A stretch of 64,000 nt of DNA from NCBI GenBank assembly GCA_034087725.1, contig JAXDXW010000004.1:49422-113421 (forward strand), read 5' to 3'. Position 1 is the first letter of the stretch. Each line of letters begins with the position of its first letter. This DNA comes from Candidatus Onthovivens sp. (lineage in GTDB: Bacteria; Bacillota_I; Bacilli_A; RFN20; CAG-826). Shown here one piece after another: positions 1 through 64,000 of the stretch. Both the position numbers and the translations under genes were made by a program. The notes beneath the pieces were generated by a model. That model was not told where the DNA came from. It did not search any database and saw only the letters and a list, made by a program, of their open reading frames with translations.

Positions 1-2
1 GG

Positions 3-347
3 GACAAAACAGAACCGCTATTAAAAAGAAATTTAAAAATTGACTTATTAATTTCAAACCCACCATATGTCGAAAATATTAATGATATAGAAGAAAACGT
101 AAAAAAATATGAACCTATGCATGCTATTTATAGTAAAGACGGCACTGCATTTTATGAAGATTATTTTAAAAAAGCAAATGATTTAATGAACAAAAAATTT
201 ATAATGGCATTTGAAATTAATTTTGATCAAGAAGAAAAATTGACGTTTCTTATAAACAAATATTTTAATTTAAATAATATATCATTTAAATTTGAAAAAG
301 ATCAATTTGGTCTTACACGCTTTTTGTTTATTTTTGGAGGCTTATAA
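3..347 (+). CDS. prmC: Release factor glutamine N5-methyltransferase PrmC/HemK, C-terminal part (5' end lies outside the window)
   Basis: Frame-0 translation from nt 3 gives ...DLLISNPPYVENINDIEE... with the NPPY N-methyltransferase motif. The ORF ends at 347 and is followed by tsaC-rpiB, as in the Firmicutes prfA-prmC-ywlC locus. Confidence 0.75.
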   Translation, partial: DKTEPLLKRNLKIDLLISNPPYVENINDIEENVKKYEPMHAIYSKDGTAFYEDYFKKANDLMNKKFIMAFEINFDQEEKLTFLINKYFNLNNISFKFEKDQFGLTRFLFIFGGL

Positions 348-946
348 TGACATTTATTAAAAATAACGACATTGAATGTGCGCAAAAAATTCTCGAAAAC
401 AACGGGATAATTTCTTTTCCTACGGAAACAGTATATGGATTGGGTGCAATTGCCAGCGAGGAAAATTATAAAAAAATGGTTAACATTAAAAAAAGACCTC
501 CTGATAAGCCTTTTACATTAATGATATCCTCTTTAAAACAAGTCGATGAACTCGTAGAAATATCTGATATCGCAAAAAAAATAATTGATAAATTTGCCCC
601 TGGACCAATAACGATTATTTTAAAATCTAAGAAAAATGTACCTCATTTTGCGGATTTAGGAAGTGGATTTATTGGAATTAGAATTCCGCAATCTGATTTT
701 ATCCTTAAACTAATCGATAGAATTGACAAACCTCTATTAGTACCGAGCGCTAATCCTTCTGGACTTCCTCCAGCTACTTCTTCTAAGGAAGTATACGAGT
801 ATTTTAACGACTCAATTGATGGAATTGTAGAAGGAAATGTAAGAAGTAATATCCCTTCAACAATAGTAAAAGTAGAAAATAATGAGATAATATTATTAAG
901 AGAAGGAGAAATTTCTTTAAAAATTATTAAGGAGGCAATCAAATGA
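347..946 (+). CDS. tsaC: L-threonylcarbamoyladenylate synthase (Sua5/YwlC/TsaC family)
   Basis: 199-aa ORF with the FPTETVYGLG motif typical of the YrdC/Sua5 family. Its start overlaps the prmC stop. Confidence 0.85.
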   Translation: MTFIKNNDIECAQKILENNGIISFPTETVYGLGAIASEENYKKMVNIKKRPPDKPFTLMISSLKQVDELVEISDIAKKIIDKFAPGPITIILKSKKNVPHFADLGSGFIGIRIPQSDFILKLIDRIDKPLLVPSANPSGLPPATSSKEVYEYFNDSIDGIVEGNVRSNIPSTIVKVENNEIILLREGEISLKIIKEAIK

Positions 947-1380
947 AAATAGCAATAGGAAGCGACCATGGTGGTTATGAAGCAAAAAATAAATTATCAG
1001 ATTATTTAAAATCAAAAAATTATGAAGTTATAGATTGCGGAACATTTTCAAGTGAAAGCTGCAATTATGCAGAATATGGTATTAAGGTAGCTCAAAATGT
1101 TGCAAATAACGAGGCTGATTTCGGCGTTGTTATTTGTACAAGTGGTGAAGGCATTTGTATTGCAGCAAACAAGGTTAAAGGTATTCGCTGTGGAATAGGA
1201 TATAATGACGAAGTTTCAAAACTTTTACGAAATCATAATGATGCAAATATAATTAGTTTTGGAGCAGCATTTATGTCAACAGATGAAATTATTAAGAGGA
1301 CAGAAATTTTCATAAATGAACCGTTTCTTGGTGGAAGACACCAAAAAAGAGTAGATTTTATAAAAAAATTTGAACATTAA
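943..1380 (+). CDS. rpiB: Ribose-5-phosphate isomerase B (RpiB/LacAB family)
   Basis: 145-aa ORF with the MKIAIGSDHGG N-terminus and CGTG..SG segments characteristic of RpiB. It overlaps the tsaC stop by 4 nt. Confidence 0.85.
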   Translation: MKIAIGSDHGGYEAKNKLSDYLKSKNYEVIDCGTFSSESCNYAEYGIKVAQNVANNEADFGVVICTSGEGICIAANKVKGIRCGIGYNDEVSKLLRNHNDANIISFGAAFMSTDEIIKRTEIFINEPFLGGRHQKRVDFIKKFEH

Positions 1381-1403
1381 TTCAAATTCTAGCGACTTGT
1401 ATA

Positions 1404-2555
1404 GTGATGAGTCGCTTTTTTTGTCCAGTTTGTGGAAATAAAGATCCTAAATTTATCGGTTATTTAAATGGTAAACCTTATTGTAGAAGGTGTATTTCGT
1501 TTTGCGGAGAAAAAGCAGATGAGCATTTTATAGTGAATGATAAAATTGAGTCCTCTCTCGATTACCCTCTAACTGAAAAACAGCAAGCAATTTCTGACGA
1601 GATTATTGAAAACTATAAGAAGCATTTTAATCAACTTTTGTATGCGGTCTGTGGCGCAGGCAAGACAGAATTAGTTTTTGGTGTAATTGAGTATGCTTTG
1701 CAAAATAAACTTCGTGTTGGTTTTGCTATCCCTAGGAGGGACGTTGTTATTGAACTTGCAATGCGCATTAAAAGTGCTTTTAAGAGCGCAAAAGTTGTTT
1801 CTTTGTATGGCGGAAATACAGATGAAATTGAAGGAGATATAATTTGTTTAACAACTCACCAATTATTTAGGTTTGATCATTATTTTGATTTACTTATTTT
1901 GGACGAACTTGACGCTTTCCCTTATAAAGAAAATGTGGTTCTTCAGAATATCTTTCTTCGCAGTGTGAGAGGTAATTATTTACTAATGAGTGCAACACCA
2001 AGTGAAGAATTGGTAAATGAATTTAAATCAAGCGAAGATAAAAAAATGTTAAATTTATTTGTTAGATTTCATGGAAAACCAATCCCTGTTCCAAATATCA
2101 TAATAATTCATTTTGATGTTTTTAAACTTATATATATTGCCTTAAAACTCAGATCATATTTAAAAGTACAGAAGAAGGTTCTTATTTTTGTTCCGACTAT
2201 TTCTTTGGCAAAAAAAGTCTATAATTTTTTAAAAAACCTTGCAAAACCTGGATATTTTTTGAGTTCTCAATCAAAAAATAGATTAGAAATTATTCAAGAT
2301 TTTAGAAAAAATAAATATGAATATTTAGTCACAACAGCTGTGTTGGAAAGGGGTGTTACTTTAAGAAATTTACAAGTAATTATTTATAAGGCTGATGAAG
2401 AAATCTACAATTCGCAGGCATTAGTTCAAATATCAGGTAGAGTGGGGAGAAAAGCGGATTGTCCTTATGGAGATGTAATTTATGTTGCTAGTAGAAAAAC
2501 TGTTGAAATGGAAAAATCAATTAATCAAATCATTGAGGCGAACAGACATTTGTAA
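1404..2555 (+). CDS. comFA: Competence protein ComFA-like DEAD/DEAH-box helicase
   Basis: N-terminal CxxC...CxxC zinc finger, a Walker A-like CGAGKTE and a DExD-like LILDELDAF. The gene order comFA-comFC-secA-prfB matches Bacillus. Confidence 0.75.
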   Translation: MMSRFFCPVCGNKDPKFIGYLNGKPYCRRCISFCGEKADEHFIVNDKIESSLDYPLTEKQQAISDEIIENYKKHFNQLLYAVCGAGKTELVFGVIEYALQNKLRVGFAIPRRDVVIELAMRIKSAFKSAKVVSLYGGNTDEIEGDIICLTTHQLFRFDHYFDLLILDELDAFPYKENVVLQNIFLRSVRGNYLLMSATPSEELVNEFKSSEDKKMLNLFVRFHGKPIPVPNIIIIHFDVFKLIYIALKLRSYLKVQKKVLIFVPTISLAKKVYNFLKNLAKPGYFLSSQSKNRLEIIQDFRKNKYEYLVTTAVLERGVTLRNLQVIIYKADEEIYNSQALVQISGRVGRKADCPYGDVIYVASRKTVEMEKSINQIIEANRHL

Positions 2556-3198
2556 GTCCTGCTTTAAAGACATTGAAATAGAGACGGCACATTTTTTTCT
2601 TAATGGAGAACAAAAAATATGCAATAAGTGTTTTTATTCGATGAAGCCATATTTTAAAAATTTTAAATTCTATGGAGTAAATGCTTTAGCTTTATTTCCT
2701 TATAACGAAAAACTGAAACAAATGATTTATTTGCTTAAAGGCTGCAAGGATTATGAAATGCGTGAATGTCTTTTTAAAATGTTTAGAATTGAACTTAAAA
2801 TTAAGTACCGAAATTATAACCTTGTTTGTGCCCCATCATATGCTACAAAAGATAAAGAGCGAGGGTTTAATCATGTTGAAGCCATATTTTCTCAACTAAA
2901 TTTGCCGATATTAAACATTTTAGAAAAAAATAAAGATGTAAATCAGCATAATTTAAATTTCCATAAAAGAAAAAATATTGATGAAGTCATAAAGTTAAAA
3001 GATGATTTCTCATCTATAGATGGCAAAAAAATATTATTAGTGGATGATATTATGACTACTGGGGGAACTATGAAAAGATGTTTGGAATTAGTTAAAAGTC
3101 AGCGACCGAAGAAAATTAAAATACTTGTTTTAGCAAAAAGAGAACTTTCTAAGGAAGAAAAAGAAGTATATAAGAAGGAGGCATTAGATTATATCTAA
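2482..3198 (+). CDS. comFC: ComFC-like phosphoribosyltransferase-domain competence protein
   Basis: CKSC...CNKC zinc ribbon and a C-terminal PRTase motif LLVDDIMTTGGT. The called ORF overlaps comFA by 74 nt in another frame, and the true start is uncertain because there is no internal ATG before the zinc ribbon. Confidence 0.7.
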   Translation: MLLVEKLLKWKNQLIKSLRRTDICKSCFKDIEIETAHFFLNGEQKICNKCFYSMKPYFKNFKFYGVNALALFPYNEKLKQMIYLLKGCKDYEMRECLFKMFRIELKIKYRNYNLVCAPSYATKDKERGFNHVEAIFSQLNLPILNILEKNKDVNQHNLNFHKRKNIDEVIKLKDDFSSIDGKKILLVDDIMTTGGTMKRCLELVKSQRPKKIKILVLAKRELSKEEKEVYKKEALDYI

Positions 3199-3270
3199 TG
3201 AATTGTACTTTTGTGGTTTTATTAGAGCGTCTTTAATGATAAGATATTAGGGATTAGGAGAATTTTTTAT

Positions 3271-5805
3271 ATGAGCAATTTTATAGAGAAAGTATTTAGG
3301 ATTGACCAAAGAATTTTAAAAAAATATAAAAATCAGGCTAAAAAAGTCATGGCATTAGAAGATACCATGAAGGCCTTAAGTGATGAAGAATTAAGAGCGA
3401 AAACGCCTTATTTTAAAGAAAGATTAGCAAATGGTGAAACGCTTAACGATATTAAATTTGAAGCCTTTGCTGTTGCTCGCGAGGCTGCTAGGAGAGTTTT
3501 AAATCAATTTCCTTATGAAGTTCAAATTATTGGTGCATTAGTTTTAAATGATGGTGATGTAGCTGAAATGAAAACCGGCGAAGGAAAAACATTAACAGCT
3601 ACTATGGCTGTTTACTTAAATGCATTATCTGGTAAAGGTGTTCATGTTGTTACAGTTAACGAATATTTAGCAACTAGAGACGCACAATGGATGGGTCAAA
3701 TTTATAGATTTTTAGGTTTAACAGTTGGAGTAAATCTACATAGTTTGACTACAAGTGAGAAAAAACAAGCTCATTTGTGCGATATTACATATACAATTAA
3801 TAGTGAACTTGGTTTTGACTATTTAAGAGACAACATGGCTCCAAATGTTGGTCAACGAGTTTTAAGGGGATTAAATTTTGCAGTTATCGATGAAGCTGAT
3901 AGTATTTTAATCGATGAGTCAAGAACTCCACTTATTATTAGTGGAGGAGCTAAAGCAAGTGCTTCTCAATATACAGTAGCTGATAGATTTGTCAAAATGC
4001 TTAAGAAGAATAAAGATTTTGAAATCGATGTTAAAACAAAAACTGTCAATTTAACAGATAGCGGGAATGATAAAGCTGAAAAATTATTTGGTATTAGAAA
4101 CCTTTATGATCCACAATACGCAGACCTAGTTCATAGAATACATCAAGCATTAAAAGCAAATTATATTATGACTAGAGACGTCGAATATTTGGTAGATGAG
4201 AATAAAGAAATACAATTAATCGACCAATTCACGGGACGTGTTTTAAAAGGAAGAGAATATAGTGATGGACTTCAACAAGCAATTCAAGCTAAAGAAAGCG
4301 TAAAAATAAAAGAAGAAACAGTGACTTTAGCTACTATCACTTACCAAAATTTCTTTAGATTATTTAAGAAAATTGGTGGTATGACTGGTACTGCAAAAAC
4401 TGAAGAAGAAGAATTTAGAAAAATTTACAACATGAAAGTTGTTGTAATTCCTACGAATAGACCTATTCAAAGACAAGATGCTGTTGATTATATTTTTGTT
4501 AGAAAACAACAAAAAATTGTTGCTCTAGTCGAAGAAGTTAAAGAAAGACATGCACTTGGGCAACCTATTTTGATTGGTACACCTAGCGTTGAAGCTTCAG
4601 AAGAAGTTGCCACGTATTTGCAAAAAGCAGGTTTACAATTTGAAATGTTAAATGCTAAGAATCATGCTCGCGAAGCTGAAATTATCTCTCACGCAGGTGA
4701 AAAAGGTCAAATTACTCTTGCAACTAATATGGCAGGTAGAGGAACTGATATTAAATTAACGCCTGAAACAAGAGAATTAGGTGGGTTGTGTGTTTTTGGT
4801 TTAGAAAGACATGAATCAAGAAGAATTGACAATCAATTAAGAGGTAGAAGTGGCCGTCAGGGAGATCCAGGATTTTCTAGATTCTATGTTTCTCTTGAAG
4901 ACGAACTCATGATTCGTTTTGCTAGTGAAAATTTAATGAAAATGTTTGAAAAAGACGGAATGGATGATGGAAAACCAATAGAATCAAAGATGTTAACTAG
5001 TGCAATTACTAGTGCTCAAAAGAGAATAGAAGGCCAAAATTTTGATATTAGAAAGAATTTGCTTGATTATGATGATGTTTTAAGTAAGCAAAGACAAATT
5101 ATGTACAGCAAACGTGATGCAATTTTATACGCAAACGACATTACGGATTTACTTCAAGAAACATTTACTGACTGTGGAAAAGCACTTGCCAAACGTGCAG
5201 TTGATGAAAACAGTGAAGAAAAATTAGTATCGGGAGAAAAATTATCTAAAATAATATCTCCACAATTTTTGCCAGAAGGCACAATCAAAAATTCATTGTA
5301 TGATGAAACCATACCAGAAGAAATTTCAGACGATTTAACAGAAATACTTTTAGATGCATACAAGCAAAAGAAAGCAACCTGGGATGAAGAACTAGGCAAT
5401 CAAATTGAAAGAAGCATTTTGCTTAGAATTATTGATAAAAACTGGACGCAACAAATTGATAATATGAATCGTTTTAGAGAATCTGTTTCTTTAAGAAGTT
5501 ATGCTCAAACCAACCCGCTTCAAGATTATGTTAATGAAGGGTGGGATATGTTTAGAGAAATGTTAGAAATTATTTCTCTTGAAGTTGTTTTGAATCTTTT
5601 AAATATTAAAGTTCAACCAAAAGAGGAAACTAATAAAGATTCATTTACTGTAAACGCTAAAGCTGATGAAGATTTAACAGCATCGCCTCAAAAAGAAGAA
5701 ATTTCTGGTGAAGTAGTTGACGATCCAAACTTAAATATTTCTCACATAGATAAAGATAAGACAGCTGCACCTGAATATAAACACGAGGATATTCATACTA
5801 ACTAA
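3271..5805 (+). CDS. secA: Preprotein translocase ATPase SecA
   Basis: 844-aa ORF with SecA DEAD-motor motifs (MKTGEGKT, DEADSILIDE) and a C-terminal tail. An RBS-like GGAG lies upstream. Confidence 0.95.
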   Translation: MSNFIEKVFRIDQRILKKYKNQAKKVMALEDTMKALSDEELRAKTPYFKERLANGETLNDIKFEAFAVAREAARRVLNQFPYEVQIIGALVLNDGDVAEMKTGEGKTLTATMAVYLNALSGKGVHVVTVNEYLATRDAQWMGQIYRFLGLTVGVNLHSLTTSEKKQAHLCDITYTINSELGFDYLRDNMAPNVGQRVLRGLNFAVIDEADSILIDESRTPLIISGGAKASASQYTVADRFVKMLKKNKDFEIDVKTKTVNLTDSGNDKAEKLFGIRNLYDPQYADLVHRIHQALKANYIMTRDVEYLVDENKEIQLIDQFTGRVLKGREYSDGLQQAIQAKESVKIKEETVTLATITYQNFFRLFKKIGGMTGTAKTEEEEFRKIYNMKVVVIPTNRPIQRQDAVDYIFVRKQQKIVALVEEVKERHALGQPILIGTPSVEASEEVATYLQKAGLQFEMLNAKNHAREAEIISHAGEKGQITLATNMAGRGTDIKLTPETRELGGLCVFGLERHESRRIDNQLRGRSGRQGDPGFSRFYVSLEDELMIRFASENLMKMFEKDGMDDGKPIESKMLTSAITSAQKRIEGQNFDIRKNLLDYDDVLSKQRQIMYSKRDAILYANDITDLLQETFTDCGKALAKRAVDENSEEKLVSGEKLSKIISPQFLPEGTIKNSLYDETIPEEISDDLTEILLDAYKQKKATWDEELGNQIERSILLRIIDKNWTQQIDNMNRFRESVSLRSYAQTNPLQDYVNEGWDMFREMLEIISLEVVLNLLNIKVQPKEETNKDSFTVNAKADEDLTASPQKEEISGEVVDDPNLNISHIDKDKTAAPEYKHEDIHTN

Positions 5806-5806
5806 T

Positions 5807-6917
5807 ATGATTGACTTATATTTTTTAAAATTAAATATAGAAGAGGCACTTAGAGATATTTATCAACTAAGTGATTCACTTTGACTTAGAAAAGATTTCA
5901 AAGAGAATTGACGATATAGATAATTTGTCTCTTAAGGAAGATTTTTGGAATGATGTAAAAGCTGCTTCAAAGTTAATTGATGAAAAAAACGATTTAGTTT
6001 TTAAAAGGGGTTTATTTTTAGACGTAAAAAATAATTTTGAAGGCGCAAGCGAACTTATCAATGAATGTTCTATAGAGGATCAAGAGACTCTTGAACTAGT
6101 GGAAGAGACTTATAATGAAAACTTTCCAAAACTGTCAAAATTAAAAAAAATAGTGCTGTTTTGCGGGGAATTTGATAAAAATAACGCGATTATTGATATT
6201 CACCCAGGAGCTGGAGGAACTGAGGCTTGTGACTGGGCAAACATGCTTTTAAGAATGTACGAACGCTTTTGCGAAACGCATAAATTTAAATATTCTATTG
6301 TGGATTATTTGCCTGGAGAAGAGGCTGGAATTAAATCAGTTACTATGCTTATTGAAGGGACAAATGTTTATGGAATGCTTAAGGGAGAGAAAGGTGTACA
6401 TCGATTAGTTAGAATTTCTCCTTTTGATTCAAACGCTAGAAGACATACTTCATTTGCAAGCGTGAATGTTGTTCCTCAGTTTAATAATGATATTCAAATT
6501 GAAATTAAAGATAGTGAATTAAAAATAGATACATACCGAAGTGGTGGAGCAGGTGGTCAAAATGTCAATAAAGTTGAAACTGCGGTAAGAATCACACATT
6601 TACCTACAGGTATAGTCGTATCTTGTCAAGTCGACAGAACACAGTTAAAAAATAAAGAGATTGCGATGCAAATGCTTAAATCTCAGTTATATCAAATTGA
6701 ATTTGAAAAAAAGCAAAATAAATTGAAAGATATTGTTGGAGAACAAAAAAACATCGAGCGGGGAAGCCAAATTCGCTCATATGTTTTTTGCCCCTACACA
6801 TTAGTTAAAGATAATAGAACAAATTTTGAAACAACTCAAATTGATAAAGTTATGGATGGTGACATAGACGAATTTATTTATAGTTATTTAGAAAAGGAGG
6901 CTAAAGCAAATGGCTAA
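5807..6917 (+). CDS. prfB: Peptide chain release factor 2 with programmed +1 ribosomal frameshift
   Basis: ATG 5807 opens a 25-codon frame ([25 protein letters not shown]) that ends at CTT TGA C (5879-5885). The +1 frame continues DLEKISK... through the GGQ-containing RF domain ([13 protein letters not shown]) to 6917. The ...SL/DLE... junction is the same as in Bacillus RF2. Confidence 0.85.
5879..5885 (+). other. RF2 autoregulatory +1 frameshift site CTT TGA C
   Basis: The exact heptamer of the conserved prfB shift site. The in-frame TGA is followed by C, and the upstream Shine-Dalgarno-like element is weak (AGTGAT). Confidence 0.8.
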
Positions 6918-7953
6918 AGTTATAAGAAATCCAATCTTAAAAAGTATTGTAAATATCTTACTCGTAATTTTAGGGACAATAATTTTAGCTTTTGGCAGCG
7001 GAGTCTTTCTTATACCGTTTCAAATAGTTAGTGGTGGCATCGCCGGTATAGGAGTTTTGCTAAGTAATTTTTTGCCTGTAGATATAACCACTTATATTTT
7101 TAGTTGGTCATTATTTTTTATTGGCTTATTGATTTTAGGATTGAAATTTAGCTTAACTACATTAATTTCAACAATTATTTATCCTTTAGCTTTGACTCTG
7201 ATTTTGAGAACAAATATAGCAAATTCAATTATTGAACTTATGCTGCCTAATCAAGTACACATCGAATTAATTAACGGAGTTATAAATGTCGAAATTCTTA
7301 AAAACACTGAAGTCGGCATATTCTTAATTGCCGGAATTATCGGTGGTGCTTGTGTTGGAATAGGATGCTCCCTTACCTTTTTAGGAGGAGGAAGCACAGG
7401 AGGTCTCGACATATTAACTTTCATCATTAATAAATACACAGGAATTAAAACGTCTATTGTATTTTTTACAATTGATGCAACGATTGTAGGTGCCGGTTTA
7501 ATCGTTGATATTGTTGGACATGAATCTTTTAGATTTATCGGAGGATTGGTAGGTATAATAACTGCTTTCATTTCATCTTTGATGATTGATACTATATATG
7601 CTGGTAATCAAAAAGGGTATAACGTCGATATAATTACGGATAAATACAATGAAATAATAGAATATTCAATTAAAGAGCTCGATAGATCTGCAACAATATT
7701 TGAATGCGTTGGAGCATATTCAAAAGAGGGCAAAAAGATGGTTAGGATAGCCTTTAATAGACGTGAATATACAAAAATAAAAGATGGAATAGCAAAAATT
7801 GATCCAAATGCATTTTCTATGTTTACTCAGACATGTTTTATTGGAGGTGAAGGTTTTAATAAGATAGCTATTTCAAGTGAAAACTCTATATCTTATTTAA
7901 AGAAACTTATTGGAAAGAATAAAAAGGATAGAGATAAAAATCATGGCGAATAA
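6910..7953 (+). CDS. YitT-family membrane protein (DUF161/DUF2179-like)
   Basis: 347-aa polytopic membrane protein with a glycine-rich SGGIAGIG motif and a soluble C-terminal domain. A paralog lies at 46078-47157. Confidence 0.65.
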
Positions 7954-9925
7954 CGAAAGCAAACCTTTTCAATTAGTAAGTCCATATAAACCAACCGGGG
8001 ATCAACCAACAGCTATTAAAGAATTAATCCAGGGTTTAAAAAATAATAAAAAGTTCCAAGTACTTCTTGGGGCAACTGGAACTGGAAAAACTTTTACTAT
8101 GGCCAATATTATCGCTCAAATGAATCGCCCAACTTTAATAATGGTGCATAATAAAACTCTTGCAGCTCAACTGTATGCTGAAATGAGAGATTTATTTCCT
8201 CATAATCGTGTTGAATACTTTATTTCTAATTTTGATTTTTATCAGCCTGAAGCATATATCCCTTCTTCTGACACATATATTGATAAAAGCGCTTTGTCAA
8301 ATGAGGAAATCGAAATGATGAGAACTAGTGCTGTAAATAGCATAATTGATAGAAGAGATACAATCGTTGTAGCGAGTGTTGCGGCAATATATGGATTAAC
8401 AGACCCTGAAGAATATAAAAAACTTATATTTGAAGTACGTGTAGGCGAAGAAGTTGATAGACATTTGCTATTTTCTAAATTGATTGAAGCCCAATATAAG
8501 CGCAACGATATTGATTTAAATCCTGGAAGATTTAGAGTCCGAGGAGACATTATAGATATAATGCCAACATATAGTAGCGAATATTATATAAGAATAGATA
8601 CTTTTGGCGATTTAATTGAGTCAATATCAAAATGTGATTATGTTACAGGAGAGGTACTCGAGAGATATCGTACTTACAATCTTTTTCCTGCATATGATCA
8701 TGCTTCCACTTTTGATCGCATAAGAGAAGCTACGGAAACAATTCTTGAGGAGTTGGATACAAGATTAAAAGAATTTGGAAAAGAGGGAAAAGCTTTAGAA
8801 GCAGAAAGATTGGCTTTTAGAACACATCAAGATGTTGATTCTATGCTTGAATTTGGTATATGCCCTGGAATTGAAAATTATTCTAGGCATATTGATAAAA
8901 GAAAACCTGGAGAGAAACCATTTTGTTTGATGGATTATTTTCCAAGAGATTTTTTGCTGTTTGTCGACGAATCACATGTGACTTTACCTCAAATTAGGGG
9001 GATGTATAACGGTGATAGAAGTAGAAAAGAAACGTTAGTTGAATACGGCTTTAGATTACCTAGCGCTTTAGATAATAGACCGTTAAATTTTGATGAATTT
9101 TTAGGTGAAATAAATCAGATTATATGTACCAGTGCTACTCCTGGAGATTTTGAGCTCGGTGAAACTGATAACATTTATAGTGAACAAATTATTCGTCCAA
9201 CTGGTTTATTAGATCCAGAAATTGAAGTCCGCCCTACTTTAAATCAAATATCTGACATAATGTTTGAAATTAATAAGAGAATAGAGAAAAACGAAAGAAC
9301 AATTATTGTTACATTGACTATTAAAATGGCTGAAGATCTCACTAAATACTTAAAGGATCATGGCATAAAAACAGTTTATTTACATAGCGAATGTAAAACC
9401 TTAGAAAGAAGTGAGATAATTTATCAATTTAGAAAGCAGAAATATGATGTATTAGTAGGAATTAATTTATTAAGAGAAGGATTAGATATTCCAGAATCCT
9501 CATTAATGGTTATTTTAGATGCGGATAAAGAAGGTTTCTTAAGGTCTGAACGTAGCTTAATTCAGGTAGTTGGTAGAGTTGCAAGAAATTCAAACGGGAA
9601 AGTTATTATGTACGCTGATAAAATAACCGACAGTATGAAAAAATGTATCGATGAAACTAATCGAAGAAGAGAAATTCAAAACAAATATAATTTGGAAAAC
9701 GGAATTATACCTCAAACGATAATAAAAGAAATTAAAGAACCTTTAAAAGTTAATGATGATAATTTAGAAGTGAGTTATTCTGGAAAATTGTCAAAGACAG
9801 AAATCGAAAAGCGTATTAAAGTGTTTGAAAAAGAAATGCGTTTAGCTGCTAAAAACTACGACTTTGAAAAAGCTATTGAGCTTAGAGAAACTATTGTTGA
9901 ACTAAAAAATAAATTAAAAAAATAG
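7943..9925 (+). CDS. uvrB: Excinuclease ABC subunit B
   Basis: The N-terminus [21 protein letters not shown], Walker A GATGTGKT and the C-terminal UVR domain all fit UvrB. The ORF-track start at 7910 is an in-frame upstream extension; the ATG at 7943 is preferred. Confidence 0.93.
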   Translation: MANNESKPFQLVSPYKPTGDQPTAIKELIQGLKNNKKFQVLLGATGTGKTFTMANIIAQMNRPTLIMVHNKTLAAQLYAEMRDLFPHNRVEYFISNFDFYQPEAYIPSSDTYIDKSALSNEEIEMMRTSAVNSIIDRRDTIVVASVAAIYGLTDPEEYKKLIFEVRVGEEVDRHLLFSKLIEAQYKRNDIDLNPGRFRVRGDIIDIMPTYSSEYYIRIDTFGDLIESISKCDYVTGEVLERYRTYNLFPAYDHASTFDRIREATETILEELDTRLKEFGKEGKALEAERLAFRTHQDVDSMLEFGICPGIENYSRHIDKRKPGEKPFCLMDYFPRDFLLFVDESHVTLPQIRGMYNGDRSRKETLVEYGFRLPSALDNRPLNFDEFLGEINQIICTSATPGDFELGETDNIYSEQIIRPTGLLDPEIEVRPTLNQISDIMFEINKRIEKNERTIIVTLTIKMAEDLTKYLKDHGIKTVYLHSECKTLERSEIIYQFRKQKYDVLVGINLLREGLDIPESSLMVILDADKEGFLRSERSLIQVVGRVARNSNGKVIMYADKITDSMKKCIDETNRRREIQNKYNLENGIIPQTIIKEIKEPLKVNDDNLEVSYSGKLSKTEIEKRIKVFEKEMRLAAKNYDFEKAIELRETIVELKNKLKK

Positions 9926-9945
9926 CGGACTTTTGCAGGGTTTTT
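9913..9945 (-). repeat. Copy a of the dispersed AAAACCCTGCA(G/A)AAC...ATTATTTTTT repeat
   Basis: The reverse complement reads AAAAACCCTGCAAAAGTCCGCTATTTTTTTAAT. It lies in the 27-nt gap between the convergent uvrB and typA stops, and its T-tail overlaps the last uvrB codons. Confidence 0.7.
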
Positions 9946-9952
9946 GAGAAAA

Positions 9953-11776
9953 TTATTGAGAAATTTTATTTTTTGCTTCCCACTTTTTACGTTCGGAAGT
10001 GTTTAAGATTTTTTTCCTCATTCTAAAAGTGGATGGAGTGATTTCCACTAATTCATCACTATTAATGTAATCTAAGCAAGCTTCAAGTGACATCTTTCTA
10101 GGGACTTTTAAAACAACAGTTTGATCTTTGTTTGCACTACGTTGATTAGTTAAATTTTTTGTTTGGCATACATTTACAGATAAGTCTGTATCATATTTGT
10201 TTTCGCCAACTATCATGCCTTCGTATATTTCGGCGCCAGGACCAACAAACATTACGCCTCTATCTTCGACATGTTGAAGTGCGTAAGGAGTAGCATTTCC
10301 TTTTTCAGTAGCAACTAAAACTCCAATTTGTCTTTCCCCTAATACTTTCTCTTTACAAGGTCTATATTCCTTGAAAGTATGAGCAATAATACCATAGCCC
10401 TTAGTTAATGTTAAAAAATTAGTGACAAAGCCAATTAGGCCGCGTGAAGGAATAACATAGTTTATTTTAGTGTTCATATCATCACTATTCATGTCAATTA
10501 ATTCTGCTTCTCTAGAACCTAAGCTTGTCATAATATCTCCGACGAAGTCATTAGGTACATCTACAGAAAGATCTTCATATGGTTCGCATTTAACGCCATC
10601 AATTTCTTTGATAATTACTTTAGGTCTACTAACTTCAAGTTCGAAACCTTCTCTTCTCATATTTTCAATTAAAATACCTAAATGCAATTCTCCACGTCCA
10701 GAAACAATCCAACTTTCAGTATTTGGAATTCGCTCAACACGCAAAGAAACATCTTTTTCTTTTTCTCTAAATAATCTTTCTTCAATTTTTCTGGCAGTTA
10801 ATAGTTTTCCATCTTGACCACTTAATGGTGAAGTATTTGTTCCAAATGTCATTTGAAGAGTAGGTTCATCAATGTGTAATAATGGAAGTGGATCGATATA
10901 GTCTAAATCACATATAGTTTCTCCGACATTTACATCAGCTAAACCTGCTACAGCTACTATTTCACCTGCTGAAGCTTCTTCAATTTCTATTTTCTTTAAT
11001 CCGTAATATCCATACAGTTTTAGGACTTTAAAATTTTTAACTTCTCCATTACTTCTAACGCATGAAACAGACTCGTTTAATTTGATAATTCCTCTTTGAA
11101 TTCTACCAATTCCCATTCTCCCGACATAATCGTTATAGTCAAGGAGAGCCATTTGGAGTTGCAATGGTTTTTCTGAATCCACTGAAGGTTCTGGTATTTC
11201 TTGCAATACTAAGTCGAAAATCGGATCCATACCAGGTTTTTGATCTTGTGGTAAAGGACTTAAGGAACTTGTACCATTTAAAGCGCTAGCATATGCAACT
11301 TTAAAATCTAAAAATTCATCAGGAGCACCCAATTCTATAAAAAGGGACAAAACTTCATCAACGGCTTTTTGTGCGTTTGCATTAGGTCTATCAATTTTAT
11401 TAATTACAACAATAGGTTTTACATGAGCTTCTAATGCTTTTTTAAGGACAAATCTAGTTTGTGGCATAGTGCCTTCGAAAGCATCAACAAGTAATAAACA
11501 CCCATCGACCATGTGCATAATTCTTTCGACTTCTCCGCCGAAATCTGCATGTCCTGGAGTGTCTAAGATATTAATTTTCGTATCTTTATAAATAACAGAA
11601 GTAGTTTTAGCTAAAATCGTAATGCCTCTTTCTCTTTCGATTGCATTACTATCCATAACTCTATCCTCAAGCTTCTCGTTTTCTCGAAAAGTTCCGCTAT
11701 ATTTTAATAGTTGATTGACTAGAGTAGTTTTACCGTGATCAACGTGCGCGATAATTGCAATGTTTCTTAATTTCAT
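9953..11776 (-). CDS. typA: Ribosome-associated translational GTPase TypA/BipA
   Basis: 607-aa ORF with GTPase motifs [17 protein letters not shown] and NKIDR. It has the TypA-specific domain arrangement rather than that of EF-G or LepA. Confidence 0.9.
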
Positions 11777-11887
11777 ATCGAAGTCCTCATAAAACGTTTA
11801 TAAATATATCATATTTATAAATATTTTGTATATAAAATAGAGAAAAAATTGCTTATAGAAAAATTAAAAAAACTATATAAAAATAAA

Positions 11888-11916
11888 TAAAACCCTGCAA
11901 AACCTAATTATTTTTT
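11888..11916 (+). repeat. Copy b of the dispersed repeat
   Basis: TAAAACCCTGCAAAACCTAATTATTTTTT, in the divergent typA/secG intergenic region. Confidence 0.7.
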
Positions 11917-12148
11917 AAAATTTTATACTCTATATTTTTAAAATTAAGTTTATTTATCTTTTATATCAATTTTCTTTCTGAGATGTAAATCAAAGCACAT
12001 ATTTAGAAAATATCTAAAAATTGAATTAATCATACTAAAAAGTCGCTATTAAATTTATATAAATTTAATTTATTGAAAAAGTATTTTTTATTGTAATAAT
12101 TTGCAGTTTATAATAACATAATTTAAGAAAGAATTGAGGTATATATTT

Positions 12149-12385
12149 ATGCAACGGTATGATTATGTATTTTGGGTTATTGCAGTTATTATTATTGTTC
12201 TAAGTCTATTACAAGGTGGTAAATCTGAAGGTGCTTCTGGTGCAATTACTGGTGGCGGATTAAATGTATTCGTTAAGACAAAAGAAAGAGGCAGTGAATT
12301 GATAGTTTCTTATCTTACATTAGGTTTCGGAATTGTCTTCTTGTTTTTAGCTCTCTTATCACAAGCTTTAGGAAGCGCTGCTTAA
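12149..12385 (+). CDS. secG: Preprotein translocase subunit SecG
   Basis: Small two-TM protein with the glycine-rich loop LLQGGKSEGASGAITGGG. A GAGG RBS lies 9 nt upstream of ATG 12149; the ORF track used an upstream TTG. Confidence 0.7.
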   Translation: MQRYDYVFWVIAVIIIVLSLLQGGKSEGASGAITGGGLNVFVKTKERGSELIVSYLTLGFGIVFLFLALLSQALGSAA

Positions 12386-12406
12386 GAAACAGAGTGAAAT
12401 TAATTA

Positions 12407-12433
12407 AGGCATCTCTTTGAGATGCTTTTATTT
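12407..12433 (+). terminator. Rho-independent terminator after secG
   Basis: GCATCTC/GAGATGC stem with a 3-nt loop followed by TTTTATTT. Confidence 0.65.
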
Positions 12434-12447
12434 ATAAAAAGATTATT

Positions 12448-13251
12448 ATGGAAGAAATTAAATCGTACGTATTAAGAAAAAAAGAACTAATAAAAGCACA
12501 AGTTCAGCAACTAGGAAACAATTTAAAATTAGTAATTGTTCAAGTTAACGATGACCCTGCTTCAAATTCTTATATTAAAGGTAAATTAAGAGATTGCGCA
12601 GAAGTCGGAATAAATGCCGAATTAATAAAATTACCTATAGATACAACTCAAGATGAATTGTTGGATAAAATTGCCTTGTTAAACAACGATAAGACCGTAA
12701 CTGGTTTTATTGTGCAAATGCCTTTGCCTAAAGGAATTGATGAAGAATTAATTAAAAAGAGCATTACTCCTAGTAAGGATGTTGATGGATTTAATTTTTC
12801 AAGTGAATATACACCTGCAACACCAAAAGGCATACTTACATATTTAGAAGATCAAAATTATGATTTTGATGGAAAAAATGCTCTTGTAATAGGAAGAAGC
12901 AACATTGTAGGAAAACCTATTGCTAAATTACTTTTGGACAAAAATATGAATGTAACAATCGTTCATAGTCATACGAATCATTATGATTTAGCAAATTATA
13001 TCGCACACAGTGATTTGATTATCGTAGCTATTGGAAAGCCTCAATTTATTAACAAAACATTTAATTATAAGAAAAATTGTGTCGTTTTTGATGTAGGAAT
13101 ATCTAGAGTGAACGGAAAACTAGAAGGTGATTGTGAACCTGGATTGGATGTTGAATTTCAAAGTCCCGTTCCAGGTGGCGTTGGATTATTAACACGTTTA
13201 TCATTGATGATTAATCTTTTGGAGGTATATGAAAAATGCAATTTGAAATAA
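12448..13251 (+). CDS. folD: Bifunctional methylene-THF dehydrogenase / methenyl-THF cyclohydrolase
   Basis: 267-aa ORF with FolD motifs (YIKGKLRDC, TGFIVQMPLP, VIGRSNIVGKP and PGGVG near the C-terminus). Confidence 0.9.
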   Translation: MEEIKSYVLRKKELIKAQVQQLGNNLKLVIVQVNDDPASNSYIKGKLRDCAEVGINAELIKLPIDTTQDELLDKIALLNNDKTVTGFIVQMPLPKGIDEELIKKSITPSKDVDGFNFSSEYTPATPKGILTYLEDQNYDFDGKNALVIGRSNIVGKPIAKLLLDKNMNVTIVHSHTNHYDLANYIAHSDLIIVAIGKPQFINKTFNYKKNCVVFDVGISRVNGKLEGDCEPGLDVEFQSPVPGGVGLLTRLSLMINLLEVYEKCNLK

Positions 13252-13829
13252 AAAACGAAACGGTTTATGGCTTGGATTTTGCTATTAAAGCAAGTGGAAA
13301 TCCAATGAGAACTGTTTTGGATAGAACACCAAATACAGATAAAGATTTTATAAGAGCTACTAAACTTGGACAGGCTAAAAGCGGTGAAGGACATGATAAT
13401 TTTCTTAAGGGAATTATTGTACAAATGGATGTTGTAGCTCCTTTATATTGGCGGAAGCAAGCACAAAGATATCATTGGTTTGATTTTATTAGTAGCCAGT
13501 CCACAATGCACTGCTTACTTAAATTTAATATAAGTGAACAATGTGTTCCTGAAACTAACAAAAGAATTTTGAAAATTGTTGAAGAAATAAAAGAAGAATA
13601 TAACCAAATACCTGATGAAAAAGTAGAAGAAAAAAAGAATAAGTGGAGAGAACTTGTTGCATCCACACCTTGTGGTTTTATTCTTGGTGCATCTATGACA
13701 ACAAATTATCAGCAATTAAAAACAATGTATAGTCAAAGAAAGAATCATAAATTAAAAGAGTGGAGAGTATTTTGCGATTGGTGTTTAACTCTCCCTCATT
13801 TTAAAGAATTGACTGGTGTAGAAAAGTAA
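13236..13829 (+). CDS. Divergent ThyX-family (flavin-dependent thymidylate synthase-like) protein with altered catalytic motifs
   Basis: The core VVAPLYWRKQAQRYHWFDFISSQSTMH aligns to the ThyX [24 protein letters not shown] region. RHR is replaced by RYH and the C-terminal RY is missing. A GGAGG RBS lies 10 nt upstream, and the ATG overlaps the last 16 nt of folD. Confidence 0.45.
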   Translation: MQFEIKNETVYGLDFAIKASGNPMRTVLDRTPNTDKDFIRATKLGQAKSGEGHDNFLKGIIVQMDVVAPLYWRKQAQRYHWFDFISSQSTMHCLLKFNISEQCVPETNKRILKIVEEIKEEYNQIPDEKVEEKKNKWRELVASTPCGFILGASMTTNYQQLKTMYSQRKNHKLKEWRVFCDWCLTLPHFKELTGVEK

Positions 13830-13832
13830 CGC

Positions 13833-14615
13833 TTATTTTTCTTTAGTGGTGTCAATTTCATAATTCGGAAGTTCTTTAACTGCTTCCGAATTTTTATTTT
13901 TCGATTGACTTTTACGAGGTTTTTGTGAATTTGAGGCGCTTTTTTGAACTTTAACAGGAGTGTTCTCAACATCCTTTATTAATTTTGAATCGGCAATAAT
14001 TATGTCTTTCTTTGGTGAAATAAGAGGGTAAATAGATAAGAATAATCCTATTAAAATAAGAATAATCCCGATTATTAAAACAATTATTTGATCTGGCTTT
14101 TTAGAACTTTGAGTTCTTGCAAATTCCCCAAAGAATAATATTACAATTCCTAAGCTTAAGAACAAAGCGCCGACAATTGAATATAAAATAATATTTTTTA
14201 CTAGATTGCTTTTGATTTTAGAATAGCCATCATTTTTTATCTTGCTGTGCTTAACTAAATCAAACGAATTTATTGTAACTTCTATGAATAAAACCATTGA
14301 ATATGTTATGAGAATTGTACCAAAGATCATCGGTAAGAAATTGATAACTGTATTAGGATTAAAGAAAACGAAAAAACTGATTGCAATTAAAATTACACCG
14401 CTAATAGTATCAGTTGAGGCAACTCCTCTTTGAAAAAGGTACGAAAATAAGATACTTAGTATCCCATAAATCATAACGACAGAAGCCAAAGAATAACTTA
14501 AGGCCGAATACATCGTGTCATTTTGAAAGAAAATTGCAAAAAGTAGTCCCAATACAAGAACAATAACGCCTTGTATACTTTTTATAACTCTATAAAAGTT
14601 TGTAACATTTTTCAT
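13833..14615 (-). CDS. Polytopic membrane protein with a lysine/serine-rich C-terminal tail (possibly DUF308/HdeD-like)
   Basis: Multiple hydrophobic helices and a low-complexity C-terminus. It sits 12 nt downstream of the YolD-like gene on the same strand. Confidence 0.45.
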   Translation of the reverse strand: MKNVTNFYRVIKSIQGVIVLVLGLLFAIFFQNDTMYSALSYSLASVVMIYGILSILFSYLFQRGVASTDTISGVILIAISFFVFFNPNTVINFLPMIFGTILITYSMVLFIEVTINSFDLVKHSKIKNDGYSKIKSNLVKNIILYSIVGALFLSLGIVILFFGEFARTQSSKKPDQIIVLIIGIILILIGLFLSIYPLISPKKDIIIADSKLIKDVENTPVKVQKSASNSQKPRKSQSKNKNSEAVKELPNYEIDTTKEK

Positions 14616-14627
14616 AACTATTCTACT

Positions 14628-14957
14628 TTAGCAAATTTCTTCAAAAATATCTGGGGATTCGATATCTATAATATTTTTTAGAGGTATTTCATAATCTTCT
14701 ATATAAATTATTTTTTTGTTTTTGTCTAAATAGGTTATTTTTCCTTCATAAAAATAACAATAACCTTCCAAATAGAATTTTATTGTCAGTTTTTCGTTTA
14801 AATGATTTCGCAGAATAAAATCAATTTTTTTTGCTTGTTCAGTAGAAATTCTTGGCTTCTCGATTTTATTTTTTTCATAAATCATGCGATCTAAAAAAAC
14901 TGATTGTTCAGTTAAACTAGAAAACGGCAAATATTTTTTCATACCTCTTTTTTCCAT
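14628..14957 (-). CDS. YolD-like small protein
   Basis: 109-aa protein whose size and pattern (..EQAKKIDFILRN.. then I.YIEDY.I.L.NIIDIE) resemble the YolD-like family. No Y-family polymerase is adjacent. Confidence 0.4.
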   Translation of the reverse strand: MEKRGMKKYLPFSSLTEQSVFLDRMIYEKNKIEKPRISTEQAKKIDFILRNHLNEKLTIKFYLEGYCYFYEGKITYLDKNKKIIYIEDYEIPLKNIIDIESPDIFEEIC

Positions 14958-14999
14958 ACTAAAATTATATCAAAAAGAGAAAATGAATAGATAAAAATG

Positions 15000-15860
15000 C
15001 TAATAAATTTTAGTTACTGTTATGGCGAGTGCCCCAGGTCCGATGTGAGTTGCAACGGATAAACTTAAAGGCTCAAGTCTTATATTTTTTAAATTAAATT
15101 TTTCTTCAACTTCTTTTTTCCAAAGATTTGCTGCTTCAATATCGTAAGAATAGACTAAAGCAATTTCTAAACCATCTAAACTACCGTTATATTTTGTGTC
15201 TATTATAGATTGTATAGCATTTAGCATTGTAGTTTTAGACTTTTTAATACCTACACACTTAGCAAAAGCGTCTAATTTGCCACCCTCAATAGATAAAACT
15301 GGTTTAATGTGAAAGGTTGCACCTAATGCAGCTCCTGCGGGTGTAACTCTGCCACCTTTTTTGAGATATTTCAAAGTATCCACCATAATGAAAATATTGG
15401 AATCCGATTTTGTTTCTTCGAGATATCTTTTAATCTCTTCTCCAGTTTTTCCTTCATTTCTCAGCTTTATCGCATCATAAACAGAAGCTTTTAATGTAAC
15501 GCTAATTCTATGATTATCAACTACAAAAACCTTACCGTTAAATTCTTCTGACAATAATTGTGCGCTATGACATGATTCACTTAGCCCACTAGACATTGGA
15601 ATATGAACAACTTGATCATATTCTTTTAAAGCGTCTTCCCACATATTAATTACTTCACCTGGAGAAGGCTGTGAAGTCTTGATATCTTTATCTTCTTCTA
15701 AAAATTTATAAAATTGTTCACCGGATAAAGTCTCATTTTCAAAATAGCATTCGCCATCAACAATTATTGGCATCCTTAATATTTTGACATCGTTTTCTAT
15801 TGCTTCCTTTTTTGTAAAGCCTGAATTGTCGTCAGTTATAATACAAATTCTCATAATCAT
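15000..15860 (-). CDS. DegV-family fatty-acid-binding protein
   Basis: 286-aa ORF with the N-terminal IITDSNSG-like ICIITDDNSG motif, plus TSQPSPGE and a C-terminal EDD-fold signature. Confidence 0.85.
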   Translation of the reverse strand: MIMRICIITDDNSGFTKKEAIENDVKILRMPIIVDGECYFENETLSGEQFYKFLEEDKDIKTSQPSPGEVINMWEDALKEYDQVVHIPMSSGLSESCHSAQLLSEEFNGKVFVVDNHRISVTLKASVYDAIKLRNEGKTGEEIKRYLEETKSDSNIFIMVDTLKYLKKGGRVTPAGAALGATFHIKPVLSIEGGKLDAFAKCVGIKKSKTTMLNAIQSIIDTKYNGSLDGLEIALVYSYDIEAANLWKKEVEEKFNLKNIRLEPLSLSVATHIGPGALAITVTKIY

Positions 15861-15990
15861 TCCGTCCTATCTTTACAATTTTTTCAAAAGTTATAATAAA
15901 TGTAAATATGATATTAAATACTAGATTTTCTTGTTATTAGTTAAATAATTTTTTATAGAATTATTAAATATATATTTGTAAAATATTCAT

Positions 15991-16893
15991 ATGCCTTTAT
16001 TTGTTTTGAAAACTGATCTAGTAAACATGAATGTTGATGCAATAGTCAACGATTCAAACGTTAAGTTAAAAATGGTTGAAGGAGTTGGACGAGCAATCTT
16101 TCATGCTGCAGGAGATTTAGAGCTTACTGAGGCGTGTAAAAAAATCGGCTATTGTGCCCCTGGAAGTGCGGTTGAGACAGAACCATTTAACTTAACAAAC
16201 GCAAAAATTATAATACATGCTGTTGCACCAATTTATAATAACGGCAAACATAATGAAGAAAAATTGTTAAGAAGCGCATATAGAAAAAGCCTAGAAATTG
16301 CTTCAAGCCATAATTTTACAAAAATTGCTTTCCCTTTACTTGGAGCAGAATTTAACTGGCCTAGAGAAATTTGCTATCAAATTGCTTGTAGCGAACTAAA
16401 GAAATTTTTAGTTGAAAATCCTAATGTAACTATTTATTTATGCATGTTTAAAAATATACCTGATGTTATCGATGATAATTTACACGAAGCTTTAACAAAC
16501 TACTCAACAAGCCATTTTACTTATCAGAATCAACAAAAAGATTTTGCTATACAAAAGAAAGATTTTATTAAAGTCTTTGGCAAAAGAATTAAAGAGATAC
16601 CTGTTAACACTTTTTTATATAAAGCAAACATAAATTTAGAAGTATACAACGAGGTACTTAATAACCCTGAATTTGCGATGAGCAAATCTTTTGCAATTGG
16701 CATATGTATTGCTTTAGAAATGACTTTAGATGAAATGAAAATTGCTTTATTACAATTGGGATATGAATTTAGAAACGATAGACTTTTTGATTTAATTATT
16801 CTTTATTTAGTACAGCAAAAAATTTATGACATTTATACAATAAACAATGCTTTATTTTCGTATAATTTTGATTTATTAGGATGTTCAAAATGA
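15991..16893 (+). CDS. Macro-domain protein (ADP-ribose / O-acetyl-ADP-ribose processing) fused to a ~130-aa C-terminal domain of unknown function
   Basis: N-terminal ~170 aa carry macro-domain motifs (VDAIVNDSN, GVGRAIFHAAG, AFPLLGAE). The C-terminal part has a possible HTH-like segment (AIGICIALEMTLDEMKIAL). Confidence 0.7.
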   Translation: MPLFVLKTDLVNMNVDAIVNDSNVKLKMVEGVGRAIFHAAGDLELTEACKKIGYCAPGSAVETEPFNLTNAKIIIHAVAPIYNNGKHNEEKLLRSAYRKSLEIASSHNFTKIAFPLLGAEFNWPREICYQIACSELKKFLVENPNVTIYLCMFKNIPDVIDDNLHEALTNYSTSHFTYQNQQKDFAIQKKDFIKVFGKRIKEIPVNTFLYKANINLEVYNEVLNNPEFAMSKSFAIGICIALEMTLDEMKIALLQLGYEFRNDRLFDLIILYLVQQKIYDIYTINNALFSYNFDLLGCSK

Positions 16894-17795
16894 GAATAAA
16901 TCCTCATATTTTACAAGCTCTAAAAGACGGAAAGCCAATTGTAGCTCTTGAAACTACAATTATTTCTCATGGAATGCCTTATCCACAAAATGTATCGACA
17001 GCTTTAATGGTTGAAAAAACCATTTATGATAACGGAGCAATACCAGCAACTATTGGAATCATAGATGGCGAAGCAGTCATAGGTATGACCAAAGATGAAA
17101 TTGAGGAATTTGGGAAGCGTCAAGGAATTGTTAAATGTAGTAGAAGAGATCTACCGATTATTTATGCTAAAAAATTGTGGGGTGCTACTACAGTTAGTGC
17201 TACGATGATTTTAGCTGAACAAGCAGGAATAGAATTTTTCGTAACTGGAGGAATCGGAGGGGCTCATAGAAATTGTAATGAAACTTTCGATATCAGTGCT
17301 GATTTAGATGAGTTAGGCAAGACAAATGTTACTGTTATTTGTGCAGGTCCTAAAGCTATTTTAGATTTAGGAATTACTTTAGAGATTCTTGAAACAAAAG
17401 GCGTTCCTGTTATCGGTTATAACACTGATGTGTTACCTGCATTTTATACCAATAAATCTAAATATAAAGTAGATTATAACGCACACAATCCTTTAGAAAT
17501 CGCTGAAATAGTTTATCAAAAGAGAATAAATAAACTTGATGGTGGAGTTCTAATAACTAATCCCATAAGTGATAAAGATTCAATGGATCCACAATTTATA
17601 GATGATTGTATAGAAAAAGCACTTCTAGAAATGAAGAGATTAGGTATAAGAGGAAAAGACGAAACTCCATTCTTGCTTAAAAAGATAGTTGAATTAAGTG
17701 GCGGAAAAAGTCTAGAAGCGAATATAAAATTAATCGTAAATAACGCAAAATTAGGCGCAAAAATAGCTAAGGAATACCAGAATATAAAAGTATAA
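16890..17795 (+). CDS. psuG: Pseudouridine-5'-phosphate glycosidase
   Basis: ALETTIISHGMPYPQN and FVTGGIGGAHR motifs. AGGA lies 8 nt upstream of ATG 16890; the ORF-track start at 16881 is an upstream extension. Confidence 0.85.
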   Translation: MRINPHILQALKDGKPIVALETTIISHGMPYPQNVSTALMVEKTIYDNGAIPATIGIIDGEAVIGMTKDEIEEFGKRQGIVKCSRRDLPIIYAKKLWGATTVSATMILAEQAGIEFFVTGGIGGAHRNCNETFDISADLDELGKTNVTVICAGPKAILDLGITLEILETKGVPVIGYNTDVLPAFYTNKSKYKVDYNAHNPLEIAEIVYQKRINKLDGGVLITNPISDKDSMDPQFIDDCIEKALLEMKRLGIRGKDETPFLLKKIVELSGGKSLEANIKLIVNNAKLGAKIAKEYQNIKV

Positions 17796-17849
17796 ATATT
17801 CTGGTATTTTTTTACAAAAAAGAATTCAGTAAAAAAATACTAATATTCT

Positions 17850-17877
17850 TTGCACTATGTAAAAATTTTTGTATAAT
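17850..17877 (+). promoter_or_regulatory. Sigma-A-type promoter of the alcohol dehydrogenase gene
   Basis: TTGCAC (-35), a 16-nt spacer ending in TG, then TATAAT (-10). An AGGAGG RBS at 17895-17900 lies 5 nt before ATG 17906. Confidence 0.55.
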
Positions 17878-17905
17878 AATCCCGGAAGTAATTTAGGAGG
17901 ATTAT

Positions 17906-19090
17906 ATGTCAAGATTTACTTTACCAAGAGATATCTACTACGGCTGTGGTAGCTTAGCAGAACTCAAAAACTTAAAAGGAAAAAAGGCTATCGTTGTTAC
18001 TGGCGGAAGCTCAATGAAGAAATCCGGTTTCTTAGATAAAACAGTTGCTTATTTAAAAGAAGCAGGTTTAGAAGTTGATGTTTTTGACGGTGTAGAGCCA
18101 GATCCAAGCGTTGAGACAGTTATGAGAGGCGCTGAAGAAATGAGAAAATTCCAACCAGATTGGATCGTTTCTATCGGTGGTGGCTCTCCAATTGATGCAG
18201 CTAAAGCTATGTGGGCTTTCTACGAATATCCAGATGTCACATTCGAATCATTGTGTATTCCATTCAATTTCCCACATTTAAGAACAAAAGCTAGATTTGT
18301 TGCTATTCCATCAACAAGTGGTACAGCTACTGAAGTTACAGCTTTCTCAGTCATTACTGATTACGCAAAAGGAATAAAATACCCATTAGCAGATTTTGAA
18401 ATTACACCAGATGTTGCTATCGTTGACCCTGATATTGTTAGAAGTTTACCTGCAAAGCAAGTAGCTTACACAGGTATGGATGCTTTAACACATGCTATTG
18501 AAGCTTATGTTGGCACAATTGCTACAGATTTCACTGATCCTTTAGCACTTAAGGCAATTAAAATGGTTTGCACATATCTCGAAGAGAGCTATGTTTGTGC
18601 TGATGGTAAGGCAAGAGAAGAAATGCACTATGCTCAATGTTTAGCAGGTATGGCTTTCTCAAATGCTTTACTCGGAATTGTTCACTCAATGGCTCATAAA
18701 ACTGGTGCTGCTTTCTCAACAGGCCATGTTCCACACGGATGTGCTAATGCAATGTATTTACCACATGTTATCGAATACAACGCAAATAACCCTAGAGCTT
18801 TAGCACGTTATGCTCAAATTGCTCAAGAATTAGGTCTTGAAGGTCACGATGCAAAAGAATTAACTCAAGCATTAGTTGAAAAAATTAGAAGAATGAATGT
18901 TTTCTTAGGAATTCCTCATGGATTAAAAGAATTTGGTGTTGATGAGAAAGAATTCTTAGAAAAATTACCTGAAATTGCTCATAACGCTGTTAATGATGCT
19001 TGTACAGGTACTAACCCAAACCCAATTGATGATGCTACAATGGCAGAATTATTTAAATGCTGCTATTATGACACACCTTGGAAATTCTAA
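17906..19090 (+). CDS. Iron-containing (group III) alcohol dehydrogenase, FucO/BdhA-like
   Basis: GGGSPIDAAK and iron-ligand histidines (HAIEAY, HSMAHK, HVPHG). GC content and C-ending codon usage are markedly higher than in neighbouring genes, consistent with high expression. Confidence 0.85.
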   Translation: MSRFTLPRDIYYGCGSLAELKNLKGKKAIVVTGGSSMKKSGFLDKTVAYLKEAGLEVDVFDGVEPDPSVETVMRGAEEMRKFQPDWIVSIGGGSPIDAAKAMWAFYEYPDVTFESLCIPFNFPHLRTKARFVAIPSTSGTATEVTAFSVITDYAKGIKYPLADFEITPDVAIVDPDIVRSLPAKQVAYTGMDALTHAIEAYVGTIATDFTDPLALKAIKMVCTYLEESYVCADGKAREEMHYAQCLAGMAFSNALLGIVHSMAHKTGAAFSTGHVPHGCANAMYLPHVIEYNANNPRALARYAQIAQELGLEGHDAKELTQALVEKIRRMNVFLGIPHGLKEFGVDEKEFLEKLPEIAHNAVNDACTGTNPNPIDDATMAELFKCCYYDTPWKF

Positions 19091-19124
19091 TTAATTATTT
19101 AATTTATAAAAAAGTTTTAGTGAA

Positions 19125-19167
19125 AGGTACTCCAAATCCTAGAAATTAGGAAAGGAGTACTTTTTTC
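19125..19167 (+). terminator. Rho-independent terminator after the alcohol dehydrogenase gene
   Basis: GTACTCC...GGAGTAC stem with an inner CCTA/TAGG stem, followed by TTTTTT. Confidence 0.65.
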
Positions 19168-19870
19168 TATAAAATATTAGTAAAAATACAAGCTTGAATG
19201 TATCTGTATCCAAAAATGTTCATATTAAAATGTCCACTTTATCGATGGGTTAAAAAAAATAACGAAAAAGGCGTTGCTCAATCAATACCTAGAAAAGAAA
19301 TTGTATTAACAACTGTGCAAAAGAATAATTCTTTAATGTGATGAAAAACGAATTGTTTTATGCTCATGGATCTGAATTTAATGCGTTTGATCAATTAAAA
19401 AGTGACTAATTAATATCTTTATTATTATAATTATGGAATTAATAGAAACAAATAAATGTCAACTTTCCAAAATTAGTTAAGCATCCATGTTAACCTTCCG
19501 ATATAAACTAGTTAGCAAACAATTAGTGTCTTGGAAATTGAGTTTCAATGATAGGACAACTCTTTTTTTGCACTTAAGTTTAATTTAATAAAATTAGTAT
19601 ATCTAATCAGAATTCAACAAGTTTATCGAAAGTGAGCAATAAATTTTTATTAATTTCTATATCAAAAAACTTAACGACTAAGATAAGTTAAAAGATGTTA
19701 TAATCAAAAATATAAATGTGGATTCTTTGTGAATTGCATTAGATATTTAGGAGGACAAACTTGCAGAGTATATAAATTAATCTTTAGTTAGGTAAATAAT
19801 TTTTGAATACTATAATTCTAAGAATTAATTTGTTTGGTCTTAAAAAAATATTAAAAAGTACTTAGAATTT

Positions 19871-19899
19871 AAAAAACCCTGCAGAACTCAAGTTATTTT
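19871..19899 (+). repeat. Copy c of the dispersed repeat
   Basis: AAAAAACCCTGCAGAACTCAAGTTATTTT directly abuts ATG 19900, so the downstream gene has no Shine-Dalgarno sequence. Confidence 0.7.
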
Positions 19900-20589
19900 A
19901 TGAAATTTTTGAAATCATTCTTTAGTTTAAATTATATTTTTCTTTTAATTCTTTGCTACATCGGAGGATTTATTGAACTTTATAGCTTAGAGGTTAGAGG
20001 CGCTTTTGCCGGACTACAAACAGGTAACTTAATTTACATATTTGTGAACATGATTAAAGGTGATTATTACCTAGCTCTTTATTATTTTTTACTCATCTCT
20101 TGTTTCGTTGTTGGTGTGATTATTAGTCAAATTGTTGTAAATGTATGTAAGAAAAGAAACAAAGAGTACAAATTTATAATTTTGTTTCTCGAAATAACAT
20201 GTTTGATTGTTGATTTAATTATTCCAGTCAATCAATCTATCTTAGACCCTCTTAATATTTTGGGTGCGATATCTTTGTCATTATTTTGTGGGTTACAAAT
20301 ACACTCTTTTATAGAAGTACATAATCATCTTTTGGCTACAACAATGATAACAGCAATGATTAGATCTTTAGTCGATAACATTTATAAATACCTTACGCAA
20401 AAAACAAAAGAAAACATAATTAGCGCTCTTTCTTTATTTTTATCAATTTTGTCATTTACGCTCGGAGCAATTACTTTTTCGTTTATTGATTTTTTTGCAA
20501 AAGATATTTCAAGTTATTTTATTTCTATACCGATTTTTCTATTGTTTATGTGTTTGTTTTTACATTTGCTTGCTTTAAAAAAGAAATAA
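19900..20589 (+). CDS. Integral membrane protein, possibly DUF1275/YoaK family
   Basis: 229-aa protein with six predicted TM helices and a GAFAGLQTGNLIY segment resembling the TGN motif of DUF1275. It has no RBS. Confidence 0.45.
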   Translation: MKFLKSFFSLNYIFLLILCYIGGFIELYSLEVRGAFAGLQTGNLIYIFVNMIKGDYYLALYYFLLISCFVVGVIISQIVVNVCKKRNKEYKFIILFLEITCLIVDLIIPVNQSILDPLNILGAISLSLFCGLQIHSFIEVHNHLLATTMITAMIRSLVDNIYKYLTQKTKENIISALSLFLSILSFTLGAITFSFIDFFAKDISSYFISIPIFLLFMCLFLHLLALKKK

Positions 20590-20697
20590 TTAATTTTTTG
20601 GTGAAAACTAATTAGATTCGGTAAGTATTTACTCAATAATAGTTTAATTTTACTTTTAGTAAGTTTATAATTTAAAAGTCGATTATTGGAGGAAATT

Positions 20698-21540
20698 ATG
20701 TTTGAAATTTTAAAGAAAGTATCATTAAATCCTACCGTAACCTACATGGAAATTGCAGCTCCATATGTTGCTAAAAAAGCAAAAGCTGGTCAATTCATTA
20801 TTTTGATTGTTGATGAAAACGGAGAAAGAATACCTTTAACAATCGCTGGTTATGATAGAGAAAAAGGAACAGTAAGTATTATTTTCCAAATTGCTGGAGC
20901 TAGCACTTACAAATTAAATCACAAAGAAGTTGGAGAAAGCTTATATAGCTTTGTTGGACCTTTAGGCAATCCAAGCGAAGTCGAAGGATTCAAGAAAGTT
21001 GCTGTTATAGGTGGTGGTGTTGGCTGTGCTATTGCGTTACCAGTTGCAAGAGCTTTACATGAAAACGGAACTGAAGTTACTTCTATTGTCGGTTTTAGAA
21101 ATAAAGACTTAGTTATACTAGAGAAAGAATTTAAAGAATGCAGCTCAAGATTTATTCCAATGTCTGATGATGGAACATATGGTGAAAAAGGTTTAGTTAC
21201 CAATGCTCTTGAAAAATTATTGGCTGCCGGAGAAACATTTGATGAGGTTATTACAATTGGACCATTAATCATGATGAAGTTTGTTGTCCAAGTTTGTAAA
21301 AAATACAATATACCATGTGTAGTTTCTATGAACTCCATAATGATTGATGGAACAGGTATGTGTGGATGCTGTAGATTAACCGTTGGTGGAAAGACAAAAT
21401 TTGCTTGTGTCGATGGTCCTGACTTTAATGGTTACGAGGTCGACTTTGATGAAGCAATGAATAGAGGCACTATGTATAAAACATTTGAAAGACATGCATA
21501 TGAAGAAGCATGTAATTTATTCAAGAAGGAGGTTAAATAG
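20698..21540 (+). CDS. nfnA: NfnA/SudB/PyrK-like FAD/NAD-binding iron-sulfur electron-transfer subunit
   Basis: Ferredoxin-reductase-type fold with the C-terminal 2Fe-2S motif CGCCRLTVGGKTKFACVDGPDF. GGAGG lies 7 nt upstream of ATG 20698; the ORF track started at 20686. Confidence 0.75.
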   Translation: MFEILKKVSLNPTVTYMEIAAPYVAKKAKAGQFIILIVDENGERIPLTIAGYDREKGTVSIIFQIAGASTYKLNHKEVGESLYSFVGPLGNPSEVEGFKKVAVIGGGVGCAIALPVARALHENGTEVTSIVGFRNKDLVILEKEFKECSSRFIPMSDDGTYGEKGLVTNALEKLLAAGETFDEVITIGPLIMMKFVVQVCKKYNIPCVVSMNSIMIDGTGMCGCCRLTVGGKTKFACVDGPDFNGYEVDFDEAMNRGTMYKTFERHAYEEACNLFKKEVK

Positions 21541-21542
21541 TT

Positions 21543-22943
21543 ATGGCATTTAACATGAGACTTACAAAAAATCCAATGCCTTCTCAAGAACCAAATGTAA
21601 GAAATAAAAACTTTTTAGAAGTTGCTACAGGTTACACCGAAGAAATGGCAATCGATGAAGCAAAAAGATGCTTAAATTGTAAAAATAAACCATGTGTTGA
21701 ACATTGTCCAGTTAACATCAACATTCCTGGTTTTATCCAAGAAGTTGCAAAAGGTGAATTTGAAAAAGCTTACGAAATTATTTCCGAATCATCTTCTTTA
21801 CCAGCTGTTTGTGGTCGTGTTTGCCCTCAAGAAACTCAATGTGAAATGAAGTGTACTAGAGGCTTAAGACCTGGAGCTGAAGCTGTTGCTATTGGAAGAC
21901 TTGAAAGATTTGTTGCTGATTATCACAACTCTCATTTTGCTGGAGAAATAGTCAAGGCTCCATCAAATGGACATAAAGTTGCAGTTATTGGTAGTGGACC
22001 TTCTGGCTTAACATGTGCAGGTGATTTAGCTAAAAAAGGATATGATGTCACTATTTTTGAAGCCTTACATTTAGCTGGTGGCGTCTTAGTATATGGAATT
22101 CCTGAATTCAGATTACCAAAAGATATTGTTCGTAAAGAAGTTGACAATCTCAAGGCTTTAGGTGTAAAAGTTGAAACAAATATGGTTATTGGTAAAGTTT
22201 TATCAATCGACGAACTTAAAGAAGCATATGGATTTGAGGCTATCTTTATCGGAAGTGGAGCTGGATTACCAAGATTCATGGGTATACCTGGCGAAAACTT
22301 AAAAGGTGTTTATAGTGCTAATGAGTTCTTAACTAGAACAAATTTAATGAAAGCTTATAAAGATACAAGTGATACACCTATCGAACATGCAAAACGTGTT
22401 GCTGTTGTTGGTGGTGGAAACGTCGCAATGGACGCTGCAAGATGTGCCAAACGTTTAGGCGCTGATGAAGTTTATATTGTTTATAGAAGAAGTGAAGCAG
22501 AACTTCCAGCAAGAAGAGAAGAAGTTGAACACGCTAAAGAAGAAGGTATCATCTTTAAAGTTTTAAATAATCCAGTAGAAATTATTGAAAATCCTGAAAC
22601 ACATTTAGTTGGTGCAATTAAAGTAGAAAAAATGGAATTGGGTGAACCTGATGCAAACGGAAGAAGAAAACCTGTTGGTACAGGAACATATGATGAAATT
22701 CCAGTTGATTGCGTCATTATTTCTATCGGAACATCTCCAAATCCACTTATTAAACAAACTACTAAAGGATTAGAAACTAATTCTCACGGTTGTATTGTTA
22801 CAAAAGACGAGAGCGGACTTACAACACGTGAAGGCGTTTATGCAGGTGGTGACGCTGTCACAGGTGCAGCAACTGTTATTTTAGCTATGGGCGCTGGAAA
22901 GCAAGCTGCAAAAGCTATTGATGAATATTTAAGTAAGAAATAA
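21543..22943 (+). CDS. nfnB: NfnB/GltD-like NADPH-dependent oxidoreductase (glutamate synthase small-subunit homolog)
   Basis: 4Fe-4S motif CLNCKNKPCVEHCPV, two Rossmann dinucleotide sites (VAVIGSGPSGLTCA, VAVVGGGNVAMD), tight coupling to the upstream gene, and high codon bias. Confidence 0.8.
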   Translation: MAFNMRLTKNPMPSQEPNVRNKNFLEVATGYTEEMAIDEAKRCLNCKNKPCVEHCPVNINIPGFIQEVAKGEFEKAYEIISESSSLPAVCGRVCPQETQCEMKCTRGLRPGAEAVAIGRLERFVADYHNSHFAGEIVKAPSNGHKVAVIGSGPSGLTCAGDLAKKGYDVTIFEALHLAGGVLVYGIPEFRLPKDIVRKEVDNLKALGVKVETNMVIGKVLSIDELKEAYGFEAIFIGSGAGLPRFMGIPGENLKGVYSANEFLTRTNLMKAYKDTSDTPIEHAKRVAVVGGGNVAMDAARCAKRLGADEVYIVYRRSEAELPARREEVEHAKEEGIIFKVLNNPVEIIENPETHLVGAIKVEKMELGEPDANGRRKPVGTGTYDEIPVDCVIISIGTSPNPLIKQTTKGLETNSHGCIVTKDESGLTTREGVYAGGDAVTGAATVILAMGAGKQAAKAIDEYLSKK

Positions 22944-22970
22944 ATTTTACAAACAATAAATCAATGAAAT

Positions 22971-22996
22971 AAAAAGCGAGAAATCGCTTTTTTATT
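22971..22996 (+). terminator. Rho-independent terminator after nfnB
   Basis: AAGCGA/TCGCTT stem with a GAAA loop followed by TTTTTTATTTTT. Confidence 0.65.
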
Positions 22997-23028
22997 TTTA
23001 AAGAAAATATAAATTGTATAATTTATAT

Positions 23029-24522
23029 ATGAAATATGTTTTAACAGGTGAACAAGCTAAAGAAGCAGATTTATTCACTATCAACGAAAGAAAAATACCA
23101 GCAAAAGAATTAATGAAAAAAGCTGGCTTTAAAATGTATGAGGTCTTAAAGAGATACATTAATAAGCAAGACTCCGTCTTGATTGTATGTGGGGCAGGGA
23201 ATAATGGTGGAGATGGCTATGTTTTAGGATCATTTTTATATGAAAATGGTTTTGATGTAAGTATTTTTCAATATAAAACGCCGAAGACAAGCGAGGCGAT
23301 TGCGGCTTATAGCGAATTTAACGGGAAAATTATAAAAGAAATCAATAAAAATTATGATGTAGTTGTTGATGCTATTTTTGGAGTTGGACTATCAAGAGAT
23401 TTAGACGACATAACTAAGAACTTTATTTCGTTTTTAAATAAAATGTCCGGTTTTAAGGTTTCCTTAGATATACCAAGCGGATTAGATTCGACAAATGGTA
23501 ATATAATGGGAAATGCTTTTGTTTGTGATTTATTAATTACTGTCCAATGCTTAAAAAGTGGTTTGTTTTTAAATAAAGGAGTCACCACTTTTGAAAAGGT
23601 GGAAATAGTTGATATCGGAATTGATACTTCTTGTGTAATTGATAAATTAATTATTTATGAAGATGAAGATTTTCAAAATATATTGCAAAAGCGTTCAAAA
23701 ATATGCAATAAAGGTACGTTTGGCAAAGTCGCTTTAATTGGGGGCAGCCATGATTTATGCGGCGCTGCAATTTTAAGTGCATCTGCTTTAGCCTCACTTA
23801 GATGTGGCGTAGGATATTCTAGAATTTGTGTGCCTGAAAAGTTATACGATATATACGCTTTAAGAAATCCAGAAAATATTTATTTTGCTTTCAAGAGCGA
23901 CGATAAAGGAAATATTTTGTTTGATGAAGAAAATCTTAGATCAATTTTAAACTATGATTGTATTGGAGTAGGCATGGGGCTAGGATGCTCTGAAAATGTA
24001 TATAATATTTGCCGCTATTTATTGGAAAATTATACTGGTAATTTAGTATTAGATGCAGATGCCTTAAATAGTATTTCAGCTTATAATTCTGATATATTAT
24101 CTCATCATAAATGCAATTTAGTTATAACTCCTCACATAAAAGAATTTTCACGATTAACTAAACTTTCAGTAGATGAAATTTTAAAAAAAGAGTTGAGTTT
24201 TGCAAAGTTTTTTGCAAAAAAACGGGATTTAACACTTGTTTTAAAGAGCAATACAACTATTATTTGCAACAGCCAAAATTGTGTTCTAAATATTACTGGA
24301 AATCCTTCTTTAGCAAAAGGGGGAAGTGGCGATATACTGACAGGCATTATAGTGGGTCTTTTATCATTTACATCTAATAAATTCTTATCTAGTTGTTTTG
24401 GACCGTATTTACTTGGAAAGTGTGCAGAATCTATTTGTTATAAAATCGATGAACGTAGTGTAATAGCTACTGATATTGCAAATGAAATTGGTTATGTATT
24501 AAAAAATATTAAGGATAAATAG
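23029..24522 (+). CDS. nnr: Bifunctional NAD(P)H-hydrate epimerase/dehydratase
   Basis: YjeF-N motif VLIVCGAGNNGGDGYV and a C-terminal carbohydrate-kinase-like dehydratase domain (GGSGDILTG). TGTATAAT ends 7 nt before ATG 23029 and there is no Shine-Dalgarno sequence, consistent with a leaderless mRNA. Confidence 0.8.
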   Translation: MKYVLTGEQAKEADLFTINERKIPAKELMKKAGFKMYEVLKRYINKQDSVLIVCGAGNNGGDGYVLGSFLYENGFDVSIFQYKTPKTSEAIAAYSEFNGKIIKEINKNYDVVVDAIFGVGLSRDLDDITKNFISFLNKMSGFKVSLDIPSGLDSTNGNIMGNAFVCDLLITVQCLKSGLFLNKGVTTFEKVEIVDIGIDTSCVIDKLIIYEDEDFQNILQKRSKICNKGTFGKVALIGGSHDLCGAAILSASALASLRCGVGYSRICVPEKLYDIYALRNPENIYFAFKSDDKGNILFDEENLRSILNYDCIGVGMGLGCSENVYNICRYLLENYTGNLVLDADALNSISAYNSDILSHHKCNLVITPHIKEFSRLTKLSVDEILKKELSFAKFFAKKRDLTLVLKSNTTIICNSQNCVLNITGNPSLAKGGSGDILTGIIVGLLSFTSNKFLSSCFGPYLLGKCAESICYKIDERSVIATDIANEIGYVLKNIKDK

Positions 24523-24523
24523 T

Positions 24524-27500
24524 ATGAAAACTATAATAGGCATAAGAAAGTGGTTATCTTTCATTATTATTGGGCTTGCTGGGCAATTTGCTTGGACTAT
24601 TGAAAATATGTATTTGAACAAGTTCATATTTTCATTGGACAGTAGTGGAAATTACATGAGTTTAATTTCATTAACCGTTGCTTTAAGTGCGGTTACAGCT
24701 TGTTTAACAACAATTTTTGTTGGAGGAATTATTGATAAATTTGGCCACAGAAAATTAATTATTTCGTGTGGCTATATTTTGTGGGGAATATCAACTTTTG
24801 CTTTTGGCTTTATAAGTGTTGATAATGTAGCAGCATTATTTCCTGCTGCTTCTGCTGGATTTTTAGCTGGAATATTTGTCATTGTTCTTGATTGTATAAT
24901 GACTTTCTTTGGAAGTAGTGCGAACGACGCTTGCTTTAACTCGTATGTAACAAGAGAAGTTGATAATGACAATCGCGGAAAAGTAGAAGGTGTATTGTCT
25001 ATACTGCCTCTTTTTGCAATGCTTATTATTTTTGTCGGATTAAACTTTTTAACAGAAGGTGAAAATCCAAGATGGGATATATTCTTTTATATAATTGGAT
25101 CTATCGTTATTTTAGTAGGCATTATAAGTATCTTCTTGTTGCCTAAAGAAGTGAATGAAGATAAGGGTAATAAATATTTTAGCATAGTTGCAAACGGATT
25201 TAAGATCTCTACTATCAAACAAAACAAGACACTATATTTAGTGTTTTTAGCTTATATGATTTATGGGATTTCAAGTCAAATATTTTTTCCTTATTTAATG
25301 ATTTATTTCCAATACTCTCTTGGGTTTGAAGGAATAGATTTTTCTTTAGTTTTGGGAATAGTTCTCATAATCGGTTCTATTTTAAGCGTAATTTATGGGA
25401 TTCTTTCTGACAAAATAGGAAAAATAAAATCGTTATTTCCTATTTTAGTAACATACTGTGTCGGATTATTTTTATTATTTTTTGTTCAAAAAGGACAATT
25501 GGCTTTTGCTATAATAGCAGGCATCTTAATGATGCGGGGATATATTTCCTTAAGTAGTGTATTAAACTCGTTAGTTCGTGAATTCATCCCTGAAGATAAG
25601 GAAGGTAGTTTTATGGGCATTCGAATGCTTTTTGTTGTAATGATACCAATGTGTACTGGCCCTTATATTGGAGAAGCTATTTCTAGTGGTTTTCCATCAG
25701 GTGTATATAGCGATTTAGGAGTAGATAAACCTTTGCCTTCCAATTATATTTGGCTATTTTCCTTGCTAGTTCTTTTGCTTATATTAATTCCTCTACTTTT
25801 TGTAATTATTAATAGCAAAAAACAAAACAAAGAAAAGAAGAAAAACAACGGAATTCTTTACACCACTGATCTAAGCGTTGAAGATGTACCTCTTAAAGAT
25901 TATCCCAGAATCAATCTAGTTCGTGACTCTTATATTTGTTTAAATGGAAAATGGGAAATTTGCATAAATACTTCGAGAGACATTCCTAACTCATTTGAAA
26001 AAGAATGTATAGTTCCTTTTGCGGTAGAATCACCATTAAGCGGAGTCAATCATCTTCTCGAAGTAAACGAGTATATTCACTATCATAAAATTGTTAATTT
26101 TGATTCTGCTTTCAACCTAGGCAAAATCATTTTGCATTTTGAAGGGATTGATTGCGAAAGTGATATTTATATCAACAAGCAGAAAATTTGTTCGAATATT
26201 TCTGGTTACCTTCCAGTTGAGTTAGATATAAGCGACTATGTTAAAGCAAATAGTTTTGAAATCGATGTTACTGTCAGCGACAAAAGTGATTTGTCCCCTT
26301 TTTCAAAAGGAAAGCAAAAATTAAATAGAGGGGGGATATGGTATACAACTACAAGTGGAATTTATAAGCCTGTTTGGCTTGAAAGTGTACCTGTAAATTT
26401 TATAAAAAAAGTTGAAATTAGGACACTTTTTGATGAAAATAAAGTGTTTTTTAATGTTGTTTCAACTTGTTCTGAAGATGTAAACATTAAATTTTTAGAT
26501 TATGTTATTAATGGCAAAACTAACGAGATAATAGAAGTTGATGTTAAAAATTTGCCTATATGGAGTGTTACTAATCCTACATTGATATATGTAGATGTCG
26601 AAACAAAAGAAGACAAAGTTAGGTCGTATTTTGGGTTTAGGAAAATTTCTATCAGTTGTTTTGATGACAAAAAATATATATGTCTAAATAATAAGCCAAT
26701 ATTTTTAAATGGTGTTTTAAATCAAGGCTATTATTATGGAGGAAACTTAACACCTAGTTCCTATAAAGACTATGAAGATGATATTTTACGACTTAAGAAG
26801 TTAGGTTTTAATACAATAAGAGTACATATTAAACAAGAACTGGATAGATTTTATTATCTATGTGATAAACATGGAATTTTAGTAATTCAAGATATACCAA
26901 ATGGAGGTGAAAAATATTCGCTCACTGTCCAAATGCAAGGAGGTCTACTCCCCTTTATAAAAAAGAAAAATGATCACAATTATAAAACTTTTTCCAGAGT
27001 TTCGTCTGAAGGAAGAAACGAATATGATTTGGTGTTAAAAAATATATTATCAACTTTAGTTAACTTTCCATCCGTTATTATGTACACTTTGTTTAATGAA
27101 GGACGGGGGCAGTTTGACAGTGATGTCGCATATCATAAATCTAAAGCGTTAGACAACAGCAGAATTTATGATGTTGCAAGCGGGTGGTATGATAACGGAT
27201 TTAATGAAATTATTTCTATCCACTCTTATTTTTACCCTTTAAAAATTTCAAAAACCCTGCAAAAACCGATTATTTTTTCTGAATTTGGCGGTTATTCGTT
27301 GCTACTAAAAGATCATTTTTTTGGTTTAAAAAAGTTTGGTTACAGGCATTATAAAGATCATATAGCTTTAACTAAGGCTTACACTAAATTATATAAAAAA
27401 AGCATTATACCTCTTATTGATAAAGGTTTAAGTGGATGTATTTATACCCAATTTAACGATGTAGAAGATGAAGTAAATGGTTTGTTTACATTTGATAGAA

Positions 27501-27574
27501 AAGTTCTAAAAATTGATGAGAATGTTATTAGAAATATTAATATAGAAATTTTCAGAAAATTTCAAAAAAAATAA
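24524..27574 (+). CDS. Fusion of a 12-TM MFS transporter (N-terminal ~430 aa) with a glycoside hydrolase family 2 domain (C-terminal ~560 aa)
   Basis: The N-terminal part is hydrophobic and MFS-like. After a lysine-rich linker, LNGKWEI begins the GH2 sugar-binding domain; the GH2 acid/base NE (MYTLFNEG) and nucleophile (KPIIFSEFGG) are present. It is a single uninterrupted 1016-codon ORF. Confidence 0.7.
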   Translation: MKTIIGIRKWLSFIIIGLAGQFAWTIENMYLNKFIFSLDSSGNYMSLISLTVALSAVTACLTTIFVGGIIDKFGHRKLIISCGYILWGISTFAFGFISVDNVAALFPAASAGFLAGIFVIVLDCIMTFFGSSANDACFNSYVTREVDNDNRGKVEGVLSILPLFAMLIIFVGLNFLTEGENPRWDIFFYIIGSIVILVGIISIFLLPKEVNEDKGNKYFSIVANGFKISTIKQNKTLYLVFLAYMIYGISSQIFFPYLMIYFQYSLGFEGIDFSLVLGIVLIIGSILSVIYGILSDKIGKIKSLFPILVTYCVGLFLLFFVQKGQLAFAIIAGILMMRGYISLSSVLNSLVREFIPEDKEGSFMGIRMLFVVMIPMCTGPYIGEAISSGFPSGVYSDLGVDKPLPSNYIWLFSLLVLLLILIPLLFVIINSKKQNKEKKKNNGILYTTDLSVEDVPLKDYPRINLVRDSYICLNGKWEICINTSRDIPNSFEKECIVPFAVESPLSGVNHLLEVNEYIHYHKIVNFDSAFNLGKIILHFEGIDCESDIYINKQKICSNISGYLPVELDISDYVKANSFEIDVTVSDKSDLSPFSKGKQKLNRGGIWYTTTSGIYKPVWLESVPVNFIKKVEIRTLFDENKVFFNVVSTCSEDVNIKFLDYVINGKTNEIIEVDVKNLPIWSVTNPTLIYVDVETKEDKVRSYFGFRKISISCFDDKKYICLNNKPIFLNGVLNQGYYYGGNLTPSSYKDYEDDILRLKKLGFNTIRVHIKQELDRFYYLCDKHGILVIQDIPNGGEKYSLTVQMQGGLLPFIKKKNDHNYKTFSRVSSEGRNEYDLVLKNILSTLVNFPSVIMYTLFNEGRGQFDSDVAYHKSKALDNSRIYDVASGWYDNGFNEIISIHSYFYPLKISKTLQKPIIFSEFGGYSLLLKDHFFGLKKFGYRHYKDHIALTKAYTKLYKKSIIPLIDKGLSGCIYTQFNDVEDEVNGLFTFDRKVLKIDENVIRNINIEIFRKFQKK
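27250..27278 (+). repeat. Copy d of the dispersed repeat, inside the GH2 coding region
   Basis: AAAAACCCTGCAAAAACCGATTATTTTTT encodes KTLQKPIIF immediately before the SEFGG nucleophile. Confidence 0.6.
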
Positions 27575-27604
27575 AAAAGTCTGATTAACTCAGACATTTT
27601 TTTA
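27575..27604. terminator. Bidirectional rho-independent terminator
   Basis: An A-tract, then a GTCTGA/TCAGAC stem with a TTAAC loop, then T7. It lies between the MFS-GH2 gene (plus strand) and tRNA-Lys (minus strand). Confidence 0.7.
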
Positions 27605-27607
27605 TAC

Positions 27608-27683
27608 TGGTGATTCTCCGGAGACTCGAACTCCGGACCCACTGATTAAGAGTCAGTTGCTCTACCAACTGAGCTAGAGAACC
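27608..27683 (-). tRNA. tRNA-Lys (anticodon CUU), CCA encoded
   Basis: The reverse complement folds as a cloverleaf: acceptor GGTTCTC/GAGAATC, D-stem GCTC/GAGC, anticodon stem ACTGA/TCAGT with loop CTCTTAA, T-arm CGGAG-TTCGAGT-CTCCG, discriminator A, then CCA. Confidence 0.9.
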
Positions 27684-27875
27684 GGTAAAAATAATATTAC
27701 ACACTTGAAGCATGAAAATCAAGATAGAATGAATAAAATGTAAATGAAGATCTTAACTTTTAGGTTTATAAAGTTAAATTTTTTTATCTAAACGCTGTTT
27801 TTGTATTTTTCATTTTTTACGATCAAAAAACAAAAATTATTATTATACATAATTCTATTGTATAATAATAAAACT

Positions 27876-28838
27876 ATGAAAATTGTTTGCCCTTATTGTG
27901 AAAATGTTAATGATGTATCTAAAGGTAGCTTAAAAGTAACTTGTAATAAATGTGGTCAGTCTTTTGATATTGAACAAGGAAAGCAAAAAACTGTAAACAA
28001 ATACAAAGAGTTGCAAAGTGCTGCTTATAACTTCTTATATAGAAGTCAAAAATTCGAATCCGCCTATAACTGTTATGAGGATTGTTTATCTATTAAAGAA
28101 AACGATTTATCCTCTATTATTGGAATGTGTTTAGCTATTACTTCTATGTCTAGGCTTGATGATCCTCTTTTTTATAAAGTAATACCAATTATTGAAAACT
28201 ACAATGTTTATCTTGACATAGAAAATACTGTTTTATTTTTACACTTTATTAAAGACATGCTCGATCAAATTGAATTTTACTACAACGAGACAAAAGCAAG
28301 AGTTGTTGTTGAAGATTCTTTTATGAATGAGAACTTATTCAAGTCCTTTGTTAAAGCTTCAAATGATATTTCTGATATATTTAAATATTTTGAAGAATCA
28401 TTTGAAATAATGAATCAAGATGAATTGTCTTCTTTTAAAGAGGATTATCCATATTTTGAAGAGAGATTTAATGACATTAAGAATCAAACTACTGCTAATT
28501 TAAATACTACATATAATGTTTTAAATGTAGGCGACTATGATGTTAAGGACGGAATTGTTGCTATGACAGGCAACAATAAAAAAATTATGGAAATTGTTCT
28601 TCCGGAACATCTCGAACTTGTTGTAGAAAATGTTAAGGGCAAATTGTACATGAAAATATGTACTCCTATCATGATTAGCTTTGGAGTCCTTGCTTTAATT
28701 TTCTTTATAATTTTTGGTATATTTGCTAAACCACTTTATATTTATTTAGCTCTTGCCTTTTTACTATTAGGCATTGCAACGTTTGGCCTGTATAGATTAT
28801 TAGTTAATCACTCAGCTAAACATTTGCGGAAAAAATAA
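27876..28838 (+). CDS. Hypothetical protein with an N-terminal zinc ribbon and C-terminal transmembrane helices
   Basis: MKIVCPYCEN...CNKCGQ zinc ribbon and two C-terminal hydrophobic helices. A TGTATAAT element ends 9 nt before the ATG and there is no Shine-Dalgarno sequence. The ORF-track start at 27801 is a TTG extension. Confidence 0.5.
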   Translation: MKIVCPYCENVNDVSKGSLKVTCNKCGQSFDIEQGKQKTVNKYKELQSAAYNFLYRSQKFESAYNCYEDCLSIKENDLSSIIGMCLAITSMSRLDDPLFYKVIPIIENYNVYLDIENTVLFLHFIKDMLDQIEFYYNETKARVVVEDSFMNENLFKSFVKASNDISDIFKYFEESFEIMNQDELSSFKEDYPYFEERFNDIKNQTTANLNTTYNVLNVGDYDVKDGIVAMTGNNKKIMEIVLPEHLELVVENVKGKLYMKICTPIMISFGVLALIFFIIFGIFAKPLYIYLALAFLLLGIATFGLYRLLVNHSAKHLRKK

Positions 28839-29394
28839 AATTTATAAATTTTTTGAAAGCCAAAGAACGATGAGAAATCCCGTTCTTTTCTTTTGGAGAA
28901 AGCGTACTTATTGGCTCATCGTATCCTTTAGGAATAAAAATTGGATCATAACCGAAACCGTTTTTATTTTGTACTTTAGAAGAAATTTTTCCTTCCATTA
29001 TTCCTTCAAATTGATGAACTTCACCTTTATTTATATAAGTTAAGACACATGAAAAATATGCGTAACTTCCAGCGACAGTAGAAGAAAGTTTTTGATTAAG
29101 TGCTTCTTGTCCGCCGTTCTCGTCAGCATATCTATGTGAATATACTCCAGGAACATTATTACCTAATGCTTGAATAATAATTCCACTATCATCACTTAAA
29201 ACAGGCAAAGAAGTAAATGAAGAAACCGCTCTAGCTTTAATTAAAGAATTCTCTGCAAAAGTTTTCCCATCTTCAATAACTTCTTGATTAAAATTAATGT
29301 CTTCCAATGATAAAAAATGAAGATTATAATTTTTTCCCATTTGATTAAATTCTTCAATTTTATGTTTGTTCGAAGTAGCTACTACTATATCCAT
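28816..29394 (-). CDS. rdgB: Non-canonical purine NTP pyrophosphatase (dITP/XTP), RdgB/Ham1 family
   Basis: MDIVVATSNKHKIEEF N-terminus and the SHRYADENGG motif. Confidence 0.85.
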   Translation of the reverse strand: MDIVVATSNKHKIEEFNQMGKNYNLHFLSLEDINFNQEVIEDGKTFAENSLIKARAVSSFTSLPVLSDDSGIIIQALGNNVPGVYSHRYADENGGQEALNQKLSSTVAGSYAYFSCVLTYINKGEVHQFEGIMEGKISSKVQNKNGFGYDPIFIPKGYDEPISTLSPKEKNGISHRSLAFKKFINFIFSANV

Positions 29395-29411
29395 AAATTC
29401 TCTCTTTTTAT

Positions 29412-29440
29412 AAAAAACCTTGCAGAACTGAATTATTTTT
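29412..29440 (+). repeat. Copy e of the dispersed repeat
   Basis: AAAAAACCTTGCAGAACTGAATTATTTTT, between the rdgB start and tRNA-Gly. Confidence 0.65.
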
Positions 29441-29481
29441 AATAAAAAAGCTTTGATAAATCAAAGCAAAATTTTATTAAA

Positions 29482-29555
29482 CTGGAGCAGGTGACGGGAA
29501 TCGAACCCGCGTATTCAGCTTGGAAGGCTGAAGTTCTACCATTGAACTACACCTG
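29482..29555 (-). tRNA. tRNA-Gly (anticodon UCC), CCA encoded
   Basis: The reverse complement is GCAGGTGTAGTTCAATGGTAGAAC TTCAGC CTTCCAA GCTGAA ... GGGTTCGATTCCCG TCACCTGC T CCA. Acceptor, anticodon and T stems pair canonically, and the anticodon loop is CUUCCAA. Confidence 0.9.
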
Positions 29556-29621
29556 CGTGCTTAAATAATATATCATTATTTTTTTTAAATAACAATACTA
29601 ATTTAAGCAAAATCAAGTTAA

Positions 29622-29933
29622 TTAAAGAGCACTTTTAGCTAAAGATACAAGACTATCTTTAGGCATATATCCTGACTTAATATTTACGATTTTGCCATCT
29701 TTAATTAATACTAATGTAGGTACAGCCCTTATATTAAATTGACCGGCAATTGCTGGAAATTGATCTACATCAACTCCTAAAAATTTAATTTGAGGAAGTT
29801 CATTTGATGCTTCTTCAAATTCAGGCTTTAACATTCTGCAAGGGCCACACCATGTTGCATTAAAGTCAACAAGTGTAATTCCGCTAGAAACAATTTCAGT
29901 AAATTCTTTTTCAGTTTTCAATTCAATAATCAT
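29622..29933 (-). CDS. trxA: Thioredoxin
   Basis: 103-aa protein with the WCGPC active site. Confidence 0.9.
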   Translation of the reverse strand: MIIELKTEKEFTEIVSSGITLVDFNATWCGPCRMLKPEFEEASNELPQIKFLGVDVDQFPAIAGQFNIRAVPTLVLIKDGKIVNIKSGYMPKDSLVSLAKSAL

Positions 29934-29942
29934 AATTTCCTC

Positions 29943-30854
29943 CTATATAAGAAAACATAAATAATAAACGAGAAATATAATTAAAATATGTCCTGGATAG
30001 TATAAATAGAAGAAGTATTTTGAAAAATTGTTTTTCAATCCAGGTTTCCAATTATAAAATAGAACGAATATACCAGCTAGCACCAAGTATGATTCACATC
30101 CGAAATCCATAATTCTTGAAGAAACAAGCGTATTTCTCGTTGCTACATCTATAAAGTAACAAATTATACTGACGAGAACAATTGATATGCAACATATAAG
30201 ATTGCGTCGAAATTTGTATTCATAAGTTTCTTTATAAGCGCTAATTAAACTTTCGTCATTATTTAATCCTATTTTTATATTTTTGTTATATAAATTAATA
30301 AATAGATAAAATAACCAAAATAGTAGAAAACCTAACCGATCATATTGGAGCAAAAAACCATCGTACAAAAAATGAAAATCATTTATAAATTCGTAATTAT
30401 AATATTTAAAGAAAGCACAACCGATAGCGTATAAAAACGGCAAAATAGCTAATGCTTTTATAAATTTATTTTTCTGTATGAATAAAAAATAAGACAAGGC
30501 AATTAAAAATAAATCAAGAAATATATTTCCAATATTCATCATCATTCTTGATATATAACTAGGTAAACCGAATAATGGCGAGTTAATTATTGCTAATCCT
30601 GCCCAAATGATTGCTGCTGAAGTTCCCAATCTTAATAAATATTTCTTGATATTACGCGTATGTAATAAGCCAACATACAAAGTAAAAACAAAAAGAGGAA
30701 AAGCTATTCGGCCAAATATTTGTAAAATAAAATTCACATCATTTGATATTATATTTGCACTTACTAAAAAAAGCGAAATATGAGATATTGTCATAGAAAT
30801 TATGGCAATTATTTTTAAAGTGAATGTATCTAGTTTTAATAATTTTTCTTTCAT
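29943..30854 (-). CDS. TraX-family membrane protein
   Basis: N-terminal LKIIAIISMTISHI matches the TraX LK.iA...M..DHi signature, and the protein is polytopic and hydrophobic. Confidence 0.5.
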   Translation of the reverse strand: MKEKLLKLDTFTLKIIAIISMTISHISLFLVSANIISNDVNFILQIFGRIAFPLFVFTLYVGLLHTRNIKKYLLRLGTSAAIIWAGLAIINSPLFGLPSYISRMMMNIGNIFLDLFLIALSYFLFIQKNKFIKALAILPFLYAIGCAFFKYYNYEFINDFHFLYDGFLLQYDRLGFLLFWLFYLFINLYNKNIKIGLNNDESLISAYKETYEYKFRRNLICCISIVLVSIICYFIDVATRNTLVSSRIMDFGCESYLVLAGIFVLFYNWKPGLKNNFSKYFFYLYYPGHILIIFLVYYLCFLI

Positions 30855-30855
30855 A

Positions 30856-31725
30856 TTATATGTACATTATTTGCACGACACTTATTAAGTTATTTAAGAT
30901 ATGGGCTAAAACGGAATTCTCTAAACCATATTTTTCATATATAAAGCACAGAATAGCACCACTCAAGGCATAAGATGGAAAGTTTATTAATTCATTTATT
31001 AATTGATTTGGAGTGTTAATGCTTGAAAAATTAAAATGAATTAATCCAAAAATTAATGAAACAACTAAATAAGCACCAATTCGATTATGCTTTCGAATAC
31101 TTGAAAAAAGACCTAATCGATATGTTAACTCTTCAACGATAGGACCAACAAAACCTAATATTATTAAGCCTACAGATGGATATTGTTTTATTATCTGCAT
31201 TGTTAAATTTTGATTGTTGCTAATTGTAGCCCCCAAATTTGTCGAAACAAAAGAATATAAAACAGAAAAACTGATTAAGCAAGCAGCTCCGATGATGCCT
31301 GGCACAAAGTTATTAATTCGGACAGTTGTATTCTTTGAAAATTGAGGCAAATATCTGAATAGAAAAAGAAACATTACTAGAAAAGTAGCAGAGTAAGCAA
31401 AGATGTTTATATAAGTTAAGCCATTAATAGATTGCAAGAACTCTTTTGAAGTGGCAGCTTCAATAATGATTTGAGCAAAAAGCTGAAAAATAGTCATTAA
31501 AACAGTTCCTAAAAGAAACAATATAATGTGTTTATGAATTTGGAAAAAATAGCAATTTGTGCCATCAATAATTTCTAATGGAGCTCTTTCCTTTTTAAAA
31601 GACTGTTTAGGCAAATTATCATTTTCAGTATCTTTTATATCTTGAGGATAACCACAAAAAGGGCATATTTTTTTGTCCTTGTCTATTAAAAGTCCACATT
31701 TTTTGCATTTTACTTTTTCTTTCAT
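30856..31725 (-). CDS. CPBP-family (CAAX-like) intramembrane metalloprotease with an N-terminal zinc ribbon
   Basis: CKKCG...CPFCG zinc ribbon, followed by the CPBP motifs EELTYR, FGLIHF and HILNN in TM helices. Confidence 0.75.
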   Translation of the reverse strand: MKEKVKCKKCGLLIDKDKKICPFCGYPQDIKDTENDNLPKQSFKKERAPLEIIDGTNCYFFQIHKHIILFLLGTVLMTIFQLFAQIIIEAATSKEFLQSINGLTYINIFAYSATFLVMFLFLFRYLPQFSKNTTVRINNFVPGIIGAACLISFSVLYSFVSTNLGATISNNQNLTMQIIKQYPSVGLIILGFVGPIVEELTYRLGLFSSIRKHNRIGAYLVVSLIFGLIHFNFSSINTPNQLINELINFPSYALSGAILCFIYEKYGLENSVLAHILNNLISVVQIMYI

Positions 31726-31775
31726 TTCGGTTACCTATTTAATTATTATATAATTAAAAATATAGGTATAACAAG

Positions 31776-32375
31776 ATGAGTTATGAATTAAAAAAAGACA
31801 ACGTTTATCAGCTTGAGGTAGAAAAATCTAAATTCATTTCTTACGCTTTTTTTGTGAAAAACCATGCAGAAGTCCAATATTTTTTAAAAAAACTTGAAAA
31901 AGAACATCAAAAAGCTCGACATATTTGCTATTCCTATGTAATCAATAACCAAATAAAAATGAGTGATGATGGTGAACCAAGCGGCACAGCTGGGAAGCCT
32001 ATTTATAACTCGATTATTATGCATAAGATGAATAATTGTCTTGTTGCGGTGGTTAGATATTTTGGCGGCACATTATTAGGCAGTGGAAGATTGTTAAGAA
32101 CTTATTCTGAATCGGCTTCGCGAGTGTTGGACAGTGCTGAGAAAGTGGAATTAATTAATGAGTTTCTATTCAAAGTAGAATTAACATACGATATATATGA
32201 TAAATTTACTTCTTTTTTGAAGTTTAAGTATTTAACTATCATTAAAAAGTATTTTAATGATAATATAGTCATTGAGTTTTTTTCAAAGGATGATATTGAA
32301 GAAGAAATTCTTAATCAATTCTTTGGAAAAATTAATATTTTAGAGAAATGTATGGTTGAGCACAGAAAGGAATAG
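31776..32375 (+). CDS. yigZ: IMPACT/YigZ-family protein
   Basis: EVEKSKFISY...ARHICYSY...DDGEPSGTAGKPI, the conserved N-terminal IMPACT domain. Confidence 0.8.
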   Translation: MSYELKKDNVYQLEVEKSKFISYAFFVKNHAEVQYFLKKLEKEHQKARHICYSYVINNQIKMSDDGEPSGTAGKPIYNSIIMHKMNNCLVAVVRYFGGTLLGSGRLLRTYSESASRVLDSAEKVELINEFLFKVELTYDIYDKFTSFLKFKYLTIIKKYFNDNIVIEFFSKDDIEEEILNQFFGKINILEKCMVEHRKE

Positions 32376-32378
32376 TAT

Positions 32379-33197
32379 ATGAGCGAATGTAATCATAATT
32401 GCGAATCTTGCGGAGAAAATTGTTCACAAAGAACAATACAAAAAGCAAAAACAAACGAAAAAAGTAAAGTTAAGCATGTTATAGGTATTGTTAGTGGTAA
32501 AGGTGGTGTTGGAAAATCTTTTGTTACATCTTTATTAGCTTCAGGATTGAGGAAAAAAGGACATTCTGTTGGTATTTTAGATGGCGACATTACTGGTCCT
32601 TCAATACCTAAGTCTTTTGACATACACTCTGCAGCGGAAGGAGACGGAGTTCAATATATATACCCAGCGGAAACTACCTCAGGAATAAAAATTATTTCAG
32701 CAAATATGATGTTACCGCATGAAGAAGACCCTATTATTTGGAGAGGAACATTGATTTCTTCATTATTAACCCAATTCTTTTCAGATGTTGTTTGGGGTGA
32801 ACTCGAATATTTATTAATCGATATGCCACCAGGTACAGGGGATGTTCCCTTAACTGCCTTCCAACAATTACCTTTGGATGGTGTTATTATTGTTACTTCA
32901 CCACAGGATTTAGTTTCAATGATTGTAAAAAAACAAATTAATATGGCTAAAATGATGAATGTTCCTATTTTAGGAATTGTTGAAAATATGTCTTATGTAC
33001 TATGTCCAAATTGTAATGAAAAGATTCAAATTTTTGGTGATTCTAAAGTAGAAACTGTTGCTAAACAATATAGTTTAAACGTTTTAGCAAAACTACCTAT
33101 TAGATTAGGCAATAGTAATTTAATTGATAATGGAAAAATAGAAAGTATTGATGTACCTGAATTTTATGAGGTTGTGGAGGCTGTAGAAAAATTATGA
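32379..33197 (+). CDS. apbC: Mrp/ApbC/NBP35-family iron-sulfur cluster carrier ATPase
   Basis: N-terminal Cys-rich segment, deviant Walker A GKGGVGKS, and CPNC near the C-terminus. Confidence 0.85.
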   Translation: MSECNHNCESCGENCSQRTIQKAKTNEKSKVKHVIGIVSGKGGVGKSFVTSLLASGLRKKGHSVGILDGDITGPSIPKSFDIHSAAEGDGVQYIYPAETTSGIKIISANMMLPHEEDPIIWRGTLISSLLTQFFSDVVWGELEYLLIDMPPGTGDVPLTAFQQLPLDGVIIVTSPQDLVSMIVKKQINMAKMMNVPILGIVENMSYVLCPNCNEKIQIFGDSKVETVAKQYSLNVLAKLPIRLGNSNLIDNGKIESIDVPEFYEVVEAVEKL

Positions 33198-34474
33198 TAA
33201 CAGTTAGAGAATTTGCTAAAAGAAGAGAAAAATTATACGCTCAATTAGATGACAATAGCATTACCATATTATTTAGTGGTATTGCTAAAAAATCTAGTGC
33301 TGACGCTGATTATCCATTTGTTGTTAATAAAAATTTCTATTATTTAACAAATATAAAACAAGAAGATAGCGCTCTTTTGATTACGAAAAACGGTGGGTTA
33401 GTTAAAGAATACTTATTTATTTCTGAATATGATGAGGTTAAGGAGAAACGGACAGGAAAAAGGTTAACACCTGCTGAGGCAAGAGCTTATAGTGGAATAA
33501 ATAATGTACTTTTTATAAATAATATAGACGCCCATTTATCCATGCTTTTTGAAGGAAAAGGTGATTTTGAAAATTACACAAAAGTTTATATGGATTTAGA
33601 AGCAGAAAATAAAATTCGTCCTCAAACAAGCACAATTGATTTTAAGAATTCTTTATCGCTAAATTATGATTATCTAGAATTTGAAGATATCTATGAAAAG
33701 ATAATTAGAATGAGAATGGTAAAAAGCGCAGACGAAATTGAAGAATTTAAAGAGGCAATAAGTAAGACTAATATTGGCCTTCAAAATATTATGAGACATA
33801 TAAAACCAGACTTGTATGAATATCAATTATCTAGCTTATTTTTCTACACTATTCAAGATTATGACTATAGTGATTTATCTTTTCCGACAATTTGCGCAAG
33901 CGGTGTAAATGCGACATGCTTGCATTACCCTACCCCTGTATCAAAGATACAAAAAAATGATTTGGTCTTATTTGATTTAGGATGTCAAAACAACATGTAT
34001 TGTGCAGATATTACACGTACATACCCAGCTAGTGGTAAATTTAGTGCTCTTCAAAAAACCATTTATAATATTGTTTTAAAGGCAAATAAGTTAGTCATTG
34101 ATTCTATTAAGCCTGGAATAACTATCGCTGAGTTAAACGAAATTACAATCAATTGCTTGGCTGAAGGATGCTTAAAAGCTAAATTAATTAAAAATCCAAG
34201 CGAGATTTCAAAATATTATTTTCACAATATTTCCCATCATATTGGTTTAGACACACACGATCCTTCTTTAAGACATTTGCCTTTAGAAGCCGGAAATATT
34301 ATTAGTGATGAGCCTGGACTATATTTTAAAGAATTAGGAATCGGGGTTAGAATTGAGGATGATATTTTGGTAACGGAAGACGGAAGTTATAATCTAAGTA
34401 ATCAAATATTAAAAGAGCCTGATGATATTGAAGCAGCAATAGCTTTTTCAAGGAGCCAAAAACATGAAATATAG
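33194..34474 (+). CDS. pepP: Xaa-Pro aminopeptidase (M24B family)
   Basis: Creatinase-type N-terminal domain and M24 metal ligands (DLGCQNNMYCADITRT, HHIGLDTHD, EPGLY, IED). Confidence 0.8.
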   Translation: MITVREFAKRREKLYAQLDDNSITILFSGIAKKSSADADYPFVVNKNFYYLTNIKQEDSALLITKNGGLVKEYLFISEYDEVKEKRTGKRLTPAEARAYSGINNVLFINNIDAHLSMLFEGKGDFENYTKVYMDLEAENKIRPQTSTIDFKNSLSLNYDYLEFEDIYEKIIRMRMVKSADEIEEFKEAISKTNIGLQNIMRHIKPDLYEYQLSSLFFYTIQDYDYSDLSFPTICASGVNATCLHYPTPVSKIQKNDLVLFDLGCQNNMYCADITRTYPASGKFSALQKTIYNIVLKANKLVIDSIKPGITIAELNEITINCLAEGCLKAKLIKNPSEISKYYFHNISHHIGLDTHDPSLRHLPLEAGNIISDEPGLYFKELGIGVRIEDDILVTEDGSYNLSNQILKEPDDIEAAIAFSRSQKHEI

Positions 34475-35084
34475 ATGCAAAGTTTGTGGCGAAATAATTT
34501 CCAGCCCTGTTTTGTGCCCTTTTTGTGGTAGCGGAAGTGATGAAATAGAAAAAATCGAAGAAGATTTATTAGATGATACTTCTGAATCGATTATTGAAGA
34601 AGATGTTGTGGAAGAAACTTTTTCTAATGAAGAAACTATTAAAGAGGAAACGCATCACGAATCTTCGCAAGATGATTTCAACAATATTTTAAATGATGAA
34701 TCCTCTAACGAAGAAGTTAATTCTTATATTTATGAAGATGATGACAAAAAAGATAATGTTATTGATGATTTGGAAGTTCTTAATGAAGATAACTGTGAAT
34801 CTTTAGACGATAAAACTGCAGAAAATGATTTTATAAGAGAAGAAGAAAAAATCTCTCAAATTAGCGAAAACCCTGCAGAACTCGAATATTTTTTCAAAAT
34901 TTTTGGTAATTTGTATTTAAATGACATCGATAAATTTAATAAATTTAAACCTTATTTCGAATATTTTGTTACAGATCGACTAGTTAAATATGGAAAAAAT
35001 TTTGATATTAATTCAGTAAATGAAAATGATTTTGGTGAATTTTTTAAAACCATTTTAAATCAAATTAAAGGTATCAATAAATGA
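34464..35084 (+). CDS. Hypothetical acidic protein with an N-terminal rubredoxin-like zinc ribbon
   Basis: CKVCG...CPFCG followed by a D/E-rich segment. It overlaps the pepP stop and the downstream gene start, and it contains repeat copy f. Confidence 0.45.
   Translation: MKYRCKVCGEIISSPVLCPFCGSGSDEIEKIEEDLLDDTSESIIEEDVVEETFSNEETIKEETHHESSQDDFNNILNDESSNEEVNSYIYEDDDKKDNVIDDLEVLNEDNCESLDDKTAENDFIREEEKISQISENPAELEYFFKIFGNLYLNDIDKFNKFKPYFEYFVTDRLVKYGKNFDINSVNENDFGEFFKTILNQIKGINK
34867..34894 (+). repeat. Copy f of the dispersed repeat (intragenic)
   Basis: GAAAACCCTGCAGAACTCGAATATTTTTT encodes ENPAELEYFF. Confidence 0.65.
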
Positions 35085-35917
35085 ATTTTACTGATTTAAT
35101 AATAGTTTTGGTAGTTTCTATTTTGTGCCTTTTAATCGTGCTTGGAATCTATTTTGCGTATAAAAATAATCCGTGTGGTATTTGCTCAGAAGCAAGTAGA
35201 TGTTCGAAAAAAAAGCGAGCAAAGCCATCATTAGTTAAAAATTATTACAAATGTTATGGACATCATAAAAAAATCCAAAATATATTTTTAGATTTTAACG
35301 GAACAATTTTAGATGATTTAGATTTATGTCATAAAATTTTGAATGAGTTATGTCAAATAGCTAACATTCCACCTATTTCTGTGGAAGAATATATAAAAAT
35401 TTTTGGATTTCCAGTTAAAAATTATTATGAAAGTGTTGGTTTTGATTTTAATAAAATGCCTTATTCTTTTATATCCGAGCACTTTAATAATAACTATTCT
35501 AAAAGATGGAGAAAAGAGACCAAATTATTCAAAAATTTTAAGAAATATATAAAAAAATTGAAAGCTGAAGGTTTTCAAATTTATATCATCACAGCAAGCG
35601 AAACAGAACTTGTTAATGCTCAACTTAAATATTTTAAAATTGATAAGTTTTTTGATGGTATTGCTTCATCAAGTAATAAAGAAGCTAATGGAAAGTTAGA
35701 GTATACTCTCGATTTTATTAAAAAGAATAACATTAATATATCTAAAACCATTATGATGGGAGATACACTCCACGACGCAGAAGTTGCAAGAAAAATAGGG
35801 GTTAACTGTGTTTTATTTTCGAAAGGACATAATGATATAGATAGATTAAATTCGACAGGTTTACCTGTTTTTAGTTCTTACTCTGAATTCTATAACTATA
35901 TCGAAGAAAATAGATAA
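35081..35917 (+). CDS. HAD-superfamily hydrolase with an N-terminal membrane anchor
   Basis: HAD motif I LDFNGTILDD and motif IV GDTLHD, plus one N-terminal TM helix. Confidence 0.65.
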   Translation: MNFTDLIIVLVVSILCLLIVLGIYFAYKNNPCGICSEASRCSKKKRAKPSLVKNYYKCYGHHKKIQNIFLDFNGTILDDLDLCHKILNELCQIANIPPISVEEYIKIFGFPVKNYYESVGFDFNKMPYSFISEHFNNNYSKRWRKETKLFKNFKKYIKKLKAEGFQIYIITASETELVNAQLKYFKIDKFFDGIASSSNKEANGKLEYTLDFIKKNNINISKTIMMGDTLHDAEVARKIGVNCVLFSKGHNDIDRLNSTGLPVFSSYSEFYNYIEENR

Positions 35918-35980
35918 AATGAAACAATTAAATATAAAATAGAAGTATTTTATATTTTATTTTTCGGTTATAATTTTTAT

Positions 35981-37546
35981 ATGAACAAAACTAAAAGGCC
36001 CGGATTTAGATTTTATATAGTTCTTTTGATGTTTTGTCTTGAGACTATATTAGTTATATGTATTTTATTATTGGCATCATTATTTCCTTTTGCAGTGAAT
36101 TATTTTTGGATACCTTTTTTAGTTTATATTATTGTGAATTCTTTAAATGCATTATTTATTATCAATACCAATGTAAATACTGCTTTTAGATTGTCTTGGA
36201 TAACGATTACTATAATTTTTCCTTTTGCAGGATTGATTATATATTGGCTATACGCCGATAAAATCACTACAAAAAAAATGAAAAAGATTAGATTTTCAAC
36301 GATTAATTCGGAATTAGGTAAAGGATTAGTAATTAAAAACGACGTTTTGAATAATATTCAAATTGAAAATCAAGACGCTTACGCTATATCGAATTATATT
36401 TTAAGAAATAGTTTCTCAGCACCTTATCAAAATTCAAGTTTAGAATACTTTTCTATGGGTGATTATGTTGTTGAATCCATGCTTGAAGAACTAAAAAAAG
36501 CTAAAAAGTTTATTTTTATGGAATATTTCATAATTGAGTATGGTTCATTTTTTGATTCAATATATGAAATTTTAAAAGAAAAGGCTAAAGAAGGTTTAGA
36601 TGTGCGTTTAATATACGATGATTTTGGTAGTATTTTCAAAATTAATGCAAATTTTTACAAAAAAGCTATTAAAGACGGAATTAAATGTTATTCATTTAAT
36701 AGATGTAGACCTTTTATGGATATTCGTCAAAATAATCGTGATCACCGTAAAATGATTATCATTGATGGAGTTTGTGCCTTTACTGGAGGCATGAATATTG
36801 CAGACGAATATATTAATAAAGTTGAAAGATTTGGTTTGCGGAAAGATAACTGCCTTATGATTAAAGGGGAGGCTGTTAATGGCTTCACAAATCTGTTCTT
36901 ATCGAATCGGAAACTTTTAGAAAGAGACAAAGAAATTAATCATCTTTTATACACATATGAATCTAATAAATGCTTAAGAGAAGAAAATATTATAAGCGAC
37001 GGATTTATACAGCCTTTCGGTGATGTTCCTTTTGACAATGAAGAGACTGCAAGAAATGTTTTGCTTCAATTAATAAGTAGAGCAAAGAAATCTATATATA
37101 TTTCAACGCCATATCTTGTGCCAGATGACGACCTTATTAGTGCTCTAATTAATGCATCGAAGAGTGGAATCGATGTAAAAATTATTACTCCTGGTATACC
37201 TGATAAGAAAGTGTGTTACAGTCTCACAAGATCTTATTATGGAAAATTAGCTTTTTATGGTATAAAAATTTATGAATATACTCCCGGATTTAATCATACT
37301 AAGTTATATGTAATAGATGATAAGTTTGCAGTAACAGGTACTGTAAATTTTGACTTCAGATCATTATATTTGCACTTTGAAAATGCTGTATTTTTATATG
37401 CTAATAGTAAAGTCGCAAATATGAAAGAAGACTTATTAAATATGGTTGAAATTTCTAAAAAAATTGACGATGACAAATATATAAACGTTGGAATTTTTAA
37501 GAAGTTGTATTGGTCAATTCTTAAAATTTTTGCTCCATTGTTTTAG
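35981..37546 (+). CDS. cls: Cardiolipin synthase
   Basis: N-terminal TM helices and two HKD motifs (HRKMIIIDG..., HTKLYVIDD...). Confidence 0.85.
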   Translation: MNKTKRPGFRFYIVLLMFCLETILVICILLLASLFPFAVNYFWIPFLVYIIVNSLNALFIINTNVNTAFRLSWITITIIFPFAGLIIYWLYADKITTKKMKKIRFSTINSELGKGLVIKNDVLNNIQIENQDAYAISNYILRNSFSAPYQNSSLEYFSMGDYVVESMLEELKKAKKFIFMEYFIIEYGSFFDSIYEILKEKAKEGLDVRLIYDDFGSIFKINANFYKKAIKDGIKCYSFNRCRPFMDIRQNNRDHRKMIIIDGVCAFTGGMNIADEYINKVERFGLRKDNCLMIKGEAVNGFTNLFLSNRKLLERDKEINHLLYTYESNKCLREENIISDGFIQPFGDVPFDNEETARNVLLQLISRAKKSIYISTPYLVPDDDLISALINASKSGIDVKIITPGIPDKKVCYSLTRSYYGKLAFYGIKIYEYTPGFNHTKLYVIDDKFAVTGTVNFDFRSLYLHFENAVFLYANSKVANMKEDLLNMVEISKKIDDDKYINVGIFKKLYWSILKIFAPLF

Positions 37547-37554
37547 GAGAGAAT

Positions 37555-38274
37555 ATGGAAGAAGAAAGAGAGTTAATAGTCCGCAATATTAAAAAAGTAT
37601 ACGGTAATAGTAAGAAAAATGAAGCGGAAGTTGTTGCACTAAAGGATGCGACTTTCTCAATAGCTAAAGGTGAATTAGTAGTTATTTTAGGTCCTAGCGG
37701 TGCTGGGAAAACCACATTATTGAATATTTTAGGTGGTATGGATAATGCTAGCAGTGGCGAATATATTTTAAATGGTCAAAATGTTACCAAAATGAACGAA
37801 AAACAATTAGGTAAGTTTAGGAGACAAGATATCGGATTTGTTTTTCAATTTTATAATTTAATGCCTTCCTTAACAGCTTATGAAAATGTATATTTAGCAA
37901 GTTCGTTAGTTCAAAAGCATTTTGATCCTATGGATGTTTTAAAGCTTGTAGGGTTAGAAGAAAGAGCCAATAATTTTCCATCTCAATTAAGTGGAGGAGA
38001 ACAGCAAAGAGTAGCAATCGCACGAGCGATTGTTAAAAATCCTACTCTTATTTTAGCTGATGAACCAACAGGCGCCTTGGATAGCAAAACTGGTGCTTCC
38101 ATCATTTCTTTATTAAAGAATATATGTAAAGAACAGAAAAAAACTGTAATTATTGTTACTCACAATAAGGCTATAAGTGTTATTGCAGATAGAATAATAA
38201 AAGTACAAGATGGAAAAATTGTATCAAATTTACGCGTCTTGCATCCAAAAAATGTCGAGGAAATTGAACGGTGA
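37555..38274 (+). CDS. ABC transporter ATP-binding protein (MacB/LolD-type)
   Basis: Walker A GPSGAGKTT, signature LSGGEQQR and Walker B ILADEP. The stop overlaps the start of the permease gene. Confidence 0.85.
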   Translation: MEEERELIVRNIKKVYGNSKKNEAEVVALKDATFSIAKGELVVILGPSGAGKTTLLNILGGMDNASSGEYILNGQNVTKMNEKQLGKFRRQDIGFVFQFYNLMPSLTAYENVYLASSLVQKHFDPMDVLKLVGLEERANNFPSQLSGGEQQRVAIARAIVKNPTLILADEPTGALDSKTGASIISLLKNICKEQKKTVIIVTHNKAISVIADRIIKVQDGKIVSNLRVLHPKNVEEIER

Positions 38275-40940
38275 GAGCATTTAAAATATTGCTTAAGAAA
38301 TGCTTTAGAGATATTGGAAGAAATCTTAAGCAATTTCTATCTATCATTTTTATAATTGCTGTTGCGATAACTTTATTCATCGGCTTAGAAGCAAATAGCG
38401 AAGCGTTTGAAAGAAGAGTTGACGAAGTTTATACGCAGGGCAACGCAAGTGACATATGGATTACTGTTAATCCTGAAATTTTTGATACAAAATCTAATTT
38501 AGAAGATTTTAATAAAGTTGTTTCTGCAAACGGAGGAGATGAATCTCTTGTAGAAAAAAGAATGTATTTGCCGACAACAATCAATGGCATTTCTGCAAGT
38601 GCATTAATCTCAAGAACCTTACCTAATATTAATAAAGGTTATGATTTTGAATTAGGTGGGGATATAAGTCAAAACAATTTTTTTGTTATTGATAAAGAAT
38701 TAGTCAGCAGATATAAAGTTTTAACTGGAAAAGATATCGGGATCGGAGACACTCTTCCTGTGAGTTACGACTTAACAAGTATTAAATCTGCTTTAGGAGA
38801 TCCTACTGAGTTTGCAAATAATATAATTGATAAATTGTTAGAGAGTATTTTACAAAGTGAATCAATTTCTACCGCTGTTAAAGCGATAATAACATCTTAC
38901 ATTGAGGGAAATAGAGATCAAGTGGTAAAAGCTATTGAAGATGCTTACAATAGCATTTTCTCAATAGATACTTTAACGATTGATGTAAAGATAAATGGAT
39001 TGATGAGGCATCCTGAAAATATTCAAAATGCAACTTTTACAAATAGTAATTTTTTGTTGTCTTCTAAGGTTGTTATTAAAAAATTTGCATCTCAACTTGC
39101 AGAAAATATTTCTTTTTCTGACCCAACAATCGTTGCGATGATCAAAAGTTTATTAAGCGATGCTGATAAGGTGATTGATGAAGAAAGCAATGAATTTGTT
39201 AATGATCTTTTAAATAATTTTTATAATCAATATATTTTAATTCTAGGTAAGAACAAGTCATTAAATAATGTAGAAAGAGAACTTACAAGTTATTTCACTA
39301 CAAAAGGTAATTTATTAGCAATTTTTAATAAAAATAATATGCCTTCCAATGCCGTTATTTCAAATGATATTGTTCAATCACGTCAGTTAACTTATTGCTT
39401 CCCTCTTATATTTTTCTTAGTAGCGATATTGGTTGTTTTGACTACGATTTCTCAATTAATTTTAAAAGAAAGGACACAAATTGGAACTTTTAAATCACTA
39501 GGTATATCAAAGAATACTATATTGTTTTATTACATTGCAATGATGTCTGTGATTGCCTTAATTGGTACAATTTTAGGATTAATTATTGGACCACTTTTAT
39601 TACCAGGAATTTTGAATTTGAAATATTCAATTTTATACAGCTTACCTGCGCTACATTATATTTTCCCTTGGATTTATGCACTTGTTTGTGTGATTTTAGT
39701 TGTATTTGCAGTTGCTGCATTAACATTTTTACTGATAAGAAAAGAGCTTAATCTAACACCTGCTAATTCGATGAGGCCAGCTGCACCTAATGTTAAATTT
39801 AAAGAAAAGAAAAAGAATTCTAAACATATTTCGATGATGATGGCCTTAAGAAATATTCGCGTCCACATTGCTAAGTCGATAATGGTTGTAATCGGGGTTT
39901 TAGGATGTACTGGATTATTAATTTGCGGAATGGGTATTGAAGACACAATTGATTATGGAATTAATTATGATTTAAATAATATTTTAGCTTCAGATATTCA
40001 ACTTACTTATAATAGCGGCGTTAGAGCAGGATCTGTTACAAACGAAATTTTAGACTTAACAGATGAAAATGGTGAGAAATTTGTAAAAGTATGTGAAGAG
40101 TATAGCATTATGCAAACGACAGTGTCTTCTTCTAAAACTAGTGTCAATACATATCTATATTATTTTGATAAGACTGCGACAAATTTCAAATATGAAAAAT
40201 GGAATGATGAAAACGGTGAAGGAATAGCAATTAATAAAGGAAAAGCTGAAGAACTTGGGATAAAATTAGGAGATTATATAACCTTTTCAGTTAACAATGT
40301 CACATATTCAAAGAAAATAGTTTCAATCTTCTATACTATGAGTGTTTCTGGACTATTTGTATATACTTCAACAATGCCAGAACTCACAAATTATCGAAGT
40401 AATGCACGGATTACATTAAGAGATAATATGGATTTAAAGGTTGCTAAAGATTTGCTTGAAAATTCTACAGTTAACGAGATTAATAGCGCAATGACGCGCG
40501 ATGAAAATATGGCAAGAATTGATTCTTATATGGGGAACGTCAATACTATGACAAATACAATCAAAATTTTTGCTATAGTTTTGGCTGTTATTGTTTTAAT
40601 AAATCTATCTATTTTAAACTACAGAGAGAGAATGAGAGATTATGCAACGCTAAAAGTTTTAGGCTATTCTCGTTTTGAAATTAGTCGAAGTATGATTTAT
40701 GAAGGAATGATTTTAACTACAATCGGAGGAATTTTAGGCGTTGTTGCAGGTTACCCACTTGAAATATTAGTTTTAGGAACTAATAAAACTCCTTTGCTTT
40801 CTTGGTCATATACGATTTATCCAACAACAATGTTTATTGCTTTATTAGCAAGTTTAATTACAGCTTTGGCGATAAATATATTCACATCACTTTCTATAAA
40901 GAAAATTTCTATGAGCGAAAGTTTAAAAAGTGTTGAATAA
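38271..40940 (+). CDS. FtsX-family ABC transporter permease with duplicated architecture (two large extracytoplasmic domains, two FtsX TM bundles)
   Basis: 889-aa protein: TM1, then ~340 aa soluble, then a 3-TM FtsX block (LGISKNTILFYY), then a further TM, ~200 aa soluble and a second FtsX block (LKVLGYSRFEISRSMIYEG). GTG start. Confidence 0.75.
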   Translation: MRAFKILLKKCFRDIGRNLKQFLSIIFIIAVAITLFIGLEANSEAFERRVDEVYTQGNASDIWITVNPEIFDTKSNLEDFNKVVSANGGDESLVEKRMYLPTTINGISASALISRTLPNINKGYDFELGGDISQNNFFVIDKELVSRYKVLTGKDIGIGDTLPVSYDLTSIKSALGDPTEFANNIIDKLLESILQSESISTAVKAIITSYIEGNRDQVVKAIEDAYNSIFSIDTLTIDVKINGLMRHPENIQNATFTNSNFLLSSKVVIKKFASQLAENISFSDPTIVAMIKSLLSDADKVIDEESNEFVNDLLNNFYNQYILILGKNKSLNNVERELTSYFTTKGNLLAIFNKNNMPSNAVISNDIVQSRQLTYCFPLIFFLVAILVVLTTISQLILKERTQIGTFKSLGISKNTILFYYIAMMSVIALIGTILGLIIGPLLLPGILNLKYSILYSLPALHYIFPWIYALVCVILVVFAVAALTFLLIRKELNLTPANSMRPAAPNVKFKEKKKNSKHISMMMALRNIRVHIAKSIMVVIGVLGCTGLLICGMGIEDTIDYGINYDLNNILASDIQLTYNSGVRAGSVTNEILDLTDENGEKFVKVCEEYSIMQTTVSSSKTSVNTYLYYFDKTATNFKYEKWNDENGEGIAINKGKAEELGIKLGDYITFSVNNVTYSKKIVSIFYTMSVSGLFVYTSTMPELTNYRSNARITLRDNMDLKVAKDLLENSTVNEINSAMTRDENMARIDSYMGNVNTMTNTIKIFAIVLAVIVLINLSILNYRERMRDYATLKVLGYSRFEISRSMIYEGMILTTIGGILGVVAGYPLEILVLGTNKTPLLSWSYTIYPTTMFIALLASLITALAINIFTSLSIKKISMSESLKSVE

Positions 40941-40967
40941 TTGTTATTATTAATAAAAGGTAATTTT

Positions 40968-42131
40968 ATGGAAAAAGAAAAAAAGCAAGAAGCAAAAGAA
41001 GAAGTTAAAATTTTAAAAGATGTAATTGAAGTTGATACGCACGTTCCCTACATTATTTCTGGACAATTTAGTGATTATAAAGAAGGATCATCTGTTTCTT
41101 TTGTTTGCAATCAACTTTATTGTGTTGCAAAAATAAAGTATCACGGAAAAAATAAAGTAGATTACTCTATAAATCAAGAAAGTGCTAAATTGCGCGTTTC
41201 TGAAATCAAAGACTTTAAAAAGTCTGATGCATATACTTTAAAATCCATTATTTTTGGAGTTTACGAAGAATTAAAAAATAATAATTTAACCGAAGATCTG
41301 CAGGGTTTTTCCTTAAAAATTGACACAAATTTGAAATTATCTGAAGGGCTTGAAATTAATATTGCTATTAGTTTATTAAAAGCATTTAATATCATTTTTG
41401 ATTTAAAACTAGATGATTTTGCTATAGCTGAAATGGTGCAAAAAGTTATCTCTTTGTATTTTGGCAAGGTGGTAACATTGCTAAATGTTCTTGCTTATTT
41501 TCAAAAAGGAGTAGTCCAAATGACTTTAAGAGATAGACATCTTTTTATCGAGGATTCTCAAGATAATTTAGATAGATATGCTTTCTTCCTTTTCGAAGAC
41601 GGCGATGGGTTTACTATTCAAGAGCATAATCAAATTTTTGAAACTTTATTTTCCACATACAAGAAGACAAAAGAATATTTTCATGTAAACTATTTGAGTG
41701 AAATACCAGAAGAAACTAGAGCTTTCCATATATTTACTCAAAATTCATATTTTCCAGATAACGAAAAGTTTATTTTAACTCATTATTATGAAGAACTTAA
41801 AAGATCTAGGTTTGTTTTAGAGGGATTTAAGGATGCAAATACTACAACTAAATTATTTGACTCACTTAATCTTTCAACTATTGAACTTGGAGCATTTGTC
41901 GGTTTTAACAGTTTTGAAAAATTTTTAGAAAACATTTCTATTAAATCAAATTATCGTGGCGGTGAATGCGCAGAGACAATGCTAAATGAAAGTTGCTTTG
42001 GCAAATTTGTTTATATTGTTAAAAAAGAAGATCAATCAAGTATTTTTAAATATTTGGCTTCATACAAGTTCTTTAAAATCACTCAACTAACAGTTTCAAC
42101 TGAACCAATTGAGATGTATCAAATTTACTAA
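40968..42131 (+). CDS. Degenerate galactokinase-like GHMP-family protein, probably non-catalytic
   Basis: GalK-like N-terminal signature (IISGQFSDYKEG against GalK LIGEHTDYNDG). The phosphate-binding loop LSEGLEINIAISLL lacks the G/S-rich PxGSGLSSSA motif. A C-terminal RGGEC segment stands in for GalK TGGGFGG. The gene is co-directional with, and 27 nt after, the permease gene. Confidence 0.5.
   Translation: MEKEKKQEAKEEVKILKDVIEVDTHVPYIISGQFSDYKEGSSVSFVCNQLYCVAKIKYHGKNKVDYSINQESAKLRVSEIKDFKKSDAYTLKSIIFGVYEELKNNNLTEDLQGFSLKIDTNLKLSEGLEINIAISLLKAFNIIFDLKLDDFAIAEMVQKVISLYFGKVVTLLNVLAYFQKGVVQMTLRDRHLFIEDSQDNLDRYAFFLFEDGDGFTIQEHNQIFETLFSTYKKTKEYFHVNYLSEIPEETRAFHIFTQNSYFPDNEKFILTHYYEELKRSRFVLEGFKDANTTTKLFDSLNLSTIELGAFVGFNSFEKFLENISIKSNYRGGECAETMLNESCFGKFVYIVKKEDQSSIFKYLASYKFFKITQLTVSTEPIEMYQIY
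41291..41312 (-). repeat. Copy g of the dispersed repeat (core only, intragenic)
   Basis: CTGCAGGGTTTTTCC; the reverse complement is AAAAACCCTGCAGATC. The AT tail is degenerate. Confidence 0.4.
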
Positions 42132-42136
42132 AATTT

Positions 42137-42166
42137 AAAAAAACATTTGAGTTCTGCAGGATTTTA
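42137..42166 (-). repeat. Copy h of the dispersed repeat
   Basis: The reverse complement is AAAATCCTGCAGAACTCAAATGTTTTTTT, immediately after the stop of the GHMP-like gene. Confidence 0.65.
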
Positions 42167-42184
42167 TTTATAAATCATCAAAAT

Positions 42185-42259
42185 AAAAAACTTCTTCTGA
42201 ACTGTACCCCTCCTCCTATTTTCCAGGATTTGGGGTAGAGTTCATTAAGAAGCTTTTTT
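42185..42259. terminator. Long imperfect hairpin between convergent genes (putative bidirectional terminator)
   Basis: AAAAAACTTCTTCTGAACTGTACCCC ... GGGGTAGAGTTCATTAAGAAGCTTTTTT. The right arm overlaps the last codons of the CYTH gene. Confidence 0.4.
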
Positions 42260-42832
42260 AATTGTTTCCATTGCTCGTACTTGCTTAGACTTGGAATTTT
42301 CTATGTAATTAATTCCAATCTCTTCGCATATTCTTTTAAGCTCTTTTGTAGCAAGGTCTAAAGAGCTTCCTTCCATTTCTAACTCGTAATCAACAATACC
42401 GTTATAAATATTTTTATCGATTGCGAGTAGTTCACCCTTATCATGATTTTCTATTTCCAATCTGTCTGTAACTAAGAATGTTTGAATTTTTAATTGAGAT
42501 GGATTAATTCCATACATCATTAATAAGTTTTTAATTCCACCTGATGGAAAAGTTCCATGCAATTTAAGGTTTTCGACTTGCTCTTTAGTAATGCTTTCTT
42601 TCTTTTCGAGTAAGCCTTCTTGTAGAGGTGCTTTCATAGTTAAAACATAAAAACCTTTTTCTCTAATACGTAAGCCTATTCCAAAAGACTTTAAAAGTAA
42701 ATCATCGGTATCAATGTAATAATTTGTTTGCATTATTCTATTGCCACCACGCTTACTATAATAATTCAGTATTTTATTGTAGTCGGTTTCGCTAATTAAA
42801 ACCTTTGCTTCGATTTCAATATTTGTTGCCAT
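42245..42832 (-). CDS. CYTH-domain protein (YjbK-like triphosphate tunnel metalloenzyme)
   Basis: N-terminal EIEAK motif and CYTH fold signatures. It lies divergent to NAD kinase, as in the Bacillus yjbK...ppnK neighbourhood. Confidence 0.7.
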   Translation of the reverse strand: MATNIEIEAKVLISETDYNKILNYYSKRGGNRIMQTNYYIDTDDLLLKSFGIGLRIREKGFYVLTMKAPLQEGLLEKKESITKEQVENLKLHGTFPSGGIKNLLMMYGINPSQLKIQTFLVTDRLEIENHDKGELLAIDKNIYNGIVDYELEMEGSSLDLATKELKRICEEIGINYIENSKSKQVRAMETIKKAS

Positions 42833-42865
42833 TTCTTTTAGATCCTTTTCAATTATGATACAATA

Positions 42866-43669
42866 TTGAATAAAGAAATTAAAGAATCTATGGAAAAACG
42901 TTACTGTCTTGTATGTAAAGATGTGCCAAACTTAGATATAACTTATTCTTATATTTATGAGGCTTTAGAATCTGCTGGATTTATTTATGATGAGGAAAAT
43001 CCTGGATTAGTAATTTCTTTGGGTGGAGATGGAACATTTCTTAAAGCAGTAGACTTATATAGGGAAAAAAGACCTATATTTCTTGGAATTAATTTAGGAA
43101 AGCTTGGTTTCCTATGCCAATTTAGTGAAAACGAGATAGATTACGCTTTAGAATTACTTTTAAATAACGAAGAAAGAAAATATATAAAATATCCATTGAT
43201 TATGGTTCAATGCGGTGACAGAAAGTATTTTGCGTTAAATGAAGTAAGAATAACTGCTATGAATGGAACATCAACTAGTTTTGATGTACTAATTGATGAT
43301 GTTAATTTAGAAAGACTTAATGCAGATGGTATGTCTATTTGTTCTCCTTTAGGAAGTAGTGGAATTAATAAAGGGCTTGGGGGGGCAATTGTTGATCCAT
43401 CAATTTTTGCTTTAGAATTAACTGAAATCACGCCTATAAATAATAAATTTTATTGTTCGATTAATTCGCCATTAATCATAAATGGCAAGTCATGTATAAC
43501 TCTCGAAAATTTCTCTTCTATAAAAATTAATTTATTTATGGACAATAGGGCTTATCAAATTGAAGACATGAAAAAAATGCTCATATCATACTGTGATGAA
43601 TATGTTTTAGTACTTAAAAATTTAAATAATAATTATATTAATAAATTAAATAACTCTTTTATTAAATAA
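42866..43669 (+). CDS. nadK: NAD kinase
   Basis: GGDGT motif (ISLGGDGTFL) and the NE/D short motif. ATG 42890 is an alternative start. Confidence 0.85.
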   Translation: MNKEIKESMEKRYCLVCKDVPNLDITYSYIYEALESAGFIYDEENPGLVISLGGDGTFLKAVDLYREKRPIFLGINLGKLGFLCQFSENEIDYALELLLNNEERKYIKYPLIMVQCGDRKYFALNEVRITAMNGTSTSFDVLIDDVNLERLNADGMSICSPLGSSGINKGLGGAIVDPSIFALELTEITPINNKFYCSINSPLIINGKSCITLENFSSIKINLFMDNRAYQIEDMKKMLISYCDEYVLVLKNLNNNYINKLNNSFIK

Positions 43670-44222
43670 GTTTGTTTTGCTTTAAAATTTTTTCAATATA
43701 AAAAAGTGGAAATCCTATCACATTATTTTTATCGCCTTTAATTTTTTTAATAAGATTAAATTTACCATCATCTTGTATTGAATAGGCGCCAGCTTTATCT
43801 AGAACATTAATGGTATGAATGTAGTTTTCTATTAGTTCATCAGAAAGGTTATTAAAGAATACATAAGTTTTAACTTCTTTAAAATAGTGTTTATTTTTAT
43901 AAAAAATGGCCACTCCGCTAATTACAGCATGCCTCTTTCCAGATAAAAGTTGTAGATATTTTTTTGCCTCGTTTAAATCTTTTGGTTTAGTCAAAACTAT
44001 ATTTTTATATTTAACAATCGTATCGCAACAAATTAAAAAATCTTGGGGTTCTGCAAGGTTTTTTATAGAAAAAGCCTTATTTTTTGCTTCTTTGAGAGCT
44101 AAATGCCTCGTATTTTTGTTAATTAAATTTTCATCAAAAGTTGGCTTAATTAATTTAAATTCAGGAACAAGCTTCTTTAATAATTCTATACGTCTTGGAG
44201 ACGAACTACCTAAAATAACCAT
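43662..44222 (-). CDS. maf: Maf-family nucleoside triphosphate pyrophosphatase
   Basis: N-terminal ILGSSSPRR and conserved C-terminal motifs. It lies 1 nt after rnj on the same strand. Confidence 0.85.
   Translation of the reverse strand: MVILGSSSPRRIELLKKLVPEFKLIKPTFDENLINKNTRHLALKEAKNKAFSIKNLAEPQDFLICCDTIVKYKNIVLTKPKDLNEAKKYLQLLSGKRHAVISGVAIFYKNKHYFKEVKTYVFFNNLSDELIENYIHTINVLDKAGAYSIQDDGKFNLIKKIKGDKNNVIGFPLFYIEKILKQNKLI
44034..44064 (-). repeat. Copy i of the dispersed repeat (inside maf)
   Basis: The reverse complement is AAAAAACCTTGCAGAACCCCAAGATTTTTTAA, encoding ...KNLAEPQDF... in Maf. Confidence 0.55.
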
Positions 44223-44223
44223 T

Positions 44224-45909
44224 TTAATTTAAATTTAAAATTAAAGGAATTACCATTGGATTTCTTTGAGTTTTTTTAAAATAGTATCTTGAAACCACAC
44301 TACGAATAGTATTCTTTATATCGCTAAATGTAATGTGAGAATTTTTTTCAAAGAAATCATTTAATGCTTCCTGGACTTTTGCTGATGCGTGACGTGTTAA
44401 ATGGTCTTCATTAGCATCATAGTTTACAAAGCCAACAGTGATTACTCTTGGAGGGCACACTAAACGATTATTTTTACTATCTAGGCATACTAAAACGCTG
44501 ACCATGCCATCGTCTTGTAATATTTTTCTATCTCTAATGACTGCAGTAGAAACTCCGTTTATATCGTTTCCATCAATATAAACATCTTCAGCTAAAACTC
44601 TTTCTCCATCATGAATCTTGTGATTTTCTAAAATTAAAGTATCTCCATTTCCTAATACAAAAATATTATCTTGAGGAATACCAATTTTTTTAGCAATGTC
44701 GGCATGAAGTTTTAACATATGATATTCACCATGGACTGGCATAAAATATGAAGGATTAAATAATTTTAAGTTTAAAGCTAATTCTTTTCTTGAAGGATGT
44801 CCAGATGAGTGAATTTCACTAAATACAGAGTTTGTGATTACTTCAGCCCCATATCTTGTAAGGAGATTCACAACTTTTTGAATACTTGCCCCATTTCCTG
44901 GAATTGGAGAAGAAGAGAAAACTACGGTATCGCCAGGTATAATTTTCAAATTTTTAAATGTTCCATTGGCAATTCTACTTAAAGCTGCCATTGGCTCACC
45001 TTGGCTCCCTGTACATAAAATAACGGTTTCACTGTCTTTTAATGTAGATATATTTTCAACATTAACAATAATATTTGTTGGAACCTTAATATAGCCAAAT
45101 TTTCTTGCATATTCCAAAGTGTTAACCATGCTTCTTCCAATAACTACTAATTTTCTATGGTGTGTTATTGTAGATTCTACGATTTGCTGAATACGTGAAA
45201 CATTGCTACTAAATGTTGAAATTATAAGGCGTCCTTGCGCTTTATCAAATATTTCATTTATAGAATCAATAACTTTTCTTTCACTTGGAGTCCATCCGTC
45301 TTTTTCTGCGTTTGTGGAATCTGCCATTAGTAAATCAACACCTTCAGTACCAATTTTGGCAATTTTGGCTAGTTCAATATCTGGACCTACAGGAGTTAAA
45401 TCAATCTTAAAGTCGCCGGTAGTCACAATTCTTCCTTCGGTGGTATCAATACATATACCGAAAGAGTCTGGAATAGAGTGAGTTACTCTAAAGAAGCTAA
45501 CATTAAAACTACCTGCTACTATTGAACTATTTTCATCATATTCTACGATTTTAACATTTTCTTTTATCTTTTTTTCTTCAAGCTTTTGTCTTATTAAAGA
45601 GGCAGCTAATTTCGGAGCATAAATAACAGGAATTTTAACTGATTTAACAATAAAAGGAATAGCACCAATATGGTCTTCGTGACCATGTGTAATGAAAAGA
45701 GCTCTAATTTTTGCTTGATTATTTTTTAAATGAGTGTAATTTGGAATGACATAATCAACACCAACGAGGTCGTCTTCTGGAAATTTAACTCCAGCGTCAA
45801 TTATTATTAAGTGATTTTCATCTTCTATGCAGTAAGTGTTTTTTCCAACTTCTCCAAGCCCACCTAAAGCATAAATTTTTACAGAATTATGAGCTATTTT
45901 CGTAACCAT
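44224..45909 (-). CDS. rnj: Ribonuclease J
   Basis: Metallo-beta-lactamase HGHEDHIG motif, beta-CASP and a C-terminal domain, in a 561-aa protein. Confidence 0.9.
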   Translation of the reverse strand: MVTKIAHNSVKIYALGGLGEVGKNTYCIEDENHLIIIDAGVKFPEDDLVGVDYVIPNYTHLKNNQAKIRALFITHGHEDHIGAIPFIVKSVKIPVIYAPKLAASLIRQKLEEKKIKENVKIVEYDENSSIVAGSFNVSFFRVTHSIPDSFGICIDTTEGRIVTTGDFKIDLTPVGPDIELAKIAKIGTEGVDLLMADSTNAEKDGWTPSERKVIDSINEIFDKAQGRLIISTFSSNVSRIQQIVESTITHHRKLVVIGRSMVNTLEYARKFGYIKVPTNIIVNVENISTLKDSETVILCTGSQGEPMAALSRIANGTFKNLKIIPGDTVVFSSSPIPGNGASIQKVVNLLTRYGAEVITNSVFSEIHSSGHPSRKELALNLKLFNPSYFMPVHGEYHMLKLHADIAKKIGIPQDNIFVLGNGDTLILENHKIHDGERVLAEDVYIDGNDINGVSTAVIRDRKILQDDGMVSVLVCLDSKNNRLVCPPRVITVGFVNYDANEDHLTRHASAKVQEALNDFFEKNSHITFSDIKNTIRSVVSRYYFKKTQRNPMVIPLILNLN

Positions 45910-46077
45910 AAGTGCCTCCTTTTTTGGTTATCTTAAGTTAGGTAAATTATAGTAAAAATTTTTTATGTAGACAAGAATTACGAACATTTTTTGCATCATT
46001 ATTACCCAAAAAATATATATGCAAAAATTAATATAGGATGTTGCGCCACAAAATTAAAAAGAATAATATAATTAATC

Positions 46078-47157
46078 ATGTATAAGTTTTATAAATTTAA
46101 AAAGAATTTAAAATATTATTTCTTCGATCATCCAGTACAAAAAGATATAGCCGAAAATTTATATATGCTTGCCGTTACAGCATTGTCGGCTTTTATTTTT
46201 GCTTTTGGATTTAATACATTTATTCAGCCAAATTTTTCTGCTATTGGAGTAGATAGTTCTCAAGCAACAATAAAATATTTAGCAAGTTGTGGTGCGTCTG
46301 GAATTTCTCAATCATTTTGTGCGTTATTACGAATTTTTGGATTAGAATTTATGAATAGCGATATAAATTTTAACATTCTCTACTGGACATGCTATGCAAC
46401 AATTAATATTCCTTTATTTTTCCTTGGATTTTTTAGAGTTGGCAAAAAATTTGCAGTTTATTCTTTTATAAACGTAATTTTGGCATCAATTTTTGGTATT
46501 TTTCTTAAAAGTAATGATCCTAACTTTTTCATAAATGTAATTGGTTCTAAACTTATAAATGAAACAGTTGCTAGAGTGTTATTTGCCGGAATTTGTACAG
46601 GCTTAGCGAGTGCTTTATCATACAAAATTGACTCTACTGCCGGAGGAACGGATATTATTGCATTCTTTATAAGTGAGAAAAAATCTGTGTTAATCGGTAA
46701 ATGGAGCGCTTTCTTCAATGTAATTATTGTTTCAACATATTTAATACTAAGTTGTGTTCCTTTGAATGAAAGTATTTTCCCAGCAAATGGCGAGTTCACC
46801 GCTATTGAACCTGCAACAGCATTTATCATTTTCCTTTTTACAATGCTTTATATGATTATCGTTACTTTGGTCGTTGATATTATTAATACAAAGAATAAAA
46901 AATACTTGCTTGAAATTATTACTCCTAATTATAACTTATCTCAATCGATTATTGCCTCTGTCCCACACGGATGCACAATTACGAATGGAGTTGGTGGTTA
47001 TTCTGGAAAGCCAGTATATACAATTCAAATTACTGTCAGGAAAAGTGAAGTAAAACAGATTGTTAAATTAACAAGAGCAATCGATCCTAAAGCTTTTATA
47101 AACGTTCTACCAATGGAGCAAGTTTACGGCAAGTTCTTTAGGAACCCTATTAAATAA
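46078..47157 (+). CDS. YitT-family membrane protein (second paralog)
   Basis: Same architecture as 6910-7953: a polytopic N-terminal region plus a DUF2179-like C-terminal domain. Confidence 0.65.
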   Translation: MYKFYKFKKNLKYYFFDHPVQKDIAENLYMLAVTALSAFIFAFGFNTFIQPNFSAIGVDSSQATIKYLASCGASGISQSFCALLRIFGLEFMNSDINFNILYWTCYATINIPLFFLGFFRVGKKFAVYSFINVILASIFGIFLKSNDPNFFINVIGSKLINETVARVLFAGICTGLASALSYKIDSTAGGTDIIAFFISEKKSVLIGKWSAFFNVIIVSTYLILSCVPLNESIFPANGEFTAIEPATAFIIFLFTMLYMIIVTLVVDIINTKNKKYLLEIITPNYNLSQSIIASVPHGCTITNGVGGYSGKPVYTIQITVRKSEVKQIVKLTRAIDPKAFINVLPMEQVYGKFFRNPIK

Positions 47158-47187
47158 AAACCCTTCTAAACTCCACTATTTTTTCTG

Positions 47188-47220
47188 GTTTACATATAAA
47201 ATGTAAAGAATAGTTTACAT
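47188..47220 (+). promoter_or_regulatory. Candidate operator: GTTTACAT-N5-ATGTAAAG palindrome plus a third GTTTACAT half-site upstream of the XRE regulator gene
   Basis: Inverted repeat at 47188-47208 and a direct-repeat half-site at 47213-47220, 70-100 nt upstream of ATG 47290. Confidence 0.4.
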
Positions 47221-47289
47221 TTTTGTATCATAATTTATACTTGTTTAAAAGGTATTTTTAAATTAAATTTTAACCATGGAGGGAACATA

Positions 47290-48105
47290 ATGAGAGAAGA
47301 TTTAGCTAGAAGATTGGTAGATTTTAGAAAGCGTTTTGATTTTTCTCAAGAAGAATTAGCAAATAAGTTAGGTGTTAGTAGACAAACTATTATTAAATGG
47401 GAAAGCGGAGAGACAGTACCATCAATTGATTTTGTGAAAGATTTATCAAAAATTTATGGAGTTACTGTTGATGATTTGCTTAACACAGATAAGCCAATTG
47501 AGGAATGTTATACAAAGCAAAGTGAAAATAAAGATAATTCAAGAAAAGGAAACTTTCATATTGGTGCAGATGGCATACACATTAAAGACGGGGAGGACGA
47601 AGTCCATATTAGTGGGTTAGGAATCCATGTTAAAAATGATGAAGAAGAGGTAGAAATTTCTCCAAAAGCACATATCAAAGTAACAAATAAAAAAGGTTTG
47701 GATTTTAATAGTATTAGTGCAATTAGCGGATTGATAAACTCATCTTGTTTATTACTTGCTGCCATTGCTTATGTTGTATTAGGTTTTACACTAAAAGATG
47801 TTAATGGATGGGGAACATGGTGGACATTATTTATTTTCTGTTTTGTTCCAGCAAGCTTATATGAGGCTATTGCAAAAAAGAATATTAAAATTTTTAATAT
47901 AGCTTTTTTAGCGGTTTCTTCATATCTTACCATTGGCATGTATAGTCATTACTTAGGTAGTTTTGATGGCTGGCACCCTTATTGGGCAATTCTATTATCA
48001 ATCCCAGTCTTTTATATTATTTGCGACATTATAAAAGGATTTAAAAAAGTTTTTGATAAAAGAAAACTTAACGAAGAAGTCATTTGCGACGTCGAAGTAA
48101 AATAG
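47290..48105 (+). CDS. XRE-family HTH transcriptional regulator with a C-terminal transmembrane domain
   Basis: HTH_XRE motif (FSQEELANKLGVSRQTIIKWESGETVPSIDFVKDLSKIYGVTVDDL) followed by a linker and ~4 TM helices. Confidence 0.7.
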   Translation: MREDLARRLVDFRKRFDFSQEELANKLGVSRQTIIKWESGETVPSIDFVKDLSKIYGVTVDDLLNTDKPIEECYTKQSENKDNSRKGNFHIGADGIHIKDGEDEVHISGLGIHVKNDEEEVEISPKAHIKVTNKKGLDFNSISAISGLINSSCLLLAAIAYVVLGFTLKDVNGWGTWWTLFIFCFVPASLYEAIAKKNIKIFNIAFLAVSSYLTIGMYSHYLGSFDGWHPYWAILLSIPVFYIICDIIKGFKKVFDKRKLNEEVICDVEVK

Positions 48106-48134
48106 ATATTATTTTGTAAATTATCTTGAATAAA

Positions 48135-48168
48135 GAACAACAATTTAACAACTATTGTTGTTTTTTTG
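48135..48168 (+). terminator. Rho-independent terminator after the XRE gene
   Basis: GAACAACAAT/ATTGTTGTT 9-10 bp stem with a 9-nt loop and T7. The T-tract runs into the TGTATAAT of the next gene. Confidence 0.7.
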
Positions 48169-48181
48169 TATAATTAAAAAT

Positions 48182-49441
48182 ATGAGAAAAACAATAGAAC
48201 AAAAATTACACAGCAAAAAAATTCATAAACCTAATTTTTTAATTTATAACTTTCTTGGCTATTTATGGAAATTTACTGTAGCTAGAAAATATCATTTACA
48301 AGCGGAATTTATTGATAATCCTAAAAAAGAAAAAGGACCTTATATTCTTCTTTCTAATCACGCGAGTAGATCGGATTATATCTTTACAGCTGTCCCACTT
48401 TTACCTCAAACTTTTAATTTTGTTTGCGGTTATAATGAGTTTTTTAGAAGCCATTTGAAGGGTCCGCTAAATTTGTTAAATGAAATACCAAAGAAAAATT
48501 TTACACCTGATATGTATGCCGTTACTGAAATGAGACGAGTAATTAGAGAAGGTGGCAGAATAACTTTATTTCCTGAAGGTATGTCATCAATTAGCGGTGG
48601 CAGTCAGCCTGTTGCACTAGGAAGCGCTAAATTGTTGAAATTTTTAAATGTGCCTGTATATTTAAGCCACATTGATGGTGGGTATCTTACCGCACCAAAA
48701 TATAATTTGAATGATAGAATTGGCAAAGTAAAAGTAACATTTAAAAAATTGTTTACAACTGATGAGTTAAAAAATTATTCTTTAGAAAAAATAACAGACA
48801 TATTAAATAAAGAAATCAGAACAGATGATTATTCTTACAATAAGGAACAAAAAACTTTTTATAAATCAAAGGATATAAGCCTTCATATTGAGCAACTTTT
48901 ATATAAATGTCCAAAATGTGGTTCAGAATTTTTAATGAGTAGTACAAATAACACTTTCAAATGCAATCATTGTGGTAACGAAGTTGAGATGGATAATTAC
49001 TATAATTTAGTTGCTAAAGAAGGATCTATTACTCTTGAAAATCCAAAAAAACGGTTTGATTATGAAAGGGAAGAAGTAAAAAAAGAAATACAAAATGAGA
49101 ATTTTGCGTTTGAAGACGAAGTTGAAATCGGTTTTTTACCAAAATATAAAGCTTTGAAACACAAAGCTACGAGCATAATTCAAGGAAGTGGTCTTTTGCG
49201 TATTGACCATAATGGCATTACTTTTAGAGGGACTCGTAATAATGAAAAATTTGATTTTGATCTAACTTTAAAAGAGACACCTACATATGGAATGTGCACT
49301 GATGCAAGTAGATTTTATACCTTTGTTAAAGGCGAATTTATTGAATTTTATCCAAAAAGAAATTCTGTTATTAAATGGCTTCAAGTTACAGAAGAAATGC
49401 ACAGAATGCACGGTGGGAATCGGAAAAATTATAAAGATTAG
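48182..49441 (+). CDS. Lysophospholipid (1-acyl-glycerol-3-phosphate-type) acyltransferase family protein with a C-terminal zinc-ribbon extension
   Basis: HxxxxD motif NHASRSD and FPEG motif, plus C-terminal CPKCG...CNHCG. TGTATAAT ends 7 nt before ATG 48182 with no Shine-Dalgarno sequence, consistent with a leaderless mRNA. The ORF-track start at 48155 is a TTG extension. Confidence 0.65.
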   Translation: MRKTIEQKLHSKKIHKPNFLIYNFLGYLWKFTVARKYHLQAEFIDNPKKEKGPYILLSNHASRSDYIFTAVPLLPQTFNFVCGYNEFFRSHLKGPLNLLNEIPKKNFTPDMYAVTEMRRVIREGGRITLFPEGMSSISGGSQPVALGSAKLLKFLNVPVYLSHIDGGYLTAPKYNLNDRIGKVKVTFKKLFTTDELKNYSLEKITDILNKEIRTDDYSYNKEQKTFYKSKDISLHIEQLLYKCPKCGSEFLMSSTNNTFKCNHCGNEVEMDNYYNLVAKEGSITLENPKKRFDYEREEVKKEIQNENFAFEDEVEIGFLPKYKALKHKATSIIQGSGLLRIDHNGITFRGTRNNEKFDFDLTLKETPTYGMCTDASRFYTFVKGEFIEFYPKRNSVIKWLQVTEEMHRMHGGNRKNYKD

Positions 49442-49986
49442 CCAATTTTTATAGCGTTTGGGCGAACCTCAAAAGGGTTTAATTTATTAATTCTATCGTA
49501 AAATAAAATACCACTTAGATGATCGATTTCATGTTGAGCGACAATGGCTAAATAGCCAGTGAATACAATATCTTCCTCTTTGTCTTTTAATAAGTTATAG
49601 GCATGAACATTAATTTTATAATGTCTATAAATATAGCCGTCATGTTGTTTTTTTACCGAAAGACATCCTTCTCCAGAATCTAAATAACATAATTTAGCTG
49701 ATTCTGAAATAATTTTTGGATTTACTAAAGCATATGCATATTCTTTATTGTTCTCTTTAACATATATAGCAATCATCTGTTTATTTAATCCGATTTGTGG
49801 AGCAGCTAAACCAACACCACTGCGAATTTTAAATTTTTTCGCTAACTCTTCGTCTTGAGATATTTTTAAATATTCAAGCATGTTTAGAAGTATCTGCTTA
49901 TTTTCTTCTGAGAGAGGTAATTCAACTGGTGTGCTTTTTTCTCTAATACTTTTTTTGTTGTCTTGTACAATTTTAAATAAATCCAT
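49438..49986 (-). CDS. def: Peptide deformylase
   Basis: GVGLAAPQIG, EGCLS and HEIDH motifs. Confidence 0.9.
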   Translation of the reverse strand: MDLFKIVQDNKKSIREKSTPVELPLSEENKQILLNMLEYLKISQDEELAKKFKIRSGVGLAAPQIGLNKQMIAIYVKENNKEYAYALVNPKIISESAKLCYLDSGEGCLSVKKQHDGYIYRHYKINVHAYNLLKDKEEDIVFTGYLAIVAQHEIDHLSGILFYDRINKLNPFEVRPNAIKIG

Positions 49987-50068
49987 AGATACTATTATAA
50001 ATAAAAAAATAATAAAATCATCCTTAATGAATTTTGATTTTTAGATTTTTTTAGCATATAGTTTAGTT

Positions 50069-51592
50069 ATGAAAATAGGAATTACAGGTGTTACAGGGAA
50101 TATGGGATCTGCTGTTTTGCAAGAAATAGTGGATTTACAATTTGTAGATAAAATTTATTTGTTAATAAGAAGCGAGAAACCAAAATCTAAAAAAATATCT
50201 AGGATTTGCAAGGTTTTTTCTCAGAAAATTGAGTTTATCCATGGAGACATGCTAAATAAAAAAGCATTAGAAATTCTTGTAGATTGTTCGGATGTAATTT
50301 TTGATTTAGCTGCCGTCATTCCTCCAAATTCTGATAAAAATCCAAAAGCTGCTGTTGAGTGTAACGAATTAGGTGCAGAATTACTATTAAAAATAATAGA
50401 AAAGAATAAACCTGATTTATTGTTTATTCATACTTCAACTGTTGCTGTTTATGGAAATAGGAGTCCAGCTCATCCTTATGTTGAAATAGGGGATCCACTA
50501 TTACCTAGTGTTGGTGATATATATGCTATTTCTAAAATGAGAGCTGAGTATAAAATTTTTGAGTCTAGTTTATCTAAATGGGTAATTTTGAGGCAAACTG
50601 CTATGGCTCACGATAATTTAATGTCTGGTAATCTTTCGGATGGGCTTATGTTTCACACATGTTTTAATTCACCACTAGAATGGGTAACAGCGAAAGATAG
50701 TGGTTTATTGTTTAAAAATATTTTGGTTTCTTTAAAGAATGGTTTACTTAATGAAAGAAATTTTTATAAACATGTATTTAATATTGGAAATAAAGCAAAT
50801 AGAATTACTGGCTTTGAAACAATTAATAATGGATTTAGCTTAATGGGTGCAGGAACAAAAGAATTTTTCAAGCCTTATTATAATGCTTCTAGAAACTTTC
50901 ACGGAGCATGGTTTAGAGATAGTGATAAATTGAACGATTTATTTAATTTTCAAAGTGAATCATTGGATCATTTTTGGCTTGAATTTTTAAATAAAAATCC
51001 TTATATTTCGCTTGGAAAATTATGCCCTAAAAGCATTATTTCTAAATTGGTCATTGATAAGTTATTAGATGATGATAATTCCCCCAATAAGTGGGTAAAA
51101 GATAATAAAGTTCCGCTTATTAAAGCTTATTATAAGTCTATTGAAAATTTTAATAGTATTCCTCATGATTGGGATAAATTTTATCTATTTTGCGAAGATG
51201 AATCTTACAATAAACTTAAAAAGAATACTAATTTTGCTAGAATTGATTTAGGTTTTGATACTTCCAAAGATGATAGAGACATAGATATAGATGACCTAAA
51301 AAACGTTGCTTATATGCATGGTGGAAAACTATTAACAAAAGATTTTCTTAAGGGAAATGTTTATGCAAAAGTTCAATGGCAAAATGCTGATGGCGTAATC
51401 TTCGAAGCTTCACCATACACTATTTTGCGTGGAGGGCACTGGATTAATGAATCTTATTTCAAAAATATTTGGGAATTTAATAGATTAGCTAAAATTGATA
51501 AAATTTATAATCAAATTTGGTTTGACACCTTTGATAAATCAGAAGATGATATTTATTATTTAGACGAAAATTATATTTTAAAAACTAAGTAA
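50069..51592 (+). CDS. NAD-dependent epimerase/dehydratase (SDR-fold) protein with a ~180-aa C-terminal extension of unknown function
   Basis: N-terminal GITGVTGNMGSAV Rossmann motif and a YxxxK-like region. The C-terminal part has no recognisable motif. Confidence 0.6.
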   Translation: MKIGITGVTGNMGSAVLQEIVDLQFVDKIYLLIRSEKPKSKKISRICKVFSQKIEFIHGDMLNKKALEILVDCSDVIFDLAAVIPPNSDKNPKAAVECNELGAELLLKIIEKNKPDLLFIHTSTVAVYGNRSPAHPYVEIGDPLLPSVGDIYAISKMRAEYKIFESSLSKWVILRQTAMAHDNLMSGNLSDGLMFHTCFNSPLEWVTAKDSGLLFKNILVSLKNGLLNERNFYKHVFNIGNKANRITGFETINNGFSLMGAGTKEFFKPYYNASRNFHGAWFRDSDKLNDLFNFQSESLDHFWLEFLNKNPYISLGKLCPKSIISKLVIDKLLDDDNSPNKWVKDNKVPLIKAYYKSIENFNSIPHDWDKFYLFCEDESYNKLKKNTNFARIDLGFDTSKDDRDIDIDDLKNVAYMHGGKLLTKDFLKGNVYAKVQWQNADGVIFEASPYTILRGGHWINESYFKNIWEFNRLAKIDKIYNQIWFDTFDKSEDDIYYLDENYILKTK

Positions 51593-51600
51593 ATTTTTCA

Positions 51601-51629
51601 AGAACCCTGCAGAAATCGCTTATTTTTTT
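51601..51629 (+). repeat. Copy j of the dispersed repeat
   Basis: AGAACCCTGCAGAAATCGCTTATTTTTTT, between convergent genes. Its T-tail overlaps the AraC-gene stop. Confidence 0.6.
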
Positions 51630-52426
51630 AAAAATCTATATTGTTTTGGACTGGCGTTATAGTGTTTTTTAAATTGTTTTGTATAGTATGCAGTTGAATT
51701 AAAACCAACGAGCAAAGCAATTTCGGAAATGGTCATATCTGTTTGATTTAGGAGATTGATTGACTCTTTAAGCTGGCAGGATATCTTGTATTCTATTATG
51801 CCATATCCAGTTTCTTTTGAGAATTTATGACATAAATGATAAGGACTTATGTTTAGTCTAAGTGCCAAATCGTTGATAGAAAAATCTTTAGAATAGTTAT
51901 TTTCTATTATTTGACACGCGACTTCTATGATTGGGGAATATTTAGAAGACTTTGCTTCATTTATATTTACTTTTTCAAGTCTTCTAATTAATACAAATAA
52001 ACTTTCAATGGTATTTTCAATAAAATCGATATAGTGGGGACGCTTGTTTTTTGCCTCCTTATAAGTCAAATCATAAAGCATTAAAAATTGTTCGAACGAA
52101 TCATGACTTAGAGTAAATATATTAATATTTTTCCTAATATCCAGTTTGTCACCAATTTCAAGATTGGTAAACCCCATAGCGTAATAACATAGTCCATTTG
52201 TCGCTTCATAATGGCTAGAGTTCTTGTTAACTATTATAAAGTTGCCTTTTTTAACAGACGATTCTTCTCCATCATAAAAAAATTTTCCTTCTCCTTCATA
52301 TATAAGAATTAGTTCCAAATTAGGGTGCGAGTGAATTGAAGGAATAAAAGAATCTTCTATTTTTGTACGAGAAATATATAGAAGATTTGCTTTGTTTTGA
52401 GTATTAATTTCTTGACGATGGTGCAT
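51620..52426 (-). CDS. AraC-family transcriptional regulator (RhaR/RhaS-like), divergent from rhaBAD
   Basis: N-terminal cupin sugar-binding domain and C-terminal AraC-type dual HTH (GFNSTAYYTKQFKKHYNASP). Confidence 0.8.
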   Translation of the reverse strand: MHHRQEINTQNKANLLYISRTKIEDSFIPSIHSHPNLELILIYEGEGKFFYDGEESSVKKGNFIIVNKNSSHYEATNGLCYYAMGFTNLEIGDKLDIRKNINIFTLSHDSFEQFLMLYDLTYKEAKNKRPHYIDFIENTIESLFVLIRRLEKVNINEAKSSKYSPIIEVACQIIENNYSKDFSINDLALRLNISPYHLCHKFSKETGYGIIEYKISCQLKESINLLNQTDMTISEIALLVGFNSTAYYTKQFKKHYNASPKQYRFLKK

Positions 52427-52473
52427 AACAATATACTTTCATTTTATAGCAATATAATTATATTAAAAGAAAT

Positions 52474-53832
52474 ATGAAAATCTATAATGAAAATATGAAG
52501 AAAATATATTTAGCAATAGATATTGGCGCTTCTAGTGGACGCCATATTATCGGTTTTTATGATAATAACGAGTTTATAACCGATGAAGTTTATCGCTTTC
52601 CAAATTATTTTGAGTATGAAGATGGTCATAAAGTTTGGAATATTAATCGACTTTTTAAGGAAATACTAAACGGCATTCGTATCGCTTTAAAAAAATATCA
52701 ATCTATTACTTCGATGTCTATTGATACTTGGGGTGTAGATTATGTTTTGCTCGATGAAAATAAAAAGCTATTAAATCCTGCTTTTGCATATCGCGACGAG
52801 AGAACGAAAGCTATTATTAAAGAAGTTCATAACCTTATTTCTTTTGATCAACTTTATAAAATTACTGGTACTCAGTTTCAAGAGTTTAATACAATTTATC
52901 AGCTATTTCATGACAAAAAAACAAATAAATTAGAAAAAGCGAAATATTTTTTAATGTTGCCTGAATATTTTATGTATTTACTAACAGGTAAAATGACGCA
53001 TGAATATACAAATGCTTCTACAACAGGATTATTAGATTGTAAGAAGAAAGAGTATTCTCAAGAAATAATAAATAAATTAGGTTTAAAAGAAGAACTATTT
53101 ACTAATATTGATATATCTTTTCCAGGTGAAGATTTAGGATACTTTAAAGAAGGTATTCAAAAAGAAGTTGGTGGAAATATAAGAGTTAAATTATGTGCAA
53201 CTCACGATACAGCGAGTGCTGTTGAAGGCGTAAATTTTAATTTTTATACACCTTATATTTCAAGCGGAACGTGGTCTTTGCTTGGTGTAAAATTAGAATC
53301 TCCAATTGTTACAAATATTTCGATGGATACTAATTATACTAATGAGGCAGGCCCAAATTATATTAGATTTCAGAAAAATATAATGGGGCTTTGGATAATT
53401 CAAAATCTTTCAAAGCAATTAAATAAAAGCTTTACAGAACTAATAGAATACTCTTTAAAGAGTTCTTTTACTGGTATTTTTGATGTTAATGATAATTGCT
53501 TCTTGTCAACCGCAGACATGAGAAATGAAATTTACAATTATTTTGTTGATCACAATTTGAATAAACCATCAAAAGATTATGACGTTGTAAATTCTGCCTT
53601 TCATTCTTTGGCGTACTCTTACAAAATTGCAATAGACGAATTAGAGATGATAACAGGTAGAAAATATAGTGAAATTTATATTATTGGTGGGGGTGCAAAG
53701 AATGCTTATTTAAATGAGCTCACTGCAAAATATACTAAAAAAAAGATTATAGCATTACCTATTGAAGCTACTTCAATTGGAAATTTAAATGTACAAATAA
53801 GGGAGGAAAATTATGAGAAAAGAGGTAATTGA
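52474..53832 (+). CDS. rhaB: Rhamnulokinase
   Basis: FGGY-family kinase with the N-terminus AIDIGASSGRHI and C-terminal GGGAKN. It is followed by rhaA and rhaD. Confidence 0.8.
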   Translation: MKIYNENMKKIYLAIDIGASSGRHIIGFYDNNEFITDEVYRFPNYFEYEDGHKVWNINRLFKEILNGIRIALKKYQSITSMSIDTWGVDYVLLDENKKLLNPAFAYRDERTKAIIKEVHNLISFDQLYKITGTQFQEFNTIYQLFHDKKTNKLEKAKYFLMLPEYFMYLLTGKMTHEYTNASTTGLLDCKKKEYSQEIINKLGLKEELFTNIDISFPGEDLGYFKEGIQKEVGGNIRVKLCATHDTASAVEGVNFNFYTPYISSGTWSLLGVKLESPIVTNISMDTNYTNEAGPNYIRFQKNIMGLWIIQNLSKQLNKSFTELIEYSLKSSFTGIFDVNDNCFLSTADMRNEIYNYFVDHNLNKPSKDYDVVNSAFHSLAYSYKIAIDELEMITGRKYSEIYIIGGGAKNAYLNELTAKYTKKKIIALPIEATSIGNLNVQIREENYEKRGN

Positions 53833-55045
53833 AACTTATAAAAAGTACGGAATTGATTTAAAAAGTGTCTTAAAGTCGCTTAAAAAAGTGAAAATTAGTC
53901 TTCACTGTTGGCAATTGGACGACGTTAATGGATTCGAGAATTCAGGTGATTTAACAGGAGGTATTCAATCAACAGGTAACTATCCTTATAAAGCTAGAAA
54001 CTTTGAAGAATTAACGCAAGATTTAGATGAGGCTTTAAAATATATACCTGGTACAATCAAACTAAATTTACACGCAAGTTATCAAGTAAAAGATATTTGT
54101 GATAGAAGAGATATATCCCCTAAACAGTTTGAACCTTGGGTTGAATATGCAAAACAAAGAGGATTAGGCTTAGATTTTAATCCTACAATATTCTCCTCAC
54201 CTATGTTAAAGGATGGATTAAGTTTATCTTCCCCTGAAAAAGAAGTTAGAGATTATTGGATTGAACATTGTAAAAATTCTATTAAGGTAAGTGAATATTT
54301 TGCTACTGAGTTAAAGCAAAAATCTTTATGTAATATATGGATTCCGGATGGCTTGAAAGAAGTTCCGTCAGATAGAATCGGACCAAGAATTAGACTAAAA
54401 AATTCATTGGATGAAATAATTAGTACTAAGTATGATAAAAGCAAAGTTGATATTTCTGTTGAATCTAAGGTTTTTGGTATTGGTGTTGAATCATATACTG
54501 TTGGAAGTCATGAATTTTACATGAATTATGCAACTAAAAATAATTTGTTATGTTTGTTAGATACTGGACATTTCCATCCTACTGAAAATGTTGCTGATAA
54601 AATTTCATCGTTATTGATATTTAATAAAAAATTAGCTTTACACGTTTCAAGACCGGTTAGATGGGATAGCGATCATGTTTTAAAATTAAATGATGAATTG
54701 CAAGAAGTTGCCGATGAATTAGTAAAATGTAACGCCTTAGAAAGAACATATATCGGCCTTGATTATTTTGACGGGTCTTTAAATCGTGTTGCCGCATTAG
54801 TTATTGGTGCTAGAAATATTGAAAAAGCTTTATTAAAAGCTCTTTTAACACCTTGGGATTTATTAAAAGAAGCACAAGATAAGTACGACCATACATTAAC
54901 ATTGCAACTTCAAGAAGAAGTCAAGACCCTTCCATGGCAAGAAGTATGGCAAGAATATTGCAAAGAAACCGGAGTTTTGCAAGAAAGTGAATGGTTTGAA
55001 TGTGTTAGAAAATATGAAAAGGAAGTTTTATCGAAAAGAGGTTAA
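53813..55045 (+). CDS. rhaA: L-rhamnose isomerase
   Basis: SLHCWQLDDVNGFEN...LTGGIQSTGNYP closely matches the conserved RhaA N-terminal block. Confidence 0.85.
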   Translation: MRKEVIETYKKYGIDLKSVLKSLKKVKISLHCWQLDDVNGFENSGDLTGGIQSTGNYPYKARNFEELTQDLDEALKYIPGTIKLNLHASYQVKDICDRRDISPKQFEPWVEYAKQRGLGLDFNPTIFSSPMLKDGLSLSSPEKEVRDYWIEHCKNSIKVSEYFATELKQKSLCNIWIPDGLKEVPSDRIGPRIRLKNSLDEIISTKYDKSKVDISVESKVFGIGVESYTVGSHEFYMNYATKNNLLCLLDTGHFHPTENVADKISSLLIFNKKLALHVSRPVRWDSDHVLKLNDELQEVADELVKCNALERTYIGLDYFDGSLNRVAALVIGARNIEKALLKALLTPWDLLKEAQDKYDHTLTLQLQEEVKTLPWQEVWQEYCKETGVLQESEWFECVRKYEKEVLSKRG

Positions 55046-55047
55046 GT

Positions 55048-55836
55048 ATGGAATTTATAAATCAAGTTACTGATATTTTAGAATTACTTTATCAACATGG
55101 ATGGGACGAAAGAAATGGAGGAAATTTGTCTTATCTTTTAAGTGATGAAGAGGCTGATTGTTTTAAAGAAAGAGAAGGTGTTACAACTTATGAAACTACC
55201 TTTGATATGAGTTATATTGTAGGAAAATATTTTCTTGTAACGGGCACTGGAAAATATTTCAAAAATTGTAAAAAAGATCCTACACATAATTTAGGTATCA
55301 TAAAAATATGCTCCAAGAATTCTTATGAAATAGTTTGGGGATTTTTAGGTGGTGGAAGACCTACCAGTGAGCTTCCAACTCATTTAAAATGTCATATAGA
55401 AAGATTGAAAAAAGATCCTGAACACAAGCTTGTTATTCATTGTCATCCAACAAATATAATTTGTATGAGTCATATATTAGAGTTAGATTCCAATAAGTGG
55501 ACCGAAATTTTGTGGAAAATGCAAACTGAATCTATAGTTGTTTTTCCTGAAGGAGTTGCTGTTTTACCTCGGATTTTATGCGGTGGCGATGAGATTGGGG
55601 TAGCTACTGCTGAAAAAATGAAGGAATATCGATCTGTAGTTTGGGCTCAACATGGTTTATTTTGTACAGGAAGAGATTTAGACGAAACATATGGGTTGAT
55701 TGAAACTATTGAAAAAGCCGCAGAAATTTATGTAAAAATATGTGATAAAAATATTGTTCAATCAATTTCTAACGAAAACTTAAAGGAAATTGCAGAAGCA
55801 TTCCATATCAATTATAGAAAAGGTATTATTGATTAA
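55048..55836 (+). CDS. rhaD: Rhamnulose-1-phosphate aldolase (class II)
   Basis: GWDERNGGNLS and FLVTGTGKYF, with HCH zinc ligands. Confidence 0.85.
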   Translation: MEFINQVTDILELLYQHGWDERNGGNLSYLLSDEEADCFKEREGVTTYETTFDMSYIVGKYFLVTGTGKYFKNCKKDPTHNLGIIKICSKNSYEIVWGFLGGGRPTSELPTHLKCHIERLKKDPEHKLVIHCHPTNIICMSHILELDSNKWTEILWKMQTESIVVFPEGVAVLPRILCGGDEIGVATAEKMKEYRSVVWAQHGLFCTGRDLDETYGLIETIEKAAEIYVKICDKNIVQSISNENLKEIAEAFHINYRKGIID

Positions 55837-55859
55837 TAAGTTTATTTATAGAAATTAAG

Positions 55860-55896
55860 AATCCTTTAAATTAAAATATATTTAAAGGATTTTTTT
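55860..55896 (+). terminator. Rho-independent terminator after rhaD
   Basis: Perfect 11-bp stem AATCCTTTAAA/TTTAAAGGATT with a 10-nt loop and T6. ATG 55897 follows immediately. Confidence 0.7.
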
Positions 55897-57093
55897 ATGG
55901 CTAAACAAGAAAAGAAAAATAAGTTATGGGTAAAAGTTTTAAAATATAGCGGAATAAGCTTATTGATAGTTTTATCTTGCTGTATTTTAGTTGTAGGCTC
56001 TTATGCTTTATATGTTGTATGTGATTATAACCGTATTGAAGATAATCTAGTTTTAAAAGTAGAACATTCTGATAGTTCAAAGGACTTGATGCAAACAAAT
56101 ACAGAGTACAGTGCCACAACATTAAATATAGGCTTTGGTGCTTACTGTGATGAGTATAGCTTTTTTATGGATAGCGGTTATTTGGAAGACGGAACAAAAA
56201 TTCACGGAAAATATGGAAAAGCAATTTCTAGAGAAAGTGTTATTGAAAATACTGCCGGTTGTATTAATGCGGCAACTTCATTAGATAGTGATTTTTATTT
56301 ATTTCAAGAAGTTGATACAAATAGTGATCGAAGCTACCATTATAATCAATTAGAAGCGATCTTATCTAATTTTGGAAATTTTGATTCTACTTTTGCTGTT
56401 AATTTCCATAGCTCTTATCTTTTTTATCCGTTTAATGACCCACACGGGAAATCTAACGCAGGATTAAATACATTATCTAGTTTTAAAATTAATGAAGCGC
56501 TTAGAAAAAGATACACAATAAGTGATGGATTTGCTAAATATACTGATTTAGACAGGTGTTTTAGTGTAAATAGAATTAGTGTAGAGAATGAGAAAGAATT
56601 AGTTTTGATTAATTCACATATGTCTGCTTATGATGAAGGTGGTGTCATTAGAAATAAGCAACTTAATGAGTTAAATGATTTTATGTTAAGTGAAATTAAT
56701 AAAGGGAATTATGTTATTTGTGCTGGTGATTTCAACCACGATTTGTTAACTTATAATCCATTATATCCACAATTTACCAAAGAGAATTTCCCTTATAAAG
56801 AAATGATCAAACAACCTAAGCCTGATTGGATTAGTTATATGTTTGACGAAGAAAGCAATACAGTAATTGGTAATCAATTTTCAATTTATTCTGGCGCAAA
56901 TGAACCAACATGTAGAGGATGTGAAATTCCTTGGGACAGAGGGTTTAATTTTGTTACTCCTGTTGATGGATTTATTGTTTCAAATAATGTGGAAGTTAAA
57001 TCATGCCTAACAACAAGGGTTGATGGAGAAAACGGTTTTTCATACAGCGATCATCAGCCAGTTACATTAAAATTTATTTTGAAAAATAATTGA
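55897..57093 (+). CDS. Endonuclease/exonuclease/phosphatase (EEP) family protein with an N-terminal signal anchor
   Basis: K-rich N-terminus plus a TM helix. EEP-like motifs (TLNIGFGAY, LFQEVD, SDHQPV at the C-terminus). TGA stop. Confidence 0.55.
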   Translation: MAKQEKKNKLWVKVLKYSGISLLIVLSCCILVVGSYALYVVCDYNRIEDNLVLKVEHSDSSKDLMQTNTEYSATTLNIGFGAYCDEYSFFMDSGYLEDGTKIHGKYGKAISRESVIENTAGCINAATSLDSDFYLFQEVDTNSDRSYHYNQLEAILSNFGNFDSTFAVNFHSSYLFYPFNDPHGKSNAGLNTLSSFKINEALRKRYTISDGFAKYTDLDRCFSVNRISVENEKELVLINSHMSAYDEGGVIRNKQLNELNDFMLSEINKGNYVICAGDFNHDLLTYNPLYPQFTKENFPYKEMIKQPKPDWISYMFDEESNTVIGNQFSIYSGANEPTCRGCEIPWDRGFNFVTPVDGFIVSNNVEVKSCLTTRVDGENGFSYSDHQPVTLKFILKNN

Positions 57094-57108
57094 GTTTTGC
57101 AGGGTTTT
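57079..57108 (-). repeat. Copy k of the dispersed repeat
   Basis: The reverse complement is AAATAAAACCCTGCAAAACTCAATTATTTTTC. It overlaps the stop codon of the EEP gene. Confidence 0.7.
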
Positions 57109-57150
57109 ATTTAAAATTTTAAGTTTTTTAAAAATGTAGAAGGGATTTTT

Positions 57151-57525
57151 ATGATTGAAATAGGACAAGTTTTAACTAAAAAATTTATAGTGAAAGAGGT
57201 AGACTTAGCGTCAAATATTGGTAGCGGTGATTTGCCGGTTTTAGCAACTCCTGTTTTATTAAATTTTTTTGAAAACACATGCAAGGAATTGCTTTCGTTA
57301 TATTTAACAGAAGAGGACACAAGTGTTGGCGTTTTTGCATCTTTTGATCATGTTGCACCATCCAAACAAGGAGATGTTATTTGCATTAATGTAAAAGTAA
57401 TTAATATCGAAAAAAGAGTAGTAAGTTTTTCTATAGAAGCTTTTGATGGAGATAAGCTTATTTCTTCGGGTAATCATAAAAGGTGCATCGTTAACAAAGA
57501 AAGATTTCTAACTAAATTACAATAA
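57151..57525 (+). CDS. Hotdog-fold thioesterase family protein
   Basis: 124-aa protein with the size and hydrophobic pattern of 4HBT/FlK-like thioesterases. Confidence 0.5.
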   Translation: MIEIGQVLTKKFIVKEVDLASNIGSGDLPVLATPVLLNFFENTCKELLSLYLTEEDTSVGVFASFDHVAPSKQGDVICINVKVINIEKRVVSFSIEAFDGDKLISSGNHKRCIVNKERFLTKLQ

Positions 57526-58382
57526 TGCGTGTTGATATTATACCTCCATTCGGTTTTTGCTTTGGCGTTAAAAAAGCGATTGAAGATGCTATAAAAATAA
57601 AGAAAGAAAATCCCAACAAAAGAATATTTATTTATGGTGATTTAGTTCATAACAAACATGTTATGGATTATTTAGTATCAGAAAACATATTCAATATCAA
57701 AGCAAGCGGTGATTTTTCTTTCGATACGAGAGATTTAAATGTAAATGATATTCTAATTTTTAGTGCACACGGGCATAAGTTAGATTATGAAAAAGATTTA
57801 GAAAAAAGAAACATTACTTTTTATTCTACTACTTGCAAAAATGTTCAGAAAAATTTAGATTTAATCAAAAATAATTTAAATCGCGGTGTTATTTATATTG
57901 GAAAAAATAACCACCCTGAAAGTGTTGCTGCATTATCAATTTCATCAGAAATTATTTTTTTTGATATTGAAAAGGGGACAATGGATAAAAAATGCAAATA
58001 TTCTTCTCCTATAATTATTAATCAAACAACTCTATCGATTCTGGAATTGAATGATATCTACTCAATTATAAAAAGAAGTATTCCTAGATCAGTCTTGTCT
58101 GATGAAATTTGCTCTGCAACAAGAATAAGACAAGAGGCTATTATTAATTTAAGCGAAGACTATGATTTAGTGCTTGTTGTGGGTTCAAAAAAGAGCAGCA
58201 ACACTACAAAGTTATATTCAATTATCAAAAGAAATAAACCAAAAATAGATTGTTTTTATATAGAAAACTTAGAAGATTGCTCTTTAATTGATAAAAAAAA
58301 TTACAATAATGTAGCTATTGTTGGAGGAACATCAACCCCACAAGAATGTTTATTTAAAGTTAGAGACTTTTTGGAGCATTAG
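57525..58382 (+). CDS. ispH: 4-hydroxy-3-methylbut-2-enyl diphosphate reductase (MEP pathway)
   Basis: Three conserved Cys (FGFCFGVK, SAHGH, TTCKNV...) and IspH/LytB-type domain repeats, in a 285-aa protein. Confidence 0.85.
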   Translation: MRVDIIPPFGFCFGVKKAIEDAIKIKKENPNKRIFIYGDLVHNKHVMDYLVSENIFNIKASGDFSFDTRDLNVNDILIFSAHGHKLDYEKDLEKRNITFYSTTCKNVQKNLDLIKNNLNRGVIYIGKNNHPESVAALSISSEIIFFDIEKGTMDKKCKYSSPIIINQTTLSILELNDIYSIIKRSIPRSVLSDEICSATRIRQEAIINLSEDYDLVLVVGSKKSSNTTKLYSIIKRNKPKIDCFYIENLEDCSLIDKKNYNNVAIVGGTSTPQECLFKVRDFLEH

Positions 58383-58383
58383 T

Positions 58384-59112
58384 ATGAACGATTTTGTTTT
58401 GACTAAGAAAATAAATCATATTGCTATTATAATGGATGGCAACGGAAGACGGGCTAAGAAAAGAGGGCTTCCAAGAACGTGTGGACATAGAGAAGGGTGC
58501 AAACGAATAATTGAAATATTTGATTTGTGTAAGAAATACAATATAAAAGTATTTACACTATATGCCTTCTCAACCGAAAATCGGAATAGGCCTAAAGATG
58601 AAATAGATTGCCTTTTTAATTATTTAGATGATTTTTTTGATAAGAATATTAAAAAATTTATTGAAGAAGGGGTGCGCGTTCAACATATGGGAGATATTTC
58701 TAAGCTTCCTAGCCATACTCAAGATATTTTAAATGAAGCGCTTGAATTAACTAAAAATAATAATAAATATGTATTTAATATTTGCCTAAATTACGGTTCT
58801 AGGCAAGAAATTGTCAGAGCTTGCAAAAAATTATATACCGATATATCAACTGGTAAAATTAATGAAGATGACATTGATACTAATACTTTTTATAAATACT
58901 TAGATAGTGGAAACCTTCCTGAAGTAGACCTTCTTATAAGAACAAGCGGAGAAAAAAGGTTATCGAATTTCCTTTTATATCAGGTTGCTTATACTGAATT
59001 TATATTTACCTCAACCTATTGGCCAGATTTTAAAGAAAAACAATTAATAGAGTGTTTAAAAGAATATTGTGAGCGTGATAGAAGGTTTGGAAGAATAGAG
59101 GAAGACAAATAG
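58384..59112 (+). CDS. uppS: Undecaprenyl diphosphate synthase (cis-prenyltransferase)
   Basis: HIAIIMDGNGRRA, FSTENRNRP and RTSGEKRLSNFLLYQ. ATG 58384 lies 1 nt after the ispH stop; the ORF-track start at 58318 is an upstream extension. Confidence 0.9.
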   Translation: MNDFVLTKKINHIAIIMDGNGRRAKKRGLPRTCGHREGCKRIIEIFDLCKKYNIKVFTLYAFSTENRNRPKDEIDCLFNYLDDFFDKNIKKFIEEGVRVQHMGDISKLPSHTQDILNEALELTKNNNKYVFNICLNYGSRQEIVRACKKLYTDISTGKINEDDIDTNTFYKYLDSGNLPEVDLLIRTSGEKRLSNFLLYQVAYTEFIFTSTYWPDFKEKQLIECLKEYCERDRRFGRIEEDK

Positions 59113-59122
59113 AGGCTATTAT

Positions 59123-59854
59123 ATGATAAAAGCTGTATTTTTTGATTTAGACGGGACATTAGTTCCTATGGATGAAAAAAAGTTTATAAAATTATACATC
59201 GATTCTTTGTTCGAAGAAGTTAAACAATTTCATATCGAAAAAGAAATTTTTACCAGAGCACTTATGAAAGGGCTGATGGCGATGATTAATAATGACGGCT
59301 TCGTTTCTAATGAAAATTTATTTTGGGAAGTATTTGATAACGAACTTGGAATGAAATTAAGGGATAAAAAAGATATATTTGATAAATATTATTTAAATAA
59401 CTTCAAATGCGTAAAATTTGCCACAGGCGAAAGTCCTGAATCAAAAAAAATAATTGAGTTTTGCAGGGTTTTAGGCTTAAAAACAGTACTTTCAACAAAT
59501 CCGATTTTCCCAAAACAGGCAGTTATAACTCGAATGAATTTTGTTGGTTTAAATACGAATGATTTCGATTATATAACATCATATGAGAATTCTTTTTTCT
59601 GTAAACCGAATCCAAAATATTTTGCTTCTTTGCTAAAAGAATTAGGTTTAAAGCCAGAGGAAGTTTTAGTTTTTGGGAATAATAAAGAAGAAGACTGTTA
59701 CTGCTCAGCACAAGCTGGTATAAAATCTTATTTGGTAGATAATAGATGTTTAATAATTCCAGACTCCGTAAAAGATGAACAATTTGAATGTATAAAAATA
59801 AATGAAGTCAATGATGTTATACAAAGAGAGATTGAAAGAAATAAAACTATTTAA
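59123..59854 (+). CDS. HAD-superfamily hydrolase
   Basis: Motif I FFDLDGTLV and motif II LSTN. It contains repeat copy l, and its stop overlaps the convergent pfk stop by 8 nt. Confidence 0.7.
   Translation: MIKAVFFDLDGTLVPMDEKKFIKLYIDSLFEEVKQFHIEKEIFTRALMKGLMAMINNDGFVSNENLFWEVFDNELGMKLRDKKDIFDKYYLNNFKCVKFATGESPESKKIIEFCRVLGLKTVLSTNPIFPKQAVITRMNFVGLNTNDFDYITSYENSFFCKPNPKYFASLLKELGLKPEEVLVFGNNKEEDCYCSAQAGIKSYLVDNRCLIIPDSVKDEQFECIKINEVNDVIQREIERNKTI
59443..59474 (-). repeat. Copy l of the dispersed repeat (inside the HAD gene)
   Basis: The reverse complement is AAAACCCTGCAAAACTCAATTATTTTTTTT, encoding ...KKIIEFCRVLG... on the plus strand. Confidence 0.65.
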
Positions 59855-61031
59855 TTCTAAAAGGTTTTACTAAATATTTTGTTCCTTCCACAAGAGGAGA
59901 AATATATTCTAAAAAGTTGTCATTAATTCCGTTTCCATCTTTATTAATATATTTTAAAGGCAAAAATTGAACCTCATTTGCCATAATTGATAGTTTTTCT
60001 AGTGAAAATTCATATTCATATGGTGAAGAAGTTTTTCTAATTATAATTACTCCCTTCCCGCTATTTCCCTTTATTGCTTCTTTTAACGCATATTTTGAAG
60101 CATTAATCGCTATTTCTTTTTCGATATCCACTGGTAGATATGTTGAAGCTCTTTGCATTAAAGATAGTTCCATATATCTTGTTTTGTAGCCAAATTCTTT
60201 CTCAATAGTTTTAGTTAAAATGATACCCAAGCCTCCTAATTGAGAATGGCCGAATTTATCAACATTAGAGTTTGCTTTGAAGATAAATTCTCCTTCTTTA
60301 TTTTTGAGTCCTTCACTAACTACAACAATACAATGTTTCTTTTTTTCGTAGATATTCTTCACATCCTTTAAAAATTGATTAATATCAAATACTCCTTCAG
60401 CTACATAAATTAAATCGGGTTCACAATTTACTAGTTTACAAAGTTTAGAACTTGCAGCTAGCCAGCCGGTGTTTCTTCCCATTGTTTCTATGATATTAAC
60501 TCTTCCAACTTTATAAGAAGCATCGTCTATTGTTATCTGAGTTACAACATTTGCGATGAAAATAGCTGATGTTAAATAGCCTAAGGAGAAATCCGAACTG
60601 GGTAGGTCATTATCGATAGTTTTATTCAACCCAATGCATCTACATTCGTAATTATTGTCTTTTAGGAAACGATCTATTTTATTAATTGTATCCATTGAAT
60701 CGTTTCCACCATTATAGAAAAAATATCTTATATTATTATCTTTAATTGTTTTAAAAATCTTTTGAAAAATTATTTTGTCTTTTTCGTAATCTAAATGAAT
60801 TCTATTGCTACCAAAAGCAGCTCCCGGTGTAACTTGAAGACTTTCAATATTATCTTCTGGAGTTATTTTAATCAGCTCGTTATTAATTATTCCATCTAAT
60901 CCAAATCTTGCGGCGAATACCTCATTTATTTCCTCGTGAATAAAAGCTTCTTTAATTAAACCATAAGCAGAACAATTAATAACACTTGATGGTCCGCCAC
61001 CTTGCCCGTACAATAAATTACCTTTTAACAT
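59847..61031 (-). CDS. pfk: 6-phosphofructokinase family enzyme (ATP- or PPi-dependent)
   Basis: GGGPSSVIN nucleotide loop and MGRNTGWLA (MGR motif). An AGAGGT RBS lies upstream on the minus strand. Confidence 0.75.
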   Translation of the reverse strand: MLKGNLLYGQGGGPSSVINCSAYGLIKEAFIHEEINEVFAARFGLDGIINNELIKITPEDNIESLQVTPGAAFGSNRIHLDYEKDKIIFQKIFKTIKDNNIRYFFYNGGNDSMDTINKIDRFLKDNNYECRCIGLNKTIDNDLPSSDFSLGYLTSAIFIANVVTQITIDDASYKVGRVNIIETMGRNTGWLAASSKLCKLVNCEPDLIYVAEGVFDINQFLKDVKNIYEKKKHCIVVVSEGLKNKEGEFIFKANSNVDKFGHSQLGGLGIILTKTIEKEFGYKTRYMELSLMQRASTYLPVDIEKEIAINASKYALKEAIKGNSGKGVIIIRKTSSPYEYEFSLEKLSIMANEVQFLPLKYINKDGNGINDNFLEYISPLVEGTKYLVKPFRIK

Positions 61032-61046
61032 TTAGATACCTCTAAT

Positions 61047-61086
61047 AAAAACCTGCAAAAATATGTGGGTTTTGCAGGCTTTTTTA
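61047..61086. terminator. Inverted pair of the dispersed repeat core forming a terminator hairpin (copy m)
   Basis: AAAACCTGCAAAA-ATATGTG-GGTTTTGCAGGC TTTTTT: a 9-bp CCTGCAAAA/TTTTGCAGG stem flanked by an A-tract and a T-tract, downstream of the PfkB kinase gene (minus strand). Confidence 0.7.
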
Positions 61087-61103
61087 TCAAAAAATATAGC
61101 TTT

Positions 61104-62045
61104 TTAGAATTCTTTTATTTTGTAAACTGCAAAGTCAATTTTCTTTGCAAGAGCTTTAACTTGTAGTTCTGATAAGAATCCCTCTGAAGATCCACTTACA
61201 CCAATTTTGTAACTTGTGAATATTTCAGCAAGTTTTAAAGCTTCTAACGGATCCTTTCCTTTTAAATAGAAATGATTAAATGCACTAAATAAAGCATCAC
61301 GCGAACCAACTGTATTCACTATATCTCTAATTGTAATTGCGTCAATATGGTATACAACTCTATCTTTACCTATAAGAATCATTGCACCTTCTCTACCTTC
61401 GCCCAAAATTATAATTTCATTGTGGTATGCATTATAGAGATCTACTAAGAAATCTTCATAAACTTTATCTTTGATGCCTCTTTCACTCAAAAATACAATA
61501 TCACTGTTTTCTAAAAATTCTTTATTAAATTCGTCGTAAATAGTTCCAATTATGTGAACGTCAGTTGCGACTTTTTTGCCTAATTCTTTAGCTTTCTTTA
61601 ATAATGGTCTATTGAAATTCGAATTGCATAAAACAACTAAATCAGCACTTTCGATTGCCTCTTTTTCTTCTTCAAATGAATTTGATAATTCTTGAACATT
61701 TTTTAAGTCGCAATATGTTTCAACATTTCTATATCTATCAACTAAAACGACTGTATTTGGTGTTTGTTCTAAGGTTTCTTTAACATTGGAAACATCGATT
61801 TTACACTTTTTGGCTTCATTAATTATGGTTCTACCAAGCAAATCTTGTCCAACATGTGATGATAATAAAGTTTTATCACCAAGAGTCGTTAAAGCTTTAG
61901 AAATATTGAAAGCTGTACCTGAAACGGAACTGGTTACTCCAAAGAAAGGATAATCAATTGGAAAATATTGGATTGGAAATTTTTCAACATTTAATATCGT
62001 TTCAAAATTGAGTAATCCAGAGACATAAATTATATTTTTTTTCAT
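61104..62045 (-). CDS. PfkB/ribokinase-family carbohydrate or nucleoside kinase
   Basis: Ribokinase-like fold with the C-terminal NTVGSRDALFSAF anion-hole/ATP motif (a DTxGAGD variant). Confidence 0.7.
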   Translation of the reverse strand: MKKNIIYVSGLLNFETILNVEKFPIQYFPIDYPFFGVTSSVSGTAFNISKALTTLGDKTLLSSHVGQDLLGRTIINEAKKCKIDVSNVKETLEQTPNTVVLVDRYRNVETYCDLKNVQELSNSFEEEKEAIESADLVVLCNSNFNRPLLKKAKELGKKVATDVHIIGTIYDEFNKEFLENSDIVFLSERGIKDKVYEDFLVDLYNAYHNEIIILGEGREGAMILIGKDRVVYHIDAITIRDIVNTVGSRDALFSAFNHFYLKGKDPLEALKLAEIFTSYKIGVSGSSEGFLSELQVKALAKKIDFAVYKIKEF

Positions 62046-62252
62046 TTGTTTTTTCTCCTGTTGTTTTTATTATAACATGGAAGCCTAAACTTTAAAGATT
62101 TTTAGTATTTAAAAAATAATTTAGAAAAATTAGCTTATTTACAATCTAATTTTGAATTAATTTAAACACAAAAATTAAATATTTAAAAAACGTAGTGAAT
62201 GATATAAACTTTAAATAACAATAATGTAAGCGCTTACATAGGAGGAATCATA

Positions 62253-64000
62253 ATGGGCTTCGAATCCAAAAATATTAGGAATATTGCTATCTTAGGCCAT
62301 CAAGGTTCGGGTAAAACTAGCCTTGTTGAGTCGTTGTATTCTATTGCAAATAATGTAGCAAAAGGTAGCGTAGATAAAAAAACATCAATATCTGATTATC
62401 TAAAAGAAGAAAAAAATAGATTAAGTTCAATTTCTACATCAGTTGTGCCTATCGAACATAATGGTGTTAAATTAAATTTATTAGATATACCAGGTAATGA
62501 TGATTTTATTTGGGAAGCAATTTCAATTACACATAGTGTTAAAGGTGCAATATTGGTAATTGATGCCGCTAGCAAAGTACAAGTTGGAACCGTAAAACAT
62601 TTCAATATGTTAAAAAAGAGAGGCATCCCAACTATTATATATGTTAATAAGATGGACAAAGGAAATCCTTCATATGACGAAATTCTCGGGGACTTAGTAT
62701 CCAACTTTGGAAAAGTTTGTGTCCCGTTTACTTTACCTTTAGGACATAATGATAATTTTGATGGGTTTGTAAATGTTGTCGATTTAAAGGCTAGAAAATA
62801 CAACGGAAAAGAATGCGTTGATGATGAAATATATGAAGATAAGAAATTAAAAGTCTTTGAGTTACATAATACTATTTGTGAAGCCGTTGCTTTAACAGAT
62901 GACAATTTACTCGATAAATTCTTTAGTGGTGAACCTCTAACTCACGAAGAAATACATACTGGTCTTAGAAAAGGTGTTTTAAATGGTGAACTCGTACCTA
63001 TTATTTTCGGTTCTGCAGAAAATAACATAGGTTTACATACCCTATTATCGATGCTTATTGACTATTTACCTTCTCCTACAGATTTAAAACCATACGATGG
63101 CTTTGATTCAAATGGTAAAGAAATTTCACGAAAAACTGATCAAAACGAACCATTTAGTGCTTATGTTTTTAAAACAACAATAGATCCATATTTGGGTACA
63201 ATTAATTATTTGAAAATTGATAGTGGTGTATTGCATCTTGGCGATGATGTTTATTGTCCTCAAACTAGAAATACATATAAGATAAGTAGTTTATTTACTC
63301 TTTGCGGGAAAACTCAAACTAATGTTACAGAAGTTGTAGCTGGAGATATATGTGCGGTTAGCAAACTTGATGATATTAATACTTCATATACGCTATGTGA
63401 TAAAAATAACATCATTACTTATAAACAAGTCAAGTTCCCAACGGCGGTTGCTTTTAAAGCAATATCTTTAAAAGATAAAAAAGATGAAGAAAAGTTAAAT
63501 CCTGCGCTTTCAAAAATCATGAAGGAAGATCCTACAATTGAGATTAAACGTAATGTTGAAACAAAACAATTATTGGTTGGCGGATTAAGCGATTCCCACC
63601 TACAATTTGTTTTTGACAAAATCAAAAATAATTTTGGTTTAGACTTAATTTTAGACGAGCCTAAAGTATGTTATAGAGAAACAATTAGGGGAAGTGCTCA
63701 AGCAGTCGGTAAATACATTAAACAATCGGGCGGAAGCGGTTTTTATGGTGTTGTTGAAATGAAGTTTGAGCCAGCTGAAGAATCTTCATTCACTGAAGAA
63801 ATTTTCGGTGGTTCAGTACCTAAGAATTATTTCCCTGCTGTAGAAAAAGGCTTTAATGAAGCTTTAGGACAAGGATTATTGGCTGGCTTCCCTGTAATCG
63901 GAGTTAAAGCAACATTGTTAGATGGAAAATATCATCCAGTTGATAGTAATGAATTAGCATTTAAAATGGCTGCTATACTAGCTTTTAAAGAAGCTTACCC
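62253..64000 (+). CDS. EF-G-like translational GTPase paralog (EF-G2/ribosomal-protection-like), 5' part; continues beyond the window
   Basis: GGAGG lies 7 nt before ATG 62253. G motifs GHQGSGKTS, DIPGNDDF and NKMDK, then EF-G domains II-IV. The frame is open to position 64000. Confidence 0.8.
   Translation, partial: MGFESKNIRNIAILGHQGSGKTSLVESLYSIANNVAKGSVDKKTSISDYLKEEKNRLSSISTSVVPIEHNGVKLNLLDIPGNDDFIWEAISITHSVKGAILVIDAASKVQVGTVKHFNMLKKRGIPTIIYVNKMDKGNPSYDEILGDLVSNFGKVCVPFTLPLGHNDNFDGFVNVVDLKARKYNGKECVDDEIYEDKKLKVFELHNTICEAVALTDDNLLDKFFSGEPLTHEEIHTGLRKGVLNGELVPIIFGSAENNIGLHTLLSMLIDYLPSPTDLKPYDGFDSNGKEISRKTDQNEPFSAYVFKTTIDPYLGTINYLKIDSGVLHLGDDVYCPQTRNTYKISSLFTLCGKTQTNVTEVVAGDICAVSKLDDINTSYTLCDKNNIITYKQVKFPTAVAFKAISLKDKKDEEKLNPALSKIMKEDPTIEIKRNVETKQLLVGGLSDSHLQFVFDKIKNNFGLDLILDEPKVCYRETIRGSAQAVGKYIKQSGGSGFYGVVEMKFEPAEESSFTEEIFGGSVPKNYFPAVEKGFNEALGQGLLAGFPVIGVKATLLDGKYHPVDSNELAFKMAAILAFKEAY

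Follow-up and report, generated by a model that had tools for sequence, protein, structure and literature searches.

The closest described counterparts of the repeat analysed here are the genomic uptake sequences of Pasteurellaceae (USS) and Neisseriaceae (DUS). In Haemophilus and Neisseria such sequences reach a density of about 1 per 1.2 kb, and they are served by dedicated receptors, ComP in Neisseria and, by prediction, ComN in Pasteurellaceae. Known uptake sequences build up where the genome is permissive, and about half of them lie in terminators. We know of no sequence-specific DNA uptake in any monoderm bacterium.

A repeat of comparable design is present in the window, by which we mean the whole stretch of DNA analysed (64 kb), from a MAG of the uncultured Candidatus Onthovivens (Bacilli). 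Its consensus is AAAAA-CCCTGCARAAC-N5-TATTTTT and holds about 32 bits over 30 nt, as derived from 40 copies from unselected loci. Copies were scored with a 30-nt weight matrix (PWM), with Markov-1 nulls as control. Scores in the window are bimodal, with 19 copies at 21-43 and none between 8 and 21, while the nulls yielded 0 copies scoring 14 or more. The 19 copies (9 plus, 10 minus; about 0 expected by chance) include all 13 that a sequence-only reading had listed, recovered within a few nucleotides and in the orientations it gave, and six more:

2231..2260, plus strand: motif copy within comFA codons 276-286 (LKNLAKPGYFL), sense; PWM 33.3; additional to the first list
6145..6174, minus strand: motif copy within prfB (codon 92), antisense; PWM 25.0; additional to the first list
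9917..9946, minus strand: motif copy filling the 27-nt convergent uvrB/typA spacer and overlapping the final uvrB codons; PWM 40.5
11887..11916, plus strand: motif copy in the divergent secG/typA spacer, upstream of typA; PWM 36.0
19871..19900, plus strand: motif copy with a 6-nt spacer, ending an 809-nt non-coding stretch directly before a DUF1275 gene; PWM 36.0
24184..24213, minus strand: motif copy within the YjeF/Nnr gene, antisense; PWM 26.8; additional to the first list
27249..27278, plus strand: motif copy within the MFS-glycosidase fusion gene, sense (SKTLQKPIIFS); PWM 38.1
29412..29441, plus strand: motif copy flanked by tRNA-Gly and the rdgB start and antisense to each; PWM 34.0
31856..31885, plus strand: motif copy within the UPF0029/IMPACT-family gene, sense; PWM 33.9; additional to the first list
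34865..34894, plus strand: top-scoring motif copy, within ORF 34464-35084 (SENPAELEYFF); PWM 43.3
41275..41311, minus strand: motif copy within ORF 40941-42131, antisense, its spacer about 7 nt longer and displacing the T-tract; PWM 21.3
42138..42167, minus strand: motif copy in the convergent spacer downstream of the CYTH gene; PWM 28.6
44035..44064, minus strand: motif copy within maf codons 53-63 (IKNLAEPQDFL), sense; PWM 37.2
47155..47184, plus strand: motif copy overlapping the stop codon of the YitT-family gene 46078-47157; PWM 30.6; additional to the first list
50190..50219, minus strand: motif copy within the epimerase-family gene, antisense; PWM 30.6; additional to the first list
51599..51628, plus strand: motif copy filling the 27-nt convergent spacer 51593-51619; PWM 31.7
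57081..57110, minus strand: motif copy at the end of gene 55897-57093, antisense to both neighbours; PWM 38.0
59445..59474, minus strand: motif copy within the HAD hydrolase gene, antisense (KKIIEFCRVLG); PWM 40.7
61045..61085, minus strand: motif copy with an overlapping partial inverted core, after the pfkB-family gene; PWM 36.3

The abundance of the motif is far above chance by k-mer counts as well. Indeed, the core CCCTGCARAAC at up to one mismatch is found 15 times in the window against 0.78 expected, a number reached in 0 of 100 dinucleotide-preserving shuffles, and motif-derived words are the top over-represented GC-containing 10-mers and 12-mers. Copies occur once per 3.4-4.3 kb and are spaced more evenly than random (CV 0.56, P = 0.005). 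Across the window and carrier loci, 168 copies could be matched by their core; in these, the core and the T-tract are more than 90% conserved and the spacer is variable, a distribution of constraint such as would be expected of a protein recognition site. At the RNA level, secondary structure does not exceed that of shuffled controls (mean MFE -4.57 vs -4.29 kcal/mol), and Rfam 15 covariance models leave the motif unmatched, their sole matches in the window being two tRNAs. The copies show neither terminal inverted repeats nor target duplications and are not palindromic, and our literature search found no record of the motif. An inverted pair is present in one copy of the 19 only: the element at 61045-61085, which the sequence-only reading had taken for a pair of motifs, is one motif whose T-tract enters a partial inverted core, and it forms a terminator-type hairpin (MFE -18.7 kcal/mol, z = -3.57).

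The motif shares with the Pasteurellaceae USS (core AAGTGCGGT, phased AT-rich flanks) a two-part build of about 30 bp in which AT-tracts follow a short GC-rich core, equal use of both orientations, few tolerated frames in genes, and a placement in 3' spacers and terminators. Likewise, both accrue by point substitution in permissive places, are spaced more evenly than random, and are common to a family-level clade with subtypes. The Onthovivens motif differs in its unrelated sequence, in a density about 3-4 times lower, and in an almost complete lack of inverted pairs; its host belongs to Bacillota (class Bacilli), a monoderm lineage, whereas the USS is found in Gram-negative bacteria with an outer-membrane secretin, and no receptor candidate was identified in the DNA sampled. 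With the Neisseriaceae DUS it has in common genome-specific dialects of one motif in related species, enrichment after genes, and one copy folded into an inverted-repeat terminator, an arrangement common among DUS. However, inverted-repeat terminators hold many DUS but only 1 of the 19 window copies, and the DUS core spans 10-12 nt while the Onthovivens motif is constrained over 28-30 nt. Since CCCTGCARAAC is unrelated to all cores of the USS/DUS family (AAGTGCGGT / ACAAGCGGT, or GCCGTCTGAA and its dialects), any relation could only be one of analogy.

The motif is not confined to these 64 kb. In a genome collection, the exact pattern is present in more than 109 blocks of 8 kb, concentrated in many contigs of at least 14 related low-GC Bacilli/'Mollicutes' MAG species (uncultured, from gut or rumen), with chance singletons elsewhere; a metagenome collection contains 96 copies across 60 low-GC loci. 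When syntenic loci were picked regardless of the motif, six carrier species (the window, L115 and L117-L120) showed 40 copies in 172 kb. The four non-carriers (L121-L124) showed 0 copies in 85 kb, though they have the same synteny and 28% GC, which rules out that the motif is a by-product of composition. Core position 8 is G or A in a proportion that differs by genome in a dialect-like manner, with G:A counts of 35:1 in CAYLSZ, 36:16 in JAQXNS, 8:11 in the window, 2:16 in JAFUEZ and 0:13 in CASFZJ. Among 2.9 million viral contigs, in which phages of the Onthovivens clade were not identified, the motif occurs at chance level only.

Placement is strongly biased towards the ends of genes. Coding sequence makes up 90-92% of the DNA, yet it holds 34-45% of the copies; the other 55-66% fall between genes. 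In the larger data set, intergenic copies sit near stop codons in both orientations (median distance to the nearest stop 11-32 nt, medians past the stop 1-32 nt), divergent (promoter) spacers hold 13 copies and convergent ones 33, and density is highest in convergent spacers. In the window, three of the four convergent spacers of at least 25 nt hold a copy. The sequence-only view that most copies lie within about 30 nt of a stop or between convergent genes fails for the window (about 6 of 19) and survives as a trend among intergenic copies in the larger set. It had also placed five copies in coding sequences, in at least three frames; there are ten (5 sense, 5 antisense), and the use of multiple frames stands, with at least five. 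In a set of 192 copies, comprising the window and pattern-selected carrier loci, in-gene copies are 32 sense and 33 antisense and those in co-directional spacers 35 and 28, respectively. Frame usage is uneven (sense 2/14/16, antisense 3/12/18), and the peptides KN[PL]AE..YF and KKI..FC recur at in-gene copies. The GC skew of the window is uniformly positive, yet its copies are divided 9 to 10 with no strand bias, in agreement with the even orientations first reported; the motif is neutral in orientation toward genes, replication and transcription strand. Chi, KOPS/SRS and AIMS are likewise over-represented words that are tolerated in genes and, in those systems, recognised by DNA-processing proteins. 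However, they are 5-8 nt long and strongly skewed to the leading strand while the motif is 28-30 nt long with no skew, and the 9/10 division in a uniformly skewed window rejects an oriented word of the Chi/KOPS type.

Comparison of orthologous positions gives a view of how copies arise. The motif stands in place of aligned codons at two independent prfB sites and at one site each in sua5 and degV, with altered amino acids and zero indels. Where orthologues lack the motif, scores at the aligned positions are either those of background (-30 +/- 8) or, at weak proto-sites, -7 to -12; in particular, the orthologous prfB codons of seven relatives align without indel and score -7 to -36. The in-gene copies (prfB, sua5, degV, maf and comFA) arose via point substitution, at a cost in amino acids. 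The motif is also present in relatives with the same genes, in part at the orthologous sites. None of the three outcomes by which the sequence-only reading would have been refuted (a frequency at k-mer expectation, confinement to the 64 kb, absence from gene-sharing relatives) was thus observed. The comFA copy occupies the identical codon position in L115, L117 and L120 (four carriers with the window) and is missing in the four non-carriers, and the maf copy has a counterpart at the same codon position in SUG1359 that is identical at 27 of 30 nt, with Maf proteins 47% identical. The uvrB/typA spacer also holds a copy in L115/L116, in the same orientation, and in L117, in the opposite one; L115, L118 and L119 have a copy about 170-190 nt upstream of typA, and the copy downstream of the CYTH gene recurs at the same place in SUG1359 (L046 7063-7092). 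The motif is conserved among species whose proteins are about 45-60% identical, and its conservation is at the DNA level. The best-scoring copy lies in the species-specific ORF 34464-35084; in L020, L118 and L119, no such ORF separates the M24 peptidase gene from the HAD gene. Between L118 and L119, intergenic presence or absence of a copy is accompanied by indels of about 59 and 100 nt, which are not motif-sized units.

Our tentative interpretation, reached by analogy and held with slightly less than even confidence, is that the repeat may be a USS/DUS-like genomic uptake signal of the Candidatus Onthovivens clade. This reading fits every evolutionary signature tested. In this scheme, the competence apparatus would include a surface receptor, either a pseudopilin or a protein of ComEA type, that prefers double-stranded DNA bearing the motif, and this DNA would enter by the ComEC/ComFA/ComFC route and replace the homologous allele. 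Over time, biased uptake and recombination would push tolerated sites, namely spacers 3' of genes and variable parts of proteins, toward the motif through point substitutions, and a drifting receptor specificity would give rise to the dialects, in which each genome has its own preference for G or A at core position 8. Two genes of the window, whose identity as competence genes had been proposed before and is supported by Pfam-type domains, belong to the candidate machinery:

1404..2555, plus strand: comFA, with DEAD/ResIII/Helicase_C domains, a homologue of the competence DNA-translocation ATPase (one source names a homologue ComFA)
2482..3198, plus strand: comFC, competence protein with a Pribosyltran (phosphoribosyltransferase) domain, immediately after comFA

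Both are intact in the window and in relatives, and the order comFA-comFC-secA-prfB is kept in all relatives. Their tie to the motif is one that we infer, and they do not explain its distribution, since the four non-carrier lineages also possess both. About 1 Mb of carrier-like DNA, in blocks selected by the motif from the genome and metagenome collections, was searched by regex and Pfam and contained neither a prepilin-type ComG protein nor a ComGA-type ATPase nor ComEC, which is weak negative evidence as only about one copy of each is expected there; no ComP-like minor pilin was identified in the sampled carrier-like DNA.

Most of these signatures would also be reproduced by a chromosomal binding site under selection. 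According to this explanation, which we consider unlikely but worth weighing, the motif would be a high-copy site for a chromosomal protein (nucleoid organisation, positioning of topoisomerase/gyrase at gene ends, or SMC-type loading) kept by selection every few kb. The position-specific constraint is typical of protein sites, and the even spacing, the strong preference for 3' spacers with convergent ones densest, and the retention of the typA/uvrB copy in three species in either orientation all agree with it. The dialects could equally be explained by co-evolution with any binding protein. However, a candidate protein was not found, and no known bacterial architectural site joins about 32 bits and a density of 1 per 4 kb with frequent copies in essential genes that cost amino acids. 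Selection on each of hundreds of sites would moreover burden the genome with a heavy load of mutations, a cost that a drive mechanism would not incur, and close lineages with the same genome organisation are entirely without the motif.

It is improbable that the motif is a hairpin-less, possibly protein-dependent signal for bidirectional termination or 3'-end formation. Its A5 and T5 flanks do mimic the A- and U-tracts of bidirectional intrinsic terminators, directly past stops, intergenic copies of either orientation follow stops and seldom occur in divergent spacers, and several gene ends of the window have the motif but no recognisable hairpin. Unlike such terminators, the motif has no stem-loop between its tracts, and many copies are located in genes, prfB included, in both orientations and with conservation across species. 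An efficient terminator inside genes would be harmful, so these copies count against a termination signal, as do the shuffle-level RNA structure and the missing Rfam match. The same genome also has ordinary hairpin terminators (1391-1416, 12406-12428). The GC-rich stem-loop with U-tract of an intrinsic terminator was found only at 61045-61085, the one copy that folds and a true hairpin terminator.

The sequence-only reading had left the choice between an uptake signal and a miniature element. The evolutionary signatures favour the former, so that this reading is supported in part, and it is very improbable that these genomes have been colonised by a selfish miniature repeat, whether REP/MITE-like or propagated by short-patch gene conversion. 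The copies are dispersed, multiple and mostly at intergenic 3' ends and in convergent gaps, as REP/BIME and MITE elements are, the gain or loss between L118 and L119 coincides with indels, and the genome-specific variants could represent bursts from a master copy. Yet all four lineage-specific in-gene sites are substitutions with zero indels, which excludes a mobile micro-element for those copies, and the L118/L119 indels do not have the size of the motif. Further, the motif is non-palindromic, has neither a hairpin nor discrete insertion boundaries, and no transposase was seen associated with it. The same spacer positions vary in every copy, unlike in random decay, family-level conservation across about 45-60% protein identity far exceeds the usual life span of a REP/MITE family, and matches in viral contigs are at chance level. 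All in all, comparison of the copies largely refutes a selfish repeat. Finally, a relation to restriction-modification or methylation via the CTGCAG (PstI-type) palindrome in the core, also raised at first, is hardly credible: the palindrome is present in about half of the copies, with a genome-specific preference, but 11 of the 19 window copies and nearly all copies of several species read CTGCAA, the conserved unit of 28-30 nt is asymmetric and far longer than any RM target, and such targets are not normally enriched.

If the repeat is an uptake signal, it would bring the number of independently evolved DNA-uptake signal systems to three and be the first from Bacillota, a prospect to which we give somewhat less than an even chance. 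A clade of gut and rumen Bacilli would then recognise its own DNA via a 28-30 bp two-part signal. A competence apparatus of the Gram-positive type would accordingly have to include a DNA receptor with sequence specificity, and natural transformation in the gut would have to be active and self-biased.

Matches to the core CCCTGCARAAC with at most one mismatch number 15 in the window against 0.78 expected; in 100 dinucleotide-preserving shuffles the count never rises to 15. When each copy is read in its own orientation, the alignment gives the consensus AAAAA-CCCTGCARAAC-N5-TATTTTT (R, G or A). A 30-nt weight matrix identifies 19 window copies with scores of 21-43; the window has no score in the interval from 8 to 21, and all scores in Markov-1 nulls stay below 14. 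All 13 copies listed by the sequence-only reading, which had proposed an uptake-signal-like motif or a miniature element, are recovered, together with six others (2231, 31856 and 47155 on the plus strand; 6145, 24184 and 50190 on the minus strand). Orientation is balanced (9 plus, 10 minus) despite a positive GC skew throughout, and the gaps between copies are evener than random (CV 0.56, P = 0.005). Nine of the 19 copies lie in spacers and 10 in genes, rather than the five first counted there; the latter comprise 5 sense and 5 antisense copies in at least five frames. The supposed inverted pair at 61047 is a single motif copy, although its T-tract does run on into a partial inverted core, and it folds as a hairpin (-18.7 kcal/mol, z = -3.6).

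The copies are not confined to these 64 kb. Scanning 185,579 species genomes with the pattern AAACCCTGCARAACN{4,7}ATTTTT yielded at least 109 blocks of 8 kb; among the matches listed, these fall mainly into some 14 MAG species of uncultured gut and rumen Bacilli/'Mollicutes' with low GC (SUG1359, at least 27 blocks; SRP141132_co3_321, at least 16; two roe-deer MAGs, at least 10 and at least 8), and other taxa show single chance-level matches. A further 96 copies came from 60 low-GC loci in a metagenome scan. Among 2.9 million viral contigs there were five single pattern matches, only one of which fits the weight matrix. So that the sample would not depend on the motif, related loci were also fetched through their TypA and ComFA homologues.

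Motif copies in carrier loci fetched by homology
L115/L116: TypA 89% identical; 5 copies in 21.8 kb
L117: carrier; 7 copies
L118: carrier; 4 copies
L119: carrier; 1 copy
L120: carrier, ComFA 59% identical; 4 copies

Together, the window, L115 and L117-L120 hold 40 copies in 172 kb, or one per 4.3 kb; 22 of the 40 are intergenic, against 92% coding DNA, and the information content of this unbiased set is about 32 bits. The syntenic loci L121-L124 (ComFA 53-56% identical) contain no copy in 85 kb. Since they share with the carriers both the gene order comFA-comFC-secA-prfB-yitT-uvrB and a GC content of 28%, the motif is a character of the clade and cannot be put down to base composition or codon usage. 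No alternative repeated motif was found in the non-carriers L121, L123 and L124.

Comparison of orthologous positions indicates how copies arise. Some sites are shared: the position of the comFA copy is common to four carriers, that in the spacer after the CYTH gene is shared with SUG1359, a copy stands upstream of typA in four species, and the typA/uvrB spacer holds one in three species, reversed in L117. The maf copy is identical at 27 of 30 nt in SUG1359, with Maf proteins 47% identical. Other sites are lineage-specific: in prfB at codon 92 (window) and codon 44 (L117), in sua5 at codon 68 (L117), and in degV (L115). All lineage-specific in-gene copies align codon for codon with motif-free orthologues, with zero indels; the differences amount to several nucleotides and alter the encoded amino acids (LKID becomes CRVF in RF2, for instance), and the orthologous motif-free positions either score at the background level of -30 ± 8 or qualify as weak proto-sites, at -7 to -12. 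For in-gene copies, substitution without indel at prfB, sua5 and degV rules out a mobile micro-element, and a REP/MITE is dismissed on the missing palindrome, the many copies in genes and this origin by substitution. In spacers, presence or absence between L118 and L119 coincides with indels roughly 59 and roughly 100 nt long, and no motif-sized unit is involved. The frames preferred in genes are few (KN[PL]AE..YF and KKI..FC), and the frequent CCTTGCA variant represents a Leu-for-Pro compromise in the first of them. The comFA copy (2231-2260) falls on a semi-conserved ComFA peptide, LK.F.K.G.FV (homologues P0121-P0240), of which the motif-compatible form KNLAKPGYF occurs only in the nearest homologues; the copy exemplifies a pre-adapted site, here within a competence gene. 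In L115 and L116, two samples of one species, the typA/uvrB copy (11840-11869) differs at one base, the essential core G (GCCTACAAAAC vs GCCTGCAAAAC), so that the motif is polymorphic within the species.

The window and carrier loci supplied 168 core-matched copies, in which conservation exceeds 90% in core and T-tract and the 5-nt spacer is variable, at identical positions in every genome. Core position 8 is genome-specific, which indicates that the dispersed copies of one genome shifted together; the dialects of the neisserial DNA uptake sequence (DUS) likewise show a concerted genome-wide shift.

Base at core position 8 in each carrier genome (G:A)
CAYLSZ: 35:1
SUG1359: 36:16
RGIG4904: 16:8
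Window: 8:11
RGIG4434: 2:16
CASFZJ: 0:13
CALVRY: 1:8

Placement was assessed on 192 copies from the window and from carrier loci chosen by the pattern scan. In this set, 34% lie in genes (32 sense, 33 antisense); the spacer copies comprise 35 sense and 28 antisense ones between co-directional genes, 33 between convergent genes and 13 between divergent genes. The nearest upstream stop codon is at a median distance of 11-32 nt. This resembles known uptake sequences, which gather in permissive regions, about half of them in terminators. The window has four convergent spacers measuring 25 nt or more, and a copy occurs in three of them, the exception (27575-27607) preceding tRNA-Lys; four further convergent gene pairs have 3' overlaps of 4-23 nt (28816-28838, 43662-43669, 49438-49441 and 59847-59854), which leave no room for any terminator.

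Sequence-selective DNA uptake is so far described only in two Gram-negative families, Neisseriaceae and Pasteurellaceae. To our knowledge, competence in Gram-positives is regarded as sequence-blind, and biased uptake combined with homologous replacement is the sole described process by which point substitutions write a long motif genome-wide into tolerated sites, in either orientation, conserved across a clade and differing in dialects. Under such a process, motif-bearing DNA would be taken up preferentially and homologous replacement would then write the motif into tolerated sites. Given that this process alone is described with these signatures, and that comFA and comFC are intact in the window and in relatives, we tentatively take an uptake signal like the USS of Pasteurellaceae to be the best explanation, at somewhat less than even chances. 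The two-part build of the motif, which combines a GC core with AT-tracts some two helical turns apart, is also reminiscent of the extended Haemophilus USS. Both comFA and comFC are likewise retained in the non-carrier lineages. A screen of about 1 Mb of motif-selected, carrier-like DNA by regular expressions and hydrophobicity filters, with a Pfam check of nine large membrane ORFs, found no receptor, competence pilus/ComG pilin, ComGA, ComEC, ComEA or DprA, returning only ABC transporters, FeoB, MFS proteins and similar; as only about one ComG pilin, ComGA and ComEC each is expected there, this is weak negative evidence. Unannotated window ORFs gave no competence-related Pfam match at E <= 0.05. 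Literature searches for the core sequence, for uptake sequences in Firmicutes/RF39/Bacillota and for Onthovivens with competence returned nothing relevant in the searched library.

The main rival, a chromosomal binding site that selection maintains for some other function, would account for the even spacing and for the retention of copies by certain convergent spacers, yet we consider it unlikely. A protein-dependent termination signal agrees with placement after stop codons but misfits the conserved copies inside essential genes, and is improbable. The idea that the motif substitutes for terminators in a genome devoid of hairpins does not hold generally: positions 1-20 kb hold 13 hairpins against 7.6 expected, including convincing terminators after rpiB and secG, and the scarcity at 40-60 kb (1 against 7 expected) is not general in the window. 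Other readings fail: an RNA element, because the 19 copies with 12-nt flanks fold no better than shuffles on either strand and Rfam matches in the window are tRNAs only; a promoter, because the spacing of the motif halves, read from the sequence, misfits sigma-70 and sigma-54 geometry and divergent spacers hold the fewest spacer copies; a Chi/KOPS-type word, for want of strand skew; and a restriction-modification target, because CTGCAG occurs in only about half of the copies.

As for the host, translation table 11 gives intact housekeeping genes in the window, including SecA, RF2, UvrB and TypA, and the nearest TypA and ComFA homologues (about 100% identical) come from a Candidatus Onthovivens sp. 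MAG (NCBI naming), a genus placed by NCBI taxonomy in Bacillota, class Bacilli. Exact look-ups of the window's TypA and of protein P0001 matched no indexed contig. Within 5808-5890, prfB starts at ATG 5808 and bears the canonical +1 frameshift site, CTT TGA C, near 5880-5886, which shows UGA to be a stop codon in the 'Mollicutes-like' lineage; owing to the programmed frameshift, the ORF listing shows only the downstream frame, from 5871. Further features were observed along the way.

24524-27574: one 1016-aa ORF, an MFS/GPH-type sugar transporter (N-terminal ~430 aa) fused to a glycoside-hydrolase family 2-like domain (residues ~510-920)
34464-35084: 206-aa ORF, its N-terminus only faintly rubredoxin-like, between M24 aminopeptidase and HAD genes, missing there in SUG1359 (L020), L118 and L119; it contains the best-scoring motif copy of the window
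19091-20685: 809-nt stretch without an ORF of at least 80 aa, then a DUF1275 gene; absent in L115/L116, where Fe-ADH and DHOD-B-like genes adjoin, and may be an indel or decayed gene region
L118 13460-13660 / L119 13457-13650: ~240-nt intergenic stretch, ~80% identical between two Onthovivens-like species, with several hairpins and a terminal GC hairpin then a T-run; no Rfam match at E <= 0.01, absent from the window; a candidate unannotated small RNA, with a motif copy directly 3' of its terminator in L118

Should the function differ from DNA uptake, the motif is still an unusual DNA site of about 32 bits, which point mutation has placed every ~4 kb, in essential genes too, and which has shifted in concert between species, without a described counterpart in Bacillota. 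If the uptake-signal function is confirmed, it would be a sequence-unrelated variant of the known systems, in a phylum new to them. Preference for self-DNA would then have evolved at least three times, and an undescribed DNA-recognising component would be indicated in the monoderm competence machinery. The motif would also offer a practical tag for getting DNA into the clade for genetic work and a means of tracking it in metagenomes, and would provide genomic evidence of natural transformability in unculturable, reduced-genome gut bacteria.
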